A stretch of DNA of 64,000 bases from NCBI GenBank assembly GCA_964645485.1, contig CAZXZO010000002.1:74212-138211 (forward strand). Direction: 5' to 3'. Both the position numbers and the translations under genes were made by a program. The notes below the pieces were generated by a model. That model was given only the letters and a program-made list of their open reading frames with translations. It had not been told where the DNA came from and did not search any database. Positions 1 to 64,000 of this stretch are shown here, piece by piece. How positions within the stretch are numbered: position 1 is the first letter of the stretch; each line of letters begins with the position of its first letter. Source of the stretch: an uncultured Candidatus Poseidoniales archaeon. GTDB taxonomy: Archaea; Thermoplasmatota; Poseidoniia; Poseidoniales; Thalassarchaeaceae.

Positions 1-617
1 ATGAGTCGCTCTTTCGACTGCGCCTTTATCAGGACTTAGAATAAAGTCTGGATTAACATTGATTTTGAGGTGTTCAGCAATTTCGGGCATTGCAGATACA
101 AATTCAACAGGAGTATCGATATCATCCAATACTGAAGGTGCATGTAAATCCAAAACGATTAATCCGTCGATATGTCGTGCTAATAGACGTACAATTAGAG
201 AAGCAGAGATAACTTCTCCCTGCTGAAATCTCTTGTCTTGCCTACTATATCCAAAGTAAGGAACTGCAAGAAAGATTCCCGGGCCAACGTCCGTAAGATT
301 TTCTGGCCCTTCACCCATCAGGTTTTGGAGATTTCCTGACCGAACGTCATGAATCGCTTCTAGCATTAGTAATGCCTCAACTATTCCGTCATCAGGAAAA
401 GTTGTAGCAACTACAACAACCGGTTCAGAGCGAACCGCATCAATACTTTTTGCAGGCACCCGAACATATGCCTCTGAGTCTGGAAATCGCCTAGCAACTA
501 ATTCATGATGTTCCAAACCCAAACGTTTTGCTAATGCAGATGCAAGATCTCCATCAATACTTCCTGAAACTACTGGCAGGCGCTCCCCTCAAACACTCCG
601 ACTAGTGGGACCTTCAT
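1..617 (-). CDS. prs: Ribose-phosphate pyrophosphokinase (PRPP synthetase), N-terminal part; truncated by the window edge
   Basis: Not in the ORF track; translated by hand from ATG 617 (or GTG 596): ...RRFPDSEAYVRV...LAVPYFGYSRQDKRFQQGEVISA...VLDLHA...LSPDKGA, matching the PRS motifs F.DGE..VR, PY..Y.RQD, DLH and SPD.G. Confidence 0.9.
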
Positions 618-756
618 GTCCTTTGTGTGTAAATTATGGGTAATAGAATTGAGTAAGTTTAGTTGGGTAATATCTAATGACACCCCTGGTTGTAATTTGA
701 GTGGCTGTTTTTTCAAAAACAAAAGGGGAAAAATCACACCTCGAGAAATTGAAGAG

Positions 757-831
757 TGGACGAGGCAGGATTTGAACCTGCGACCTCCCGGTTATCAGCC
801 GGGTGCTCCAACCAACCTAAGCTACCCGTCC
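757..831 (-). tRNA. tRNA-Ile (anticodon GAT), CCA not encoded
   Basis: Reverse complement folds as a cloverleaf: acceptor GGACGGG/CTCGTCC, anticodon arm CCCGG-CTGATAA-CCGGG, T arm GCAGG-TTCAAAT-CCTGC. Confidence 0.95.
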
Positions 832-884
832 AAGGGTGAGCCGCGCCACCGAGGGGTTGAATTAAACGGTTCCGATTCGGAATC

Positions 885-1523
885 TCATTCTTCTTCTTCG
901 AAGTCTTCTTCGTTTATTTCGCCTGAATTCAACTTTAGATATGATGGGAGTCCCATCAATTTGTCAAACGTCCGTGAAAGAATGAGCTCATCCAACCGGG
1001 GGCTTGTGCGTGCTAGGAATTGAACTGGTATGTTGATTACACCGTTTTCTAATCTGTATCTTCTTCTTAGATTTCCTCTAGCCTTTACTTGTACGCCGCG
1101 ATATGTGCGCTTAATTTTGACTAGCCCAATGACTACGCCGAGGTCTTCACCCTGGGTGTCAAGAACTGCTCTGTCAAGTAGTTCATCGGGGGCGTATAAT
1201 TTTTCATTGATACGAACTGTGTTTCGCCATCTGCGTTGCAATTCCCTCATTGACTTCGTAAGTTTGATACTCCCATCCGACTGAATGCTGTGAAGGAGTT
1301 CTTTTGAAAGTGGAGCGAACTCAGCAGGCTTGCGCATAAATTCGTCCGCAACACCTGGCTCAACCTGTAATCTGAAAGATTGGACTCTTTCTTCATTGGG
1401 GTGATATCTCTCCCCCACTATTACTCCAACTCGCGTTTGTTTCACGTAAACTTCTCGTTGTAACAATTCCTGTATTCTAAATGATTCATCTGTCATATTT
1501 TTTCCCTCTCTATTACCGTGCAT
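885..1523 (-). CDS. Hypothetical protein with a probable C-terminal PRC-barrel domain
   Basis: 212-aa ORF (probable start ATG 1496); LLDRAVLDTQGEDLGVVIGL resembles the PRC-barrel signature L.G..V.d..G..lG.V; acidic tail EEDFEEEE. Confidence 0.5.
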   Translation of the reverse strand: MHGNREGKNMTDESFRIQELLQREVYVKQTRVGVIVGERYHPNEERVQSFRLQVEPGVADEFMRKPAEFAPLSKELLHSIQSDGSIKLTKSMRELQRRWRNTVRINEKLYAPDELLDRAVLDTQGEDLGVVIGLVKIKRTYRGVQVKARGNLRRRYRLENGVINIPVQFLARTSPRLDELILSRTFDKLMGLPSYLKLNSGEINEEDFEEEE

Positions 1524-2019
1524 CCCATGTCTCGGTCAATGTCCTACGCTCGGAGTCAGTATATTAACTATCTGCCGAATAACTAATCAGATATTCAATT
1601 GAAAAAGACGGATAATCATGAATATACCAATTGGTTGTTATAAATTTGGACAATTGACCACATAATCAAAATTCAATTGAATCTACTGGGGATATGCATT
1701 TAATTTACCAATATGAATAGCCTGTTTAGAATGATTATCCGAATAAGTTTTCCAATAGGAAAGACGGATAATACTAGCGACTTCCCATTTTGCAGGAATT
1801 ATCTCTTTTGGTCCCGTAGTTTTCCAAAATTATTCGCTGTTTCCAATATAAAATCCTAAAAAAATTCTCAAAATGATTTTTCTTCACAATTGACAAGATT
1901 TTATTCGATAAGTTAATGATCGGATGGCACATTTTTTTTAATGAAACTACCAATTGAAAAATAGATAATTCAATTGGATAATTTGGGCATATAATTCATA
2001 ATTTCCACAATAATATATC
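1524..2019. promoter_or_regulatory. Long AT-rich intergenic region with repeated motifs (divergent regulatory region or candidate origin)
   Basis: No ORF; hand counts of two 60-nt lines give 22-28% GC; CAATTG at 1596, 1628, 1651, 1674, 1887, 1951, 1971; 13-bp direct repeat AAAGACGGATAAT at 1604 and 1760. Confidence 0.5.
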
Positions 2020-3582
2020 TTGCTCTACTCACAGCATAAATTGATGAGTGCACTCCTCTTCCCAATTCACATGGAAGATTCGTTCTTGTCTTTGTTAGAT
2101 GAAATTCGGAAGAGGTCAGGACCCCGCCAAACTGTTGGCTTGAAGGACTCGGTCATCACTGAATTTGCTGCATCAGATCAAAATCTTGTAGACGCCATTT
2201 CAGAAGCATCAAAAAATCACCAAGATTACTCGGCTGAATTTGGTCCAGATTTTTTAATGATGGATGAGTCGGAATTAATCAAAACCTTGCAATCAGATTT
2301 CATAAATTTTTATCCTTCTGCAACAGTGAATCCCTATGTTGCAATTGCTGCTCGTGGCCCTTGGATAATCACTTCACATGGAGCTGTTGTCCACGACAAC
2401 GGTGGATATGGGATGTTAGGTGGTGGTCATGGCCCGAATAATGTCATCAACGTCATGTCAAAAAATTGGGTTATGGCAAATGTCATGACTGCTTCTTTTA
2501 GCCAGAAGAAGTTAACCGATGCATTACGCAGAGAAGTTGGTCATACTCGGGGCACTTGTCCCTTTTCAAAATTCATCTGTGTAAATAGTGGATCTGAATC
2601 AGTGACACTCGGTATGCGAATTGCTGATGTAAATTCCAATAATATGACTGGTCCAGGTGGACGTCATGAAGGTAAACCGATTAAGATAATCGCATTGAAA
2701 CAAGGATTCCACGGTAGAACACAACGACCGGCTTCAATATCGGATTCTTGTAAAAAAGGATACATAGATAATCTTGCTACTTTCAGAAAGCGGGATAATG
2801 TTATCATCGTAGAACCAAACAATGTTGAAGAATTACAATCAGCATTTTCAAGAGCTGAGGAAGAGAACTTTTTCATTGAATTATTAGCCTTAGAACCAGT
2901 GCAGGGTGAGGGCTCTCCTGGACAAGCAGTAACTCGTGAGTTTTACGATGAAGCAAGAAGGTTAACTTCCGAACATGGAAGCATGTTGTTAGTTGATTCC
3001 ATACAGGCTGGATTCCGCGGCAAAGGCTGTCTTTCAATTGTCGATTATCCCGGATTTCAATCTGCTGAAGCCCCAGACTTAGAGACATGGTCAAAAGCAC
3101 TCAATGCTGGGCAATTCCCTCTTTCTGTTGTAGGATTATCAGAGCGTGCTGCGCAATTGTACGTTGTTGGAATTTATGGAAATACCATGACAACAAATCC
3201 CCGTGCACTCGAAACAGCAATAGAAGTACTCGACAAGATTACTCCAGAAGTACGGCAAAACATTGTTGAAAAGGGAGATGAATTTCTCACAAAACTTGCA
3301 GGATTACAGAAAGAATTCCCTAATGAAATCACCCTAGTTCAAGGTTCAGGTCTGCTTCTGTGCGTAGAATTAGATCCAGAGACTCTTCCTGTTATTGGCT
3401 TTGATTGTGTAGAGGAGTGGTGTAGATTAAACGGCCTTGGTGTAATTCATGGCGGAAAGAATGCACTCAGATTCACCCCTCACTTTGGAATAACATCCAA
3501 AGAGATTGATTTGATAGTAGACTTGGTTAGATGTTGTCTGATTGAATTTACAATGGGTAAAGTGCATCAAATTGCAAAATAA
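2020..3582 (+). CDS. Class-III PLP-dependent aminotransferase (acetylornithine / lysine 6-aminotransferase-like)
   Basis: NSGSESV, GFHGRT, LEPVQGEG, LVDSIQAG and WSKALNAG (catalytic Lys) class-III motifs; probable start ATG 2044 or 2071. Confidence 0.85.
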   Translation: MLYSQHKLMSALLFPIHMEDSFLSLLDEIRKRSGPRQTVGLKDSVITEFAASDQNLVDAISEASKNHQDYSAEFGPDFLMMDESELIKTLQSDFINFYPSATVNPYVAIAARGPWIITSHGAVVHDNGGYGMLGGGHGPNNVINVMSKNWVMANVMTASFSQKKLTDALRREVGHTRGTCPFSKFICVNSGSESVTLGMRIADVNSNNMTGPGGRHEGKPIKIIALKQGFHGRTQRPASISDSCKKGYIDNLATFRKRDNVIIVEPNNVEELQSAFSRAEEENFFIELLALEPVQGEGSPGQAVTREFYDEARRLTSEHGSMLLVDSIQAGFRGKGCLSIVDYPGFQSAEAPDLETWSKALNAGQFPLSVVGLSERAAQLYVVGIYGNTMTTNPRALETAIEVLDKITPEVRQNIVEKGDEFLTKLAGLQKEFPNEITLVQGSGLLLCVELDPETLPVIGFDCVEEWCRLNGLGVIHGGKNALRFTPHFGITSKEIDLIVDLVRCCLIEFTMGKVHQIAK

Positions 3583-3614
3583 AGTGTTAATCATCAGTTT
3601 AGTGTAATGGGAAA

Positions 3615-4310
3615 TTGTATGAATCAACAATCAACGAAGGTGAGGGTATGCCAAAAATGGTAAACCTTCAAGGAGATGAGAGCGTTTTCTTTTCGTCATT
3701 AAAAGAGCGGCTTGAGAGGATAGAAATCGATACTGATTCAGCTGATGGAGTCCACATCGTATGCTGGGATAATGGTCCAGCAGTCAAATGTGATTTAGTA
3801 ATCCGCCCCTCAACAAGTAAACCGTACCCAAGCGAGTCTCACTGTGAATTGGTATTGCACGATTTGTATATCCCTGGTGGGTCTGGAAAGTGGGGTCCTA
3901 AGGAAATAGAAGAGCAAATTTCGTGGTTGAACAATCCTATTGAAAAGAGGCCCGAAGGAGAGCCAAGGCACTGGATTCACGTTCGTGATGTAGTGGATAT
4001 GCTTTCAGTTTTTTTTACTAATCTACCAAGTGGTGTGGTTGATGTGAGTGGCAGACGTTGTTGGAGCCATGAAGCGATGTCAAGTGAATTGGAGATGCTC
4101 TTCAAGAGGGTCAAAGCAGCGGAATCAAAAACTTTCCAATTAGATAACTTAAAAATTTTTGAGCCAAAAACCGAGCCAATGGTCTCACCACCTAGGCCTA
4201 ACCTTGGCCCACTTCATGAGGCGTGTCAAAAGGCTGGATTGACGGGATGGCACCCTTCAATTCCGTTTAGAATTGGATTGATGGAATGCATTGCTCATCA
4301 ATTACTTTAG
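3615..4310 (+). CDS. Hypothetical protein resembling a degenerate extended-SDR (epimerase) fold
   Basis: RHWIHVRDVVD and GWHPSIPFRIGLMECI resemble the C-terminal RDFIHV.D and lGW.P...l.eGl of NAD-dependent epimerases; no GxxGxxG or YxxxK; probable start 3648 after SD GGTGAGG. Confidence 0.5.
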   Translation: MYESTINEGEGMPKMVNLQGDESVFFSSLKERLERIEIDTDSADGVHIVCWDNGPAVKCDLVIRPSTSKPYPSESHCELVLHDLYIPGGSGKWGPKEIEEQISWLNNPIEKRPEGEPRHWIHVRDVVDMLSVFFTNLPSGVVDVSGRRCWSHEAMSSELEMLFKRVKAAESKTFQLDNLKIFEPKTEPMVSPPRPNLGPLHEACQKAGLTGWHPSIPFRIGLMECIAHQLL

Positions 4311-4325
4311 TGCAATTTTGTATTT

Positions 4326-5339
4326 TCATTGTTCTGCGAAGAGACTTGCACCTAACAGAGGTAAGAGTAAGGAAGCATCCCCCTCCACAACAATTTGAGG
4401 CGCTTCCGCACGAATTTTCCCCCAACTAATTGCTTCTTTGAGTCTTGCACCCGATAATGAACCATCATGTTCTGAGGCGGTAGTGATTTGCACTGCAGAA
4501 TCCAGTCCTCCTCGATATTGATTCCACCAAATAACATGGTGTTTTGAGATTCCTCCTCCAACCATCAAGGCATGGGAGGAGTCTGTGGTCCAAATTAAGT
4601 CAGAGAGAATTTGTTGATCTTCTAACAAATCAAGATTGAAGTCCCTTGCTTTTTGTCGATGCATGAACAATTGAGCTCCAATAGAACCATCATAAATACC
4701 TGGTATAATAATCGGAATTCGATGCTTGGCGGCCCAATGAAGTAAACTTGATTCATCATCAATCCGATCCCCCAAAGCCCAGCATAATTCTACACTCCCG
4801 AATCCTTGCCACGGGTTTTCGGGATTTTCTGAGCGCCTCTCATCGTCAATTTCTTGTAATATTGGCATTACGATTTTCTCAATGATATCTCCATAACTTG
4901 CATTTGGAACAATCACGTTTCCTAATCGATTCAAGCCCTGTTCACCTAGTTCGATATCATCTAACTCGAATGCTCCATGATAATAATCACTGAAACTTCT
5001 GGCAATGTCATGGTCAAGAGTTCCACAAGTTGTGACAACAACATTGAATCTTTTTCTTTTCAATGCTTCAACGAAGAATCCACGTGTTCCGGTAGCACAA
5101 AGGCAGGCAGGAAAAGAAAGCCAGTTCAATTGGCTATTCCCTTCTTCACTTGATGACTCATCAAATTGCTGAAACATATCTGCTAGAATGTCGCGGGCTA
5201 GGGCTAATTTAGTTGCTGTAAAACCACCAGCAGTTGCCATTTGGTCCAACAGTTTGGAGGCATTTTCAGTGGTAGAGAAATCATAATCCACCACTGGCAA
5301 ATCAAAGTCTTCTTGGTTTACCATGACATCACCCGACAA
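4326..5339 (-). CDS. dhs: Deoxyhypusine synthase
   Basis: GGFTA, DGSIG, VGGGISKHH and DGSLSGARLKEAISWGKI (catalytic Lys) motifs. Confidence 0.95.
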   Translation of the reverse strand: MSGDVMVNQEDFDLPVVDYDFSTTENASKLLDQMATAGGFTATKLALARDILADMFQQFDESSSEEGNSQLNWLSFPACLCATGTRGFFVEALKRKRFNVVVTTCGTLDHDIARSFSDYYHGAFELDDIELGEQGLNRLGNVIVPNASYGDIIEKIVMPILQEIDDERRSENPENPWQGFGSVELCWALGDRIDDESSLLHWAAKHRIPIIIPGIYDGSIGAQLFMHRQKARDFNLDLLEDQQILSDLIWTTDSSHALMVGGGISKHHVIWWNQYRGGLDSAVQITTASEHDGSLSGARLKEAISWGKIRAEAPQIVVEGDASLLLPLLGASLFAEQ

Positions 5340-5363
5340 GCCGCCTCAAAATGAATACAGCGG

Positions 5364-6254
5364 TTATTCACAAATCCTCTCAATTTCCTTTATCACTTCA
5401 TTTGCGACATCAATTCCAGTTGCTCTTTCTATTCCCTCAAGCCCAGGTGATGAATTTACTTCCATCAACAATGGCCCTCGGCTAGACTCCAATAAGTCGA
5501 CTCCACCGAATTGAATGTTTAGGGATTTACAAGCGTCAATACATATTCTCTCAATATCTGGTTCAAGTTCTAATTGGTCACCGGTTCCACCTCGGTGAAT
5601 ATTGCTACGGAAGTCATCACCCTTTCCCGTTCTCCTCATTGCGGCTACTACTTTATCGCCAACAACAATTGCTCTGATATCAGTTCCCTTGGATTCTGCG
5701 ATATACTCTTGAACAATTATTGGTTGATGTAATCTAGCAAGCACATCAATAACTGATTCTGCACTTGCAACAGTATCACAGCGCATCACTCCAATTCCTT
5801 GAGTCCCTTCTAATAATTTCAGAACTACAGGTGGACCGCCCACTGTTTTGATACACGGGTGTAAATCGGCTGCTCCTCTTGCATATGCTGTTCTAGGAAT
5901 GGGTAATTCCACTGCGGCAAAACGCTGTAGAGCACGTAATTTATCCCTACTCGCCCCAATTCCATTACTTGGGTTGAGGACTGGGACGCCTGCGGCCTGA
6001 AATTGTCGGAGAATGGTTAATCCATGGCGGGTGATTGAAGCCCCAATTCTAGGCACAATACAATCCATTGGTTGCACAATTTTGTCACCATTATAGAGAA
6101 CAGTTGCCCCATCGGGAGATAAATCAATTGTACATCTTGTTGGGTTGAGATAACTAACTCCATGCCCCTCTCTTCTAGCAGCAGCAGCCAATCGAGTTGT
6201 GCTGTAGAGTTCAGGCCCTTGGGTCATGATGACAATCTCAAGTCTCCGCCCCAT
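5364..6254 (-). CDS. rimK: RimK-family alpha-L-glutamate ligase (ATP-grasp)
   Basis: IVPRIGAS, SRDKLR, VLKLLEGTQGIGV, VQEYI, DIR, FRSNIHRGG, EVNSSPGLEGIE: close to bacterial RimK. Confidence 0.9.
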   Translation of the reverse strand: MGRRLEIVIMTQGPELYSTTRLAAAARREGHGVSYLNPTRCTIDLSPDGATVLYNGDKIVQPMDCIVPRIGASITRHGLTILRQFQAAGVPVLNPSNGIGASRDKLRALQRFAAVELPIPRTAYARGAADLHPCIKTVGGPPVVLKLLEGTQGIGVMRCDTVASAESVIDVLARLHQPIIVQEYIAESKGTDIRAIVVGDKVVAAMRRTGKGDDFRSNIHRGGTGDQLELEPDIERICIDACKSLNIQFGGVDLLESSRGPLLMEVNSSPGLEGIERATGIDVANEVIKEIERICE

Positions 6255-6300
6255 AACCTGACCTTCAGAGGCTCATTGTTTTCAAAATGACCGATTTGAG

Positions 6301-8709
6301 CTATCCCTGATTTTCCAATTGGAAAATTCGATCTCTCAATTGGGCAGCCTTCTCAAATTCAAGTCTACTTGCTGCCAGTTTCATCTGTTTTCCAAGTCTT
6401 TCAATTAGTCTTTCAAGATCTACGTCCTTTTCTGTATCATCACTAGTTAGGGTTGCTTTATCTTGTTCCAAAATTGAAGATGCAACACTCGCCCACGAAG
6501 GTTGGCTTACATTGCTAACCGTTTCGCCCTCAGAACCCCATCCATCTGAGCCAAGGTCTAATCGTTTTGCCAAATCTCTTTCATCTTTAATTTTACCACT
6601 CTGACCGGTGGTTCCACCAACAAATCTCTTACCGCCACTGCTACCAGTACCAGCAGTCCCAGCCAACAATTCCTCTGCTTCAATTCCCATTGTTGGCAAT
6701 TCTTTGATGATTGTTTTAGGGACAATATTGTTCTTCAAATTGAATTCTTCTTGTCGTTGCCGCCTTTCAATTGTTTGTAAAATAGATGTACTCATCGCGT
6801 CAGACATTGAATCAGCATACAATAATACTCTACCGTTTTCGTTACGCGAAGCTCGGCCAATTGTTTGTAGAAGTGACCTCTCATTACGCAAGAAACCCTG
6901 ACGGTCGGCATCAAAAATTGCAACCAAGGATACTTCTGGAATGTCAAGGCCTTCACGTAACAAATTAATTCCTACAATCACATCGATGTGACCAATTCGC
7001 AAAGCCTTGATGATTTCAGACCTTTCAATTGTATCGATTTCAGAATGAAGGTAATGTGCTTTCACGCCCATTCTCTGTAAATAGCTGGAAACTTCTTCAG
7101 CGAATTTAATAGTCAAAACAGTAACTAATACTCGTTCACCATTCGTTACACACTTGTTAATCTCGTCAAGTAAATCTTGCACCTGTCCCTCGGTAGGGCG
7201 AACCTCAATTTCCGGATCAAGTAACCCGGTTGGTCTGATTTCCATATGCACAACCCCGTCAATTTTTTCAAGAGATTTGAGAATACTTGGGGTCTTTTTT
7301 GGTTTTTGTAATTCAGGTTCAACCACTCCACCACCTCCTGGTACATGGAGCAACTCTTGGGGGACGTCTTGCCCAGTCACTTCTGCAAGATGTCTTAGTT
7401 CCCTTTCTCCTGGTGTTGCTGAGACGTACAACATCTGTGGGACAAGGTTTTGAAATTCATCTATGCGTAAAGGCCTATTATCTGCCGCAGAAGGTAATCT
7501 GAAACCGTGCTCAATCAAAGACATCTTTCGCGAATGGTCACCTGCGTACATTCCTTTTAGTTGAGGTAATGTCACATGGCTTTCATCCATGATGACAAGA
7601 AACTTTTCAGGGGAACCATGGAATTGATTAGCTGCCGCAGCAAAGAAATCAAGCAAACAGAATGGTCTTTCTCCATATGTTCTGCCATCAAAATGCATGG
7701 AATAATTTTCTATGGCTTTGCAATGACCAGTTTCTCTAAGCATTTCTAATTCAAACTTAGTCCTAGTCTCAAGTCGATGGGCTTCCATCTCTTTGCCTTC
7801 TTTCTCCAATTCATCAGTTCTCTCTGATAACTCAAATTCAATATCTTCCAATGCTTGGGCGAATCTCTCTGGGCTAGTCATGAAAAATTCTTTTGGATGG
7901 ACCCACGCTTCCTCTAAATTATCAAGAGGTTCCCAAGAAACAGCTTCACAAACCTGAATTCTTGTAACTCCATCAAAGTCGAATCGAATCCGAAGTGGGT
8001 CATCCCTACTTGGCATCCAAACATCAACAACCTCGCCACGGCAACGGATTTCACCTCTAGTGATTTCACCTGTTACTCGTTGATATTGCAACTCTACCAA
8101 TTGTTTGACTAAATCCAAAGGTTCGATAGATTGGCCGACGTATATTCTTGCATGTTGTTTTAGGAATGTTTCTGGGGGATTGAGTCCGTAGATTGCGGAC
8201 ACTGTTCCAATGGTAATGACATCAGGTCGTGAGACAAGTGAAGCCACCGTTGCGAATCTTTCCTGCTCAATCCGCTCGTTCATCTGTAATTCTTTATCGA
8301 TGTATAAGTCGCGTTTTGGTAAATATGCTTCAGGTTGATAATAGTCATAATGACTAACAAAATACTCCACGGCATTTTCAGGAAATAGTGAAGACATTTC
8401 CTGCCAGAGTTGACGCGCCAACGTCTTATTGTGGCTGAGAATTAAAGTGGGTATATTCAGTCTTTCAATGATATGCGCCATAGCGAATGTTTTACCCGAG
8501 CCAGTAACACCAAGAAGGACACCTCTTTCCTGTGAATTATTGAATTGAGAAATTAATTTTTCAATTGCTTGTTTTTGGTCGCCTGCGGTGTTGTATTCAG
8601 AATGTAATTGGAAGCATGCTACCGAGGGGTCTAACCAGTCTAGAGCAGCACCTTCAATTGCTTTAGACAAATCAAAATGGTCGACGTCTTTTTCTGTCAT
8701 AATATCCAC
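6301..8709 (-). CDS. uvrB: Excinuclease ABC subunit B
   Basis: LGVTGSGKT, HNKTLARQL, DYYQPEAY, DESH, LLREGLDIPEVSLV, QTIGRASR and C-terminal UVR coiled coil LEFEKAAQLRD; probable start ATG 8700. Confidence 0.97.
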   Translation of the reverse strand: MDIMTEKDVDHFDLSKAIEGAALDWLDPSVACFQLHSEYNTAGDQKQAIEKLISQFNNSQERGVLLGVTGSGKTFAMAHIIERLNIPTLILSHNKTLARQLWQEMSSLFPENAVEYFVSHYDYYQPEAYLPKRDLYIDKELQMNERIEQERFATVASLVSRPDVITIGTVSAIYGLNPPETFLKQHARIYVGQSIEPLDLVKQLVELQYQRVTGEITRGEIRCRGEVVDVWMPSRDDPLRIRFDFDGVTRIQVCEAVSWEPLDNLEEAWVHPKEFFMTSPERFAQALEDIEFELSERTDELEKEGKEMEAHRLETRTKFELEMLRETGHCKAIENYSMHFDGRTYGERPFCLLDFFAAAANQFHGSPEKFLVIMDESHVTLPQLKGMYAGDHSRKMSLIEHGFRLPSAADNRPLRIDEFQNLVPQMLYVSATPGERELRHLAEVTGQDVPQELLHVPGGGGVVEPELQKPKKTPSILKSLEKIDGVVHMEIRPTGLLDPEIEVRPTEGQVQDLLDEINKCVTNGERVLVTVLTIKFAEEVSSYLQRMGVKAHYLHSEIDTIERSEIIKALRIGHIDVIVGINLLREGLDIPEVSLVAIFDADRQGFLRNERSLLQTIGRASRNENGRVLLYADSMSDAMSTSILQTIERRQRQEEFNLKNNIVPKTIIKELPTMGIEAEELLAGTAGTGSSGGKRFVGGTTGQSGKIKDERDLAKRLDLGSDGWGSEGETVSNVSQPSWASVASSILEQDKATLTSDDTEKDVDLERLIERLGKQMKLAASRLEFEKAAQLRDRIFQLENQG

Positions 8710-8731
8710 TCACAATTGATGACCCTTCAAT

Positions 8732-9460
8732 TTATGGTCGATATAATCCACCGTTGACATGTAAAATTGCACCAGTAATGTAACTAGAATCATCTGACAA
8801 AAGGAACGAAATCACATTGGCAACTTCTTCAGGAGTTCCCAATCTTCCCATAGGAATTGTTTCTTCCCTAGCAGTTCTTTTCTTTGGTGTGTCATTCGCC
8901 ACCAAGTCTGTACTGATAGTTCCTGGAGCAACCACATTTACTCTTTGGCCATTCGGGGCTACATCAATTGCGAGTGAACGTGCCCAACTGTGTAATGCAC
9001 CCTTTGAAGCGGAGTAATCTGCACCTGTCGCAGTCCCTTTAATTCCGAGTTGACTACCTAATACTACGATTGATGCACTTTTTGAGAGGTATGGGGAGAG
9101 TGCTTTCCACACAAGAAATGAGCCTGTGAAATTGACATTCATAGTTTGTTCAAGTGCCTCAAGAGTTAGTTCCTCGGCCTTACCACGTTCATACATTGCA
9201 TGATTCAATACCAGAGCATCAACACCTTCTCGAATCCATGGATGGTCTGCCAGAACCATTACCTCACCGGTATCAGAGCAGTCAACCTTTACGGCAACAC
9301 AATCACAGCCGATTTCTCTTACATCTGAAATTACACTTTCAGCAGATTGAGAATCTGTATGGTATGTGATTATTAGTCTGTAACCTTCACTAGCCAGACG
9401 CCTAGATGTGGCGGCTCCAATACCTCTACTTCCGCCTGTGATTACTGCTAATTTCACCAT
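8732..9460 (-). CDS. Short-chain dehydrogenase/reductase (FabG-like)
   Basis: TGGSRGIG, YSASKG, VNVVAPG, YITGAILHVNGG. Confidence 0.9.
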   Translation of the reverse strand: MVKLAVITGGSRGIGAATSRRLASEGYRLIITYHTDSQSAESVISDVREIGCDCVAVKVDCSDTGEVMVLADHPWIREGVDALVLNHAMYERGKAEELTLEALEQTMNVNFTGSFLVWKALSPYLSKSASIVVLGSQLGIKGTATGADYSASKGALHSWARSLAIDVAPNGQRVNVVAPGTISTDLVANDTPKKRTAREETIPMGRLGTPEEVANVISFLLSDDSSYITGAILHVNGGLYRP

Positions 9461-9469
9461 TTCATCACC

Positions 9470-10456
9470 TCAGTCTAACAACCCATCATTGGATGGTTCA
9501 ATTGTCATTATGGCCAATAGAAGAACCCACCCCGTTAGCATCGACACTCGAAACAGCATCTTTTGGAAGTCAGCAAACTTTTCACGAAGTAGTATTACAG
9601 CGATGTTCACAATAGCCATTATTCCCGCAGCCCCTAGAAACCAAATTTCATCCATGGGGTTGGAGATAGCGAAGCATGCGAACCATACTAGGGTTAGTTG
9701 TACAGATGTCCTCGTGGTAGTTTCTTCTGAGAACCGTGAAGGGAATGAATGAATCCCGTTTTCTCGATCACTCTCTACATCCATGCGTGCATAGTTGATA
9801 TCGAAGGCAGTTATCCAAAATGCGACCCCTAGGGAGATGAAGAAAATAGTTGGATACCAAAGAAGGTCAGTATATCCATCGTGCAGTCCTGTAATTGCAG
9901 CCCAACCATGCACATCTGCTGCAATAGCAACCCAAGCCCCGGCAGGTGCAAGACCAAGACACAATCCGAGCCATAAATGACACAACCAGGTGTAACGCTT
10001 AGTGTATGGGTAGATAACGAAGGCTAAGACGGGAAGCCAAGCCATCATTAGTGCAACTTCGTTGAGCAACCAAGCGCCTAAAAGTAGCATACTAAGGAAA
10101 ATTGCCGATAGAGTCCAAGCCGTTTGCATTGACATATTTCCCGATACCAAATGCCTGTTTGCAGTTCGTGGGTTGGCGGCATCAACATCACGATCAATAA
10201 TACGATTCAAAGTCATTGCAAGGCCACGGGCTCCCACAGCCGCGATGAGAATCCAAATTAGGTCCATTCTTAACCAACCAAGTTCAGGAACAGGAAGGTC
10301 ATGCATGAATTGATTGTAAGCGAGAATATACCCAATTAACACAAAGGGAAGGGAAAAGAGGGTGTGCTCAATTTTTACGAATTCCAAAATTTGCTTTACA
10401 CCCAAACTACCACCTCGATACATTTGGTTCCCAAGCTCTCTGTTCATACCCATCAT
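9470..10456 (-). CDS. mqnP: UbiA-family prenyltransferase, MqnP-like (menaquinone, futalosine route)
   Basis: VKIEHTLFSLPF, MTLNRIIDRDVDAANPRTANR, YPYTKR, FDINYARMD..SDRENGIHSFP; multiple TM helices; directly downstream of the UbiD homologue. Confidence 0.8.
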   Translation of the reverse strand: MMGMNRELGNQMYRGGSLGVKQILEFVKIEHTLFSLPFVLIGYILAYNQFMHDLPVPELGWLRMDLIWILIAAVGARGLAMTLNRIIDRDVDAANPRTANRHLVSGNMSMQTAWTLSAIFLSMLLLGAWLLNEVALMMAWLPVLAFVIYPYTKRYTWLCHLWLGLCLGLAPAGAWVAIAADVHGWAAITGLHDGYTDLLWYPTIFFISLGVAFWITAFDINYARMDVESDRENGIHSFPSRFSEETTTRTSVQLTLVWFACFAISNPMDEIWFLGAAGIMAIVNIAVILLREKFADFQKMLFRVSMLTGWVLLLAIMTIEPSNDGLLD

Positions 10457-12470
10457 ATCCTGCCATGTTTGTTACTTTGGCAAGAGTTTCTTGGCCGTGA
10501 ATAGTGATTGCTGGCCAACTTCTGATAGGAAGAATTGGATCTAGCGCTGATATTTCTTGTCCAGCACTTGCAAGTGCTTTACGACCAGGGTGCGGAATCG
10601 GGGTGGTGGCATCCCAGCAAACCCTACTACGATTTGAATCAAAATGTAAATCTCTACCAACATCAAATCTAACGGTTAACTGCCAGAGCAATTTTTGATT
10701 TGCTCCTGCTGAATGTAATTTCACATCATCATCAGTGATAAATAGCCATCTTAAATGTTCAGATTCTTCCAATTGCCAAATTGAATTCATCAATTGGAAA
10801 ATACGTTGCCTTTGAGCCCTACTGGCTTCAACTTGAAGTGCCCATGCAGCGGGGTCAAGAATTGCCTGCATTCCATTACTTGGGCTAGGTGTGTCATCAA
10901 TTTTTGTTGTAATCACCATAATTGATGGCCTAAGGAGAATTGCCTCGCTAACTTCCTGCATCGCTCTGACTTTTGCACAGAAGTCAACTGAAACTCCTGG
11001 AGCATCTACCTGTCCACGGCGCCAATCTGGAGATTCATCGAAACCCGTTCCTCTAGGTAAGCCGACTCCTCCTTTTCTCGGATCGGCACTTGGTAATGTT
11101 GTGGCATCAATCAGTAATTTATCGTGAACATTTTCCCATGGTGAAGATGTGTCAAGTGTATCTGCAACCATCCCAGGTATTGTTATCAAATCGGCCTGTG
11201 GGTCTACTTTTTCATGTAAAGCATCGAGAAGAGCATTCAGTTCTTTTACAGGGTGGCCAGGGTCAACGGCAACGGAAATTTTTGTGAACATTAATTGCCC
11301 AGCGCCCAACAAACCAAGGCAAGTTTTTCGTGCTTGACGTGGGTATCTTTGTTTCGCGGCAATAATCGCCAAATTATGGAAACCAGTCTGCAGTGGCACG
11401 AACATATCAACGATATCTCGGTGTTGAAAATTTAATATTGGCAGGAATGCATCTGTAATTGCTTCGCCAATATATCCATCCTCCATAGGCGGAAGTCCAA
11501 CAATTGTCATTGGTGCAATAGCATCAGAACGATGAGTGATTGCAGTTACGTGCATCACTGGGTAATCCCCCTCTAAACTATACAGCCCGAAGTGGTCACC
11601 AAAAGGGCCCTCTGGTCTGGTTTCGCCAGGGATACAATACCCTTCAATTACAACATCTGCCTCTGCTGGAACCCACAAATCTTGAGTAGTTGCTTTCACT
11701 AACTTCAGCCTCTGATTTGCTAAGAAGGAAGCGAACATAAATTCAGAAAGATTGTCAGGAAGAGGTGAAATTGCGCTGAAAATTAATTCTGGTGGCCCTC
11801 CTAGACAAATTGCCACAGGTATTTTGTTGAGTGAACCAAGGCTAGCATCAGCATGGTCAGCACCATGTTTGTGCATTTGCCAATGAAGTCCACATTCGGT
11901 TGGGCCATAAATTTGTGAGCGGTACATCCCGAGGTTTTGCTCACCGCTGACTGGATCTTTCGTGACTACTAATGGTAGGGTGATAAACGGCCCACCGTCT
12001 TGTGGCCAAGTTTTGGGGATTGGAAGAGATGTTAAGTCTGGATTTTCCATGACTACTTCCTGACATGCTCCTTTTCTGACTCGTTTTGGAGCCATTCGCA
12101 GACCTTGTTTGGCTAAGCCAATTCCTTTCCATGGTTTCTTAGAAATTGTGGCAATGTCTGGTTTCATCAATTCCACGAGTCGGTTTCCAATAGTTGCCAA
12201 CTCATCCACGCCAAGAGCCGTTTTCACCCTAGTTCTAGTTCCAAAAAGATTCATTGCAAGGGGAATTTTGGATATGCTGCCATTCTGTAATCTTGGTTGC
12301 TCAAAAATTACAGCCTTGCCTTCACCCTTTACAAGACGGTCGGCAATACATCCCGCCTCTAACTCTACATCAACCGGTCTTGCAATGCGCAGCATATCTC
12401 CCTGTTCCTCGAGGGCGGCGATAAATTGCTGCAGATTACTCCATCCCACAGCCCTCGGAGGGGCTCTCAC
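10407..12470 (-). CDS. ubiD: UbiD-family decarboxylase, MqnL-like
   Basis: NLFGT, DGGPFIT, NLGMYR, HWQMHKHG, EGPFGDHFGLY, PPMED, DTLD; duplicated C-terminal domain as in long MqnL proteins. Confidence 0.9.
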   Translation of the reverse strand: MRAPPRAVGWSNLQQFIAALEEQGDMLRIARPVDVELEAGCIADRLVKGEGKAVIFEQPRLQNGSISKIPLAMNLFGTRTRVKTALGVDELATIGNRLVELMKPDIATISKKPWKGIGLAKQGLRMAPKRVRKGACQEVVMENPDLTSLPIPKTWPQDGGPFITLPLVVTKDPVSGEQNLGMYRSQIYGPTECGLHWQMHKHGADHADASLGSLNKIPVAICLGGPPELIFSAISPLPDNLSEFMFASFLANQRLKLVKATTQDLWVPAEADVVIEGYCIPGETRPEGPFGDHFGLYSLEGDYPVMHVTAITHRSDAIAPMTIVGLPPMEDGYIGEAITDAFLPILNFQHRDIVDMFVPLQTGFHNLAIIAAKQRYPRQARKTCLGLLGAGQLMFTKISVAVDPGHPVKELNALLDALHEKVDPQADLITIPGMVADTLDTSSPWENVHDKLLIDATTLPSADPRKGGVGLPRGTGFDESPDWRRGQVDAPGVSVDFCAKVRAMQEVSEAILLRPSIMVITTKIDDTPSPSNGMQAILDPAAWALQVEASRAQRQRIFQLMNSIWQLEESEHLRWLFITDDDVKLHSAGANQKLLWQLTVRFDVGRDLHFDSNRSRVCWDATTPIPHPGRKALASAGQEISALDPILPIRSWPAITIHGQETLAKVTNMAGYDGYEQRAWEPNVSRW

Positions 12471-12524
12471 CTATGAAACATCAAGGAGAGATATTCAAAC
12501 AAATTCACCCAGATTATTCCACAT

Positions 12525-13805
12525 TTGGTAACCGCGTTATTCATGAAGGGACCCCCCTCATCACAACCCATGGAGGGAGCCGGTACAGAGTGTGACGTCT
12601 TGGTCATTGGCGCCGGGCCTGGCGGTGGTGCTGCGGCTTTACACAGTGCAAGAGAAGGTCTCAATGTCATCCTAATCGAAGATCATGACGAGATTGGGAC
12701 TCCCGTACATTGCGGAGAATGTATATCGGATTTAGCCGTAAACAACCTAAAACTTGAACTTCCAGATTCAGTAATTTCACGTCCTGTTGATGGTATTAGA
12801 GTACTGTTTCCGGATGGAACGGCAAAAAAATTAAGTGAACCGGGATACGTTCTAGAAAAGCACTTGTTTGAGCAGTGGTTAGCAGCGGAAGCAGTTGAAG
12901 CGGGCGCACAATTACACCTATCACACAAGTTGACAGGCCTTGAGCGTCAAGAAAATGATGGTGTTTTCAGCGGTTGGATTTGCCAGGGTAAGGGGGACCA
13001 ATTTCCAATTACAGCTAAGATTGTAATTGATGCCTCTGGCGTTGCTGGAGTATGCTCAAAAATTTTGCAATTAAACCCCCGTCCTAAAGTGGTTGCAGGG
13101 ATGCAATATGAGGTACTAGAAGTTCCAACAGATGGTTACTTGGATTTCTATATTTGGCCAAAATATGCCGAAAAAGGTTATCTTTGGATGATACCAAAGG
13201 CAGATGGAAGGGCTAACATTGGGTTAGTTACAGAGAATAAAAAGGGTGCTGTAAAGGCACTAGACCAATTCATAGAAAATGGGGAATTCAAGGGATTAGA
13301 AATGATCAATCCGCCCTGGCGGAAAGAAGGAATGAAACTGCGAGGTTTTGGCGGAACTATACCAATTTCCGGGCCACATGAAGTCACTCATACAGATGGA
13401 ATAATGCTGATTGGTGATGCGGCTGGTTTCACTTCACCTCTGTTTGAAGGAGGTTCTCATTTGGCTTTGAAATCAGCATCATTTGCAGCTCAGACTGCGG
13501 CTGAAGCAATCGCTGCTGGAGATATAACCGCTTCCAAGTTAGCCATATATTCATCCAAATGGAAAAGAGAGTTTCCACCATATGAAAAAATACTGAGAGG
13601 AAAAACAGCCTTGTATTCACTCAGTGATTCTGATATGTCAGTAATGGGCAAATGTTTCCCAGAAGAAATGTCTTCGATGGGAATATCTGGAAAGGCAATG
13701 GTTGGAATCCGCCTACTTGTTAGAAGACCTAGTTTATATTTCAAGAAAATAGTTCCAGCGATGTTGGCTTTTGGTTATAGCCGGGCTAAATACTATGGCT
13801 GGTAA
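12525..13805 (+). CDS. Geranylgeranyl reductase-family FAD oxidoreductase
   Basis: VIGAGPGG, PVHCGEC, GYLWMIPK, LIGDAAG; probable start ATG 12570. Confidence 0.85.
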   Translation: MVTALFMKGPPSSQPMEGAGTECDVLVIGAGPGGGAAALHSAREGLNVILIEDHDEIGTPVHCGECISDLAVNNLKLELPDSVISRPVDGIRVLFPDGTAKKLSEPGYVLEKHLFEQWLAAEAVEAGAQLHLSHKLTGLERQENDGVFSGWICQGKGDQFPITAKIVIDASGVAGVCSKILQLNPRPKVVAGMQYEVLEVPTDGYLDFYIWPKYAEKGYLWMIPKADGRANIGLVTENKKGAVKALDQFIENGEFKGLEMINPPWRKEGMKLRGFGGTIPISGPHEVTHTDGIMLIGDAAGFTSPLFEGGSHLALKSASFAAQTAAEAIAAGDITASKLAIYSSKWKREFPPYEKILRGKTALYSLSDSDMSVMGKCFPEEMSSMGISGKAMVGIRLLVRRPSLYFKKIVPAMLAFGYSRAKYYGW

Positions 13806-13868
13806 TCCAACAATCAGCGATTACTTACGGCCGAAATTGCCATCAGTTGATGGCTACTCGCACCAATT

Positions 13869-16415
13869 GTGCAGTGGCTTCTTTGGTTAGCAATCGCGGT
13901 TTCCATAGCCGGTATCTCGATGCCGTGGCGAAATCTGTCTGCGGAGCAATCATTGTGGTTCCCACGAATCATCACAACAATCCAAATTTTACCTTTCATC
14001 GCCCTAAGTTGGCTATTTATCAGTGATTCTACAAACTATGATTTGGTTCGTCTTTACGGTGGCAGTGAGATGCCATTTGCCTATCGTATCAGTGCGGTTT
14101 GGGCTAGTAGAGAAGGGCCAACCCTCCTTTGGGCTGGTTTGTTAGCAATCTGTGGCCTTGCGTTCCAAGATGCGGCGAAAGATGAGAGTTCGATTCTATT
14201 TCGTAAATTAGTCAATGGCGCAATTCTAACACTCTTCTCTATTGCAATGATGATGCGACCATTCAGGCTTGCACAAAGCAATTGGCGAGGTGAATTAAAT
14301 CCACTACTGCAAACCGATTTGATGGTCTTCCATCCGCCACTGGTTTTCCTGTTTTACTCACTTTGTATGGTTGTGATGCTGAAGGCTTTGTCTACAGTTC
14401 TTAGTAACGATGGTGTTGATGATTCTCGACTTCGTGAGATGGTGACGCCGCCAGCAAGAGTAGCATTGGTAGTAGGTACGATTGGAGTGGGACTCGGTGG
14501 GCTATGGGCTTACACAGTGCTTGATTGGGGCGGGTATTGGGCTTGGGATCCCGTCGAAACAGCATCCCTTTTGCCCTGGCTTGGGCTCCTCCTTTTACTT
14601 CATCTACGGGTAACTCCTGGTGGGAAAAATAGTGGTTTCGTCCTCCCTTTAGCAATCCTTCCTGGATGGTTCTCTATCCACGCTACTATGGTCACTAGAG
14701 CCAATGGTGTTTGGGCCTCGGTACACGCCTTTGTCTCAGAAGATGTTGGGTCTCAAAGTGATTCTGCAATACTACGAATAATTGACTTACAAAACACAGG
14801 GGTAAGTGGAACAGAGGTGATTACTTACCTCATTTCATTGGTGGCAATTTTGGCAATCACTGTGGCGGTTATGGTTAGCCGTCAGGCTAGAATTGGTGGC
14901 GGAGAAAATTTGCAATTTTCGTCTAGATTATCATTATGGTTGATATTGTTATTACCTTTATCTTGGCTAATTACTGTTGATATGTTTGGGGCTGAATCGA
15001 GTCTAATTGAGCGGCTGCCTACATTCATTCTACTGATAGCAGCAGCATCTCCATTGGTAGCAATCATGCTTCCACCTGATCCTGCAGGTGCGAAGTTGTT
15101 CGCTGATAGAGAGAAAGCATTCTCAATGGCTGCTGTGATTTTGTTATCATTAATCATTGATGAACCATTAATTGCAACTCTACTTATTTTGTTGATGCTG
15201 TTGAAAGCGAGTTCGGATAAAGAGTCAGAAATGATTTGGACAGTGGCAGGCATCGTTGTCATATTGACTTCAGTTTACGCTTATTTGATTGGGGTTTATG
15301 TTGCTGGAATTGGCTTGTTAACTTTCATTTGGCCATTGCTGGTTCTTGATATTGAAGATGGAGATGAGCAGACATTGAAGGAACGCATTTCTGAACTTTC
15401 ATTACGAAAAACCCAAATTCGACTATCGCTATTTGCACCTATCGTAATCGGTGGGACATTTTTCACATTGACTTGGATGTTGTTGGTTGCTAGCGTTGAT
15501 GGGACTTCTCTACCAATGCATGAGATGTTTGGCGCGCCACTTATTTTGTTAATTGCGGCTGCTTTAGCAACATATTCTTGGAAAGATACAGTGCCTGAAA
15601 AAATGGTTCCTTTTCTTCTATTAGGTTTTATTATCTTAGGAATTGTTGTTGGTGCATTCCTTAATATTCCTATCATAGGGGATAGCAATTCACAGTTTAG
15701 TGATACAATAAACCGAGGTGAAGTAGCTTGGTTGTTGCTACCGATTTTAATAGTCGCAATCCCTTCAATAATACGTCTTGCGATAGACCTCTTTATGCGT
15801 ACTGCAAAGGGGTATTCTCCTGCAAAGATGCGAAGTGCGCTTGCTCACAGTGCGCATGTAGGGATTCTACTGTTACTGGTAGGCCACGTATTCACAACTA
15901 CTCTAGTTGACCGAACAGATCCTTCTCATCAAGTAGTGTTGGTAAAGGGTCAAGAGGTTTCTCATGAAGGGTACCTGCTAACTTTTGAAGATTGGACAGT
16001 GCTTTCTCCAGATGATACTGAATTCCAAGAGCGCTTTTCGGTTGGAGATGGGTTCCTAGGTGCTACAATTGACATACGTGACGAGCAAGGTAATTTTCTC
16101 GACACAGTTAATCCAGGGATGTTGAGGTTTGATAGTTCAAACAGTTTCCCACGTAGTGAGGTAGATAGGTACACTTCTATTACTGGTGATACTGTGTTTA
16201 TTTTTGATTGGTCCCAAACACAAGCATTAGGTAATGCATCTGGAATTATGGATTCAGAAAGTGACGATGTTGGTCTTGACAGAGTTCGATTAACGGTTTA
16301 CCAGCTCTCTGGCAGCCATCTTGTGTGGGCTGGGTGGCTAATCATTGTACTCTCAACTCTAGGAATCGCAATCACCTCAGTTCAGCGCCTCAGTAAGCCG
16401 ATTCCCTCCATCTGA
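13869..16415 (+). CDS. ccmF: Cytochrome c biogenesis heme lyase CcmF (System I)
   Basis: WASREG, LNPLLQ, FHPP, WGGYWAWDPVETASL (WWD domain), SVHAF, LAHSAHVG; many TM helices. Confidence 0.9.
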   Translation: MQWLLWLAIAVSIAGISMPWRNLSAEQSLWFPRIITTIQILPFIALSWLFISDSTNYDLVRLYGGSEMPFAYRISAVWASREGPTLLWAGLLAICGLAFQDAAKDESSILFRKLVNGAILTLFSIAMMMRPFRLAQSNWRGELNPLLQTDLMVFHPPLVFLFYSLCMVVMLKALSTVLSNDGVDDSRLREMVTPPARVALVVGTIGVGLGGLWAYTVLDWGGYWAWDPVETASLLPWLGLLLLLHLRVTPGGKNSGFVLPLAILPGWFSIHATMVTRANGVWASVHAFVSEDVGSQSDSAILRIIDLQNTGVSGTEVITYLISLVAILAITVAVMVSRQARIGGGENLQFSSRLSLWLILLLPLSWLITVDMFGAESSLIERLPTFILLIAAASPLVAIMLPPDPAGAKLFADREKAFSMAAVILLSLIIDEPLIATLLILLMLLKASSDKESEMIWTVAGIVVILTSVYAYLIGVYVAGIGLLTFIWPLLVLDIEDGDEQTLKERISELSLRKTQIRLSLFAPIVIGGTFFTLTWMLLVASVDGTSLPMHEMFGAPLILLIAAALATYSWKDTVPEKMVPFLLLGFIILGIVVGAFLNIPIIGDSNSQFSDTINRGEVAWLLLPILIVAIPSIIRLAIDLFMRTAKGYSPAKMRSALAHSAHVGILLLLVGHVFTTTLVDRTDPSHQVVLVKGQEVSHEGYLLTFEDWTVLSPDDTEFQERFSVGDGFLGATIDIRDEQGNFLDTVNPGMLRFDSSNSFPRSEVDRYTSITGDTVFIFDWSQTQALGNASGIMDSESDDVGLDRVRLTVYQLSGSHLVWAGWLIIVLSTLGIAITSVQRLSKPIPSI

Positions 16416-16485
16416 TATTGGATAATTTCACCGTTTCACTCATAAAGGGGGAGTCGGTCGGCGGCTCGCCCCATTAGGGGTTGAA

Positions 16486-17244
16486 GTGATATTCATGGAA
16501 GAAGGCACAATTGTCTACATTGATTACGACCTGTTTGAGGTTGATTCCGGAAAACTAATTGAGACCACTCGTGAGGAGACTGCAAAGTCAAACGACGTTC
16601 ATGAAGAGTCACGAACTTATGAGCCTCTGTGCACCACTATTGGTGCTGGAGCGTTGATTCCTGGTTTTGAAGAAAGCCTAGAAGAAGCAGAAGTTGAAAC
16701 TGACTACGATATTGAGATTTCACCAGACAAAGCATACGGAGAGCGTGACCCGGGTGCTGTTGAAATGTTGGGCCCACAACAATTGGCTCGCCAAGTAAGG
16801 GACCCTGACAATTTACAAGTTGGAGGACCAGTCGAAATCGGTGGCCGAAAAGGTACCTTAGTCATGTTCCGTGCTGGTCGGGCACGAATTGATTTCAATC
16901 ACGAATTAGCGGGTAAATCACTGCGTTATAATTACCGAATCACAAAGGTTGTTGAAGAGAAGGACGAGATGGTAATGACTCTTCTAAAGATGTCAACAGG
17001 TTCTGATGACTTTGAAGTAGAATTTGACGGCGATGATGTATCTATCACAATTCCAGAGTTCCTTGGATATGACCAATCATGGGGTATGGCAAAGTTTCAA
17101 CTCATTCGTTCACTACGTGACACTGTTGGTGCCAAGACAATCGTGTTTAGAGATGTACACCAATTCAGAGAGGCTGCAGAAGAAGAGGAAGAAGAACACG
17201 TCCACGATGAAAACTGTGACCACGACCATGACGAAGAAGAGTGA
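16486..17244 (+). CDS. slyD: FKBP-type peptidyl-prolyl isomerase (SlyD-like) with His/acidic tail
   Basis: LIPGFEESL, PDKAYGERD, IDFNHELAGKSL; C-terminal HVHDENCDHDHDEEE. Confidence 0.9.
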   Translation: MIFMEEGTIVYIDYDLFEVDSGKLIETTREETAKSNDVHEESRTYEPLCTTIGAGALIPGFEESLEEAEVETDYDIEISPDKAYGERDPGAVEMLGPQQLARQVRDPDNLQVGGPVEIGGRKGTLVMFRAGRARIDFNHELAGKSLRYNYRITKVVEEKDEMVMTLLKMSTGSDDFEVEFDGDDVSITIPEFLGYDQSWGMAKFQLIRSLRDTVGAKTIVFRDVHQFREAAEEEEEEHVHDENCDHDHDEEE

Positions 17245-17255
17245 ACCTCTTTTGA

Positions 17256-20335
<3,080 letters not shown>

Positions 20336-21224
20336 AGGAGCAATTGCAATGAATGATTTTTCAATTGGAGAATTAATGCCGGAAACCGGCTTGTGTACCC
20401 TCAATATTGAGGGGCCAGTGGGGTATCTGAATTTACAACGTGAAGATGTGTTCAATGCATTAAATCCAGAATTGATTGGAGAATTATGTGATTTACTTGA
20501 TTGGGGTAAAGATCGCTCAGTAAGTGAGCGTGGTCAGTTGAAGGACAGTAACGGCGAACCTTATCTGAGAGTAATTGTATTAACCGGAAATGGAAAACAT
20601 TTCTGCGCAGGGGCAGATATTGGTTGGATGCAGGCTTCTGGTGCACAAACATCTGAACAAAATCGCAACGACGCCCAACGTCTTGATAGATTATTCAACA
20701 GCCTTTGGTCTCACCCTTGTTTTACTATTGGTGCTGTCCAAGGTGTCGCACTAGGTGGGGGTGCCGGATTAATTGCTTGTGTTGACCATGTGATTGGTGA
20801 GAGTAGAACAAAAATTGCCCTTTCTGAGGGTAAATTAGGAATTTTACCAGCCGTCATTGGACCCTATGTCTATCGTAGACTCGGAAGTGCGCAAACTCGA
20901 CGACTCGCCATGTTAGCAAATCGAATTGGAGTTGATGAGGCTTTACGAATTGGCATGATAGATGAGAAGGTAGAATCTCCAGAACAATTTACTGACAGTA
21001 TCCAAGAAGTAGTTTCTGAAGTGTTGACAACAGGTCCTTGTGCGGTTGGGGAAGCAAAACGTTTGGTATTACAGTTTGACCGTTGGAATGGAACTGATGA
21101 GGAACTACGCCAATGGACCCTGGATAAAACTTCAGAGATGCGAGGTTCTTCAGAAGGTCAAGAAGGGCTTTCGTCATTCATTGAGCGACGTCAACCTGCA
21201 TGGAAAAGTGAGGATTGAGCAACT

Positions 21225-22766
21225 ATGGATTTTCCGTCATGGATTGCAAACGCGCCGTTTAAATTCGGTAAAGTTTTGATTGCAAACCGCGGTGAAATTG
21301 CTTGCAGGATCATACGAGGCTGTCAAGAGATGGGGTTAGCCACAGTCGCTGTTTTCAACGACGCTGATGCAGATGCATTGCACGTTGAGTTGGCAGATGA
21401 ATCAGTTCACCTAGAAGGTGATGATTTGGCATCAACATATCTTTCAGCAAATTCGATAATCAATGCTTGTAGAAAAAGTAGAGCAGATGCCCTTCACCCT
21501 GGTTACGGATTTCTTTCTGAAAGGGCAGATTTTGCAGAGTTGGTTGGAGCAAGTGGAATAATTTGGATTGGGCCACCAGCAAAAGCAATTGATTCAATGG
21601 GTGATAAAGTAAAAGCTCGTAGATTGATGATTGATGCTGGAGTCCCTTTGGTGCCTGGTGCTGAACTAACTTCTCAAGATAATCTGAATGCTACTGTTGA
21701 CCAATTACGTAGTTTGTCTAATGAAGTGGGTTTTCCAATTTTGTTGAAAGCCTCCGCTGGAGGTGGTGGAAAAGGGATGCGGGCTGTTGAAACATCCGGG
21801 GAACTTGAGGCGGCATATCTCTCGGCAAAACGTGAAGCACTTTCAGCATTCGGAGATGACACCATCTATCTAGAAAGACGAATAGTTTCACCTCGGCATA
21901 TTGAGATCCAAATCCTCTGTGACACCCATGGTGGTGCAATTCACTTACTTGAGCGAGAATGTAGTATCCAAAGGAGACATCAGAAGGTTATCGAAGAAGC
22001 ACCTAGCGTGGCAATTTCTCCAGAGATGAGAGAACAAATGGGTGAGGCAGCGATAAATGCAGCCAAAGCAGTACACTATGTGGGTGCTGGAACTGTTGAA
22101 TTCTTACTTTCGGGAGACGAATTTTTCTTCCTAGAAATGAACACTCGCCTACAAGTGGAGCATCCTGTGACTGAACTAGTGACAGGTGTCGATTTGGTTC
22201 AAGAGCAATTACGAATTGCTGCGGGTCATCCATTAGCGATTTCTCAAGATGAAGTTTTTCCACGTGGCTGGGCAATTGAGGCTCGAATTTATTCCGAAGA
22301 TGCGGCCAATGGATTTTTGCCAGCAACTGGGCCTTTAGCAATTTTTAGGCCACCAGAGGGCCCGGGTATCCGTCTTGATACTGGTGTTAGGCAAGGTGAT
22401 GAAGCGAGCCTTGACTTCGACCCAATGCTCGCCAAACTCATTGTTCACGCCCCCGATAGGATGCGCGCAATTGAGCGCATGTCTCGGGCATTAGAGGATT
22501 TCATAATTTTAGGTGTCACTACAAATATTGAATTCTTAAGAAGCGTAATAACTCATCAGAAGTTTGCCAGTGGAGACACAACTACCGATTTCATAGAATC
22601 AATTTGGTCTGATGGTTGGAATTCGGGCGGGGACCCTGCAGCGGCTGTTGTCGTTGCAGCAAGTGCTGAAAAATCCGGCCTTCACTTGGGGTCATTAAGC
22701 GGTGAACTTGGAGATTCACCTGACCCATATAATCCATTTTCCTCATTGTATAGGAGCTATCCATGA
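21225..22766 (+). CDS. Biotin carboxylase subunit
   Basis: LIANRGEIA, HPGYGFLSE, GGGGKGMR, RECSIQRRHQK, EMNTRLQVEHPVTE, DPMLAK. Confidence 0.95.
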   Translation: MDFPSWIANAPFKFGKVLIANRGEIACRIIRGCQEMGLATVAVFNDADADALHVELADESVHLEGDDLASTYLSANSIINACRKSRADALHPGYGFLSERADFAELVGASGIIWIGPPAKAIDSMGDKVKARRLMIDAGVPLVPGAELTSQDNLNATVDQLRSLSNEVGFPILLKASAGGGGKGMRAVETSGELEAAYLSAKREALSAFGDDTIYLERRIVSPRHIEIQILCDTHGGAIHLLERECSIQRRHQKVIEEAPSVAISPEMREQMGEAAINAAKAVHYVGAGTVEFLLSGDEFFFLEMNTRLQVEHPVTELVTGVDLVQEQLRIAAGHPLAISQDEVFPRGWAIEARIYSEDAANGFLPATGPLAIFRPPEGPGIRLDTGVRQGDEASLDFDPMLAKLIVHAPDRMRAIERMSRALEDFIILGVTTNIEFLRSVITHQKFASGDTTTDFIESIWSDGWNSGGDPAAAVVVAASAEKSGLHLGSLSGELGDSPDPYNPFSSLYRSYP

Positions 22767-23286
22767 GGTGTTTAATATGAAGGAATTCACCAATCAAACA
22801 GATGGCAGTAATTGGGCTGTTGGTGTTATCGATACCGCAAGTGGTTACTCTGCAATTCAAATTGAAACTGAAGGCGAGCTCTTAGATCTACAAGATTGGC
22901 GCGTTTCATTTGGTACATCTCCAAACGAGGCTTTGCTCGAGCGTGGCGATCGAGAAGAACGCTTGGTGATTGTCAAGGTAGGTGACACTTGGTGGGTTCA
23001 TCATAACGGCCATACTTCAAAAGTAGATGTTGTAGAACGAGGGGCAGTCAGCACTTTTGCTAACAGTGGTGGTTTGACTTCACCGATGCCCGGAAAAATC
23101 CTCAGTGTCATGGCCTCTGTAGGTGAACCTGTAGACGAAGGACAAACTTTGCTAATTTTGGAAGCCATGAAAATGGAGAATCGTATCTGCTCTCCAGTCA
23201 ATGGTGTGGTTTCAGCAATACACTATGAAGTTGGAGACCAAGTTAACCAAGGCGAAGTCCTCATCGCTATTGAAGAGTCTGAATAA
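22702..23286 (+). CDS. Biotin carboxyl carrier protein (BT + biotinyl domain)
   Basis: SPMPGKI and LEAMKME biotinylation motif; probable start 22777 after SD GAGGTG. Confidence 0.9.
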   Translation: MNLEIHLTHIIHFPHCIGAIHEVFNMKEFTNQTDGSNWAVGVIDTASGYSAIQIETEGELLDLQDWRVSFGTSPNEALLERGDREERLVIVKVGDTWWVHHNGHTSKVDVVERGAVSTFANSGGLTSPMPGKILSVMASVGEPVDEGQTLLILEAMKMENRICSPVNGVVSAIHYEVGDQVNQGEVLIAIEESE

Positions 23287-23303
23287 CCAATTGGAAAATC
23301 AAT

Positions 23304-24587
23304 TTACCAATTGCAAGATTGGAGGATTTTTTGGCCCTGCATATATGGTTGTAGAACTACTGGAATCTGCACCAATCCATCTTCCATTTGATTTTGCTCA
23401 ATTATTGCTACCAATGCTCTGCTAGTAGCAACCGCTGTTGAGTTCAAAGTGTGGACAGCCTCATTTCCATCCGCAGTTCGATACCTCATTCGCAGTCGAT
23501 TGGCTTGATAATCGGTGCAGTTCGAACATGACACTACTTCTTTGTAGGCTTCAACTCCAGGAAGCCATGCTTCTAAATCATATTTTTTAGCAGCCACTGT
23601 CCCCATATCCCCAGTACAAATATTGACAATTTCATAATGTAGGTCTAAGGAATTCCAAAGTTCAACACAGTTAGTGAGTAACTCTTCGTGTAAATCCCAT
23701 GAGTCACCAGGTTTGCTGATGATTATTTGTTCAATCTTGGTGAATTGATGAACTCTCCATATTCCCTTATCAGATTGTCCATGGGCGCCCACTTCTCGTC
23801 TAAAACAGGGCGAAACACCAACCATTCTCAGAGGCAGCATTGATGGTTCAATTACCTCATCCATGAACATAGCAGTAAGCGGGTGTTCACTTGTTGCTAT
23901 AGTGTAGAAACCTTCTGGCTGAACATTATACATCACTGTTTCAAAATCACCCAAGTCTGTAACTCCTTCGTACGCCTTGCGGTTCATCATCACGGGGGGT
24001 TGTACGAGTGTGTATTCTCTTGAAGTGAGGAAATCTATGGCGTATTGTTGTAAGGCTAATTCCAGCCGTGCTAGGTCTCCTTTCAGAAAGTAGAAGCGGC
24101 TTCCAGCAATCTTAGCAGCTCTAGGTAGGTCAACCCATTTATTCATGTCAACGAGTTCATTGTGGGTTTTTGGGTCAAATGAAAAAACTTGCTTTTGACC
24201 ATGTTTACTGTGTTGTGTATTACCACTCTCATCCTCCCCGACTGGAACACTATCGTGGAGAATGTTTGGAATCTTCATTCTCAAACTGTCTCGGTTTTTG
24301 ATGAGATCATTTGATTGAATTCCCAACTCATCTATCTGTGCACCTATTGTTGCTACTTGGGCTAAGATTTTCTCAGCCTCTTCATTGTTGCCAGTTTTTT
24401 TTGCTTCGCCAATCCCTCTCGCGGCCACATTTCGCTCACGCCTAAGTTGGTCAGCATCATAACGAGCCTTCTTCCAAGCGTCGTCAAGACGAATTACCTC
24501 ATCGATGCTGTCATGAGGAATCCCTCTCTTGTCGTGGTCAGCACGCACAATATCTGCGTGGTCCCGAAACATCTTGATGTCTAACAT
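23304..24587 (-). CDS. serS: Seryl-tRNA synthetase
   Basis: MLDIK, IPNI.HDSVP.G.DE, ATSEHP, FRRE, RVHQF.K.E, EVVSCSNCTDYQA, HTLNST. Confidence 0.97.
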   Translation of the reverse strand: MLDIKMFRDHADIVRADHDKRGIPHDSIDEVIRLDDAWKKARYDADQLRRERNVAARGIGEAKKTGNNEEAEKILAQVATIGAQIDELGIQSNDLIKNRDSLRMKIPNILHDSVPVGEDESGNTQHSKHGQKQVFSFDPKTHNELVDMNKWVDLPRAAKIAGSRFYFLKGDLARLELALQQYAIDFLTSREYTLVQPPVMMNRKAYEGVTDLGDFETVMYNVQPEGFYTIATSEHPLTAMFMDEVIEPSMLPLRMVGVSPCFRREVGAHGQSDKGIWRVHQFTKIEQIIISKPGDSWDLHEELLTNCVELWNSLDLHYEIVNICTGDMGTVAAKKYDLEAWLPGVEAYKEVVSCSNCTDYQANRLRMRYRTADGNEAVHTLNSTAVATSRALVAIIEQNQMEDGLVQIPVVLQPYMQGQKILQSCNW

Positions 24588-24636
24588 TTGCCTTCACCCT
24601 GCTGATTCATATCATCCTCTTGAACCCACTCATCAT

Positions 24637-26847
24637 CTAAAATATTGTAATACCGAAGGAAACTGACTCATATCCTAATGCGATAAATCCAGTGATTAAA
24701 TATCCTAGAATACTACCTCCATTGAGTAAAGGTAACCCTGCTTGAGGGCGGCCCATCGCAACGTACCCCATTAGAGCTAAGTAACCAAGAAGACCACCAA
24801 TAAGCGAGCCTAATGCCACAAACATAGGATCACTCAATCCCATGATAGTTCCACCAGATGGCAGGAATGTCAGGGCTGATATGACTAACATGCCAGGGAA
24901 AATGACATCACCTAATCCCATGAATAACGCATCACCGGTATTTTTCTTAGGGGCCGGGCGGGGCGGTTCTGGAGGAGGCGCTTTAGCACCACTCTTCGGT
25001 CCACTATCCTTCATTGGGGCAACGGGTGGCCCATCCATCTTACTGATTGTGTCTTCACCCTCGTCAAGGAAAGAGTATCCCTTATCTTGAGGGGCGACTA
25101 ACAATATTGGGAGTTTGAGCCCTATCATCGTGTCCGCAAGGTCAAGCATGTGCTTCGATTTGTAAACCGCATACCAATCATAAATTGCGGCTACAATCAT
25201 GAAAATCAGAATTAATGTTGGAACAAAACTTACCCCAATAATGGTAATTACGCCAGCACCAGTTAAAATTCCGGTAGTGTTCACTATGTACCATTCGGGC
25301 CTGATTGTAAGAGCAATCATCAGTATAGTGGAAGCGACTAAAGCGACTATTTGTGACCAATAAATTGGTAACCAGTATCCAGCCGAATCTTGGAGAATTA
25401 TTGCAGGGTCATTCACAGGCGTAGCAATTATTGCACTTTGAGTGGTGTTTACAGTATAGGTTGTAAGCACACCATCTTCGATATCGATTTTATCCCAAGC
25501 AGGAACATCGATAGTGTGGATTATCATGTCGATTGACCCGTCTGAAACAGGTCCATCAATGATTAGACTCTCAACCATTACCCAACCTGAAAACATCCGA
25601 GTTTCTCCTCCGGATGCAATCCAAACATCAACTCTTCCATCATGTTGGTCGTCAGCAAGCATTATGCCTTGGATTTCAGAATTAAATGCATCACGTTCGT
25701 TGAATTTAATATGTTCTTCAACATTCATTTCCACACCATCCCAGACAAAGCCGTAGACTTTTCCTTTCTCAGTTCCTAACATCAACAAACTGTCAGTTGA
25801 GTTTTCACTCCACCATTTGTATCCACTCCATGGAGAGTGGCCAAAGGCCGAGGCAGTGAATGCGTCTCCTGAATTTGGGGTGACTTGCCAAAGAATTGAC
25901 GCATTAAAATCTCCAAATTCACCGGTGTGTGGCTCATCTGGAATATCAACGATTCCAGCCCAACCAAATGAGACCAATAGTAGAGTGTTATCATTGAGCA
26001 TACTGCCCTGCATAAATTCCCCTGAGGTGAATTGTTCGGGTAGGTTGTAGGCCCAACTATGGCTTGGAATATCAGGGTGGAAGGGGTCAACCTTATGGAT
26101 CACATTGTTGTAGATAGCCCAGTCATTTTCTTGCGAAGAAAAACCAGCAACGCAGGTGACATCTGTATGGTTTGTGAGTGGGGTGCCATCAGACTTGTCT
26201 AAAGATTGCCACCGATTTCCATCACACATTACATATGAGTCAAGATTGTCAACAATCGCGGTTCCTAAGGCTGAAAAACCACCATCCCGATAGAGAGAGA
26301 AATCCCACTCCACCTTTGCAGATTGCCCTCTTTCTAATCCACTTGGTTCACTCATTTTGATTAGATGAGTTCCGTTGGAGACTATGAAAGAAGAAGGTTC
26401 GTAATCAACGAAGAGAAAATCAGCGTCAAGTTCCATTTCATCACGATATTCGACTATCGGTTGTGCTTCATCCATAGCAAAAGATGCTAGAGGAATCATC
26501 GCATAGGAAAGAGAAATCCAGAGAACAAACAGCACTCCCCATTTGATAATTGATTGGAGTCCTCTTTTGGCTAACCAGATGATAAAAGCAGTAAATACTA
26601 GAATCAGAATAAATTCCAAGCCGATTAAACCTACTTTAGTGGTTCCTGCCTCACCAAATGCTCTCGCTTCTGGCCTATCCCAGAACGGCTGAATGTAGAT
26701 AGCAAGCAATATTGTGCCAACAAACATCGCGCCCATAGTAGTCATTGAGCGCCATTGGTCAGCCATCAAAGAAAGGATGTTTGCAAAGCGACTCTCACCG
26801 GTCATGACTACGGCGAGAGTGAAAACCCATTTGAAAGCGAGGGTCAC
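24637..26847 (-). CDS. Presenilin-family (A22) intramembrane aspartyl protease with a large inserted ectodomain
   Basis: IYDWYAV (YD), MGLGDVIFP (GxGD), RPQAGLPLLN (archaeal PAL equivalent); ~365-aa hydrophilic insert after TM3; probable start ATG 26805. Confidence 0.9.
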   Translation of the reverse strand: MTLAFKWVFTLAVVMTGESRFANILSLMADQWRSMTTMGAMFVGTILLAIYIQPFWDRPEARAFGEAGTTKVGLIGLEFILILVFTAFIIWLAKRGLQSIIKWGVLFVLWISLSYAMIPLASFAMDEAQPIVEYRDEMELDADFLFVDYEPSSFIVSNGTHLIKMSEPSGLERGQSAKVEWDFSLYRDGGFSALGTAIVDNLDSYVMCDGNRWQSLDKSDGTPLTNHTDVTCVAGFSSQENDWAIYNNVIHKVDPFHPDIPSHSWAYNLPEQFTSGEFMQGSMLNDNTLLLVSFGWAGIVDIPDEPHTGEFGDFNASILWQVTPNSGDAFTASAFGHSPWSGYKWWSENSTDSLLMLGTEKGKVYGFVWDGVEMNVEEHIKFNERDAFNSEIQGIMLADDQHDGRVDVWIASGGETRMFSGWVMVESLIIDGPVSDGSIDMIIHTIDVPAWDKIDIEDGVLTTYTVNTTQSAIIATPVNDPAIILQDSAGYWLPIYWSQIVALVASTILMIALTIRPEWYIVNTTGILTGAGVITIIGVSFVPTLILIFMIVAAIYDWYAVYKSKHMLDLADTMIGLKLPILLVAPQDKGYSFLDEGEDTISKMDGPPVAPMKDSGPKSGAKAPPPEPPRPAPKKNTGDALFMGLGDVIFPGMLVISALTFLPSGGTIMGLSDPMFVALGSLIGGLLGYLALMGYVAMGRPQAGLPLLNGGSILGYLITGFIALGYESVSFGITIF

Positions 26848-28224
26848 AAGAGAGAGCGTGGGCGGGTATCTGTGAGTGATGTACGAGAGTGGTTTACCGG
26901 GCTGAAAGTGCTTGGAATGCGGCAGAGTCTTGAAATAACTGCCGTTTTATTGTCCCGTCTTGGGATGCCTCATCTCAAATTTCCATCAATCCATGTTGCA
27001 GGAAGTAATGGCAAAGGGACAGTTTGTTCAATTCTATCAAATTGTTTGTCACTAGCAGGTGTGAACAGTGGATTGTTCACCTCCCCACATCTCTGTTTTG
27101 TAGAGGAGAGAGTTAGGATAGATGGGGTACCAATCTCACCCACAATTTTTGACCTATATCTTGAGAGAATTCGAGATGCATCTCAAGTTGAACCAGTTAC
27201 AATGCCGACATATTATGAGGCCACTTTTCTAGTTGCGATGTTGGCATTTGAGGATGCGGGAATTGACCGAGCCGTAATTGAGACTGGACTTGGTGGTAGA
27301 CTTGATTCAACGAGATTAGTACATGCTGATTGTTGCGTACTTACTGAGTTGGCACTCGAACACACCGATGTCTTAGGCGAAACCCTTGCTGAAATTGCTG
27401 GAGAGAAAGCAGCAATTGCTCGACCAGGCGAAGTTTTTCTTGCCAAATGGACTTATGACGCTGGAGCAAGACAAGCGATTGAAGATGCAGTTGGTGACCA
27501 CAAACTAGGCTATTGGTGGAGGCCAGATAGAGCCTTATTAGTTCGATTTGATGATACTGATAAGAGCCATCGCCCAATTTCGGAAATTGCCACACCGAGC
27601 GGTTGGTCACCATACCAAAAGGAAGCCTCAATTCTCGCCCATGCAACATTAACTCTTCTCGAATTGTACAAGCCTGCTAGGATGATGGCTAGTGCTCTCC
27701 TTCATACTGTCTGGCCAGGGCGTGTCCAATGGCTTGAACATGAAGAGGTTCCAATTCTCATAGACGCGGCCCACAACCCGAGTGGAATGCAAAAAATCTG
27801 CACACAGTTACGTGTTCAAATGGAGAGCGATGAAGCTCCAACCCCAGGGGTTGTGCTGTTAGGCTGCACATCCCAAACAGATTTAGTTGGATTTCTCAAT
27901 CCTTTAGTGGAACTACTAGTCGAAGGAGAGGTAGGTCATGTTGTGGTCACTGAGCCACAGAAAGGAAGGCGACCGGCTATATCAACAAAGGAATTGGCTG
28001 CTGAATTAGAAGCACAAGGAGTGCCAGCGGTAATTGAGGAGGTCAAACATCCTGCAGAAGCACTGCAAAGAGCACTGGAATTGTCAAAGCAAGATGCCAA
28101 CCAACCAGTTCTAGGAATTGGCTCAATTTACCTGGTGGGGAATTTACTTTCTGCACTTGGTCTTGATACAATAGAAGCAATGACAACACTCCGTCCCTCC
28201 GAGGAAGGAGTCCATTGGACTTGA
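26755..28224 (+). CDS. folC: Folylpolyglutamate/dihydrofolate synthase
   Basis: HVAGSNGKGT, FTSPHL..EER, TYYEAT, ETGLGGRLDST, EHTDVLG, IAGEKAAI, WPGR, DAAHNP, GSIYLVG; probable start GTG 26872. Confidence 0.9.
   Translation: MVSHQRKDVCKATLTGHDYGESENPFESEGHKRERGRVSVSDVREWFTGLKVLGMRQSLEITAVLLSRLGMPHLKFPSIHVAGSNGKGTVCSILSNCLSLAGVNSGLFTSPHLCFVEERVRIDGVPISPTIFDLYLERIRDASQVEPVTMPTYYEATFLVAMLAFEDAGIDRAVIETGLGGRLDSTRLVHADCCVLTELALEHTDVLGETLAEIAGEKAAIARPGEVFLAKWTYDAGARQAIEDAVGDHKLGYWWRPDRALLVRFDDTDKSHRPISEIATPSGWSPYQKEASILAHATLTLLELYKPARMMASALLHTVWPGRVQWLEHEEVPILIDAAHNPSGMQKICTQLRVQMESDEAPTPGVVLLGCTSQTDLVGFLNPLVELLVEGEVGHVVVTEPQKGRRPAISTKELAAELEAQGVPAVIEEVKHPAEALQRALELSKQDANQPVLGIGSIYLVGNLLSALGLDTIEAMTTLRPSEEGVHWT
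26830..26836. promoter_or_regulatory. Candidate TATA-like box shared by the divergent presenilin and folC genes
   Basis: TTTGAAA reads TTCAAA on minus (24 nt before ATG 26805) and TTGAAA on plus (35 nt before GTG 26872). Confidence 0.4.
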
Positions 28225-28260
28225 CGGTATCATCATTAGGCTGGCACGTCACGACAAGGT

Positions 28261-28755
28261 TTGTCGGTGGTTAATGTGAAGGAGAAGCATCTGAAAATTC
28301 GTATCGAGCAGTGTTTGGCCTTGGCAAAAGCCAGTAATTGCCCAAGGGCAAAATTTGGTTCACTACTAGTTGACCCGGACCGCAATGTCATTTTGATGGA
28401 TGGCTACAATGGCGGTCCTAGAGGTGGAGGAGATTTGTGTGGAGGAGATGTTTGTTTACGGGATACTGAAAAAGTAGTTTCAGGAACTAGAGTAGAAGTC
28501 GGATGTCATCATGCAGAAATGAACGTAATTTGTAATGCTGCAGCAAATGGAGTACCAACAAAGAATGCGTGGCTAATTGTTACCGGTGAACCTTGTATGA
28601 TGTGTGCAAAGTTGATTCACCATTCAGGGGTATCAAGAGTAATCGTTGTAGACGGTGGTTTTGGCGGAGCAAATGGCATAGACTATCTTGATAATCACGG
28701 GGTTATAGTTCAGCGAACCGATGGACCCAAAGACCCTCGTGGTGATTTAAAGTAA
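28261..28755 (+). CDS. dCMP deaminase-family protein
   Basis: SNCPR, GYNG.PRG, HAEMN, PCMMC zinc motifs. Confidence 0.9.
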   Translation: MSVVNVKEKHLKIRIEQCLALAKASNCPRAKFGSLLVDPDRNVILMDGYNGGPRGGGDLCGGDVCLRDTEKVVSGTRVEVGCHHAEMNVICNAAANGVPTKNAWLIVTGEPCMMCAKLIHHSGVSRVIVVDGGFGGANGIDYLDNHGVIVQRTDGPKDPRGDLK

Positions 28756-28761
28756 GATTAT

Positions 28762-29331
28762 TTATTCTTCAAACGAATCAATCAACTCTTGCAATTGACG
28801 GTGTAACTCATCAACATCTCCATCATTTTGAATTACAACATCGGCCATTGCAGCCGTAGCGATTAATGCTTGGCCACTTTCATCATGAGCCACCAATTCA
28901 GATTCTTCTTGGCCAACAAATTGTTCAAAATTTTCAGCATCACCAGTTCGTCCACGTGAAACTAAACGCTCCCATCGCACTTCTAAGGAGGTTCGAACTT
29001 CGATCATGATGAAATCCTTACGCTTTCTGAGGGCTTCAACCTCAGCGGGTGTCCTGATGCTGTCAATAGCATGATTACCACCTTCGCCAATTCGGTCAAG
29101 CAACATTTCTGCTAAAATTCCAGGGCCACCCATAGCACGGAGTTTTCTTCCCCCATCAATTAGATTGTCACGATTTATTTCACGGCCATTAGAGCGTAGC
29201 CAATGGCGAATAGAGTCAGAACAAGAATTTACGCCGAACCCTCGTTGTTTGAACCATTCAATCACAGTTGTTTTTCCAGACGCATTACGTCCAGTTAACC
29301 CTACCAACATTGAAGCCACCGAGTATGTCAC
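28762..29331 (-). CDS. Dephospho-CoA-kinase-like P-loop kinase (COG0237/UPF0200-type)
   Basis: VGLTGRNASGKT, DSIRTPAEV, R.ERL..RGR, ADVVIQNDG; probable start ATG 29310. Confidence 0.75.
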   Translation of the reverse strand: MTYSVASMLVGLTGRNASGKTTVIEWFKQRGFGVNSCSDSIRHWLRSNGREINRDNLIDGGRKLRAMGGPGILAEMLLDRIGEGGNHAIDSIRTPAEVEALRKRKDFIMIEVRTSLEVRWERLVSRGRTGDAENFEQFVGQEESELVAHDESGQALIATAAMADVVIQNDGDVDELHRQLQELIDSFEE

Positions 29332-29367
29332 CGTTCAAAGCAATAACGGCAATAACCAAGAATTGAA

Positions 29368-32300
29368 TCATGCCCAAAATCTTCTTGTTCTAGCATAATT
29401 GAGTTCAGCTTCGTGAATAATCTTCAGCATTAATTCTCGTTCTCCTTTTGGAACTCTGTTGAGAATACGGGACGCGGTTTCTTCTCCAACTCCTCGAGCC
29501 ATCAAGCAAATGAGTGCTTCAATGCCCCTTTGCCGGACAATGTGAGCATTTTTCTCCATTCTTGCCTGTACTGTCTGGTCTTCTGAAGCAACCCAACCTG
29601 CCAACATTTCTTCTAATCCTTCGCGGCTTGCAGCAAGCATGGTTCCCCCACAATCACAATGGGTATGCTTGGCTCCATACATGGCTACGCGAGTCCGCAT
29701 GCGCGAGGCACAAGCCAAACAGATTAGCACAGCTCTTTCGTTCACTAAGCGCTCTTCTAGACGAACCCTGACTTCAGCATCTGACCAATTTGGTAATAGC
29801 AGGTCTTTTTCACTTCGTGGAGAAATCCCTAGAGGACCAGAAGCGGTTTGTTCTATTCGGACTGCACCTGCTTGAATAGCCTCTAGCAGCGCTACTGTGC
29901 CATCAATATCCATTTGGTCATGGAATAATTTATCCAAAGCCTCGTCAAGAACAACTGTGCCTCGATAGCGATTAATGATTCCTTGAAGGTTTACACGTCG
30001 CGGGTCGACACCTCGTTGTAGTATTCCAAAAATTTTGCACACTTGCACTAACCTTGCGCGAAGTTTCCTTCCATTAGGAATCGTCATTCGCATAATGTCT
30101 CGTAAGGCCTCGGGTGGAGTTTCAGTCAGCCAAGTAACCATTGAATCTGCAGTTAATGCTGGAACTTGCAGTGAAATTCGGTAAGGGTCGATGATGGCTC
30201 GCCCACTTTTTCCGTCAATTGTAGACGCCATCGCTTGCAAAAAATGTGCCAGTGCTGCATTCACTTTATTGCCATGGCAACAGTTGAGCACTAGAGCATC
30301 TCGACGGGCCTCAACAGTGAGAAGTCTAGCATTAGGTATGCATCCAGTAGCATCCAAATGTTCTCCAATACTTGTTGTGAGAATACCAAGTGAATGGTCA
30401 GATACAGGATACTTTGAGAGTTTGTGTTTGTCAGGTAACTCTTCGAGCCAAGCGTTAACCTTTGGCCCAAAATTCTCATCCTTAGGATATTCCACATCCC
30501 ATCTATGGTCATCTGCAATTACCATTCTAAGATTGCCCACTTCACGAGCGATGTCTGCTGGGACTGCTGGCAATTCTCCAGCCCAGACTGGGGCTGTACT
30601 GATATCAGAAATTGGAGCGACCAACAACTCGCTTTTCTCTGGGTCAGCATCAATGATTTGCCAAGTCCTTCCCGCCATCACAAATCGGCGAGGTGAACCA
30701 TCTTCTTCCCCACCCGATGAATCTAATGACAACACAAAGGTTTCATCCACATTTCCTAAAGGTCTACGCGAAACCGAATCGCGAACAGAGTAACGTGTTT
30801 CGTCAGCGATCATGGAGAGGTGGTTTAGCATGTAATGGCGACTTCGCGAGCCTGGTGAGAACCATCCGTTCTTGAGGTTCTTTGGAAGAGTAGAGCGCAA
30901 GGCCTTCGACCAAGTCTCTCGCTGTTCGTCGGAAACCCCCTCAAGTTCTTCTCGCTTAGGTCTTTTTTCGGGCAAATCTTTGTTTTTCTCTGCTGCATTT
31001 TGCCAGATAATCGGTGGCCAATCAATTGGGTCAGAGTTGACTGGTTTTTCAACTAATTTTAGCAACCTCCTATCGTCAAGGATTGTGATGATTTCGTGAA
31101 TTTCGCTATCGGTAATATCAGAGAATATAGGAGCCCTACGAAGTAAGGTTGCTGCTGATGAGAGCGGGATTACTTTTTCAGCAATCGCAGTCAAAATTAG
31201 TTGGTTTGCAACTACCGAGAGTGGTTTTCTACGCCATTCGACTCCTTCTAGTTGGCTAGACATAGCCCGCCTGGTGATTACAGCAGATTCAGCGATGTCA
31301 TCATTTTCCCAACACAGTAGCATCCCTCTTGATGTGCCTCCCAAAACGTGCTCAGCCCTGCCAACTCTTTGCAGCAACCTGTCTACAGCGCGTGGCGACT
31401 GAACTTGATGCACTTGTTTGATTGAGCCTACATCAATTCCTAATTCAAGACTTGAAGTGCAGACAAGTCCATGCAGATTTCCTTTCTGCAATTCAGATTC
31501 CATTTCTTGCCGAGTTTCGGCTGCCAAGGAACCGTGATGAACCCCTATATTCAACCCTTCATCGAGTTTACTTATTCTTTGAGCAACTGTTTCAGCGGCG
31601 TTTCTAGAGTTTACAAATATCAAGCAAGGAGCGCTTTCCTTTACTTTTGATGCTAAGCGGCGAAGAGCCGCGAGACCTCTTGGCGAAACATGGAGTTCTA
31701 GTGAAAGTGCACGGTCTTCTGCAGTAGTTGGTTCGGTCACAACTTGCAGTTCAGCAGGTCGTGGTGCAGGCGCATTGATTGGGGTGGCAGTTGGTGAAAG
31801 CCAACCAGCCATTTCATCAGGATTCCCCACAGTTGCAGACAACCCAATTCGTTGAACACGTCGGCCACATAATTCATCTATCCTCTCTAGAGCAACAGTC
31901 AATTGTGCACCTCTTTCAGAAGCCGCTAAATCGTGCACCTCATCAATCACAACTGCTCGGAGATTGCTCATGCCTTCTCTTAGTCGACTACCAAACAACA
32001 GTAATTGGCAAGTTTCTGGGGTGGTGACAAGAAGGTGAGGAGGGTTACGAGATTGTTTTGTTCTCTGTGATTGGGTTGTGTCTCCATGACGAACATCAGA
32101 ACGTAAGCCACACGCCTGAGATAATGACTCAATTCTCCGGTCAATATCTCGGTTCAAGGCCCGTAGTGGGGTGATGTAGAGAATACACATTGGTTGCCAT
32201 TTTTGTGTGATGGCGCGAGATAATAATGGCATCACTGCCGCTTCGGTTTTACCGCTTCCTGTGGGTGCTATTAGCAAGTGGTCTGAGCCATCAAGAATCT

Positions 32301-32397
32301 GTTTTTGCGACGCCGCTTGGATTGGCGTCGGGCTCCAACCTCTATCCTCAGCGAGTTGAGAGAGGGAATCTGCGAGCGCACTGAAATCAGACAGCAA
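29368..32397 (-). CDS. lhr: Lhr-like SF2 ATP-dependent helicase
   Basis: APTGSGKT, PLRALNRD, RHGDT, TTPE, DEVH, GLSAT, HHGSL, SSLELGID, QRVGRA; C-terminal CxxC...CxC zinc finger. Confidence 0.9.
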   Translation of the reverse strand: MLSDFSALADSLSQLAEDRGWSPTPIQAASQKQILDGSDHLLIAPTGSGKTEAAVMPLLSRAITQKWQPMCILYITPLRALNRDIDRRIESLSQACGLRSDVRHGDTTQSQRTKQSRNPPHLLVTTPETCQLLLFGSRLREGMSNLRAVVIDEVHDLAASERGAQLTVALERIDELCGRRVQRIGLSATVGNPDEMAGWLSPTATPINAPAPRPAELQVVTEPTTAEDRALSLELHVSPRGLAALRRLASKVKESAPCLIFVNSRNAAETVAQRISKLDEGLNIGVHHGSLAAETRQEMESELQKGNLHGLVCTSSLELGIDVGSIKQVHQVQSPRAVDRLLQRVGRAEHVLGGTSRGMLLCWENDDIAESAVITRRAMSSQLEGVEWRRKPLSVVANQLILTAIAEKVIPLSSAATLLRRAPIFSDITDSEIHEIITILDDRRLLKLVEKPVNSDPIDWPPIIWQNAAEKNKDLPEKRPKREELEGVSDEQRETWSKALRSTLPKNLKNGWFSPGSRSRHYMLNHLSMIADETRYSVRDSVSRRPLGNVDETFVLSLDSSGGEEDGSPRRFVMAGRTWQIIDADPEKSELLVAPISDISTAPVWAGELPAVPADIAREVGNLRMVIADDHRWDVEYPKDENFGPKVNAWLEELPDKHKLSKYPVSDHSLGILTTSIGEHLDATGCIPNARLLTVEARRDALVLNCCHGNKVNAALAHFLQAMASTIDGKSGRAIIDPYRISLQVPALTADSMVTWLTETPPEALRDIMRMTIPNGRKLRARLVQVCKIFGILQRGVDPRRVNLQGIINRYRGTVVLDEALDKLFHDQMDIDGTVALLEAIQAGAVRIEQTASGPLGISPRSEKDLLLPNWSDAEVRVRLEERLVNERAVLICLACASRMRTRVAMYGAKHTHCDCGGTMLAASREGLEEMLAGWVASEDQTVQARMEKNAHIVRQRGIEALICLMARGVGEETASRILNRVPKGERELMLKIIHEAELNYARTRRFWA

Positions 32398-32403
32398 GTA
32401 ACT

Positions 32404-32421
32404 CCCCTCTCAAAAGAGGGG
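32404..32421 (-). terminator. Possible terminator hairpin between the giant surface protein and lhr
   Basis: Stem CCCCTCT-CAAA-AGAGGGG (7 bp) within a pyrimidine-rich run on the minus strand, downstream of stop 32454. Confidence 0.3.
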
Positions 32422-32453
32422 GGAAAGCCTGAGTGTGAAAAGGACGCCGGCTA

Positions 32454-35400
32454 TCAATCGTCATCTTCTTCATCATATTCGTCATCAAATTCATCATCAT
32501 CGTCAAACATTAGGTCGTCATCAAACAATTCAGAACGATTCGTGAGAGCTCCCTGCATGCTAACATATGCAACAATAGGTAGAACAATCATAGCGATAAT
32601 AATTCCAATTACAGCGAGTAAGTTTTGGCGAGCGCCTTCAACCCACCCCATTCCAAATGCGTAGTCAACAGACACTCCTACACTAGCACTATTATCGGAT
32701 TCGTCAACTTCCGAAATTTCGTTTTCTGTGTCAACGATTACGATTACTCTGTCAACCCCTTTCTCAGCAACCCATGTCGCAGAAATAGGAATTGCTTCAT
32801 CAGCGATACCGTTCAGTTTCTGTGTGGCGAATGGTTTTTCTGAATCACCAGAATAGAATCCAACTACAAACCCGGAATTAGTTGAACCACCGAGATTAGA
32901 AATCCATGCTGTAACCTCCACTTTGTCACCATTAGCAACAATTTCTTTATCTGCCGAAATTCGTTCTACAGTCAATTGTGCTCCTAGTGCTCCAAACCGA
33001 ATCCATTGTAGTTCGTGGTCACCATTTAGGTCAACAGGTTCTCTCACTGGGTCACTCTTCGAGTTTCCTTCAGTGGCAAGTGGGTTGCCAGCACTGTCCC
33101 AACCTTCAATCCAGAATCCGACTTCATAATCCTGAAGTGGTGGATTCATTCCGTCTCCAATCAAGTCCACAGTACCTGTCCAAGTGATTGCTTGTCCTTC
33201 TTGAAGCATCCCCAAAAGGGAGGACCCTGAGGAAATTTGGCGCTGATTCTCATCTCGCATTAACCAGTGTACCCACTGCGGGCTTCCTGAAAGGTCTGCA
33301 TCTTCCCAGCCAATGAATTCTACTGGTACTTCAGTTAGAGCAGTCTTGTTAGAAATGTCAATGACATCAATCGGTGTTAGCCTTTCAAGAACTCTAGGTG
33401 GAGCGTGATCGACCTTAACTTGCAAAGTTGTTGAAACGGTGTCGCGAGTCATATCCTCACCTCTGCCAGGAATATTTCTCACTCCTGCAAGGAAGGTTCT
33501 AGTTTCACTAGAAGCAAGTGTGGTGGCGGCCCCAAGAGGGACTTCTAAACTAAATCCACCATCGTCAGTTAGGCTTCCATCGGACCAGTATTGTACTCCA
33601 TCGAAGACTTCAACTGTAATTCCCAAATTTTTCGGTGCGGGTACATCGCTACCTTCGTAAACCACTCTACCAGACCAGCGCAAACGGTCGTTAGGCACAA
33701 CCCGGCTTCCATCAAACACGGGGCCAACTCTTGGCTCTTGTACATCTTCTACGGTGTAAGTTTGAGCGTCTAGTACCAAGTCATTCTCAATTCTGAAAGT
33801 GTGCTCTGTGAAGATTTCCCTACGTGGTTCAGTACTGCCTAATTGAGTGAATTCTAAGGCGATATCTGACAGATCAGCATCAGGCCAGTCCCATGAAAAT
33901 GCGAAAGCAAATGTGACCTTCACCCAAGGTAAACCTGTTTCGTTAGTAGTAACAATTCCTCCGCATGATTCATCCAGTATATTATTACAAGCTGGTGAAA
34001 TTTCAAGGTAATCATCGTCAGTCCAAAATGTAGCATTATTTCCACTGAAAGATAATCTCTGTTGGTCTCTCTCTGGATCAGGTCCTTCAAAGTCAAAAAT
34101 TAAAGAAATATCAGTGAAGTCAATCAAGCCGTTGGCATCAACAAGGCCGAGTGTGATATATTGAGTGGTTCCCGCAAATGCTCTTTCACCATCTTCGTGA
34201 CCTGCCCAATGTAATCCGGTGAATACCGAATCCATGTCTTTTCTTGTTCTGTAGGTTACCAAGTCATAATCAAAACCGGGGCCATCTGAACGGAGTAGCG
34301 CATTGCCTGCAACATCAGTTCCGGTGACGTAATAAGAGACTCTTGCCATGTTTGGATTATTTGAATCATCAATATATGCGAAGAACAATTTGTCAATGTC
34401 ATCAGTCATATTTGTCATGGTTTGATTGACGTATTCGCCTGCATCAGCATTGCCATTACGGTTAGAGTCATGTTCTGCTTCTATCCAGTAGTGAAGAGTC
34501 AATTCTTCAGGTGCGCCAATTTCATCCTGAATTCTTATGCGCACCGCTTGGTCTTCTTGCCCTGCCTCGTAGGCATTGTCAAGAGGAGTTGCTTCTATCA
34601 GAGTTGGACTTGTGGCATCAACTCGGATGGTTCGTTGCCATGATTGGTTGGTTGAGAGGACTTTGAGAGGGTCTCTTGGGTTGTCAATCACGACCTCGTA
34701 GAATACACCGTCTGGGCGGTCAATTGTATCTACAGGAACTGGAATAAAGAACTCTCCATATTGGTTTGACCGGTCTTTGGCTTGTACGAAATCACCTTCT
34801 GTAGTTCGCTTGACGACGGCTACATCGAAGGTAGAGTCTAGCGGTGCATCTTGAGTTCCGTCATACCAAATTGCTCCTTGGAAGTACAGCGTTTCACCCG
34901 CTTTAATCCACTCATAATTTGGGACATCATCATGGTGCACAGCACCGTCATTGTCTCTGACTGCCAACCATCCAAGTCCATAGGATTGGTTCACTCGGAT
35001 TCCTGGAGCGTTACTTGCCCGTGATGATAGAGACATTGGTGAGAGGCCTTGGTCATCAGTGCAACTGACTCTGAATCCAACATTGTCCTGTTCAATGAAA
35101 TTAGAGGTGACGCGGAAAGCCCAATGAATTTCTAAAATACCATTACTGTTATTGGTCCACGTTGCAGAAGCATCTGGAATTATCCAATCTTCGGGGTCGT
35201 CATCAATAAGGGTTCCATCACTGTTCCAAGTTAAGGAAGGAGTTTCACTTGCAGGGTATGCTAAGAAATCAAGAGTTGCAGTAGATATGCCTCCGGCATC
35301 TTCACCAATTACGTGTCTAGTTACAACTTCATAGGTGTCAATTGTTTCATGCAACACCATAGTTTCATCCCAACTAATGTCAAGATTGACTGTTTGCATG

Positions 35401-37559
35401 ACGTATGTAATTGAAAATGAATTTATCACCACTTTACCAGAAGACGACGAAAGAATCTGGATTGGGATCAGTTCTGTTCCAGAGCCTGTATCTGGAATAG
35501 CATCATTTAGGGCATTAACAATTGAACTTCCTGATGTGCCAGATGCAGTTACCGTGGAGAGTAAGGCGTTGGTATGAGTCCACTCAGCACTGCCATCACT
35601 GCCGATGTCTAATTTCACATTTTGGGGAGCATTGGAGTAAAGAGCGACTTGGAAGTCATCTACAATTGGACTGTATGCATTGGCGCCACCAGCGTAAAAG
35701 TAGAAACAGAGGGTGAGATATGACAGAGTAGTCGGGAAGTTTACCGTTTGTCCCGGTGTATTCAAAGTCGTAGATGTCCCCGATGTGCAACTGCTAGATG
35801 TAGTCCACCTGACTGATAATGAACTACCACCTAATTCTGTTGAGTTCCACCATACTTGGGCTGCTACAGGCCCATTTGAGCTAGAACCAAAATATGGGGT
35901 TCGCATCCACATTAATCCTGAAGGTGCATAAGAGCCGGTGTAACCTAGGGCAATCGTATCTATTAAAGCAGAAACGTTGCTGTTTGTGCTGTTGAGATAT
36001 GCTCTCCATCCAAGTTGGGTTCCTGAATTTGTGAAAGTTACTCTTGTTCCGATTTGTGCTTGCTTCCAAGTCACTCCACCATCGTTTGTGACTTCATATT
36101 CTACCGATGTTCCTGTTGGCTTCCAGGAAATTGCTGCAGTTAATGTCAAGTCCGGAGTTGTTCTAGTTGCAGTGATTGCGGATGAAGTTATTATTGTAGA
36201 AGTGGTGCTAGGTGTTCCCATTGAAGAAACAGTTGACCTTCCATTGGTGAAGATTTTGTGAGAACTTCCACTTGGGCATTGGGTGTTGTAATAACAACTC
36301 CATGCAAGAGTCCCATCCGCTGTGCCTTCCAGTCCGAAGTGAGCATGATTTGGGAACAAAATATCTCCTTGGTGTTCAGGCCATGCCCCACCTCGGAGGA
36401 AAACCGAGTGGTAGTTTTTGGCCTTACAGTTGTTATTGCTTGAGTATGTACAGTAAACATTCACAGTTACTCTGTCGCCAGCAACATCGAGTCCTGCTGG
36501 TTGACCTTGACCACTTGGAATCATCATCAACAATTGTGTTGAAAGTGCTTGAGCGGGGCTTGAGCGGTTGACATTCCAAAGGTAGTAATTGTAATTTCCA
36601 CTCACATAGCGGGATGCTACAACATACATTTCATTGTCAACTGGGTCAAAAGCAACACCTCCAATGTTGTATGATGAACCATACCATGCCTGATTACATG
36701 ACCAACTGGTCCCTGCAGAATTGACTGTCCACTTAGCGATGTAGTTGTAATTCCAACTTGTTGTCCAAATCGTACCATTTCCATCACTGGTGATGTCAGA
36801 AAGATATGCCATGGTAGAGGTCGTACAACTGTTGAATGAAAGGCTCACAGTGCCTATTTGGGCGCCAGTAGTTGTGTTATAACTCCTAATTGATGGGGTG
36901 CTGTAAAGACTGGTGCTTGACCATTGTGCGACAAAAGTTTTGCTTCCTTGGTAAGCTACAGGGCCAGCATAATTCCAAGAGCCACCAGAATACGCTGAAT
37001 AACCCTGAGTAGTTGCTCCCACTAAATCAGAATCAGCCAAGCCAATAGATCCACCTGTTGTGTTGTGGACTGCATTTGGTGCACTGGAAATATCACTCGT
37101 TCTCGTTAAAGCCCAACTCGCTTCACTTTGCATTTCTCTTAGGGATGTTTGATCGTTACCAACATCAATAGTAGTTCGATAATCATAAGAGAAGTATGGG
37201 ACATTCATAGGCCCATCTGTTGTTGAAGGACCGCCAAAGTGTGTATTGGTGCTTGCATTAGCCCAAGTAGTTGTTGAAGGTTCTCCAGTGATAGAGAAAC
37301 TTGCTGATGTTACTTCTGCTCCATAAGGCATGTTTACTCCAGCAGTTCCACCATTCCCTTGACCGGCAAAGGTGTGGGAAAAACTGGTAGTGCCATCAGC
37401 AAATTGGGTTTCAGTAGTTGCCGCGATTGCAAATGATAGCGTTGTAGACAACAGCATTAATCCGGCCAAGAAAAACGAAGTGAATTTGATTTGGTTGTTG
37501 CATCTAAACATAGGCGGTCCCCTAGGGACCGTTAGGGGTACCATTTCAACCCTTTGCAC
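32454..37559 (-). CDS. Giant cell-surface protein with signal peptide, C-terminal CARDB domain and TM anchor
   Basis: N-terminal hydrophobic signal (FFLAGLMLLSTTLSFAIA); Ser/Thr-rich N-terminal half; LDIGSDG..EW motif; CARDB-like V.V.A.ISNLG...IVIVDTENEISEVDESDNSAS; TM helix then DDDDEFDDEYDEEDDD; probable start ATG 37511. Confidence 0.8.
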   Translation of the reverse strand: MQRVEMVPLTVPRGPPMFRCNNQIKFTSFFLAGLMLLSTTLSFAIAATTETQFADGTTSFSHTFAGQGNGGTAGVNMPYGAEVTSASFSITGEPSTTTWANASTNTHFGGPSTTDGPMNVPYFSYDYRTTIDVGNDQTSLREMQSEASWALTRTSDISSAPNAVHNTTGGSIGLADSDLVGATTQGYSAYSGGSWNYAGPVAYQGSKTFVAQWSSTSLYSTPSIRSYNTTTGAQIGTVSLSFNSCTTSTMAYLSDITSDGNGTIWTTSWNYNYIAKWTVNSAGTSWSCNQAWYGSSYNIGGVAFDPVDNEMYVVASRYVSGNYNYYLWNVNRSSPAQALSTQLLMMIPSGQGQPAGLDVAGDRVTVNVYCTYSSNNNCKAKNYHSVFLRGGAWPEHQGDILFPNHAHFGLEGTADGTLAWSCYYNTQCPSGSSHKIFTNGRSTVSSMGTPSTTSTIITSSAITATRTTPDLTLTAAISWKPTGTSVEYEVTNDGGVTWKQAQIGTRVTFTNSGTQLGWRAYLNSTNSNVSALIDTIALGYTGSYAPSGLMWMRTPYFGSSSNGPVAAQVWWNSTELGGSSLSVRWTTSSSCTSGTSTTLNTPGQTVNFPTTLSYLTLCFYFYAGGANAYSPIVDDFQVALYSNAPQNVKLDIGSDGSAEWTHTNALLSTVTASGTSGSSIVNALNDAIPDTGSGTELIPIQILSSSSGKVVINSFSITYVMQTVNLDISWDETMVLHETIDTYEVVTRHVIGEDAGGISTATLDFLAYPASETPSLTWNSDGTLIDDDPEDWIIPDASATWTNNSNGILEIHWAFRVTSNFIEQDNVGFRVSCTDDQGLSPMSLSSRASNAPGIRVNQSYGLGWLAVRDNDGAVHHDDVPNYEWIKAGETLYFQGAIWYDGTQDAPLDSTFDVAVVKRTTEGDFVQAKDRSNQYGEFFIPVPVDTIDRPDGVFYEVVIDNPRDPLKVLSTNQSWQRTIRVDATSPTLIEATPLDNAYEAGQEDQAVRIRIQDEIGAPEELTLHYWIEAEHDSNRNGNADAGEYVNQTMTNMTDDIDKLFFAYIDDSNNPNMARVSYYVTGTDVAGNALLRSDGPGFDYDLVTYRTRKDMDSVFTGLHWAGHEDGERAFAGTTQYITLGLVDANGLIDFTDISLIFDFEGPDPERDQQRLSFSGNNATFWTDDDYLEISPACNNILDESCGGIVTTNETGLPWVKVTFAFAFSWDWPDADLSDIALEFTQLGSTEPRREIFTEHTFRIENDLVLDAQTYTVEDVQEPRVGPVFDGSRVVPNDRLRWSGRVVYEGSDVPAPKNLGITVEVFDGVQYWSDGSLTDDGGFSLEVPLGAATTLASSETRTFLAGVRNIPGRGEDMTRDTVSTTLQVKVDHAPPRVLERLTPIDVIDISNKTALTEVPVEFIGWEDADLSGSPQWVHWLMRDENQRQISSGSSLLGMLQEGQAITWTGTVDLIGDGMNPPLQDYEVGFWIEGWDSAGNPLATEGNSKSDPVREPVDLNGDHELQWIRFGALGAQLTVERISADKEIVANGDKVEVTAWISNLGGSTNSGFVVGFYSGDSEKPFATQKLNGIADEAIPISATWVAEKGVDRVIVIVDTENEISEVDESDNSASVGVSVDYAFGMGWVEGARQNLLAVIGIIIAMIVLPIVAYVSMQGALTNRSELFDDDLMFDDDDEFDDEYDEEDDD

Positions 37560-37624
37560 TTAGAACAAATCCAATTACACCGAAACTGTATCAGTCAGGA
37601 GGCCTACGAGCGCATGGGATTGAG

Positions 37625-38467
37625 ATGGCGGCAGGCAAGAAGCGGAAAAATTCGAAGCGAGGTTTGAAGGCATATTTTGGAGAAATTTGGGAGGATAAAA
37701 GAGACCATCATTTGACAATTTTGGGAATGCTAACAGTTCTTACTTTTGCCATGATTTTATGGGCAATAGCATTCTTCTCAATGTTTGCTTCAAACGCACA
37801 ACAGGAAGCCAATGGATGGGCAGATTTGACCGCAGCAACTTGGGTTGGAGTCTTACTTGCATTTGTTCTTCTATTGTTTGTTATTCCGGAGTTTTTCCAT
37901 TATCTCGGAGTACGTAATTCACTTGTGGATATTCTTGAGACAGACTCTCGGGCAGAGTTACAAAAGAACAGCAAAGAATTAGATGAAGGGGCCAAACTAC
38001 TCGCCGGCGCGTGGCCTGCTAGAATTGCTGCCAAAAAGGTGGAGTTAGGTTTACGTCGCGATATGCCGGATGGCATGTCATTATCCGACACCGGTAAAAC
38101 CTCATTAATTGGCACTTGGATGAATACTAAATATTCCAGATTAGCCCAGAGATTCCCCGATTCGAACCTACTCAAAGACCCTGGAATAAATAAAATTATT
38201 ATTTTCAGTTCACTGACAGGATTACTCCTATTTGTCTATAATGCCTTAATTGGACTAGCGCGTGAGTCGATAACTAGTCCCCGTAATATGACAGTTGATT
38301 TTACTTCCATCATTACAGGTGGTACATACAATGCAACTTGGGCTCCACACTTTGATTTGGTTGGTGTACTAATGATTGCAATGTTTGCAACAATTCTTTT
38401 CATGACTAGTCCAGCATCCAGTGAAGAGGATGAATCAGATAGTGACTCTATTCAAGAAGAAGAATGA
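37625..38467 (+). CDS. Membrane protein with a DUF3198-like segment
   Basis: About 4 TM helices; PEF...LVDILETDSRAELQKNSKELDEGAKLL resembles DUF3198 (from recall); acidic tail. Confidence 0.45.
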   Translation: MAAGKKRKNSKRGLKAYFGEIWEDKRDHHLTILGMLTVLTFAMILWAIAFFSMFASNAQQEANGWADLTAATWVGVLLAFVLLLFVIPEFFHYLGVRNSLVDILETDSRAELQKNSKELDEGAKLLAGAWPARIAAKKVELGLRRDMPDGMSLSDTGKTSLIGTWMNTKYSRLAQRFPDSNLLKDPGINKIIIFSSLTGLLLFVYNALIGLARESITSPRNMTVDFTSIITGGTYNATWAPHFDLVGVLMIAMFATILFMTSPASSEEDESDSDSIQEEE

Positions 38468-38479
38468 ATGAGGCGGTAA

Positions 38480-39424
38480 TTGATGGCCACACCATTAGGC
38501 TGGATTCGCGAAGCATTGCTTGCAATCGGATTAATTTCGCTTTTAGTAATTGGTTTGTGGGCAACCACAGGTTCTCTTCCGCCAATGGTAGTGGTTGAAT
38601 CATCATCTATGATGCATAATACTGAGGGAGAAGTTGGGGCAATTGACCCAGGTGACCTGGTTCTTGTGATGTCAACATCTCGCCGAACGAAGATTGTCAG
38701 CATGGCAGAAGCAATGGAAGTCGGTGGTGAATGGGAGGGATGGGAATATCATGGCAAACCCGGAGATGTGATTATCTACAAGAAAAATGGTGGAATTGAC
38801 ACGCCCGTCATTCATCGTGTAATTCTTGAAGCAGTAGCAAATAGTACAATCTCACCAACTGATCGTTCACTTGGACTCTGTCCGCAGGGAAGTAGTTGGG
38901 ACCCGATATCAATTGATGCTGATGGGCAGGCAGGAACATGTGTTCTCACATGGGATGCTCCGGGAACTACAGTATTGAATCAAGCCTCAATAAACTGGTC
39001 CTTTGACAATGTGGAATGCCCTTCAAACCCCCATGGTTTGATGGTTCAGGAGTGGGACCCAGGGCACGCAGGATACCTTACTTTGGGGGACAATAACCGT
39101 TGTGATGTGGACCAAGGATCTCAAGCCTATCCCTTGGCAGGTGGACTTACTGATGAGAACGGAAATCGAGTTACTGCTGTACGTTCAGACTGGGTAGTTG
39201 GGGTTGCGGGTGCTGAACTACCATGGCTTGGTACAATCAAACTAGCAGCCTCATCAAATTCGGCCCAAGTAACAGGTCATAGTTGGAGAATGCTGGGAGC
39301 AACAGCGGTCATTCTTTTACTTGGGACATTTGTCGTTGAGCAGGCTACTGAAAAGTTGTTGATTGGTTCGCCTGAAATCTCTCAGGCGAATAAAGAGCAG
39401 GAAAAAAATTCCGAAGAAGAGTAA
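38480..39424 (+). CDS. Signal peptidase I (S26, archaeal/ER Ser-His type)
   Basis: VVVESSSM, IDPGDLV, GDVIIY, VIHRV, TLGDNN..D; N- and C-terminal TM helices. Confidence 0.9.
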   Translation: MMATPLGWIREALLAIGLISLLVIGLWATTGSLPPMVVVESSSMMHNTEGEVGAIDPGDLVLVMSTSRRTKIVSMAEAMEVGGEWEGWEYHGKPGDVIIYKKNGGIDTPVIHRVILEAVANSTISPTDRSLGLCPQGSSWDPISIDADGQAGTCVLTWDAPGTTVLNQASINWSFDNVECPSNPHGLMVQEWDPGHAGYLTLGDNNRCDVDQGSQAYPLAGGLTDENGNRVTAVRSDWVVGVAGAELPWLGTIKLAASSNSAQVTGHSWRMLGATAVILLLGTFVVEQATEKLLIGSPEISQANKEQEKNSEEE

Positions 39425-39433
39425 ACTAATTCC

Positions 39434-40921
39434 TTAGATAATCAATGGAAGAAGGATGATTAGGATTAACATCCCCATCAGAATCAGACTTGACATACTG
39501 GAAATTTTGTGGGCTGCATTGCGCACACTAATTGGATGAGAGTTAGGTGAAAACTTAGCGAAGAATGCAAAGTAGTCATGCAGACGGTCTCTCAATAAAT
39601 GGCCACCATCAAATGGCAGGATTGGAATTAGATTAGCGAAGCCGAGTAGCACATTCATCCACGTTATCCAAAACAGTAGATGGAGTAAAATCATAGTCCC
39701 TTCGAATCCAAGGAAGGTATCACTATCAAGAAGTTGCAATTCTTGTTGATGCATAATTTCTCCCTTGTTCTCTATTGGGTTGAAGATAAGGGACAACGGT
39801 TGTACCGCCAATCCTACAACCAAGGGGAGAGGATCTTTTGGAGCACTTGATGCTAGAGGACCGGACAGTCGATTCGCCCCTGCATCATTGGAGGCTAAGC
39901 CTATCACTCCTAGGAACGCATCTCCTTCCTCTATACCATAAGCAGCGAGAATCGCAGGGTCTGTGCCTAAATCAAGTTGGTATTGATATTGGTCTGCAAG
40001 AGTTAGGTCGATGTCTCGCTGACTCCGCTCACCTTGACTGTCGGCGATAGTAAGAATGGTGAGCGTGATGTTATCTCCCGCTTGGTGTGAATCAAGAAAA
40101 GATATGAAATCATCTTTGTCAGTTATCTCAGAACCATTTGCATGTGTTATCACTTCCCATGGTTGAAGGCCTGCTTCTGACGCAGGTTGTTGGTCAATAA
40201 TTCCTTCAGCATGTACTCCATTTATTGCTGGGGTTAGGGTGTTGGCAACTAATGCCATCACAATAAAAAATATGAAAGCGCCGTAGATATTTATTGCTGG
40301 GCCTGCTGCAAATACTCGCTGTCGTTCACGTCTCGGAGCGCGCATTATTTCTCTTCCTTCTGGCTCTGCAAATGCTCCTATTGGAATCAATCCAAGTATA
40401 AGTAATCCAAAACTTCGAACTCTCATCCCATGTGCACGGGTTAGAATTCCATGCCCATATTCATGAATTACCAAGGCAATAATCAGGCCAATTAATCCCC
40501 AAAGAAGTGGTATTGTTGGTGTTACCCCAGGAATTAAAATTATTTCCGAAGGACTGGCTGGCTCAAGTTCATTAGGATTCATTATCGTGAAAATGAATGT
40601 AAAAATAAAGAAAATTAATACAAGTGCACTGATGAATCTACAAGTCCACAAGCCAATTTCACCAAAAATTTTCCATGCTTTTTGTGGCTTAGAGATTGCA
40701 TCCAAAACCTTCTGACCACGGTTCGTGCGAACCATTAGGACGACTCCAAGTACTCTAGTCGCATCCCAATTGTCAAGTGTTCCTTGGGCTTCTAGCCGCT
40801 TGAGTAAGAGATACCAAACAACAATCCCAAGCACAGACCAATGGATTTGGATAGCTATGATGCTGGCGATGACAATGAAGATGAGTTCGCGAGAGCGAGA
40901 TGTCCCCTCCTCTCTTTGCAC
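39434..40921 (-). CDS. Site-2 protease (M50) with PDZ domain
   Basis: HEYGH, GAFAEP, AAGPAIN, PASEAGLQPWEVI (PDZ), NLIPILPFDGG. Confidence 0.92.
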   Translation of the reverse strand: MQREEGTSRSRELIFIVIASIIAIQIHWSVLGIVVWYLLLKRLEAQGTLDNWDATRVLGVVLMVRTNRGQKVLDAISKPQKAWKIFGEIGLWTCRFISALVLIFFIFTFIFTIMNPNELEPASPSEIILIPGVTPTIPLLWGLIGLIIALVIHEYGHGILTRAHGMRVRSFGLLILGLIPIGAFAEPEGREIMRAPRRERQRVFAAGPAINIYGAFIFFIVMALVANTLTPAINGVHAEGIIDQQPASEAGLQPWEVITHANGSEITDKDDFISFLDSHQAGDNITLTILTIADSQGERSQRDIDLTLADQYQYQLDLGTDPAILAAYGIEEGDAFLGVIGLASNDAGANRLSGPLASSAPKDPLPLVVGLAVQPLSLIFNPIENKGEIMHQQELQLLDSDTFLGFEGTMILLHLLFWITWMNVLLGFANLIPILPFDGGHLLRDRLHDYFAFFAKFSPNSHPISVRNAAHKISSMSSLILMGMLILIILLPLII

Positions 40922-40995
40922 AGGGGTTGCTCTCCACTGTCCTCTTTGAACCTGCGCGTCAAGGGTGATACAGAGCCCTCATAGGTGAGTACTCC

Positions 40996-41196
40996 TTGAG
41001 AGGGGTGATGGCTACAGACGAATCAAATCTGTCTGAGGCCCACAGTGTTGAGCGCAGGCTATCCGATTTGAAGCGCGAAGTTGAAGCAATCAAGCGATTG
41101 ATAACTCAGGCATCTCTAAATCGTCTGACCTCTGAAATTGAGCGACAGGAATCGGAAATTGATGATGTAAAAGAAGAACTTCACTGCAAGATTTGA
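40996..41196 (+). CDS. Small hypothetical coiled-coil protein
   Basis: Fills the gap between divergent s2p and convergent hjc; heptad-like LSDLKREVEAIKRL...IDDVKEEL; probable start ATG 41008 after GGGGTG. Confidence 0.5.
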   Translation: MRGVMATDESNLSEAHSVERRLSDLKREVEAIKRLITQASLNRLTSEIERQESEIDDVKEELHCKI

Positions 41197-41210
41197 AGTC
41201 ATTACATGAT

Positions 41211-41894
41211 TCAAAGCCTAAATTTTTTGACCCATTCTTCTGGCTCTCTTTGTTCAAGAATTGTTTTTTGTTCTTCTTCTATTTTCAGCGTCTCAGCTTT
41301 TTCTGTCCAAGCGTTTGCTTTCGAGCGAAGAGTTTGTGCAGTTTGTGCATAACTATCCGAATCACGGCAAAGTAATGAAAGAAATTTGTGAAGTGGAAGC
41401 CCTTCATCCCAGTCCAAGTGTGGTGTACCATTTCTCGTCAAAGGTAGTGAAGGTAAGCGTCGAGATAATATTGAAACCGAACCGGTCAAATTAGTAGTTT
41501 CCACCTTGAAAATCCGCCACGAATCACCCCTCACTCCTTTCAGTCTCATTGCATATAATGGCATTAAGCCACAACGCTCGCCTTCTTTTTGTAAATCGAG
41601 GTACTGCTCCATAGTTCTTCCAGAGAGATAGACCTTTTTTTCCTTGGTAGTTTTCACTTCAATAGGAAATGAAATATCACCTCGAACCGCTATCAAATCA
41701 CCTGCTCCGGCAACTCCACTTCCGGCAGCACGAACAACCAAAAATGGTCTTCTGATAACTTGCATTGCCCTTGCTTTCTCAGAGGCGTTACAACTTCTTG
41801 TAACAGCCCTGACTCCATCAGGTGAACCAATCAGAACTGCGCGCAGTTCGCGCTCATAATGAGAAGCCATCGTTGAGCACGCTAATCCATTCAT
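41211..41894 (-). CDS. hjc: Archaeal Holliday junction resolvase Hjc
   Basis: YERELR, VRAAGSG, GDLIAVR, IEVK (PD-(D/E)xK); probable start ATG 41870. Confidence 0.85.
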   Translation of the reverse strand: MNGLACSTMASHYERELRAVLIGSPDGVRAVTRSCNASEKARAMQVIRRPFLVVRAAGSGVAGAGDLIAVRGDISFPIEVKTTKEKKVYLSGRTMEQYLDLQKEGERCGLMPLYAMRLKGVRGDSWRIFKVETTNLTGSVSILSRRLPSLPLTRNGTPHLDWDEGLPLHKFLSLLCRDSDSYAQTAQTLRSKANAWTEKAETLKIEEEQKTILEQREPEEWVKKFRL

Positions 41895-41977
41895 TCAAGA
41901 CAATGCCGGCGAGATTTGCTTATCGCGCATCGTTTCTGATAGAAATTGGCTAAATCGGGTCACATCTACCGGAACCA

Positions 41978-42769
41978 TTGACAAAGGTCGGGGCCCCACA
42001 CCTATTCGTGGGAGTACTAATCATACGGACGGCTGATTTCAAATTGGCCTATCGTTTGATGAAGGCGTTACGAAAGCGCGGAATTGAATTTCTTCAAGTT
42101 TCAGAGAATTCACCCTTACCACCGGATGCTTCTGTTTGGCTTGGAACAACAGCAGAGGTGGGTGCAAGTAAAGTTGGTAACGGAATCGCCTGTTCATTAG
42201 ACGATGTAGAGGTTTCAATTGACCGCGCATTACACCTTTCAACCTTGAAAGACCCCACGAGAATACTCGCTTTTGGAATCGACCCGGGGCCCCGTCCTGG
42301 TTTAGCGTGGAATTCAGATGGAAAGCCTCTTGGAACTGAACAAATGGAAGATGTAGATGAAACAGTTGACAGAATCTGCCAACTGGTCAAGTCAATTCCA
42401 CATGCAGTTGCAGTTGTAAGAATTGGAGATGGCTCACCGACAATAGGTTCACGCCTTGCAAACATTTGTTTGGCAAGAGGTTTGAGAGTAGAGATGGTCG
42501 ATGAGAGGAGAACTTCAACGGGAGTTGGTCGCCATGAGCATCACGCCGCGGCGGCGCGAATTGGACAAATTATTGGTGAAGAAGTGACTAGTAAACGCAA
42601 AGTCAAACCATCCACAGGAGAGGTTAGGGAAATCCAACGCAAATCACGTAGTGAGAGTGGAGGGAAACTTACACTACCAATTGAATTAGCACAAGCAGTT
42701 GCTGTGGGAAGGCTGTCAATGGTTGAGGCTTTTGACGAGTATGAGAGGCGACGAGAAACTCCATTTTGA
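41978..42769 (+). CDS. Hypothetical protein with RNase H-fold YqgF/Tex-like domain
   Basis: AFGIDPGPRPGLA, VRIGDG, VDERRTS, HAAAARI resemble YqgFc motifs. Confidence 0.55.
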   Translation: MTKVGAPHLFVGVLIIRTADFKLAYRLMKALRKRGIEFLQVSENSPLPPDASVWLGTTAEVGASKVGNGIACSLDDVEVSIDRALHLSTLKDPTRILAFGIDPGPRPGLAWNSDGKPLGTEQMEDVDETVDRICQLVKSIPHAVAVVRIGDGSPTIGSRLANICLARGLRVEMVDERRTSTGVGRHEHHAAAARIGQIIGEEVTSKRKVKPSTGEVREIQRKSRSESGGKLTLPIELAQAVAVGRLSMVEAFDEYERRRETPF

Positions 42770-42836
42770 TTCAGAAAATTGCAAGTTGTTCGTAACCGGC
42801 TTGCTAAAGAAGTGAACACACTTCGAAGATTACACT

Positions 42837-42911
42837 GCGGACGTGGTCTAGTGGTTATGACTGTAGATTCCCAATCTGCAAACCCGGATTCAACTTCCGG
42901 CGTCCGCACCA
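42837..42911 (+). tRNA. tRNA-Gly (anticodon CCC), CCA encoded
   Basis: Acceptor GCGGACG/CGTCCGC, anticodon arm GTAGA-TTCCCAA-TCTGC, T arm CCGGA-TTCAACT-TCCGG, then ACCA. Confidence 0.93.
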
Positions 42912-42948
42912 CGGTCCAATTTTAATCGAATTAAAGTTGAAAATTTTA

Positions 42949-43989
42949 TCAGATAATTTTGAGATCTGATTGTTTCTTATTTGCTAGTTGTTCTAGCAGA
43001 TTGTCAACCACGATTTGGAATGCATTAGAGGAGTCTCCATCAGGGTCAGCCACAATTCGGTGTACCCCATCATCTCCTCCTCTAACTATACCTGGGTCAA
43101 ACGGTAATTTTCCAAGGAATGGTACCATCAATTCCTTGGCCGCGGCTTCACCTCCACCACTCTTGAAAAGGTCTAGAACAACCGCCCAATCTCCTTCCTC
43201 ATCAGTTTGAACGTTCATACTAACTCCTTGAGGGCCTTGGACTGTAATTTTTGAGGATGGTTCAGCAGTGCCACGTAAGTTGAATCCACTCATGTTTTCA
43301 ACAACTCCTAGGCAAGGGAGTTTAAGCGTCTTAGCGAAGTTAATCGATTTCCGACTGTCAAGCAGTGCAACATCTTGAGGGGTTGTAACTACAACTACTC
43401 CATCTATTTCTGGAAGTGACTGAGCAACTGTGAGAGGCTCGTCTGAAGTTCCCGGTGGGAAGTCAATGATTAGGGCATCCAATTCGCCCCAAGCAACATC
43501 ACCGATGAATTGCTGGATTGCACCCAACTTTACCGGTCCTCTCCAGATGACCGGTGCATCTTCGTCTTCTAGAAGAAATGCCATTGAGATTACTTTGACA
43601 CCAAATGGACCTTCAACAGGATATATTTGCCCTTCTTCAACTTGTAAATCTGCGCCAGAAATCCCAAGCATTTTTGGGATATTTGGGCCAGTAATGTCGA
43701 TATCCATTATACCGACTTTTTTGCCTTGTTGAGCGAGAGCCAATGCCAACCCGGTGGCAACAGTAGATTTTCCTACTCCACCTTTGCCTGAAAGGACCAT
43801 GACTTTGTGTTTAACATTCTCAGCCAGTTGCGTCATTCTTAGTTTACGTCGCATTTGGGCATATGCCTGTTCCATCTGCGCCTTCTGTTCATCAGATGCG
43901 GCTTCTGGCTCTTGCTCAGGGGTTTTTCCATCATGATGGGAGACTGGTGAATCACTCATTGTCGGGGCGACATTGCGGTCATTCTTCAA
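42949..43989 (-). CDS. mrp: Mrp/NBP35/ApbC-family P-loop ATPase lacking the CXXC motif
   Basis: SGKGGVGKST, DIDITGP, VIWRGP, DFPPGTSD, VTTPQDVA, ENMS, LGKLPFDP; probable start ATG 43959. Confidence 0.85.
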   Translation of the reverse strand: MKNDRNVAPTMSDSPVSHHDGKTPEQEPEAASDEQKAQMEQAYAQMRRKLRMTQLAENVKHKVMVLSGKGGVGKSTVATGLALALAQQGKKVGIMDIDITGPNIPKMLGISGADLQVEEGQIYPVEGPFGVKVISMAFLLEDEDAPVIWRGPVKLGAIQQFIGDVAWGELDALIIDFPPGTSDEPLTVAQSLPEIDGVVVVTTPQDVALLDSRKSINFAKTLKLPCLGVVENMSGFNLRGTAEPSSKITVQGPQGVSMNVQTDEEGDWAVVLDLFKSGGGEAAAKELMVPFLGKLPFDPGIVRGGDDGVHRIVADPDGDSSNAFQIVVDNLLEQLANKKQSDLKII

Positions 43990-44110
43990 TCATTGTATCA
44001 ATAATTGGACGGAATAAGTTGTAACAATTAGGAGTATTTTGACGTTCACCCAAACGCAATTGCCAAAGGCAACCCACCAAAAGCACAACTGTTAGCGGGG
44101 GTGAGTCAGC

Positions 44111-46258
44111 ATGGCAGGAACAGCAGTTTACATCACTTGGGTAACTGCCTCTTTACTCGGCGGGATTCTATTGATGCCGATTTTCCGTCCTGCTGGAAAA
44201 CGAGTTACATTGGCTGGATTTGTTGATATGTTTCGCCGCTACTGGCTACATATTGCATTAGTTTTCAGCATCTATGTTTGGAAAGATTTGCTTGATGGCT
44301 TAGACCGTATTTTGATGGCTAATACCCACCTCAATATGACGCCATTTGTTTATGCTATTGAGGGCGATTTAGTTTTGTTGGTCCAACAGACATTCCTCAA
44401 TGAGATGTTGACTTTTGTCTTGACTCATTATTATGTTGCAGGTTATATGCTATTGACATATACGGCCTCACTCTATTTCACATATTTTGATGACCGCTGG
44501 ATGGCAGATAGAGTCTTGTTATCGATGTTCTTTGTCTATGCGCTAGCAGTGCCCTTCTACCTATTCTTCAATGTTAGAGTGACGGGAGACCATATTCCTG
44601 AAATGGAAACTTTGGCCTATCACCTTACCCCGGAGATCCAAACTTGGTTCACGAGGATTGACCCGTTCACAAATGGCATGCCTAGTCTTCACATTGGTAT
44701 TCCGTTCACTGTATGGTTGGGACTTCATCGTTGGGACCACGATGAAAGATGGAAGAAATATCGGCAATTTGTCGGTGTCTATATCCTAGTCACAGCATTT
44801 ACAATCATCTATCTTGGAATCCACTGGTTTGTTGACATCATTGGTGGGATAATTGTATCCTTCTTTGCGGTTAACTTAGCAGATAAGTATCATGCTTGGT
44901 TGTGGTATCGGTTTGATGAGAGAACTTTCAATGCCAGAGTTGCATGGTTGTTAGCAGATTTCAACAATCCAAAACGAGTTCTATCTAGTTGGATTTCTAG
45001 ATCATTAAATTGGTTGAAAACACCATCAACAGCACAAACTGGAACAGTCGTGATGTTGCTGCTAGCAACAACTGGAGGAGTGCTGTTGTATGATGCAACT
45101 CACCAAGATTTCCCAGCCGAGGGAGTAACTCATCCAGAAGCGGCTGCAGGTGCTGACGGCTGGTTAGTTGCACTTGATGCAAACGAAAATGGTAACTTAA
45201 GTGCGGTCATAATTGATATTGAAAACGATAGAACATATCACGATAGCCTCAATTTGAACGAGGATGGTAATCAATCACAATGGGGTGTTGTAAACGCGTC
45301 AACAGAAGTGTTGATTTCAGAAAATCATGCAATCGTTTGGCAAGGTTACAGGATAATTACTCTGAAGTTCTCAAATCCAGGCTCTCACGCCTATGGTAGG
45401 ACGACAGGTCCACTGTACACCGACCTTGCTCTTCTCGATGACTCAGAAGATGAGCGAGCCAAGTTATTCGCGATTGATGATGGTGTAGTAATTGACTTGC
45501 AAAGCACAGAATATAATGAGGTATTCACACCAATTCCTGATGATGATGTAATTCTCATTGATGGGGGTGGGAATAGTTTAGCTTGGGTTACCCAGAGTTC
45601 ACCAATGACTGCCAATATCCTCTCACTAGATGGTGTGCAGAGTAGTCTATCTGTTGAAGTCAATGTTACTGTTGATTCAGCAAAAGATGAACAAGTGCTA
45701 GCACTCACTGGTACCAACGTTGACTACGTGAACGCGAGTATAACTGGAATTGCATTTGACAAAAATCACATAGTAGCCGAGGTGAATTTGTCAGCAGTTA
45801 GCCGTTTAGTTTTGGTGAATCTTGATACGGGAGAGCAGCGAATTATCGGTGACCCTCTTTTCCCTGTAGCAAACCCTTCAATTGGCCATGGTGTGGTTGC
45901 TTGGCAACATAAGTGGGGGCTCAATTCAATAGACCCAAATAATGCTGAGTTAGACTGGGATGTGAAGTATCACATTATCTTGGAAAATCATTCCTATCAA
46001 CTTCACACTGAGGATGAGTTGAACCAGACTGAGCCACAGGTCATGGAAGGATACATTGCTTGGCTACAAGATAGTGGTGGTGAAGAACCACCAGAGGTGA
46101 TAATTTACAGCCTTGAGGAAACATTTGAGCCGTATTCATCGCGAACTTTGCAAATAGCGATAATTGCTCTAATCCCTCTGTTATCTCTATGGATGATTCA
46201 AAAACAAAGAGAAAATTTGGATTCACTAGACGAAGATTCACCCGACGAAGAAGAATGA
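44111..46258 (+). CDS. PAP2/AUR1-like membrane phosphotransferase fused to an extracellular beta-propeller domain
   Basis: N-terminal multi-TM domain with MPSLHIG and LGIHWFVDIIGG; then a ~350-aa hydrophilic domain with (I/V/L)(A/V)W repeats, a C-terminal TM and an acidic tail. Confidence 0.75.
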   Translation: MAGTAVYITWVTASLLGGILLMPIFRPAGKRVTLAGFVDMFRRYWLHIALVFSIYVWKDLLDGLDRILMANTHLNMTPFVYAIEGDLVLLVQQTFLNEMLTFVLTHYYVAGYMLLTYTASLYFTYFDDRWMADRVLLSMFFVYALAVPFYLFFNVRVTGDHIPEMETLAYHLTPEIQTWFTRIDPFTNGMPSLHIGIPFTVWLGLHRWDHDERWKKYRQFVGVYILVTAFTIIYLGIHWFVDIIGGIIVSFFAVNLADKYHAWLWYRFDERTFNARVAWLLADFNNPKRVLSSWISRSLNWLKTPSTAQTGTVVMLLLATTGGVLLYDATHQDFPAEGVTHPEAAAGADGWLVALDANENGNLSAVIIDIENDRTYHDSLNLNEDGNQSQWGVVNASTEVLISENHAIVWQGYRIITLKFSNPGSHAYGRTTGPLYTDLALLDDSEDERAKLFAIDDGVVIDLQSTEYNEVFTPIPDDDVILIDGGGNSLAWVTQSSPMTANILSLDGVQSSLSVEVNVTVDSAKDEQVLALTGTNVDYVNASITGIAFDKNHIVAEVNLSAVSRLVLVNLDTGEQRIIGDPLFPVANPSIGHGVVAWQHKWGLNSIDPNNAELDWDVKYHIILENHSYQLHTEDELNQTEPQVMEGYIAWLQDSGGEEPPEVIIYSLEETFEPYSSRTLQIAIIALIPLLSLWMIQKQRENLDSLDEDSPDEEE

Positions 46259-46275
46259 TTCCTGAACACCTGTCT

Positions 46276-47430
46276 TCAATTTGTAATTGAAAGCATACGA
46301 TTGAGCGCCAAGATAGCATCATTGGCAATCGGCTCGGTAACAACAATTTGATTGGCTATGGTTCCAGCCACTAACGATTCTAAAACATCAGCCAAAAACG
46401 CGGGATGAATCATGTACATTGTTGAGCATGGACATACTCCTGGGTCTAAGCAGACAACTGTTTTGTCTGGGTATTGGGCATCCAATCTTTTGACTAGATG
46501 GATTTCAGTGCCAACACCAATGACCGAGCCACTGGGTGCATCAGCAACGAAACGGCGAATCATTTCAGTTGAACCAGATGCATCTGAAGCATCTACAACC
46601 GCTCGCTCACATTCAGGGTGAGCGATGACCAATGCATCGGGATTCTCTTTTCGAAGATTATCAATTTGCTCAACAGTGAAACGTTGGTGAACTGAGCAAT
46701 AACCGTGCCAGAGCACGAATTTAGAGGTATTCAAGTCATTCCAGTTTGGTTGAGACATTGGATTCCACACTGCCATATCATCCTCTTGGTATCCCATTGC
46801 TAATGCCGTGTTTCGGCCCAAATGTTGATCGGGGAAAAACAGTACTTTGCCATTTTCACCGGCTCTTTCTAAAGCCCATTCTAAGACTCCAGCAGCATTT
46901 GAGGAGGTACAAACTACACCACCATGGTGGCCGACAAATGCTTTGAGGTCAGCGCTTGAATTCATGTAAGTAACAGGTACTAGGTAGGCTTCTCCTTCTC
47001 CTGCAGGGCTATCTGGGTTTTCACGGATTGCCGGGTCATCAAGTTGGCACTCAGTTAGAAGTTCATTCCAACAGGCCTCTACATCTGGTAAATCAGCCAT
47101 GTCTGCCATTGAACATCCTGCTCTGACATTTGGCATCACAACTTTTTGTCCTTCTGAAGTCAGGATGTCAGCCGACTCAGCCATGAAGTGAACTCCACAG
47201 AATACTATGTATTCAGCCTTGGAGTCTGCTGCTTTTCTTGCAAGAAGAAATGAATCTCCAGTTTCATCTGCATGTTCAACGATTGAATCACGTTGGTAAT
47301 GATGTCCTAAAATCATCACTTTGTCGCCAAGTTGCTGTTTTGCTGCCAATATTCGTTGACGAGTAATAGCCGAATCAGCATCTGATTCATCATCATTGAT
47401 TGAGCAAATGGCCAGCGGTAGGCTCTGCAT
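46276..47430 (-). CDS. nadA: Quinolinate synthase A
   Basis: LGHHYQR, FCGVHFMAESA, AGCSMADM, YMNSSA, CTSSNA, PDQHLGRN, GYCSVH, AHPEC, CPCSTM. Confidence 0.96.
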   Translation of the reverse strand: MQSLPLAICSINDDESDADSAITRQRILAAKQQLGDKVMILGHHYQRDSIVEHADETGDSFLLARKAADSKAEYIVFCGVHFMAESADILTSEGQKVVMPNVRAGCSMADMADLPDVEACWNELLTECQLDDPAIRENPDSPAGEGEAYLVPVTYMNSSADLKAFVGHHGGVVCTSSNAAGVLEWALERAGENGKVLFFPDQHLGRNTALAMGYQEDDMAVWNPMSQPNWNDLNTSKFVLWHGYCSVHQRFTVEQIDNLRKENPDALVIAHPECERAVVDASDASGSTEMIRRFVADAPSGSVIGVGTEIHLVKRLDAQYPDKTVVCLDPGVCPCSTMYMIHPAFLADVLESLVAGTIANQIVVTEPIANDAILALNRMLSITN

Positions 47431-47470
47431 TCAACCACTTCCGGGATAACTACCGGTCGCCGCCACCGCT

Positions 47471-48190
47471 TTGAATGCATCCATTATCCGGAACCATGTC
47501 GGAAAAGGGTGGAAGAGCGTAATGTTGGCTTGGGAACAGGGAAAAATCATCCATGTAGGCGCTGAGGCTGAAGTTTCTGATGGACATTACTTGGGCTTAG
47601 CAGCAGTGCGAAAATTGAGGCGTCCTAGAGGGTATCGCGACCCGGCTCTTGACCGGAGACTGACAAATCATCGAATGGCAGCCGAAGCCAAAATGCTAGG
47701 CCGTTTGTCCAATTCAGGATTGCCAGTGCCTCATCTTTTAGCATGCGAGATGAGTAATGGTACAATGATACAATCATTAGTCCAAGGCTCCCCACTTGTT
47801 GGTGTTCTGAGAGATGGTAAATGTGATGTTCAAAACATACTGCATGAGGTTGGAAAAGTCATTCGGAAACTCCATTCAGTTGGGGCTGTACATGGGGATT
47901 TAACTACCAATAACATACTTTGGGACAGTGAAATAGGGGTTTCTCTAATCGATTTTGGACTTTCCCAATCAACTACTGAAGTTGAGAGAATGGGTCTTGA
48001 TTTACAAGTGCTTAGCGAGTGTTTAGGTGCTAGTCACCCAGAGCACGAAAATGCGCTGGAATGGGTTTTTGAGGGTTATAATAGTGCAGAAAATCTCCCC
48101 TATACCGGTTCAGATTCGCCTCCCGTCAAAAGTGAAGAAGTCATCAACCGATACAACGCCATACGTTCTAGGGTTCGTTATCACTCTTAG
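47471..48190 (+). CDS. bud32: KEOPS complex Bud32/PRPK kinase
   Basis: GAEAEV, YRDPALD, EAKML, VHGDLTTNN, LIDFGLS, DLQVL, RSRVRY; probable start ATG 47522. Confidence 0.88.
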   Translation: MNASIIRNHVGKGWKSVMLAWEQGKIIHVGAEAEVSDGHYLGLAAVRKLRRPRGYRDPALDRRLTNHRMAAEAKMLGRLSNSGLPVPHLLACEMSNGTMIQSLVQGSPLVGVLRDGKCDVQNILHEVGKVIRKLHSVGAVHGDLTTNNILWDSEIGVSLIDFGLSQSTTEVERMGLDLQVLSECLGASHPEHENALEWVFEGYNSAENLPYTGSDSPPVKSEEVINRYNAIRSRVRYHS

Positions 48191-48195
48191 TGCAT

Positions 48196-48570
48196 TCAAC
48201 TGAATAGCATTGGAATGTATCTCCAACCAATGAAGGCTGAGAGCGGACAGAGTGCGAAGTTAGCCATCATGTAACCTGCTGCTGGCAGATGTTTTCCTGA
48301 GTCAATGAGTTGAATCACATCAATGCTGAAGGTTGACATTGTAGTGAAGGCACCCAAAGCGCCAGTTCCAACAAGCAGAAGAATTTCAGGTGAAATTTGT
48401 TCATTCGTAATTGAAAGAGCTATTAACACACCTAGAAGAAATGAACCAAGCACATTCACTGCCAAGGTACTCCACGGGAATTCACTTGGAACCCACTCCG
48501 ACATGGCGTAACGGGCAACCGCTCCAAACGCGCCTCCTAGCGCAACTAAGAACAGTGATTTCGGCTCCAT
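48196..48570 (-). CDS. crcB: Fluoride channel CrcB/Fluc
   Basis: Probable start ATG 48570 (the track ORF extends to 48789); GGAFGAVARY, TLAVNVLGSFLLG, GALGAFTTMSTFS. Confidence 0.92.
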   Translation of the reverse strand: MEPKSLFLVALGGAFGAVARYAMSEWVPSEFPWSTLAVNVLGSFLLGVLIALSITNEQISPEILLLVGTGALGAFTTMSTFSIDVIQLIDSGKHLPAAGYMMANFALCPLSAFIGWRYIPMLFS

Positions 48571-48642
48571 ATTAGGGGGCCACCATCTGTCACTCTTTGA
48601 TATTGACGAATCAATAACTCCCGGAACTATCAACCGCATGGA

Positions 48643-49254
48643 GTGTTTGGGACAGTCGTGAAGCGACTCCTGTTCCTGACTGGTAACGCGGGTAAGTTGG
48701 CTGAGGCTAGCCATTTTTTTGAACCGCTTGGATACCATGTGGAACAGTTCCTCATAGATGGTGAGGTTCCTGTTGTCGTAGAGCCGCAATCAGACAATTT
48801 GAAGGATGTTGCAATCGCAAAAATTGAACAAGCAAAAGCATTGTTAAATCAAAGTGGCCAAAATGCCGCAATCTTTGTCGAAGATGCGGGTCTTTTTATT
48901 GATGAATTAGGTGGATTTCCTGGTGTAAATTCAGCCTCAGTCTTAACCCAAATTGGCCTTTCAGGAATTCTCAAATTGATGTCAGATGTAGCCAATCGCG
49001 GGGCAGAATTTCGCGCGAAAGCAGTACTATTTACTGGTGAAGAATTAGTGTTCGGTGAAGGGATTTGCCGTGGCACAATAACTACTGAAACACTTGGTGA
49101 GTTTGGTTTTGGTTATGACCCAATTTTTACGCCAGATGGAGAGGCTTCAGGTAGTACTTTTGGGCAGATGGATAAGTCTGCAAAAGAGGCATTTTCACAT
49201 CGGGCAAAAGCCCTTGAAAGCATAAAAAAGCAGTTGGATTTGCTTGGGCGATGA
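48643..49254 (+). CDS. rdgB: Non-canonical purine NTP pyrophosphatase (RdgB/HAM1)
   Basis: TGNAGK, EDAGL...L.GFPG, GFGYDPIF, SHRAKAL. Confidence 0.93.
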   Translation: MFGTVVKRLLFLTGNAGKLAEASHFFEPLGYHVEQFLIDGEVPVVVEPQSDNLKDVAIAKIEQAKALLNQSGQNAAIFVEDAGLFIDELGGFPGVNSASVLTQIGLSGILKLMSDVANRGAEFRAKAVLFTGEELVFGEGICRGTITTETLGEFGFGYDPIFTPDGEASGSTFGQMDKSAKEAFSHRAKALESIKKQLDLLGR

Positions 49255-49263
49255 GCCGTCATA

Positions 49264-50160
49264 GTGAAAGAGGGGTCGCATCTGCTCGCGTGTAGAGGGG
49301 AAGGCATGTCGTTTGGCCGTGTACTATTGTATCTTGCATTATTGTTCGGTATTGTCTTCCAATTATTCCTTTCAGGGGAGTGGGAAAGTGAGTTGTACGG
49401 GTACATCTTCACTGGTTCACTATTGTTGCTCGCTGCTGGTCTGCTAATGACGGGTGGAAAGCCGAAAAAGAAAAAACCGCGTAACCGTCAAGTGAGTTCT
49501 AAACCAGATGAAAAGCAAGATGAATTTGAGTTACCAGAAGCAGTCGTTGAAGATGAGGATGGTGGAAGCCGTCGCGACAGAAAAGTCGCAGCCTCATCCG
49601 AATCAACTTCATCGTCATCTGATGAAATAGAGGATGATGTAATCCAACTAGAAGATGATGCAATCGAAGAAGAAGTGCATGTCGCTGAGGAATATGTTGT
49701 AGACATCAGTGCGGAACAAGTTGAAGAGGCTGATATCGAAGAATTTGTTGAGGAACGTCGCGGTCAACGGGCCGAAATCAAGGCTCGAATTGAGATGCGC
49801 AGGAGAGGACAGTTGGCTGAGATTCGGGCATCCGCCGCGCGCATGTGGTCGAAGCAAGATGAAGGTGAAGATCTGTTAGCAACTCTTGCTAAGCCAGGTC
49901 ACGGTCTAACAGTCCTTGACGAGCCAGAACAAGTTGACCCTGGTCATCCATATGGGGCAACATACGTGAGAGTAGATAATGCTCGAGTTCTCAAATTGCG
50001 AATTCCGCTAGACACTGGTTTTGTCGCAGCCACCGAATTAGAAGAAGAGGTTGAGGTAGAAATCAGTGAATTACCTCCTCCCCCAGAAGGACTTCCACTC
50101 CCACCCCCTCCAACAGTCAGTCAATCCAAGTTAGATGCTATGAGAGAAGAAATCGGGTGA
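49264..50160 (+). CDS. Hypothetical membrane-anchored acidic protein
   Basis: Two N-terminal TM helices, Glu/Asp-rich middle, Pro-rich C-terminus; no family recognised. Confidence 0.6.
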   Translation: MKEGSHLLACRGEGMSFGRVLLYLALLFGIVFQLFLSGEWESELYGYIFTGSLLLLAAGLLMTGGKPKKKKPRNRQVSSKPDEKQDEFELPEAVVEDEDGGSRRDRKVAASSESTSSSSDEIEDDVIQLEDDAIEEEVHVAEEYVVDISAEQVEEADIEEFVEERRGQRAEIKARIEMRRRGQLAEIRASAARMWSKQDEGEDLLATLAKPGHGLTVLDEPEQVDPGHPYGATYVRVDNARVLKLRIPLDTGFVAATELEEEVEVEISELPPPPEGLPLPPPPTVSQSKLDAMREEIG

Positions 50161-50164
50161 TAAT

Positions 50165-50998
50165 ATGTCTGAATCTCTCATAATTGAAAGAGTTGCAATT
50201 GAAGGTTCCTTTCCTGTCGGTGGGGTGGTTGAAATTTGGACAATCAATCGGCCGGGCAAGTTGAATGCTCTGAACAGTGAAGTTGTAGCCGATTTGAAAG
50301 CCGCTTGTAATAATGCTGAAAATGATGATGAAGTCAGAGTTGTAGTGATTCGTGGTGCCAGCCCTGAACCAGTTGGCGAAGGTGAAAGGCAAAAGCCACC
50401 AGCATTTGTAGCAGGGGCTGACATAACCGAATTTGTCGGCAAGAATTCAAAAGAAATCCGACCAAGTTTTGAGAATAATGCTTGGGAAGCGATTTGGAAT
50501 TTATCCAAACCCACCATCGCTTCTATTGATGGATTTGCATTAGGGGGTGGCAGCGAAATCGCATTATCATGTGATTTACGAGTCGCCTCAACACGTTCAA
50601 ATTTCGGCACTCCAGAGATCAACCTTGGATTAATCCCAGGAGGCGGGGCAACCCAACGATTAGCGAGATTACTCGGCTATGGAAAAGCGATTGAAATGGT
50701 AATGACAGGTGAGATGGTTTCGGCTACAGAAGCCTACCGAATCGGTCTTGTCAATCGACTTTGTGAGCCCGAGGAATTACAAAACACAACAATGCAACTC
50801 GCCACTACATTAGCAACAAAATCACCTCTCACTCTCAAATCGGCGAAGATGGCTGTAAGAGGTGCACTAGAACGGGGCATGGCAGACGGCCTAGAGTATG
50901 AAAGAGACATATTCTGTGCATTGTTTGACACGGAAGATATGGAGATTGGTGTAAACGCATTTGTTAACCGAGAGAACCCTGAATGGAAAGGTCTCTGA
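50165..50998 (+). CDS. Enoyl-CoA hydratase (crotonase)
   Basis: FVAGADI, ALGGGSE, PEINLGLIPGGGATQRL. Confidence 0.93.
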   Translation: MSESLIIERVAIEGSFPVGGVVEIWTINRPGKLNALNSEVVADLKAACNNAENDDEVRVVVIRGASPEPVGEGERQKPPAFVAGADITEFVGKNSKEIRPSFENNAWEAIWNLSKPTIASIDGFALGGGSEIALSCDLRVASTRSNFGTPEINLGLIPGGGATQRLARLLGYGKAIEMVMTGEMVSATEAYRIGLVNRLCEPEELQNTTMQLATTLATKSPLTLKSAKMAVRGALERGMADGLEYERDIFCALFDTEDMEIGVNAFVNRENPEWKGL

Positions 50999-51015
50999 AT
51001 TGAGGAGGGTAAATC

Positions 51016-51786
51016 TTGTCGGATAGCGATATACCATTAGTTGAGGCAAAAGACCTTGGAAAGGCATTTGGCGATTTTGTCGCTCTCCATCCATTGAATG
51101 TCAAGGTGGCAGCGGGAGAATTTTTCGGAGTTTTCGGCCCCAATGGAGCAGGTAAATCCACTTTCATCAAGTTGCTCACAGGTCAACTTAGACCAACTAT
51201 GGGTGGTGCTAGAGTTTTGGGAATTAATGTTAGAGCAGACCCAAGAATGGTGAAGGCTAATGTTGGAATTGTTCCTGAATCAGAAAGCCCACCATCATTT
51301 CTCACAGCCGCCGAATATCTTGAATTCGTGGCTCGCCTGCGAAACTTAGATGAGATTCCAGAAAAAGTTACCCATTGGCTAGATTGGTTTGGTATTCTAG
51401 ACAAGCGAAACACCTTGTGCAAAGATTTGTCAAAAGGACAACGCCAAAAAGTAATGCTCGCTGGTGCATTTATCCATAACCCCAAGTTACTTTTCCTAGA
51501 CGAACCATTCGTCAACCTCGACCCAATTTATCAGCGAAAGTGCCGTAATCTTTTGATGGAAATAGTTGCTGACGGGGGCACAATTTTTCTCTGCACTCAT
51601 ATTCTTGAAGTCGCTGAAAGAGTGTGTACAAGAGTGGCTGTTATCGACCGAGGACATGTGCTTGCAGCGGGAAGCATTGATGAATTGAAAGACAATGATG
51701 ATGAGACTCTTGAGGATGTTTTCATCAGACTTGTGGGGTCATCATTTGATGAAATCGAGGCGATGGAAGGGAGTGAGGAGGAGTGA
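51016..51786 (+). CDS. ABC transporter ATP-binding protein
   Basis: GPNGAGKST, LSKGQRQK, FLDEP, CTH. Confidence 0.95.
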   Translation: MSDSDIPLVEAKDLGKAFGDFVALHPLNVKVAAGEFFGVFGPNGAGKSTFIKLLTGQLRPTMGGARVLGINVRADPRMVKANVGIVPESESPPSFLTAAEYLEFVARLRNLDEIPEKVTHWLDWFGILDKRNTLCKDLSKGQRQKVMLAGAFIHNPKLLFLDEPFVNLDPIYQRKCRNLLMEIVADGGTIFLCTHILEVAERVCTRVAVIDRGHVLAAGSIDELKDNDDETLEDVFIRLVGSSFDEIEAMEGSEEE

Positions 51787-53399
51787 CGGTGATCACCGAT
51801 TATCGTCCACCACAACTTGCAGATTCATTTTGGGTTACTTTCAGAATGATGTTCAAGGAAGAGTGGCGACAGGCTGTTGACTTTTCTCGCCGACGTCACA
51901 TTGCACTTTTTCCTGTAATGCTAGCATTGTTGTCAATGATTTTGACAGTAGGGTTGAGGTATCTAACTGGTGAAGTTCTCGTTTCATCAGATACTGAAAG
52001 CCAAGCGTTTACTTGGGACCAATTGAAATTATACATGCATGGTGGAATCTTTGCATTTTCTCTATCAATGGGGTCATTTGCATTTATTGGAAGAGTGATG
52101 GTTTCTCAACGAGCAGGTGGCAAAAATTTCTTGCTTGCAATTCCTGCAGTACAACCACTAGATTTGGTTACGAATTACTTTGCATATTACTCAAAGGAAG
52201 TCTCATACTATGTTTTGATGCTCTTAGTTCCTACAATTATAGGCATGGCAGGAGGGATTTTACTAGAACAATTCGCCGGGCTTTCAACACCTCTTGAGTG
52301 GGCTTCACTTCCAGTTGTACTACTTGCTTTAACCACCACATTATCTCAAGGTTTAGCACTTTCATTCATTGCTTCCGCACTTTTCAGTAAGGGTGGAAAA
52401 TGGTCCTACACAATACCACTTATCGGGATTTCAATAGGGTTGCTTGGAGCATTACAAATTGTTGATATTCGATTATTAATTCCTGGGATGCTTTACCAAT
52501 TTTCACATCAACATTGGATACCGTTGGTAACTATTCCTCTGTCATTTTTGCTAGCGTACATAGGTGCTCATTTAGTTCCGGATGATTTTGAAATCCATGT
52601 TACGACTAAGAGCGAATTATTCACACCAGTTTGGGAAAGACTTCCGTTCCTCGGTAACGGGACACTGCGTTTGCTGGTGGCAAAAGATTTGGTTGATTTG
52701 TGGCGTTCAAATACCTTAGTGAAGATGCTCATCTCATACACTGTACCACTACTTTTCCTCTTGTTATTGGCGTGGCTTGTAGATTTTGCATCATTCCCAA
52801 TCCCATTCAATCTACTATCCTATGCACCGTTTCTCGGATTTTTTGGGTTCCAATTTTACTCTTGGCTCAATGGTATGGATTCCCCCGATTATCTCAATGG
52901 ATTTCCAGTTGCTCTTCCAGAATTATTACGTGCGAAAATTGTCGTTTACTTTTTGATTACAACTTGGATTTCGGTCATCTTTTTGTTTGTGATGTCAGTC
53001 GTTTTAGACCAATTGTGGGCATTACCAGCCGCTCTAATTGTGATGGTTGCTAATTCAATTTACATCGTTAGTTTAACAGCCTTATTGATGGGGCCACGCC
53101 CCAATAAGGCAATTTTTGATATTTCAATTATGGCGTGGTTCTACATCGGAACAATCATCCCTCTTCTTGCCTTATTCCTTATCTCATTCACCCAAGGTGA
53201 TATGACGATTTACGAAAATTGGGGGCAGATGGTTTCAGAGGAGGGGCTGAATGCGACCACTTCTGTATTGGTTGAGGAGAATGTTGCTGGTAGAGGATTG
53301 CGAGGAATTCTTGGAGTTAGTGCTGGATTAATCATTCTAGGAATTGCATTCCTAATGATGCTTAACCGAAGATGGGGTCGAAAGCCATTTGAGAACTGA
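51783..53399 (+). CDS. Putative ABC exporter permease
   Basis: About 12-14 hydrophobic segments; start overlaps the ATPase stop (GTGA). Confidence 0.7.
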   Translation: MTVITDYRPPQLADSFWVTFRMMFKEEWRQAVDFSRRRHIALFPVMLALLSMILTVGLRYLTGEVLVSSDTESQAFTWDQLKLYMHGGIFAFSLSMGSFAFIGRVMVSQRAGGKNFLLAIPAVQPLDLVTNYFAYYSKEVSYYVLMLLVPTIIGMAGGILLEQFAGLSTPLEWASLPVVLLALTTTLSQGLALSFIASALFSKGGKWSYTIPLIGISIGLLGALQIVDIRLLIPGMLYQFSHQHWIPLVTIPLSFLLAYIGAHLVPDDFEIHVTTKSELFTPVWERLPFLGNGTLRLLVAKDLVDLWRSNTLVKMLISYTVPLLFLLLLAWLVDFASFPIPFNLLSYAPFLGFFGFQFYSWLNGMDSPDYLNGFPVALPELLRAKIVVYFLITTWISVIFLFVMSVVLDQLWALPAALIVMVANSIYIVSLTALLMGPRPNKAIFDISIMAWFYIGTIIPLLALFLISFTQGDMTIYENWGQMVSEEGLNATTSVLVEENVAGRGLRGILGVSAGLIILGIAFLMMLNRRWGRKPFEN

Positions 53400-53542
53400 G
53401 AAATTTCTTTCACAGTTGTTTACTCAATTTGAAAAAGATAGTCCGTGAAACTACCAACAATTGGATGTTCTATTCCAAAGCCATTTTCTATAACCAAAGG
53501 TTATAGTGAAAAGACAACGGTCGCATAAGCGGAGACGGAGGT

Positions 53543-55075
53543 TTGGACATGGCACGAAAAGGACGTGGTCGACCTCAACGCCAACGTAGAAAGCGTCAGA
53601 AGCAACAATATGAGGAACTTGACAAGTATCCAGTAGCACCCCCTCATTCTTTTGCTAGGATTGTTCGTGACCTCAGAACATTGAATATTATTTATCAAGC
53701 CATAGAACCACCTCTAAACAAGAAGGAACAGTTACAATTTGAGGAAATAATGGATATTTATGTTCGTTCTTTGACTGCAGATATTGAAGAAATTGATACG
53801 GACCCGGAGGGTTATTTGCGAGCGGCAATGGACCAAATCATCAAATCCTATGGGATGAGAATCACGAAGAAGTCACGCTCGAAGATTTTTTACTATCTTA
53901 AGCGTGATTTGATTGGATATGGCCGAATGGATGTTCTGATGAATGATGCGAATGTTGAGGACGTATCCTTAGATGGTACTGGAATCCCAATTTTCGCATA
54001 CCATCGAAAGTTTGAGTCTGTTGAGACATCAATTCTCTGGCCTACTGACGAAGAACTTGAATCGTATGTTATCAAGTTGGCACAACGTTGTGGTAAACAC
54101 ATATCTGTGGCCGAACCATTACTTGACGCAACTCTGATGGATGGTTCGAGAATTGTCATGAAATTGGGTTATGAAATTTCAACGAAAGGTTCAACTTTTT
54201 GTATACGCAGATTCCGTGAAGACCCATTCTCGCCTTGTGATATTGTTGCATTCCGAACCATGACTTCACTAATGGTTGCCTACTTGTGGATTTGTTTCCA
54301 ACAAGGAATCTCAATGCTGTTTGTAGGTGGAACGGCATCGGGCAAAACCACAACTCTCAATGCAATGGCTCTGTTTATTCCATGGCAAATGAAAATCGTC
54401 AGTATTGAGTCGACTCGTGAAGTTAACATCCCTCAACCAAATTGGATTCCAGGGTTAACTCGACAAGGTTTCGGCGGTGAATCTGATGATGGTGTGATTG
54501 GAGAATTCGAACTATTGAAGGCCGCTCTAAGAGAGCGACCTGAATACATTATTGTAGGTGAGATTCGTGGTGCGGAAGCTTATGTTTTGTTCCAAGCGAT
54601 GGCTACTGGACACTGTTCATATTCAACTGTTCACGCCGACTCAGTCCCTTCACTAGTTCACAGATTAGAGAACAAACCAATTGATATTCCTCGTGTTCTT
54701 CTTCCTGCTTTGGAAGCCTGTGTGATTCAAATTCAAACCCGTATTAATGGTCGCCGTGTTAGGCGTTCAAAACAGATTGTTGAGATTGTAGGTGTTGACC
54801 CTCACAGTTTGGAAGTAATTACCAATGAAGTGTTCAAATGGGACCCTTCAAGAGATGACTTCGATTTCTCTGGTAAATCCTATGTTCTTGAGAAAATCAT
54901 GGTTAAAATCAATTACACCCAAGAACGAATGCGTGATGAATTGCGTACTAGAAAGCGAATCCTTGATTGGATGGTTCTCAATGATATCCGTAAAGCCGAT
55001 CAAGTTGCTCAAATAATCACTGAATATTATGTCAGGCCTCAAGCAGTTCTTGCAAGAGTTGATGGTCTACAGTGA
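53543..55075 (+). CDS. Type II/IV secretion (Tad/VirB11-like) pilus assembly ATPase
   Basis: IRRF, GGTASGKTT (Walker A), SIES..E (Asp box), RERPEYIIVGEIRG (Walker B), STVHA (His box). Confidence 0.93.
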   Translation: MDMARKGRGRPQRQRRKRQKQQYEELDKYPVAPPHSFARIVRDLRTLNIIYQAIEPPLNKKEQLQFEEIMDIYVRSLTADIEEIDTDPEGYLRAAMDQIIKSYGMRITKKSRSKIFYYLKRDLIGYGRMDVLMNDANVEDVSLDGTGIPIFAYHRKFESVETSILWPTDEELESYVIKLAQRCGKHISVAEPLLDATLMDGSRIVMKLGYEISTKGSTFCIRRFREDPFSPCDIVAFRTMTSLMVAYLWICFQQGISMLFVGGTASGKTTTLNAMALFIPWQMKIVSIESTREVNIPQPNWIPGLTRQGFGGESDDGVIGEFELLKAALRERPEYIIVGEIRGAEAYVLFQAMATGHCSYSTVHADSVPSLVHRLENKPIDIPRVLLPALEACVIQIQTRINGRRVRRSKQIVEIVGVDPHSLEVITNEVFKWDPSRDDFDFSGKSYVLEKIMVKINYTQERMRDELRTRKRILDWMVLNDIRKADQVAQIITEYYVRPQAVLARVDGLQ

Positions 55076-55089
55076 GAGAGGTGAAATGA

Positions 55090-56187
55090 TTGGCCAAGGA
55101 GGCGGAAGAGAAAAAAGTCCGCTTTGACGGAATGATTCTTTCGGGTTGGCAACGATTTTCCAATGCTCTGTTAGGCAAAATCTTACGGAAAAAAGTTCGT
55201 GAGGACACAGATCTTCAAAAAACACTGTTACAGGCAGATATTCGAATCATGCCTGAGGTTTACAAAGCCACAGCAATTATGTCTACAGTAGTTGCTTTTG
55301 GGATTTTTATCGGAGTCCTAGTGTTAGCATTGCTACCAGAAATCGGAGCATTTGCGTTATGGGAAAATATGCAAAATCCAGAGTCAATTTATCCGTGTAT
55401 TGATTGGGCATTCTGGCACGCCAACGATGTTGATCCGAGTATCGACTGGAGTGGAGAGGGCCCTGATGGTGTGACTGTTGCGTATGGTGGCTGCCCTCAC
55501 TATTCAACAAAAGTAGTACCCGGCATGGTAAGGTTCGGGTTGATTGCAGTTTGTGGATTCTTCGGACCATACTTCTCATACAAGCATTTCTTGGGTACTG
55601 CTGAGAGGCGGAAGAAAGAGCGCTCAGAAGCACTTGAGAAGTACCTTCCATACGCTGCATCATACACAGCAGCAATGTCTGCAGCAAACGCAACCCCTGC
55701 AAACATCTTCAAATCTCTAGCATTGAATCAGGATATTTATGGTGACATTGCTTATGATTCAGCGATGATTTATCGTGATATTACTCTTCTTGGCATGGAC
55801 TTAGTAACTGCAATCAGACTTTCCGTAGACCGAGCGGCATCCCCTTGGGTGTCAGAATTCTTCCAAGGGATGGTTGGGACATTATCATCAGGCGGAAGTT
55901 TGAAAATTTATTTCCTGAATAGAGCAGAACACTACATGCGAGAAAACCGAACTAGACTCGGTGTTTTCCTTGAGACACTAGCAATGATGGCTGAGTCATA
56001 TGTTGTGGTTGCAGTTGCAATGCCACTGTTCCTGATTGTCATGCTCGTCATCATGTTCTGGGTTTCAGGTGCTGGTTCTGAAATTTCCGAAGGAATGGTT
56101 TACGCGGTTGTGCTTGGAGTACTTCCTGTGATTCACATTTCTTATTCTGCTTTGGTTTGGTTAATGAGTAAAGAGATGGAGATGTGA
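55090..56187 (+). CDS. TadC/T2SSF-like pilus platform protein 1
   Basis: L.QADI...PE.Y, LPYAASY.AAMS, YGDIA, G.DL..A, SP..SEFFQG, LAMMAESY. Confidence 0.85.
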   Translation: MAKEAEEKKVRFDGMILSGWQRFSNALLGKILRKKVREDTDLQKTLLQADIRIMPEVYKATAIMSTVVAFGIFIGVLVLALLPEIGAFALWENMQNPESIYPCIDWAFWHANDVDPSIDWSGEGPDGVTVAYGGCPHYSTKVVPGMVRFGLIAVCGFFGPYFSYKHFLGTAERRKKERSEALEKYLPYAASYTAAMSAANATPANIFKSLALNQDIYGDIAYDSAMIYRDITLLGMDLVTAIRLSVDRAASPWVSEFFQGMVGTLSSGGSLKIYFLNRAEHYMRENRTRLGVFLETLAMMAESYVVVAVAMPLFLIVMLVIMFWVSGAGSEISEGMVYAVVLGVLPVIHISYSALVWLMSKEMEM

Positions 56188-56203
56188 GACGGGGGGGTGA
56201 AAA

Positions 56204-57748
56204 ATGGCAAGAAGAAACAAGAAAAAGAAGATTCGCGTTGATCTTAATTTCCCTAAGGACGATAACACTCGACGTAATTTCCTTATGATTTCAATTTCCT
56301 CGGCCCTTATTGGCATAGTGTTCCTTGCTTTTTGGGCTACCAATGCAAGCCTAGTTTTTGGAATTTTGACCCCGGCTCCAGCCAATGGTAATCCCGTATT
56401 CATTAACACCGCTTGTGGCTTTGACCCAAATATGGCATTGCCAGATTATACTCAAAATGAATCTTGTTTCTTTACCAAAGAAAGAACTGCTACTCAAACA
56501 ATGGAAGTTGAGTGGGATAATGTGAAGGGGCCAGGAAGAGGTCAAGAGTTTGATGTCACCGGCATCGCTCCTGAAAGATTAGGAACACTCTCTCATCCGC
56601 CCCAAGAAATGAGAATGTCTTGCGTTGCTGTAGCCGATGAAGATTTTCCGTATACAATAAAAATATGGGAACCATCAACAGGTGGTGGACTAGGGACCTC
56701 TTATTCCGTATCAGGAGTAACTAATCAAGACGGTGATTGTTACTTAGAAGTGATGAACGCTCTACCGGGTGAAGGATGGGAAGTTTGGTTACAATTTGAT
56801 AGAAGTTATCCACGAATGAAAGAGTTCACACTTACGCTTGAAGTTGATACATACGATGGCATCCCAGATTGGATGAACAGCAAAAATCAATTTATTGGGC
56901 CAGAAGTAAACCTCGGTCCATTCAACTTAAGGCCACTTATTTTCATCAATTTCTTCGGTTATGGTTTCATTTTCCTAGTTTATCCTGGTGCAGTGTACTG
57001 GGATAAAAAGATGAAAGCAATCAATGCAATGGAAGAGAAATTCCCTGACTTCCTTCGTGATTTGGCGGAATATTGGAAAGGTGGATTGTCGATGACGTTA
57101 GCGGTTAGAACATTGGCAAATTCAGAATACGGTTCCTTGAATAGCGAAGTCCAGAAAATGTCCCAGCAATTATCGTGGGGTGTAGCATTTGGCGATGTCA
57201 TTGTTTTGTTTGCTGAAAGGGTAGGAACACCACTTGTCAAACGAGCAATTAGTTTGATTGGGGAGGCGAATAAGGCAGGTGGAAAAATTTCCGATATCTT
57301 GGTTACAGCGGCTAATGATAGTCGTGAAATAAAATTCCTTGAGGGGGAACGAGAACGAGCAATTGCCTCATACATTGCAGTTATTTGGACTTCATATTTC
57401 GTTTTCCTAGGTGTTATTGTTGTTCTTGCGAAGGTTTTCATTCCAGCAATTTCATCAGCAAATTCTGGTGACGACAGCGCTCAAATTGGAAACATGGTAA
57501 TTCGTGCAATCGACCCTCTATTCTTCCTAGTTGTGTTCTTCTATGGTGTGACCGCTCAAGGTCTTGGTAACGGGGCGATGGCTGGATTGATGGCTACAGG
57601 CAGACTATCAAGTGGTATGAAACACGCTGGAATGATGCTAATCATCTCAACTATCGCGTTTAATTTCGTAGCATTCTCACCGGATTTGTTAGGAGTTCCA
57701 GGAGACATGGGTTTGAATCCTGCCCTTGGCTACTTCTCACCAGGGTGA
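56204..57748 (+). CDS. TadC/T2SSF-like pilus platform protein 2 with large ectodomain
   Basis: MEEKFPDFLRDLAE..KGG.S, YGSL..EV..M...LSWG, EANKAGG.I.DIL, Y..VI..SY.VFL. Confidence 0.85.
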   Translation: MARRNKKKKIRVDLNFPKDDNTRRNFLMISISSALIGIVFLAFWATNASLVFGILTPAPANGNPVFINTACGFDPNMALPDYTQNESCFFTKERTATQTMEVEWDNVKGPGRGQEFDVTGIAPERLGTLSHPPQEMRMSCVAVADEDFPYTIKIWEPSTGGGLGTSYSVSGVTNQDGDCYLEVMNALPGEGWEVWLQFDRSYPRMKEFTLTLEVDTYDGIPDWMNSKNQFIGPEVNLGPFNLRPLIFINFFGYGFIFLVYPGAVYWDKKMKAINAMEEKFPDFLRDLAEYWKGGLSMTLAVRTLANSEYGSLNSEVQKMSQQLSWGVAFGDVIVLFAERVGTPLVKRAISLIGEANKAGGKISDILVTAANDSREIKFLEGERERAIASYIAVIWTSYFVFLGVIVVLAKVFIPAISSANSGDDSAQIGNMVIRAIDPLFFLVVFFYGVTAQGLGNGAMAGLMATGRLSSGMKHAGMMLIISTIAFNFVAFSPDLLGVPGDMGLNPALGYFSPG

Positions 57749-57755
57749 TGAGATA

Positions 57756-58217
57756 ATGAATCAGCGGCAGCTATCTCCAAATCCTCTAGCACAAGTCCAT
57801 GTGTTGGAAATGCTGACATTGTTTTGGCTATTTTTCATGTCAGCAACTTTCATTTTACAACTAGAGATTCCTGATCCTGTTTCAGCATCTTCTGATGGCC
57901 AGTTAGAATTGGCAGCCGAAGATGCATTTATTCAGCAAATGGGTGTTGAAGCAGATGACCTAACAAACCACACCAATCAACTAGCAGAAAGCCTTTCCGC
58001 CGGCGATTTAGATGAGACTTGTAACGAATTATTACAAGGGTTACCAGGCCAAGTACAAGGAAATTGTTGGCTTGCTAAAAACGAGGGTGATTTGGCAAGG
58101 TATGGTCAAGGTAGTACTCCTGATGGCAGAACTCTCAGCATTCACAAGTTGGTTGGGGATTCAGGAGATGTGTGGACAGTTTCACTCCAAGTATGGTATG
58201 TTGGAGGTGGAGTCTAA
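57756..58217 (+). CDS. Putative prepilin-like protein 1
   Basis: MNQRQLSPNPLA|QVHVLEMLTLFWLFFMSA: class III-like signal followed by a hydrophobic helix; in the pilus operon. Confidence 0.6.
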   Translation: MNQRQLSPNPLAQVHVLEMLTLFWLFFMSATFILQLEIPDPVSASSDGQLELAAEDAFIQQMGVEADDLTNHTNQLAESLSAGDLDETCNELLQGLPGQVQGNCWLAKNEGDLARYGQGSTPDGRTLSIHKLVGDSGDVWTVSLQVWYVGGGV

Positions 58218-58651
58218 TGAGGAGGCGGACAGACAATGACTCAGGTCAAATGTTGTTAGCAACTGGCATTATTTTGATGCTGTCACTTCTAGCAATGGCT
58301 TGGTTTGGAGTGTCTGTTGCGTCGCTAGGAGATCCGTACGATACTAGCAATGGTGAAGTCATAGAAGTCACCGATTCCTTTGGGGAAGTGTGGCAACCAA
58401 TTATCGAGAACAGAAGTAGTACTCTGATTGCAGATGGTGCGGATTGGCAAGAAGCAGTAGATGCTGCGGCTAACTCAACATCTGCTGACCTAATGCGACA
58501 TGGAGAGCATCGTGGCGTTGAAATAATTTTGAGTGATATTGCTGCTACTAATAACAGCGGTGTTTTCACCATTACCTGTGAAGTTGGAATCGCCGACCGG
58601 GGAGCCCGTCTGAAAACTACATCTCATGCAGTGGTGGTTGACCTAACATAG
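58217..58651 (+). CDS. Putative prepilin-like protein 2
   Basis: MRRRTDNDSG|QMLLATGIILMLSLLAMAWF: class III-like signal; start overlaps the previous stop (TAATG). Confidence 0.65.
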   Translation: MRRRTDNDSGQMLLATGIILMLSLLAMAWFGVSVASLGDPYDTSNGEVIEVTDSFGEVWQPIIENRSSTLIADGADWQEAVDAAANSTSADLMRHGEHRGVEIILSDIAATNNSGVFTITCEVGIADRGARLKTTSHAVVVDLT

Positions 58652-58652
58652 T

Positions 58653-59711
58653 CTATTCGAGCGCAGTTTGTGAAAGACGAGGTGCCATCATTCGCTTCCA
58701 CAGTGGTGGAATCAGACATGGCCAAAAGATGGCAAAATAACCAGAGGGAAGAGTTGGAGCATTCTCGTACGGCTCTAATTTCCAAAATGGTTTACTCGCC
58801 TCTAGGTGGTGGGCTGGATGGAGAGTTAACTCAAATAAAGTCCAGCGGGAAAGCCTCTTCAGAGTTTGCCACGAGTGCATTTCGGTTTGTTTCTCACCAA
58901 CCCCTCGGCGTAATCCATAATGCCGGATATAATTGACATATTCCAACAAGAAAATACTGACTGCAGCTTGATAGAGAATTGCAATCGCTACCCAAAGCCC
59001 TGCAAACCAGTAAACAATCCCAATGAATAATAATTCTAAAATCACCCCTTTGAACACCGGGTTAGAAATAAACAGAGTCGATTTATTCCTTTTCTGTAAT
59101 CGATTTTTCTCAATTCTCCAAGCGCTAGTAAATTGTCCTGGAACTGTTTGGAGAAGATGTATCCACAATCCTTTGCCTTGAGGGGCACTGGCAGCACATT
59201 TCTCGGTGGCAACATGCTTGTGGTGGTTGTGGTTGTGTTCAGTTGTGAAATGGAGATAAAGAGCACACATCAAATTCATTCTGGCTAACCACCATGGGAA
59301 AGAGCGTGGTTTGGTATGGCCAAGTTCATGTCCAACAACAATACCTGAAACGCCGGCGGAAATTCCTGTAGAAAAGCCGGCTAGCCATAATGAGGGTGAA
59401 TTGCCAACTAGGAATGCGTGATAAGCCAAAGTTGCGATAGTAATTGGGTTGAGCAGAGCATGGAGAACTAGAATTGTTTTGAATGGTGTGTCACTTTTTG
59501 GTGCTGATGTGGGTTTTGATGATTGTCCAGAGAGATGGTCAATAATTGGAAATATCACTAGAGCGATGATAATAGTTAAGCCGGCGAGAAATCCACCCAT
59601 CAGATTCCCGATTATCGCTGAAATTGGAATGATAAAACTTGCAAGATATGGATACCATGGACGGGGTTTCGCTTCAATCATTTTTTCACCGTAACTTATA
59701 CCATTCTTCAT
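58653..59711 (-). CDS. alkB: Alkane 1-monooxygenase AlkB (membrane di-iron, fatty-acid-desaturase superfamily)
   Basis: HELGH, EHNHNHH, NYIRHYG and LHPAHH boxes, HSW, P.LPSGY, L.PPLW...M; probable start ATG 59681 after SD GGTGA. Confidence 0.85.
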   Translation of the reverse strand: MKNGISYGEKMIEAKPRPWYPYLASFIIPISAIIGNLMGGFLAGLTIIIALVIFPIIDHLSGQSSKPTSAPKSDTPFKTILVLHALLNPITIATLAYHAFLVGNSPSLWLAGFSTGISAGVSGIVVGHELGHTKPRSFPWWLARMNLMCALYLHFTTEHNHNHHKHVATEKCAASAPQGKGLWIHLLQTVPGQFTSAWRIEKNRLQKRNKSTLFISNPVFKGVILELLFIGIVYWFAGLWVAIAILYQAAVSIFLLEYVNYIRHYGLRRGVGEKQTEMHSWQTLKRLSRWTLFELTLHPAHHLEASKPFWKLEPYENAPTLPSGYFAIFWPCLIPPLWKRMMAPRLSQTALE

Positions 59712-60312
59712 CTAATTGTTGTCTTACTTTCTCAACAAAATCATCTTGAAGGTGGGTGTCAACAACTCTCCATCCAACACCTTTTGCTCTTGTAATAAGT
59801 GCGGATTGGATTTGGCGAATACGCTCAAACGAAGCGAGATATCGGGATGCACCCCGATGGGTATTACTTTCCCTTTCCTCAATTCGTTCTTGATGTATTG
59901 TTGCATTATCAATTGTTAATGTTAATCCGATTGCAATCCCACCTTGATTCTTCCAATCTGTGAGGATACGATTTGATGGAATGATATGAGCACCTTCCAC
60001 GATTAAGTCAATTCCTTCTCTGCGTGCTCTTGATATCACTGCTTCAAGACCTGCTTCAACCGCTGAACAAGCATCGAGCCAATCAGTCGCAGAATCACCG
60101 GTTTCCCCGATTGAAAAAGTAGAACGGAATAGCGCGGGGTTTGCTGAAGGAGAAGTGGCAGTACGGAGGACTTCCCTAACTGTATCACTTCCTGCAATCC
60201 TATCGAATTGTAAAGCAGATGCTACTTGAGTGGCTAGAGTTGATTTACCAACGCCTGAAACGCCTGAAATCAACAACAATCGAGGGGGACGGTTGGTTTC
60301 AACACCTGTCAT
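59686..60312 (-). CDS. 2-phosphoglycerate-kinase-like P-loop kinase
   Basis: ISGVSGVGKST, SDTVREVLR, VISRARREG.D.IVEGAH, H.ERI..R, RY...FERIR.IQ; no ATP cone. Confidence 0.75.
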   Translation of the reverse strand: MTGVETNRPPRLLLISGVSGVGKSTLATQVASALQFDRIAGSDTVREVLRTATSPSANPALFRSTFSIGETGDSATDWLDACSAVEAGLEAVISRARREGIDLIVEGAHIIPSNRILTDWKNQGGIAIGLTLTIDNATIHQERIEERESNTHRGASRYLASFERIRQIQSALITRAKGVGWRVVDTHLQDDFVEKVRQQLDEEWYKLR

Positions 60313-60366
60313 GGTTTCTCTCTCCTGAATTGTTAACAGACTATTTCCCGTATAGACACTTTGTCC

Positions 60367-61824
60367 TCAACGTTGAATCGCCTTCAATTCTAGGAATTCT
60401 TGTAACCCATGAATACCTAGTTCTCTTCCATTACCTGACATCTTGTATCCACCAAATGGCGCGGAGATATTGAAAGGACCTCCGTTAATACTCACTTGGC
60501 CGGTTCGCAAATTTTTTGCAAAAGCCAACGCTCTATCCTCATTTTCAGACCATACTCCTCCAGAGAGTCCATACTCTGAATCGTTGGCTAGAGCAAGAGC
60601 CTCTTCTTCACTACTGTAAGTGGTGATTGTAAGGAGTGGGCCAAATACCTCTTCGTTCCAAATTTTCATGTCAGGTGTCACATCTGCAAAAGCAGTTGGT
60701 TTGACGAAAAATCCTGTGTCAAGTCCGTCTGGCATCCCCTCGCCACCTGCTAGTAGAGTGGCACCTTCTGAAATCCCGCTAGCAATGTAGCCGCTAACAC
60801 TTGCTTGTTGTCTTGCAGATGCCATTGGGCCACAGCGTGTGTTTTCATCCAAAGGGTCTCCCGCAGTAAACCCGGCAACTCGACTAGTAACGATTTCAAT
60901 AATTTCCTCCTTTTTATTTTCAGGAACGATGAGTCTGGTTAGAGCGGAGCAGGTTTGACCAGAGTTAGCAAAACAGGCACCAACTGATGATTTTGCGGCT
61001 CTGACAATGTTAGCATCATCCAAAATGACATTTGCGCTTTTACCACCAAGTTCGAGTGTGACTCGTTTTACTGATGGTGCAGCAGCCTGACTCACTCTGA
61101 CTCCAGCAGAAGTCGAGCCAGTGAATGATACCATATCGACGTCTGGGTGGCTTGAAAGATATTCACCAACATCTGACCCATGGCCGCTGACGAGATTGAA
61201 TACACCAGCAGGCAAGCCAATCTCGTCAATGATTTCAGCCAAAATGAAGGCGTTTAGAGGTGCTTCCTTTGATGGTTTTAGAACCATGGTACAGCCTGCA
61301 GCAATTGCAGGGGCGACCTTGCCAATAATTTGGTGTAGGGGAAAATTCCACGGGGTGATAAATGCACAGACTCCAACAGGCTCTTTGACAATTAGAGAAT
61401 TACGCACCTCTTCTTCCCACTCAAAGTCCTCCAACATCTTGGCGTACGAGCGGGCGACCACACGCGGGGTCCCAACCATTGCCATTCTGCTATAGCCGAT
61501 TGGTGTGCCAACTTCTGCTGTGATAAGTTGGGAGAGTTCTTCACCTCGGTCTTTGAAGGCTGCTGAAAGAGCATTTAGATAGCCGATTCTATCTTCAATA
61601 GAACTTTCTGACCAAGAAGGAAAAACAGCAGATGCGGCATTCACTGCAGCATCCACATCAGATTGAGACCCCACCGGTACTGAACCAATGACTTGTTCAG
61701 TTGCTGGATTGACAACATCAATTTCACCTTCTCCGCTTGCCTTAACCCATTCTCCATTGATGTAGAGTTCCTCTCTGCTCATCATGTGGTGTGCCACAGT
61801 GCAATCTCTTATGGTTTCATGCAT
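60367..61824 (-). CDS. NAD-dependent aldehyde dehydrogenase
   Basis: ITPWNFP, KPS, FTGST, LELGGKS, NSGQTCS, EEVFGP, YGLSG, PFGGYKMSG; probable start ATG 61785. Confidence 0.95.
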   Translation of the reverse strand: MHETIRDCTVAHHMMSREELYINGEWVKASGEGEIDVVNPATEQVIGSVPVGSQSDVDAAVNAASAVFPSWSESSIEDRIGYLNALSAAFKDRGEELSQLITAEVGTPIGYSRMAMVGTPRVVARSYAKMLEDFEWEEEVRNSLIVKEPVGVCAFITPWNFPLHQIIGKVAPAIAAGCTMVLKPSKEAPLNAFILAEIIDEIGLPAGVFNLVSGHGSDVGEYLSSHPDVDMVSFTGSTSAGVRVSQAAAPSVKRVTLELGGKSANVILDDANIVRAAKSSVGACFANSGQTCSALTRLIVPENKKEEIIEIVTSRVAGFTAGDPLDENTRCGPMASARQQASVSGYIASGISEGATLLAGGEGMPDGLDTGFFVKPTAFADVTPDMKIWNEEVFGPLLTITTYSSEEEALALANDSEYGLSGGVWSENEDRALAFAKNLRTGQVSINGGPFNISAPFGGYKMSGNGRELGIHGLQEFLELKAIQR

Positions 61825-62636
61825 TTCAAGAGGGGGAACCTCAACGGCTATTCATGGCACTAAGTGTTGAGAGGTTAGAAGGCGGAGTTGCATTAGTGAC
61901 ACTGACTGCAGAATCTGCTCAAAATGCGTTTAGTATTGAGGCCATGACAACAATTTCAACAACTATCAATTCACTAATTGACGATGAAGAAATTCAAGCA
62001 TTTGTCCTCACCGGCACAGGCAAGTTTTTCTGCGCAGGTGCAGATATCAATGAGTTTAGAGAATGTTATGACGATGATACAATTTCTGACTTAGTCCAAG
62101 GTTTAACAGATATTTTACATCCCTTATTGGTTAGAATCAGACAATCAGATACAGTCTATGTGGCGGCGATGAATGGCGCTGCAGCAGGTGGCGGATTGGG
62201 TCTTGCATTAGCAGCTGATTACCGGATGGCAATTCCACAAACCAAAATCGCAGCCGCCTTTTTCTCATTAGGCTTGAGCCCTGACGGAGGAACTACCTGG
62301 TTGCTGCCAAGGCTAGTTGGTCCACAGAGAGCCAAGAAGTTCTTCTTCAATAACGAAACATGGTCAGGTGAACAAGCGCTAGAACTTGGAGTAATTGATG
62401 AGTTAGTTGAGCCACAGGACCTGATACTTAGTTCTCTCAAAATAGCAATTTCTTGGGGTAAGTGGGCTAAATCGAGTAGAGCGGGGACCAAGCAATTGCT
62501 AGACAGCCAATCCTACCAAGATTTCGAAACCCAACTTCATGATGAACAGGTACGAATCGTTGCAGCAAGCCAAACAAAGCAATTTTCAGAAGGGGTGGAT
62601 GCATTTATTGAAAAGCGCGATCCAAATTTTCAATGA
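61791..62636 (+). CDS. Enoyl-CoA hydratase/isomerase (PaaG-like)
   Basis: FCAGADI, AAAGGGLGLALAAD, GLSPDGGTTWLLPRLVG; probable start ATG 61854. Confidence 0.85.
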   Translation: MPQCNLLWFHAFQEGEPQRLFMALSVERLEGGVALVTLTAESAQNAFSIEAMTTISTTINSLIDDEEIQAFVLTGTGKFFCAGADINEFRECYDDDTISDLVQGLTDILHPLLVRIRQSDTVYVAAMNGAAAGGGLGLALAADYRMAIPQTKIAAAFFSLGLSPDGGTTWLLPRLVGPQRAKKFFFNNETWSGEQALELGVIDELVEPQDLILSSLKIAISWGKWAKSSRAGTKQLLDSQSYQDFETQLHDEQVRIVAASQTKQFSEGVDAFIEKRDPNFQ

Positions 62637-62652
62637 TTGTTGATTTTTCCAA

Positions 62653-62982
62653 TCAATAAAGCCCACGTGCAGCATAGCACCGGCCAATCATTTCACCGAC
62701 TACAGGCAACAATGGGTCATCCTCATCTTTGAATTTGAAAGTGACTTTTCCAGTTTTTCTTTCCAACAATGGAGTTGGAATTAGGTCAGGGAGATAGGCG
62801 CTAGGTAGCACAAAAACACTCACATGTGAGTGAAAAACAACAACGTTGCAGAAAGGTCTCCCATCTTCGCGTGCAAGTCTAAAATCCCCCACCTCATCCC
62901 TTTTTACCTTTAATTCAGTGGTGTTTTCCTTAACTTGTTTAACCAAGAGTGACCAAAGATAGAGCATATTTTCATGCGCCAT
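62653..62982 (-). CDS. Small hypothetical protein, DUF1801/YdhG-like
   Basis: Probable start ATG 62982 overlapping the upstream stop; [14 protein letters not shown] and TGKVTFKFK resemble DUF1801 (from recall). Confidence 0.5.
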
Positions 62983-63895
62983 TTCGCTCAACCTTCTCGC
63001 CACTTGTCCAGTCGTAGAACCCTTTTCCGGTCTTCTTTCCAAGATCACCTGCGTCAACAAGATTCACGAGTAACGGGTGTGGTCGGTATGATTCATCACC
63101 AAACGATTCTGCTAAATTGTTGAGAATATCACATCGGACATCCAAGCCCACAAGGTCAGTCAATTCCAGTGGGCCCATCGGGTGTTTGTATCCCAATCTC
63201 ATCGCTGTGTCAATGTCTGAGGCCGAGGCGACTCCGTCGGCTAACATTCGAATCGCCTCATTTCCTATAACGACTCCAAGTCTGCTAGTAGCAAACCCAG
63301 GAACATCGTTGACTAGAATGCTTGTTTTTCCCATTTCGTCGGCAATTTTCTGAGCCATCTCAATGGTCTTTTCCGATACCAAATCATGCCGCACGATTTC
63401 AAGTAATTTCATGATTGGAACTGGATTGAAGAAATGCATTCCGATTACTCTTTCTGGGTTGCCAGATGCATTGGCAATTTCAGCAATTGAGAGGCCGGAG
63501 GTATTTGTCCCCAAAATTGCATGGTCAGGAGCCAAATTTCCGAGGTCCGCAAAGATTTGATGTTTGAGTTCCGGAATTTCGGGTACGGCCTCAATCACTA
63601 GGTCGACATCAGAAACGGCCTCTCCTATGTCCTTAACAGCAGTCAAGTTCGCTTGCCATTCAGCCTTCTGTTCAGCAGTGGTTTTTCCGCGAGCAATCCC
63701 CTTATCCCAGAATTCGTTAATGGCATTCATGCCACGTTCCAATCCTTCTGGGAAAGCATCAAAAAGATTGGTTTGCCAACCTGTTTGTGCACACACTTGA
63801 GCGATACCAGCACCCATTGTTCCGGCACCAATTACGGCAACAGAGCGAATCTCCATGTTAAAGCCGAGCCACCTTGCCACCATTACAATTCCCAT
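62972..63895 (-). CDS. 3-hydroxyacyl-CoA dehydrogenase (Hbd/PaaH-like)
   Basis: [52 protein letters not shown]; probable start ATG 63856. Confidence 0.95.
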
Positions 63896-64000
63896 CTATT
63901 TGTATTGATATTAATCAAGATGATATCAGTGGCTCAGGAGAACTCAGCAAATTCTCTCCCAAAAGCCATGCGTGTAATGGGTGTTTGTCAACCAGTTGTT

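Follow-up and report, generated by a model that had tools for sequence, protein, structure and literature searches.

Background

Poseidoniales (Marine Group II) are among the commonest archaea of the surface ocean, globally abundant and still uncultured. The canonical archaeal promoter element, known from Sulfolobus, Methanocaldococcus and Pyrococcus/Thermococcus, is box A, TTTAWATA, located ~26 nt 5' of the transcription start site (TSS). The A/T-only TATA box is among the most conserved DNA signals common to archaea and eukaryotes, and the minor-groove contacts of TBP exclude G:C pairs from its core. An altered-specificity yeast TBP, the laboratory mutant TBPm3 (I194F, V203T, L205V), reportedly recognises TGTAAA. 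In haloarchaea the BRE is CGAAA, the TATA element is TTWT and the mRNAs are mostly leaderless (Babski et al. 2016, PMC4983044). GeneMarkS-2 group D, to which 11 of 11 Thermoplasmata genomes were assigned, follows a dual model with a box ~26 nt from leaderless starts, a known archaeal leaderless arrangement, and Shine-Dalgarno sites elsewhere (Lomsadze et al. 2018, PMC6028130). Our literature search found no paper on Marine Group II promoters.

The promoters that we describe here for Poseidoniales resemble the canonical BRE/TATA promoter in the position of the box (-30 to -23 from leaderless-type ATGs), its 8-bp frame, its 3' half AWATA (in strong promoters), the upstream BRE and the presence of TBP and TFB genes; they differ at position 3 of the box, where the canonical form has T and Poseidoniales have C or G in ~66-83% of boxes. 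G-runs are frequent in these promoters and a GC-rich GTCGG element often stands near -12, in contrast with the A/T-rich proximal element that other archaea have there. Shared with the haloarchaeal promoter are a CG-containing BRE in matching register (PMC4983044), a short, low-information box beginning with TT and many ATG starts that are leaderless (in Poseidoniales, judging by spacing), but position 3 of the haloarchaeal box remains A/T even at ~65% GC, whereas Poseidoniales use C/G at 44-52% GC. The layout is also that of group D, for which a G/C-containing box was not described (PMC6028130). In our view TT(C/G)AW(R) probably takes the place of the TATA box in the basal promoter of Poseidoniales.

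Genomes and gene starts

The genome under study (G000) belongs to Candidatus Poseidoniales, Thalassarchaeaceae, and the window is the whole 64,000-nt stretch of its DNA that was analysed. Our G000 gene set comprised 1350 ORFs of at least 100 aa, crude calls whose start was fixed beforehand as the first ATG. A free-start test permitted any ATG, GTG or TTG inside 200 nt, and in-frame ATGs internal to genes served as decoy starts. Motif discovery was carried out by EM with an order-3 Markov background and was seeded with the canonical box (TTTAWATA), with TTSAA or at random. Single sites were scored by PWM log-odds, and their decoy rate is the share of decoy starts scoring equal or higher. The same pipeline was run on three further Poseidoniales genomes, G041 (Thalassarchaeaceae) and G026 and G031 (both Poseidoniaceae), and on a small outgroup sample (340-400 kb each) made up of G020, from a sister order in the same class, and two other Thermoplasmatota, G040 and G045. 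We call a box S-type if it reads TT[C/G]AW and A/T-type if position 3 is A or T; offsets count from the start codon. S-type box sequences are TTGAAATA and TTCAAATA, and their canonical counterpart is TTTAAATA.

Position and consensus of the box

With fixed first-ATG starts, TT[CG]AA began 21, 40, 21 and 17 times at -31, -30, -29 and -28, respectively, with its peak at -30 and 99 observed occurrences vs 34 expected over the four positions. The enrichment at -30 was unchanged where the box region did not overlap another called gene, and the internal in-frame ATG decoys showed codon periodicity only and no TT[CG]AA peak. The chance of a match, put at ~1% per gene in the preliminary description, had been set too low: the background is 8.6 per position per 1350 genes with fixed starts, or ~2.5% of genes per 4-nt window, and reaches 10-13% per gene (~11%) when the start is chosen freely. 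Free choice gave 229 genes with a box in the whole genome vs ~153 at control offsets, and 14 of 49 genes in the window vs 0-9 (mean ~5) over 16 control offsets; at this chance level ~1/3 to 1/2 of any hand-picked list of sites is expected by chance. The near variants ATCAA that had been proposed before crcB and rdgB are unsupported, since ATSAW at -30 was not enriched (40 observed vs 33.5 expected).

Between -31 and -29, TTCAW was observed 62 times vs 19.3 expected, TTGAW 77 vs 25.3, TTAAW 26 vs 10.6 and TTTAW 19 vs 8.5, so that 78% of the excess is due to C/G at position 3. EM converged on cG.aa..T-T-[C/G 78%]-A-[A/T]-[A/G] whichever seed was used, and the G000 motif is g.aa..T(.62) T(.95) [C.38, G.40, A.13, T.08] A(.89) [A.58, T.35] [A/G] with TT at -30. 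Having C/G at position 3 in 78% of cases, the G000 boxes depart from an A/T-only 8-bp TATA; their remaining positions fit TATA (T2.95, A4.89, W5.93), and A/T is kept at position 3 in ~20-25% of boxes. Strong promoters have the 8-bp box TT[G/C]A[A/T]ATA at -30 to -23, one base off canonical TTTAWATA, and average promoters carry little information in the 3' half of the box. Measured against the local background, C, G, A and T were enriched to a similar degree at position 3 (2.2-3.2x), so position 3 looks non-discriminating rather than C/G-preferring relative to background; TTSAA is ~4x commoner than TTWAA in intergenic DNA too.

Upstream element and leaderless starts

Relative to the box, C at -7 was observed 63 times vs 9.8 expected and G at -6 51 times vs 10.9 in G000, and the composite CG-N5-TTSAW peaked at -32 to -29 (37 vs ~5). 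This describes a BRE-like element with C at -37 and G at -36 from the ATG, A-rich thereafter, and G026, G031 and the sister-order genome G020 have the cG.aa element as well. Shine-Dalgarno sites were found in 16% of genes with a box and 25% of genes without (p = 0.004), with no difference at a control offset. The sharp -30 peak and this depletion are the pattern of leaderless starts, with a box set about 22-26 nt from the start codon and few Shine-Dalgarno sites, and the upstream CG together with the depletion is consistent with a BRE/TATA promoter of leaderless mRNAs. The box occupies -30 to -23 from leaderless-type ATGs, which are the coordinates of the canonical TTTAWATA before the TBP gene, and we infer both the TSS and leaderless status from this spacing; a look-up of RNA runs listed none containing this sequence. 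The share of genes with a leaderless-type box was estimated at 0.21 in G000 and 0.30-0.41 in G026, G031 and G041, and a strong GGAGGTGA Shine-Dalgarno site precedes at least a quarter of genes. The leaderless transcripts of the preliminary description are favoured by the coordinates shared with the TBP gene, the BRE-like CG and the fewer Shine-Dalgarno sites, but not as a general rule, as leaderless genes with a box at -30 would amount to only about 20-35% of genes.

Other promoters are free of start-codon choice. TTSAA begins at -30 to -36 from the mature 5' end in ~12 of 34 tRNA genes of G000, a putative 16S promoter reads TTGATATAGGG...GTCGGCGGG upstream of the gene, and EF-1α is preceded by TTCAAATAGGGG...GTCGGCGGG and then an AAGGAG Shine-Dalgarno site; these boxes indicate that the S-type box is used by highly transcribed genes. 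In the window, the tRNA-Ile (GAT) gene identified by ARAGORN (756-831, minus strand) lies downstream of candidate boxes at 856-866. TTCAAC (856-861, minus strand) starts at -30 relative to the mature 5' end and has CG at -7/-6 from the TTCAA, and a canonical TTTAAT (861-866), starting at -35 and sharing one base with it, is a rival candidate box.

Sites in the window

All ten hexamers of the preliminary description were found in the window where, and in the orientation in which, they had been placed, and only some of them are individually secure. The mrp-like, site-2-protease-like (S2P) and presenilin-like sites, all on the minus strand, are strong. The mrp-like box TTGAAGAA (43984-43989) has its first T at -30 from the putatively leaderless ATG 43959 and a PWM score of 11.6 (decoy rate <0.001; the decoy starts all scored below 11). 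In the orthologous mrp promoters of 29 Poseidoniales genomes, whose flanks have diverged, the box at -30/-31 was TTGAAGTA in 25 and TTCAA in 4, with A/T at position 3 in none. The S2P box TTCAAAGA (40945-40950; first T at -29; PWM 11.4, decoy rate <0.001) precedes GTG 40921, a GTG start also used in the two closest relatives, and in 24 of 29 orthologs TTCAA, TTGAA or TTGAT begins at -32 to -28. Conservation at mrp and S2P points to purifying selection on the S-type box. The presenilin-like box TTCAAATG (26830-26835; first T at -30 from ATG 26805; PWM 10.8, decoy rate ~0.001) is matched in five relatives by an orthologous promoter with CGCC-TTGAA-ATGGCC at -30, which differs at position 3 by a G/C exchange; the ORF can be extended to GTG 26847, before which no signal was seen.

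The uvrB box TTGAAGGG (8725-8730, minus strand; first T at -30 from ATG 8700; PWM 9.8, decoy rate ~0.004) is kept only in the same-genus genome, and in other genera, where uvrB adjoins the preceding gene or overlaps it, the box is absent. Lower scores were obtained for the rimK-like box TTGAAAAC (6280-6285, minus strand; first T at -31 from ATG 6254, the earliest candidate start in the ORF; PWM 7.6, decoy rate ~0.015) and for the paaG-like box TTCAAGAG (61825-61830, plus strand; first T at -29 from ATG 61854 in an ORF that opens with GTG 61791; PWM 6.8, decoy rate ~0.03). The three weak sites are a possible kinase-like box, TTGAAC (29333-29338, minus strand; ATG 29310 or TTG 29307; PWM 5.1-6.4, decoy rate 0.03-0.07 per start), a possible hjc-like box, TTGAAT (41893-41898, minus strand; PWM 5.2, decoy rate 0.07), and the ubiD site. 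For hjc the ATG at 41870 had been picked downstream of the first ATG of the ORF, 41894. The ubiD hexamer (TTGAAT/ATTCAA, 12493-12498) is flanked by divergently transcribed genes and lies at -28 from ubiD GTG 12470 (PWM 2.5, indistinguishable from chance) and -31 from plus-strand TTG 12525 (PWM 7.6); shared bidirectional boxes were not a general feature genome-wide. Two plus-strand candidates were absent from the preliminary description: TTCATGAA (12540-12547; first T at -30 from ATG 12570; PWM 9.6) and TTGATGAG (2041-2048; first T at -30 from ATG 2071; PWM 10.4). ATG 12570 is more likely than TTG 12525 to be the start of the plus-strand gene.

Lineage distribution and conservation

Positional motif discovery, which had been suggested as a check, gave enrichment at -30 in G000 and the same box in the three further Poseidoniales genomes. 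Position 3 was C.51, G.32, T.17, A 0 in G026 (C/G 83%), C.38, G.30, T.31 in G031 (C/G 68%) and C.34, G.32 in G041 (C/G 66%). The pipeline recovered the canonical form in the three other Thermoplasmatota: G020 (64% GC) has boxes TTAAA/TTTAT and no TTSAA at -31 to -26, G040 (39% GC) has gaAAAatTTAtATA and G045 (55% GC) TttTaATaa, with canonical boxes also before outgroup tRNA genes. The C/G box is common to both main Poseidoniales families, and the related lineages sampled lack the change. Within otherwise conserved orthologous promoters G and C are exchanged at position 3, and one promoter family has TTGAT, TTCAT and TTAAT at one site. The TBP gene's own promoter, recovered in the canonical form as well, always has TTTAWATA at exactly -30 to -23 from the ATG in ~75 genomes. 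The C/G at TATA position 3 first read from the window has withstood fixed starts, EM from the canonical seed, the tRNA, rRNA and EF-1α promoters, four Poseidoniales genomes set against four outgroup or decoy analyses, and the conservation footprints.

TBP and TFB

G000 encodes one TBP that scores with Pfam and two TFB genes. An alignment of TBP DNA-contact residues, called for in view of a possibly altered specificity, showed them to be canonical: Asn and Val in S1/S1', both Phe pairs, Leu, Val and Thr are all kept, which leaves no obvious structural cause for an altered preference. What it did reveal as particular to the lineage are a 27-residue insertion in repeat 2 and ~20 other substitutions. 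TBPm3 is said to accept G at position 2, in the 5' half, through changes in repeat 2, where the Poseidoniales insertion also lies; at the residues matching its mutated sites (I, V, L; numbering by our own alignment to the yeast sequence) the Poseidoniales TBP shows no change. The same genome has a degenerate second TBP paralog next to TatD (L352:2308-2931, minus strand). Of the four intercalating Phe it has kept one; the repeat-2 Asn and both EQFPG segments are missing as well, and it ends in an acidic tail.

Proposed mechanism and alternatives

If TT(C/G)AW(R) acts as the TATA box, transcription would initiate ~24 nt 3' of it, right on the A of the ATG in leaderless genes and a few to tens of nt before tRNA and rRNA genes and those with a Shine-Dalgarno leader. 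The single canonical-type TBP with its insertion would bind the box jointly with TFB and would accept G/C at position 3 at full strength, beyond mere tolerance; TFB would set direction via the BRE, because TTGAA and TTCAA are mutually reverse-complementary. What the sequences show is where the box lies, its consensus, its distribution among lineages, its conservation and its link with the BRE; TBP binding and any change in TBP specificity we infer.

It is unlikely, although worth weighing, that S-type boxes are ordinary suboptimal TATA boxes, bound weakly by an unchanged TBP, with TFB-BRE (CG) contacts carrying recognition and stabilising selection for modest expression. The canonical TBP contacts agree with this, as do the CG at -7/-6 (with 22% of S-type boxes vs 5% for A/T-type boxes and controls), the perfect TTTAWATA kept before the TBP gene and the retention of its own type by each orthologous promoter. 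However, the promoters expected to be strongest, those of tRNA genes, the putative 16S and EF-1α, include S-type boxes, and such boxes are wholly absent from the three other Thermoplasmatota across 39-64% GC, so an ordinary TBP evidently does not sustain such usage elsewhere. Much less probable is a division of labour resembling that of animal TBP-related factors, with the degenerate paralog or one TFB reading S-type/CG promoters and the canonical TBP reading TTTAWATA. The divergent paralog and two TFB genes do exist, no orthologous promoter changes from one type to the other, and S-type and A/T-type boxes have different upstream elements; yet the residue losses make the paralog a poor candidate DNA-bender for most promoters, including those of tRNA and rRNA, one promoter family carries G, C and A at a single site, and the A/T-type sample is small (41 sites, ~1/3 of them chance).

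We give hardly any credence to TTSAA being the operator of a specific regulator, or an artefact of composition, codon usage and post hoc start choice. The motif class is palindromic, TTGAA plus TTCAA occur at twice the frequency predicted from base composition and strongly frame-dependently within genes, and free start choice yields the chance matches given above, but the peak stands with pre-fixed starts and vanishes at decoys, the BRE/TATA register holds, and conservation is order-wide with absence in outgroups. The box lies at a fixed position before >100 functionally unrelated genes (range 100-280), besides tRNA genes, 16S and EF-1α, showing neither the gene-set restriction nor the variable position of a regulon operator. 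The operator/artefact reading is largely refuted.

Significance

Beyond the TATA-box equivalent itself, we offer as a tentative possibility, held at somewhat less than even chances, that TBP was remodelled at the base of Poseidoniales: the TatD-linked ancestral copy would have decayed, a second copy would have gained the repeat-2 insertion and ~20 substitutions, and the machinery would have acquired a real preference or full tolerance for G/C at position 3, leaving two conserved classes of promoter, the S-type and the canonical, whose factors or regulation may not be the same. If this is true, we know of no earlier example of a natural TBP that prefers a core other than A/T.

Searches for the canonical TATA would overlook ~3/4 of Poseidoniales promoters. 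Use of the consensus cG.aa..TTSAWR at -30, with an optional GTCGG at -12, is expected to give better start-codon and operon calls in Poseidoniales MAGs, and should also aid promoter annotation, the reading of metatranscriptomes and promoter recognition in Poseidoniales viruses. A whole archaeal order with C/G in the core of the box, including at tRNA, rRNA and EF-1α promoters, is a natural experiment on TBP specificity.

Positional signal upstream of gene starts

The genome that carries the window, that of a Thalassarchaeaceae archaeon of Marine Group II (G000), is a 1.94-Mb assembly of 55 contigs; its GC content is 43.9%, some 90% of it is coding, and the window spans positions 74212-138211 of contig C2. 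Below, S stands for C or G and W for A or T, and negative positions count nucleotides upstream of the first base of the start codon or of the mature 5' end of a tRNA. The preliminary description had placed TTSAA hexamers at a fixed distance before ten gene starts, and all ten were found in the window with position and orientation confirmed, among them the one before tRNA-Ile (window 756-831, minus strand). We set the gene starts of G000 blindly, using the first ATG of each ORF of at least 100 amino acids that passed a codon-usage filter (n = 1350 genes). On these starts TT[CG]AA begins at -31, -30, -29 and -28 in 21, 40, 21 and 17 genes, with a background of 8.6 per position, and a blind positional scan of 4-6-mers gave TTGAA, TCAAG, TTCAAG and TTGAAG as the sole upstream-enriched words other than Shine-Dalgarno words, all at -31. 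Controlled positional motif discovery, proposed earlier as a check, bears out the claim, with a peak at -30 on blind starts and codon periodicity, nothing more, at in-frame internal ATG decoys.

The chance rate had been put at about 1% per gene. When ATG, GTG or TTG may be chosen freely within 200 nt, 10-13% of genes have a match per 4-nt offset window, ten times the earlier figure. Under such free choice 229 genes genome-wide fall in the offset window originally used, against about 153 at control offsets, and the 64-kb window yields 14 genes against about 5. The TTSAA positional signal is real, and the hand-picked list of sites is diluted by chance matches. The ATCAA near-variants included in the original claim are without enrichment. 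An annotation-free test, looking for an ATG at a fixed offset behind every k-mer genome-wide, was dropped because TTGAA and TTCAA, with about 10,800 occurrences each in the genome, left too much noise.

Composition of the box and its distribution among genomes

Order-0 motif discovery found aTTGAAg, but on a large uniform floor due to the abundance of coding sequence, and was superseded by ZOOPS expectation-maximisation (EM) with an order-3 Markov background taken from -100..-46 and the motif confined to near -30. Canonical TTTAWATA, TTSAA and random seeds all led to an identical matrix, g.aa..T(.62) T(.95) (C.38, G.40, A.13, T.08) A(.89) (A.58, T.35) (A.40, G.35), in which the first T lies at -30 and which is carried by about 21% of G000 genes. 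Model-free counts at -31..-29 agree with it (observed vs expected: TTCAW 62 vs 19.3, TTGAW 77 vs 25.3, TTAAW 26 vs 10.6, TTTAW 19 vs 8.5), and C and G make up 78% of the excess at position 3. The fold-enrichment over background is alike for all four bases at this position because the surrounding DNA itself contains more TTSAW than TTWAW; the intergenic density per 5-mer is 3.3 per kb for TTSAW and 0.83 per kb for TTWAW.

The usage of these words is uneven throughout G000. For TTTAA and TTAAA, base composition predicts about 1.7 per kb in coding DNA and 0.42 per kb is seen, a deficit of about 4-fold; in intergenic DNA the deficit is 2-fold. TTGAA and TTCAA exceed expectation about 2-fold in coding and intergenic DNA, and TTSAW within genes has a strong frame dependence.

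We applied the identical pipeline to 340-400 kb of each of six comparison genomes. Among the Poseidoniales, the box is g.ag..TT(C.51, G.32, T.17, A 0)AW, with very tight positioning, in G026 (Poseidoniaceae, 52% GC), TT(C.38, G.30, T.31)AW in G031 (Poseidoniaceae, 52% GC) and T(A.19, C.34, G.32, T.15)AW in G041 (a second Thalassarchaeaceae genus, 52.5% GC). The outgroup G020, from another order of the same class and with an ordinary 191-aa TATA-binding protein (TBP), has cg.aAgc.TTAaA / TTTAT at 64% GC, and TTSAA is absent there at -31..-26. Two other Thermoplasmatota, G040 (39% GC) and G045 (55% GC), have gaAAAatTTAtATA and aaAa..TttTaATaa. The tRNA boxes are TTTATA, TTTAA or TTAAA in the outgroups and TTGAAATA, TTGATATA and TTGAAAGG in the Poseidoniaceae. 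The genome comparison and the tRNA boxes therefore indicate a shift that is order-specific and independent of GC content.

Simpler sources of a C or G at position 3 were considered and rejected. Base composition does not account for it, since the G/C box occurs in Poseidoniales at 44-52% GC and is missing in outgroups at 39, 55 and 64%. A coding constraint, by which TAA would be avoided, is set aside because the position-3 proportions are unchanged where the box region is clear of other called genes, and the same holds at tRNA and rRNA promoters. Boxes shared by divergent genes were a separate idea, also rejected: TTSAA is of a palindromic class, and such sharing would put the two ATGs about 56 nt apart, but divergent-pair spacing has no peak, with 4 of 232 pairs at 53-59 nt and an intervening TTSAA in none of the four.

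Conservation of individual boxes

The mrp promoter was compared across 29 genomes of both main families, and has TTGAAGTA in 25 and TTCAA in 4, at -30/-31 from a conserved ATG, with randomised flanks and A or T at position 3 in none of the 29. The site-2-protease gene retains an S-type box (TTSAW) at -32..-28 in 24 of 29 orthologs, and the presenilin-like promoter has TTCAAATGG in G000 and TTGAAATGG in five relatives. In promoter families of the TBP neighbourhood, TTCAT and TTGAT exchange in otherwise conserved contexts, and in one such family a single site varies among G, C and A. The type of box tends to stay with its promoter: that of the TBP gene is never S-type, and those of mrp and the site-2-protease are never A/T-type.

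The ten sites fared unequally. We regard the mrp, site-2-protease and presenilin-like boxes as secure and the rimK-like, paaG-like and uvrB boxes as likely, the last being lineage-restricted, with conservation confined to the genus. The tRNA-Ile box is ambiguous, as it overlaps a canonical TTTAAT, the kinase and hjc boxes are weak candidates, and the ubiD box is not supported. Two further high-scoring candidates, before ATG 2071 and ATG 12570, were outside the original list.

Promoter layout

By position and composition, the S-type box is probably the TATA-box equivalent of the lineage. It shares the -30..-23 coordinates of the canonical box of the TBP gene, and the forms it takes in strong promoters, TTGAAATA, TTCAAATA and TTGATATA, are a single base off the canonical one. 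Evidence independent of start-codon choice comes from about 12 of 34 tRNA genes (TTSAA at -30..-36), from a putative 16S promoter (TTGATATAGGGACGGCAGGTCGGCGGG, some 240 nt before the 16S gene) and from EF-1α, where TTCAAATAGGGGTGGTCAGTCGGCGGG is followed by an AAGGAG Shine-Dalgarno site.

Upstream of the box there is a BRE-like element, C at -7 and G at -6 relative to the box, each enriched about 5-6-fold, and the composite CG-N5-TTSAW peaks at -32..-29 (37 vs about 5). This CG is in the register of the haloarchaeal BRE, CGAAA (PMC4983044). In G000 it accompanies 22% of S-type and 5% of A/T-type boxes; the latter, a sample of only 41 sites, have an A-rich -5..-3 in its place. There may be two BRE flavours, and G000 has two TFB genes (C8, C27).

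The layout fits the claim of leaderless transcripts: the box lies at -30, a spacing like the roughly 26 nt from start codon to promoter box known in archaea (PMC6028130), and genes with a box there have Shine-Dalgarno sites less often (16% vs 25%, p = 0.004), a difference that a control offset does not reproduce. Between a quarter and 40% of G000 genes, and about one third of those with a divergent upstream neighbour, have a strong Shine-Dalgarno motif, GGAGGTGA, at -15..-6 (window examples 44111, 50165 and 56204); leaderless and Shine-Dalgarno-led initiation therefore occur side by side in G000.

A second promoter element, GTCGG(C/G)GG, occurs across G000 18 nt past the start of the box, at about -12..-8 from the start point. 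It is found at -13..-11 from first ATGs 22 times (2.3 expected), and the 18-nt spacing from box to GTCGG 45 times (about 22). At least 12 tRNA promoters, the putative 16S promoter (contig C10, about 32276-32305) and EF-1α (contig C2, about 49 nt before the ATG near 49,000) have it, mostly behind a G-run (TTSAAATAGGGG). Archaeal promoters are typically A/T-rich in this proximal position, whereas the element of G000 is GC-rich and recalls the GC-rich 'discriminator' of bacterial stable-RNA promoters.

TBP and its gene

The TBP gene of G000 shares 95% identity with that of one Thalassarchaeaceae MAG and 88-93% with those of many Poseidoniaceae/Poseidoniales MAGs, which bears out the assignment to Marine Group II. 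In about 75 Poseidoniales genomes the promoter of this gene (L001:1400-1480, contig C9, and L007-L086) has TTTATATA or TTTAAATA, a perfect box, exactly at -30..-23 from the ATG, and is thus canonical in a lineage whose other promoters are mostly S-type. Autoregulation may be the reason, or a need for the tightest TBP site. The Thalassarchaeaceae promoters also have a conserved palindrome, TTTTTCAATTGGAAAAT, about 55 nt upstream of the box.

We aligned 57 distinct Poseidoniales TBPs with 12 from other Thermoplasmatota. An altered TBP specificity had been suggested; the canonical contact residues are unchanged (the S1/S1' Asn and Val, both EQFPG Phe, both L(I/M)F Phe and the Val-x-Thr motifs), and what is lineage-specific is about 20 fixed substitutions and an insertion. 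The substitutions include E15V (beside the first Asn), S22R, T57L, K66R, A72G, D114A, G150P, L151F and C185I. The insertion, 27 acidic and aromatic residues (HYPEDYDGFDKWEPTKALAGEPRK-like) lying in repeat 2 after strand S1' and before helix H1' (P0001 residues about 115-141; gene L001:1468-2097), is present in 57 of 57 Poseidoniales TBPs and missing from the 12 other Thermoplasmatota TBPs and from PDB TBPs. In the AlphaFold2 model, with a pLDDT of 90 overall, it is an ordered coil at about 84. In TBP-TFB-DNA structures repeat 2 lies over the 5' half of the box, which includes position 3, beside TFB and the BRE; the location of the insertion is no more than suggestive of a bearing on specificity. 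The yeast altered-specificity mutant TBPm3 reportedly has three residues changed, and these are unchanged in the Poseidoniales TBP.

G000 has a single Pfam-scoring TBP and two TFBs. It also encodes a degenerate two-repeat TBP-fold paralog (L352:2308-2931, contig C3, minus strand) between a 260-aa gene of unknown function and TatD, of 207 aa from a GTG and with an acidic tail. That this paralog reads the S-type box has a low probability; it is without both EQFPG segments, three of the four intercalating Phe and the repeat 2 Asn. Within the reading of the S-type box as the TATA-box equivalent, full acceptance of G or C by the basal machinery has about an even chance and is favoured over a 'weak TATA', which we consider rather improbable, because the strongest promoters are S-type.

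Our literature search (Marine Group II/Poseidoniales with TATA, promoter or leaderless) found no work on Marine Group II promoters. The BRE/TATA and leaderless architecture is already known; the consensus of the box and its specificity to this lineage are new.
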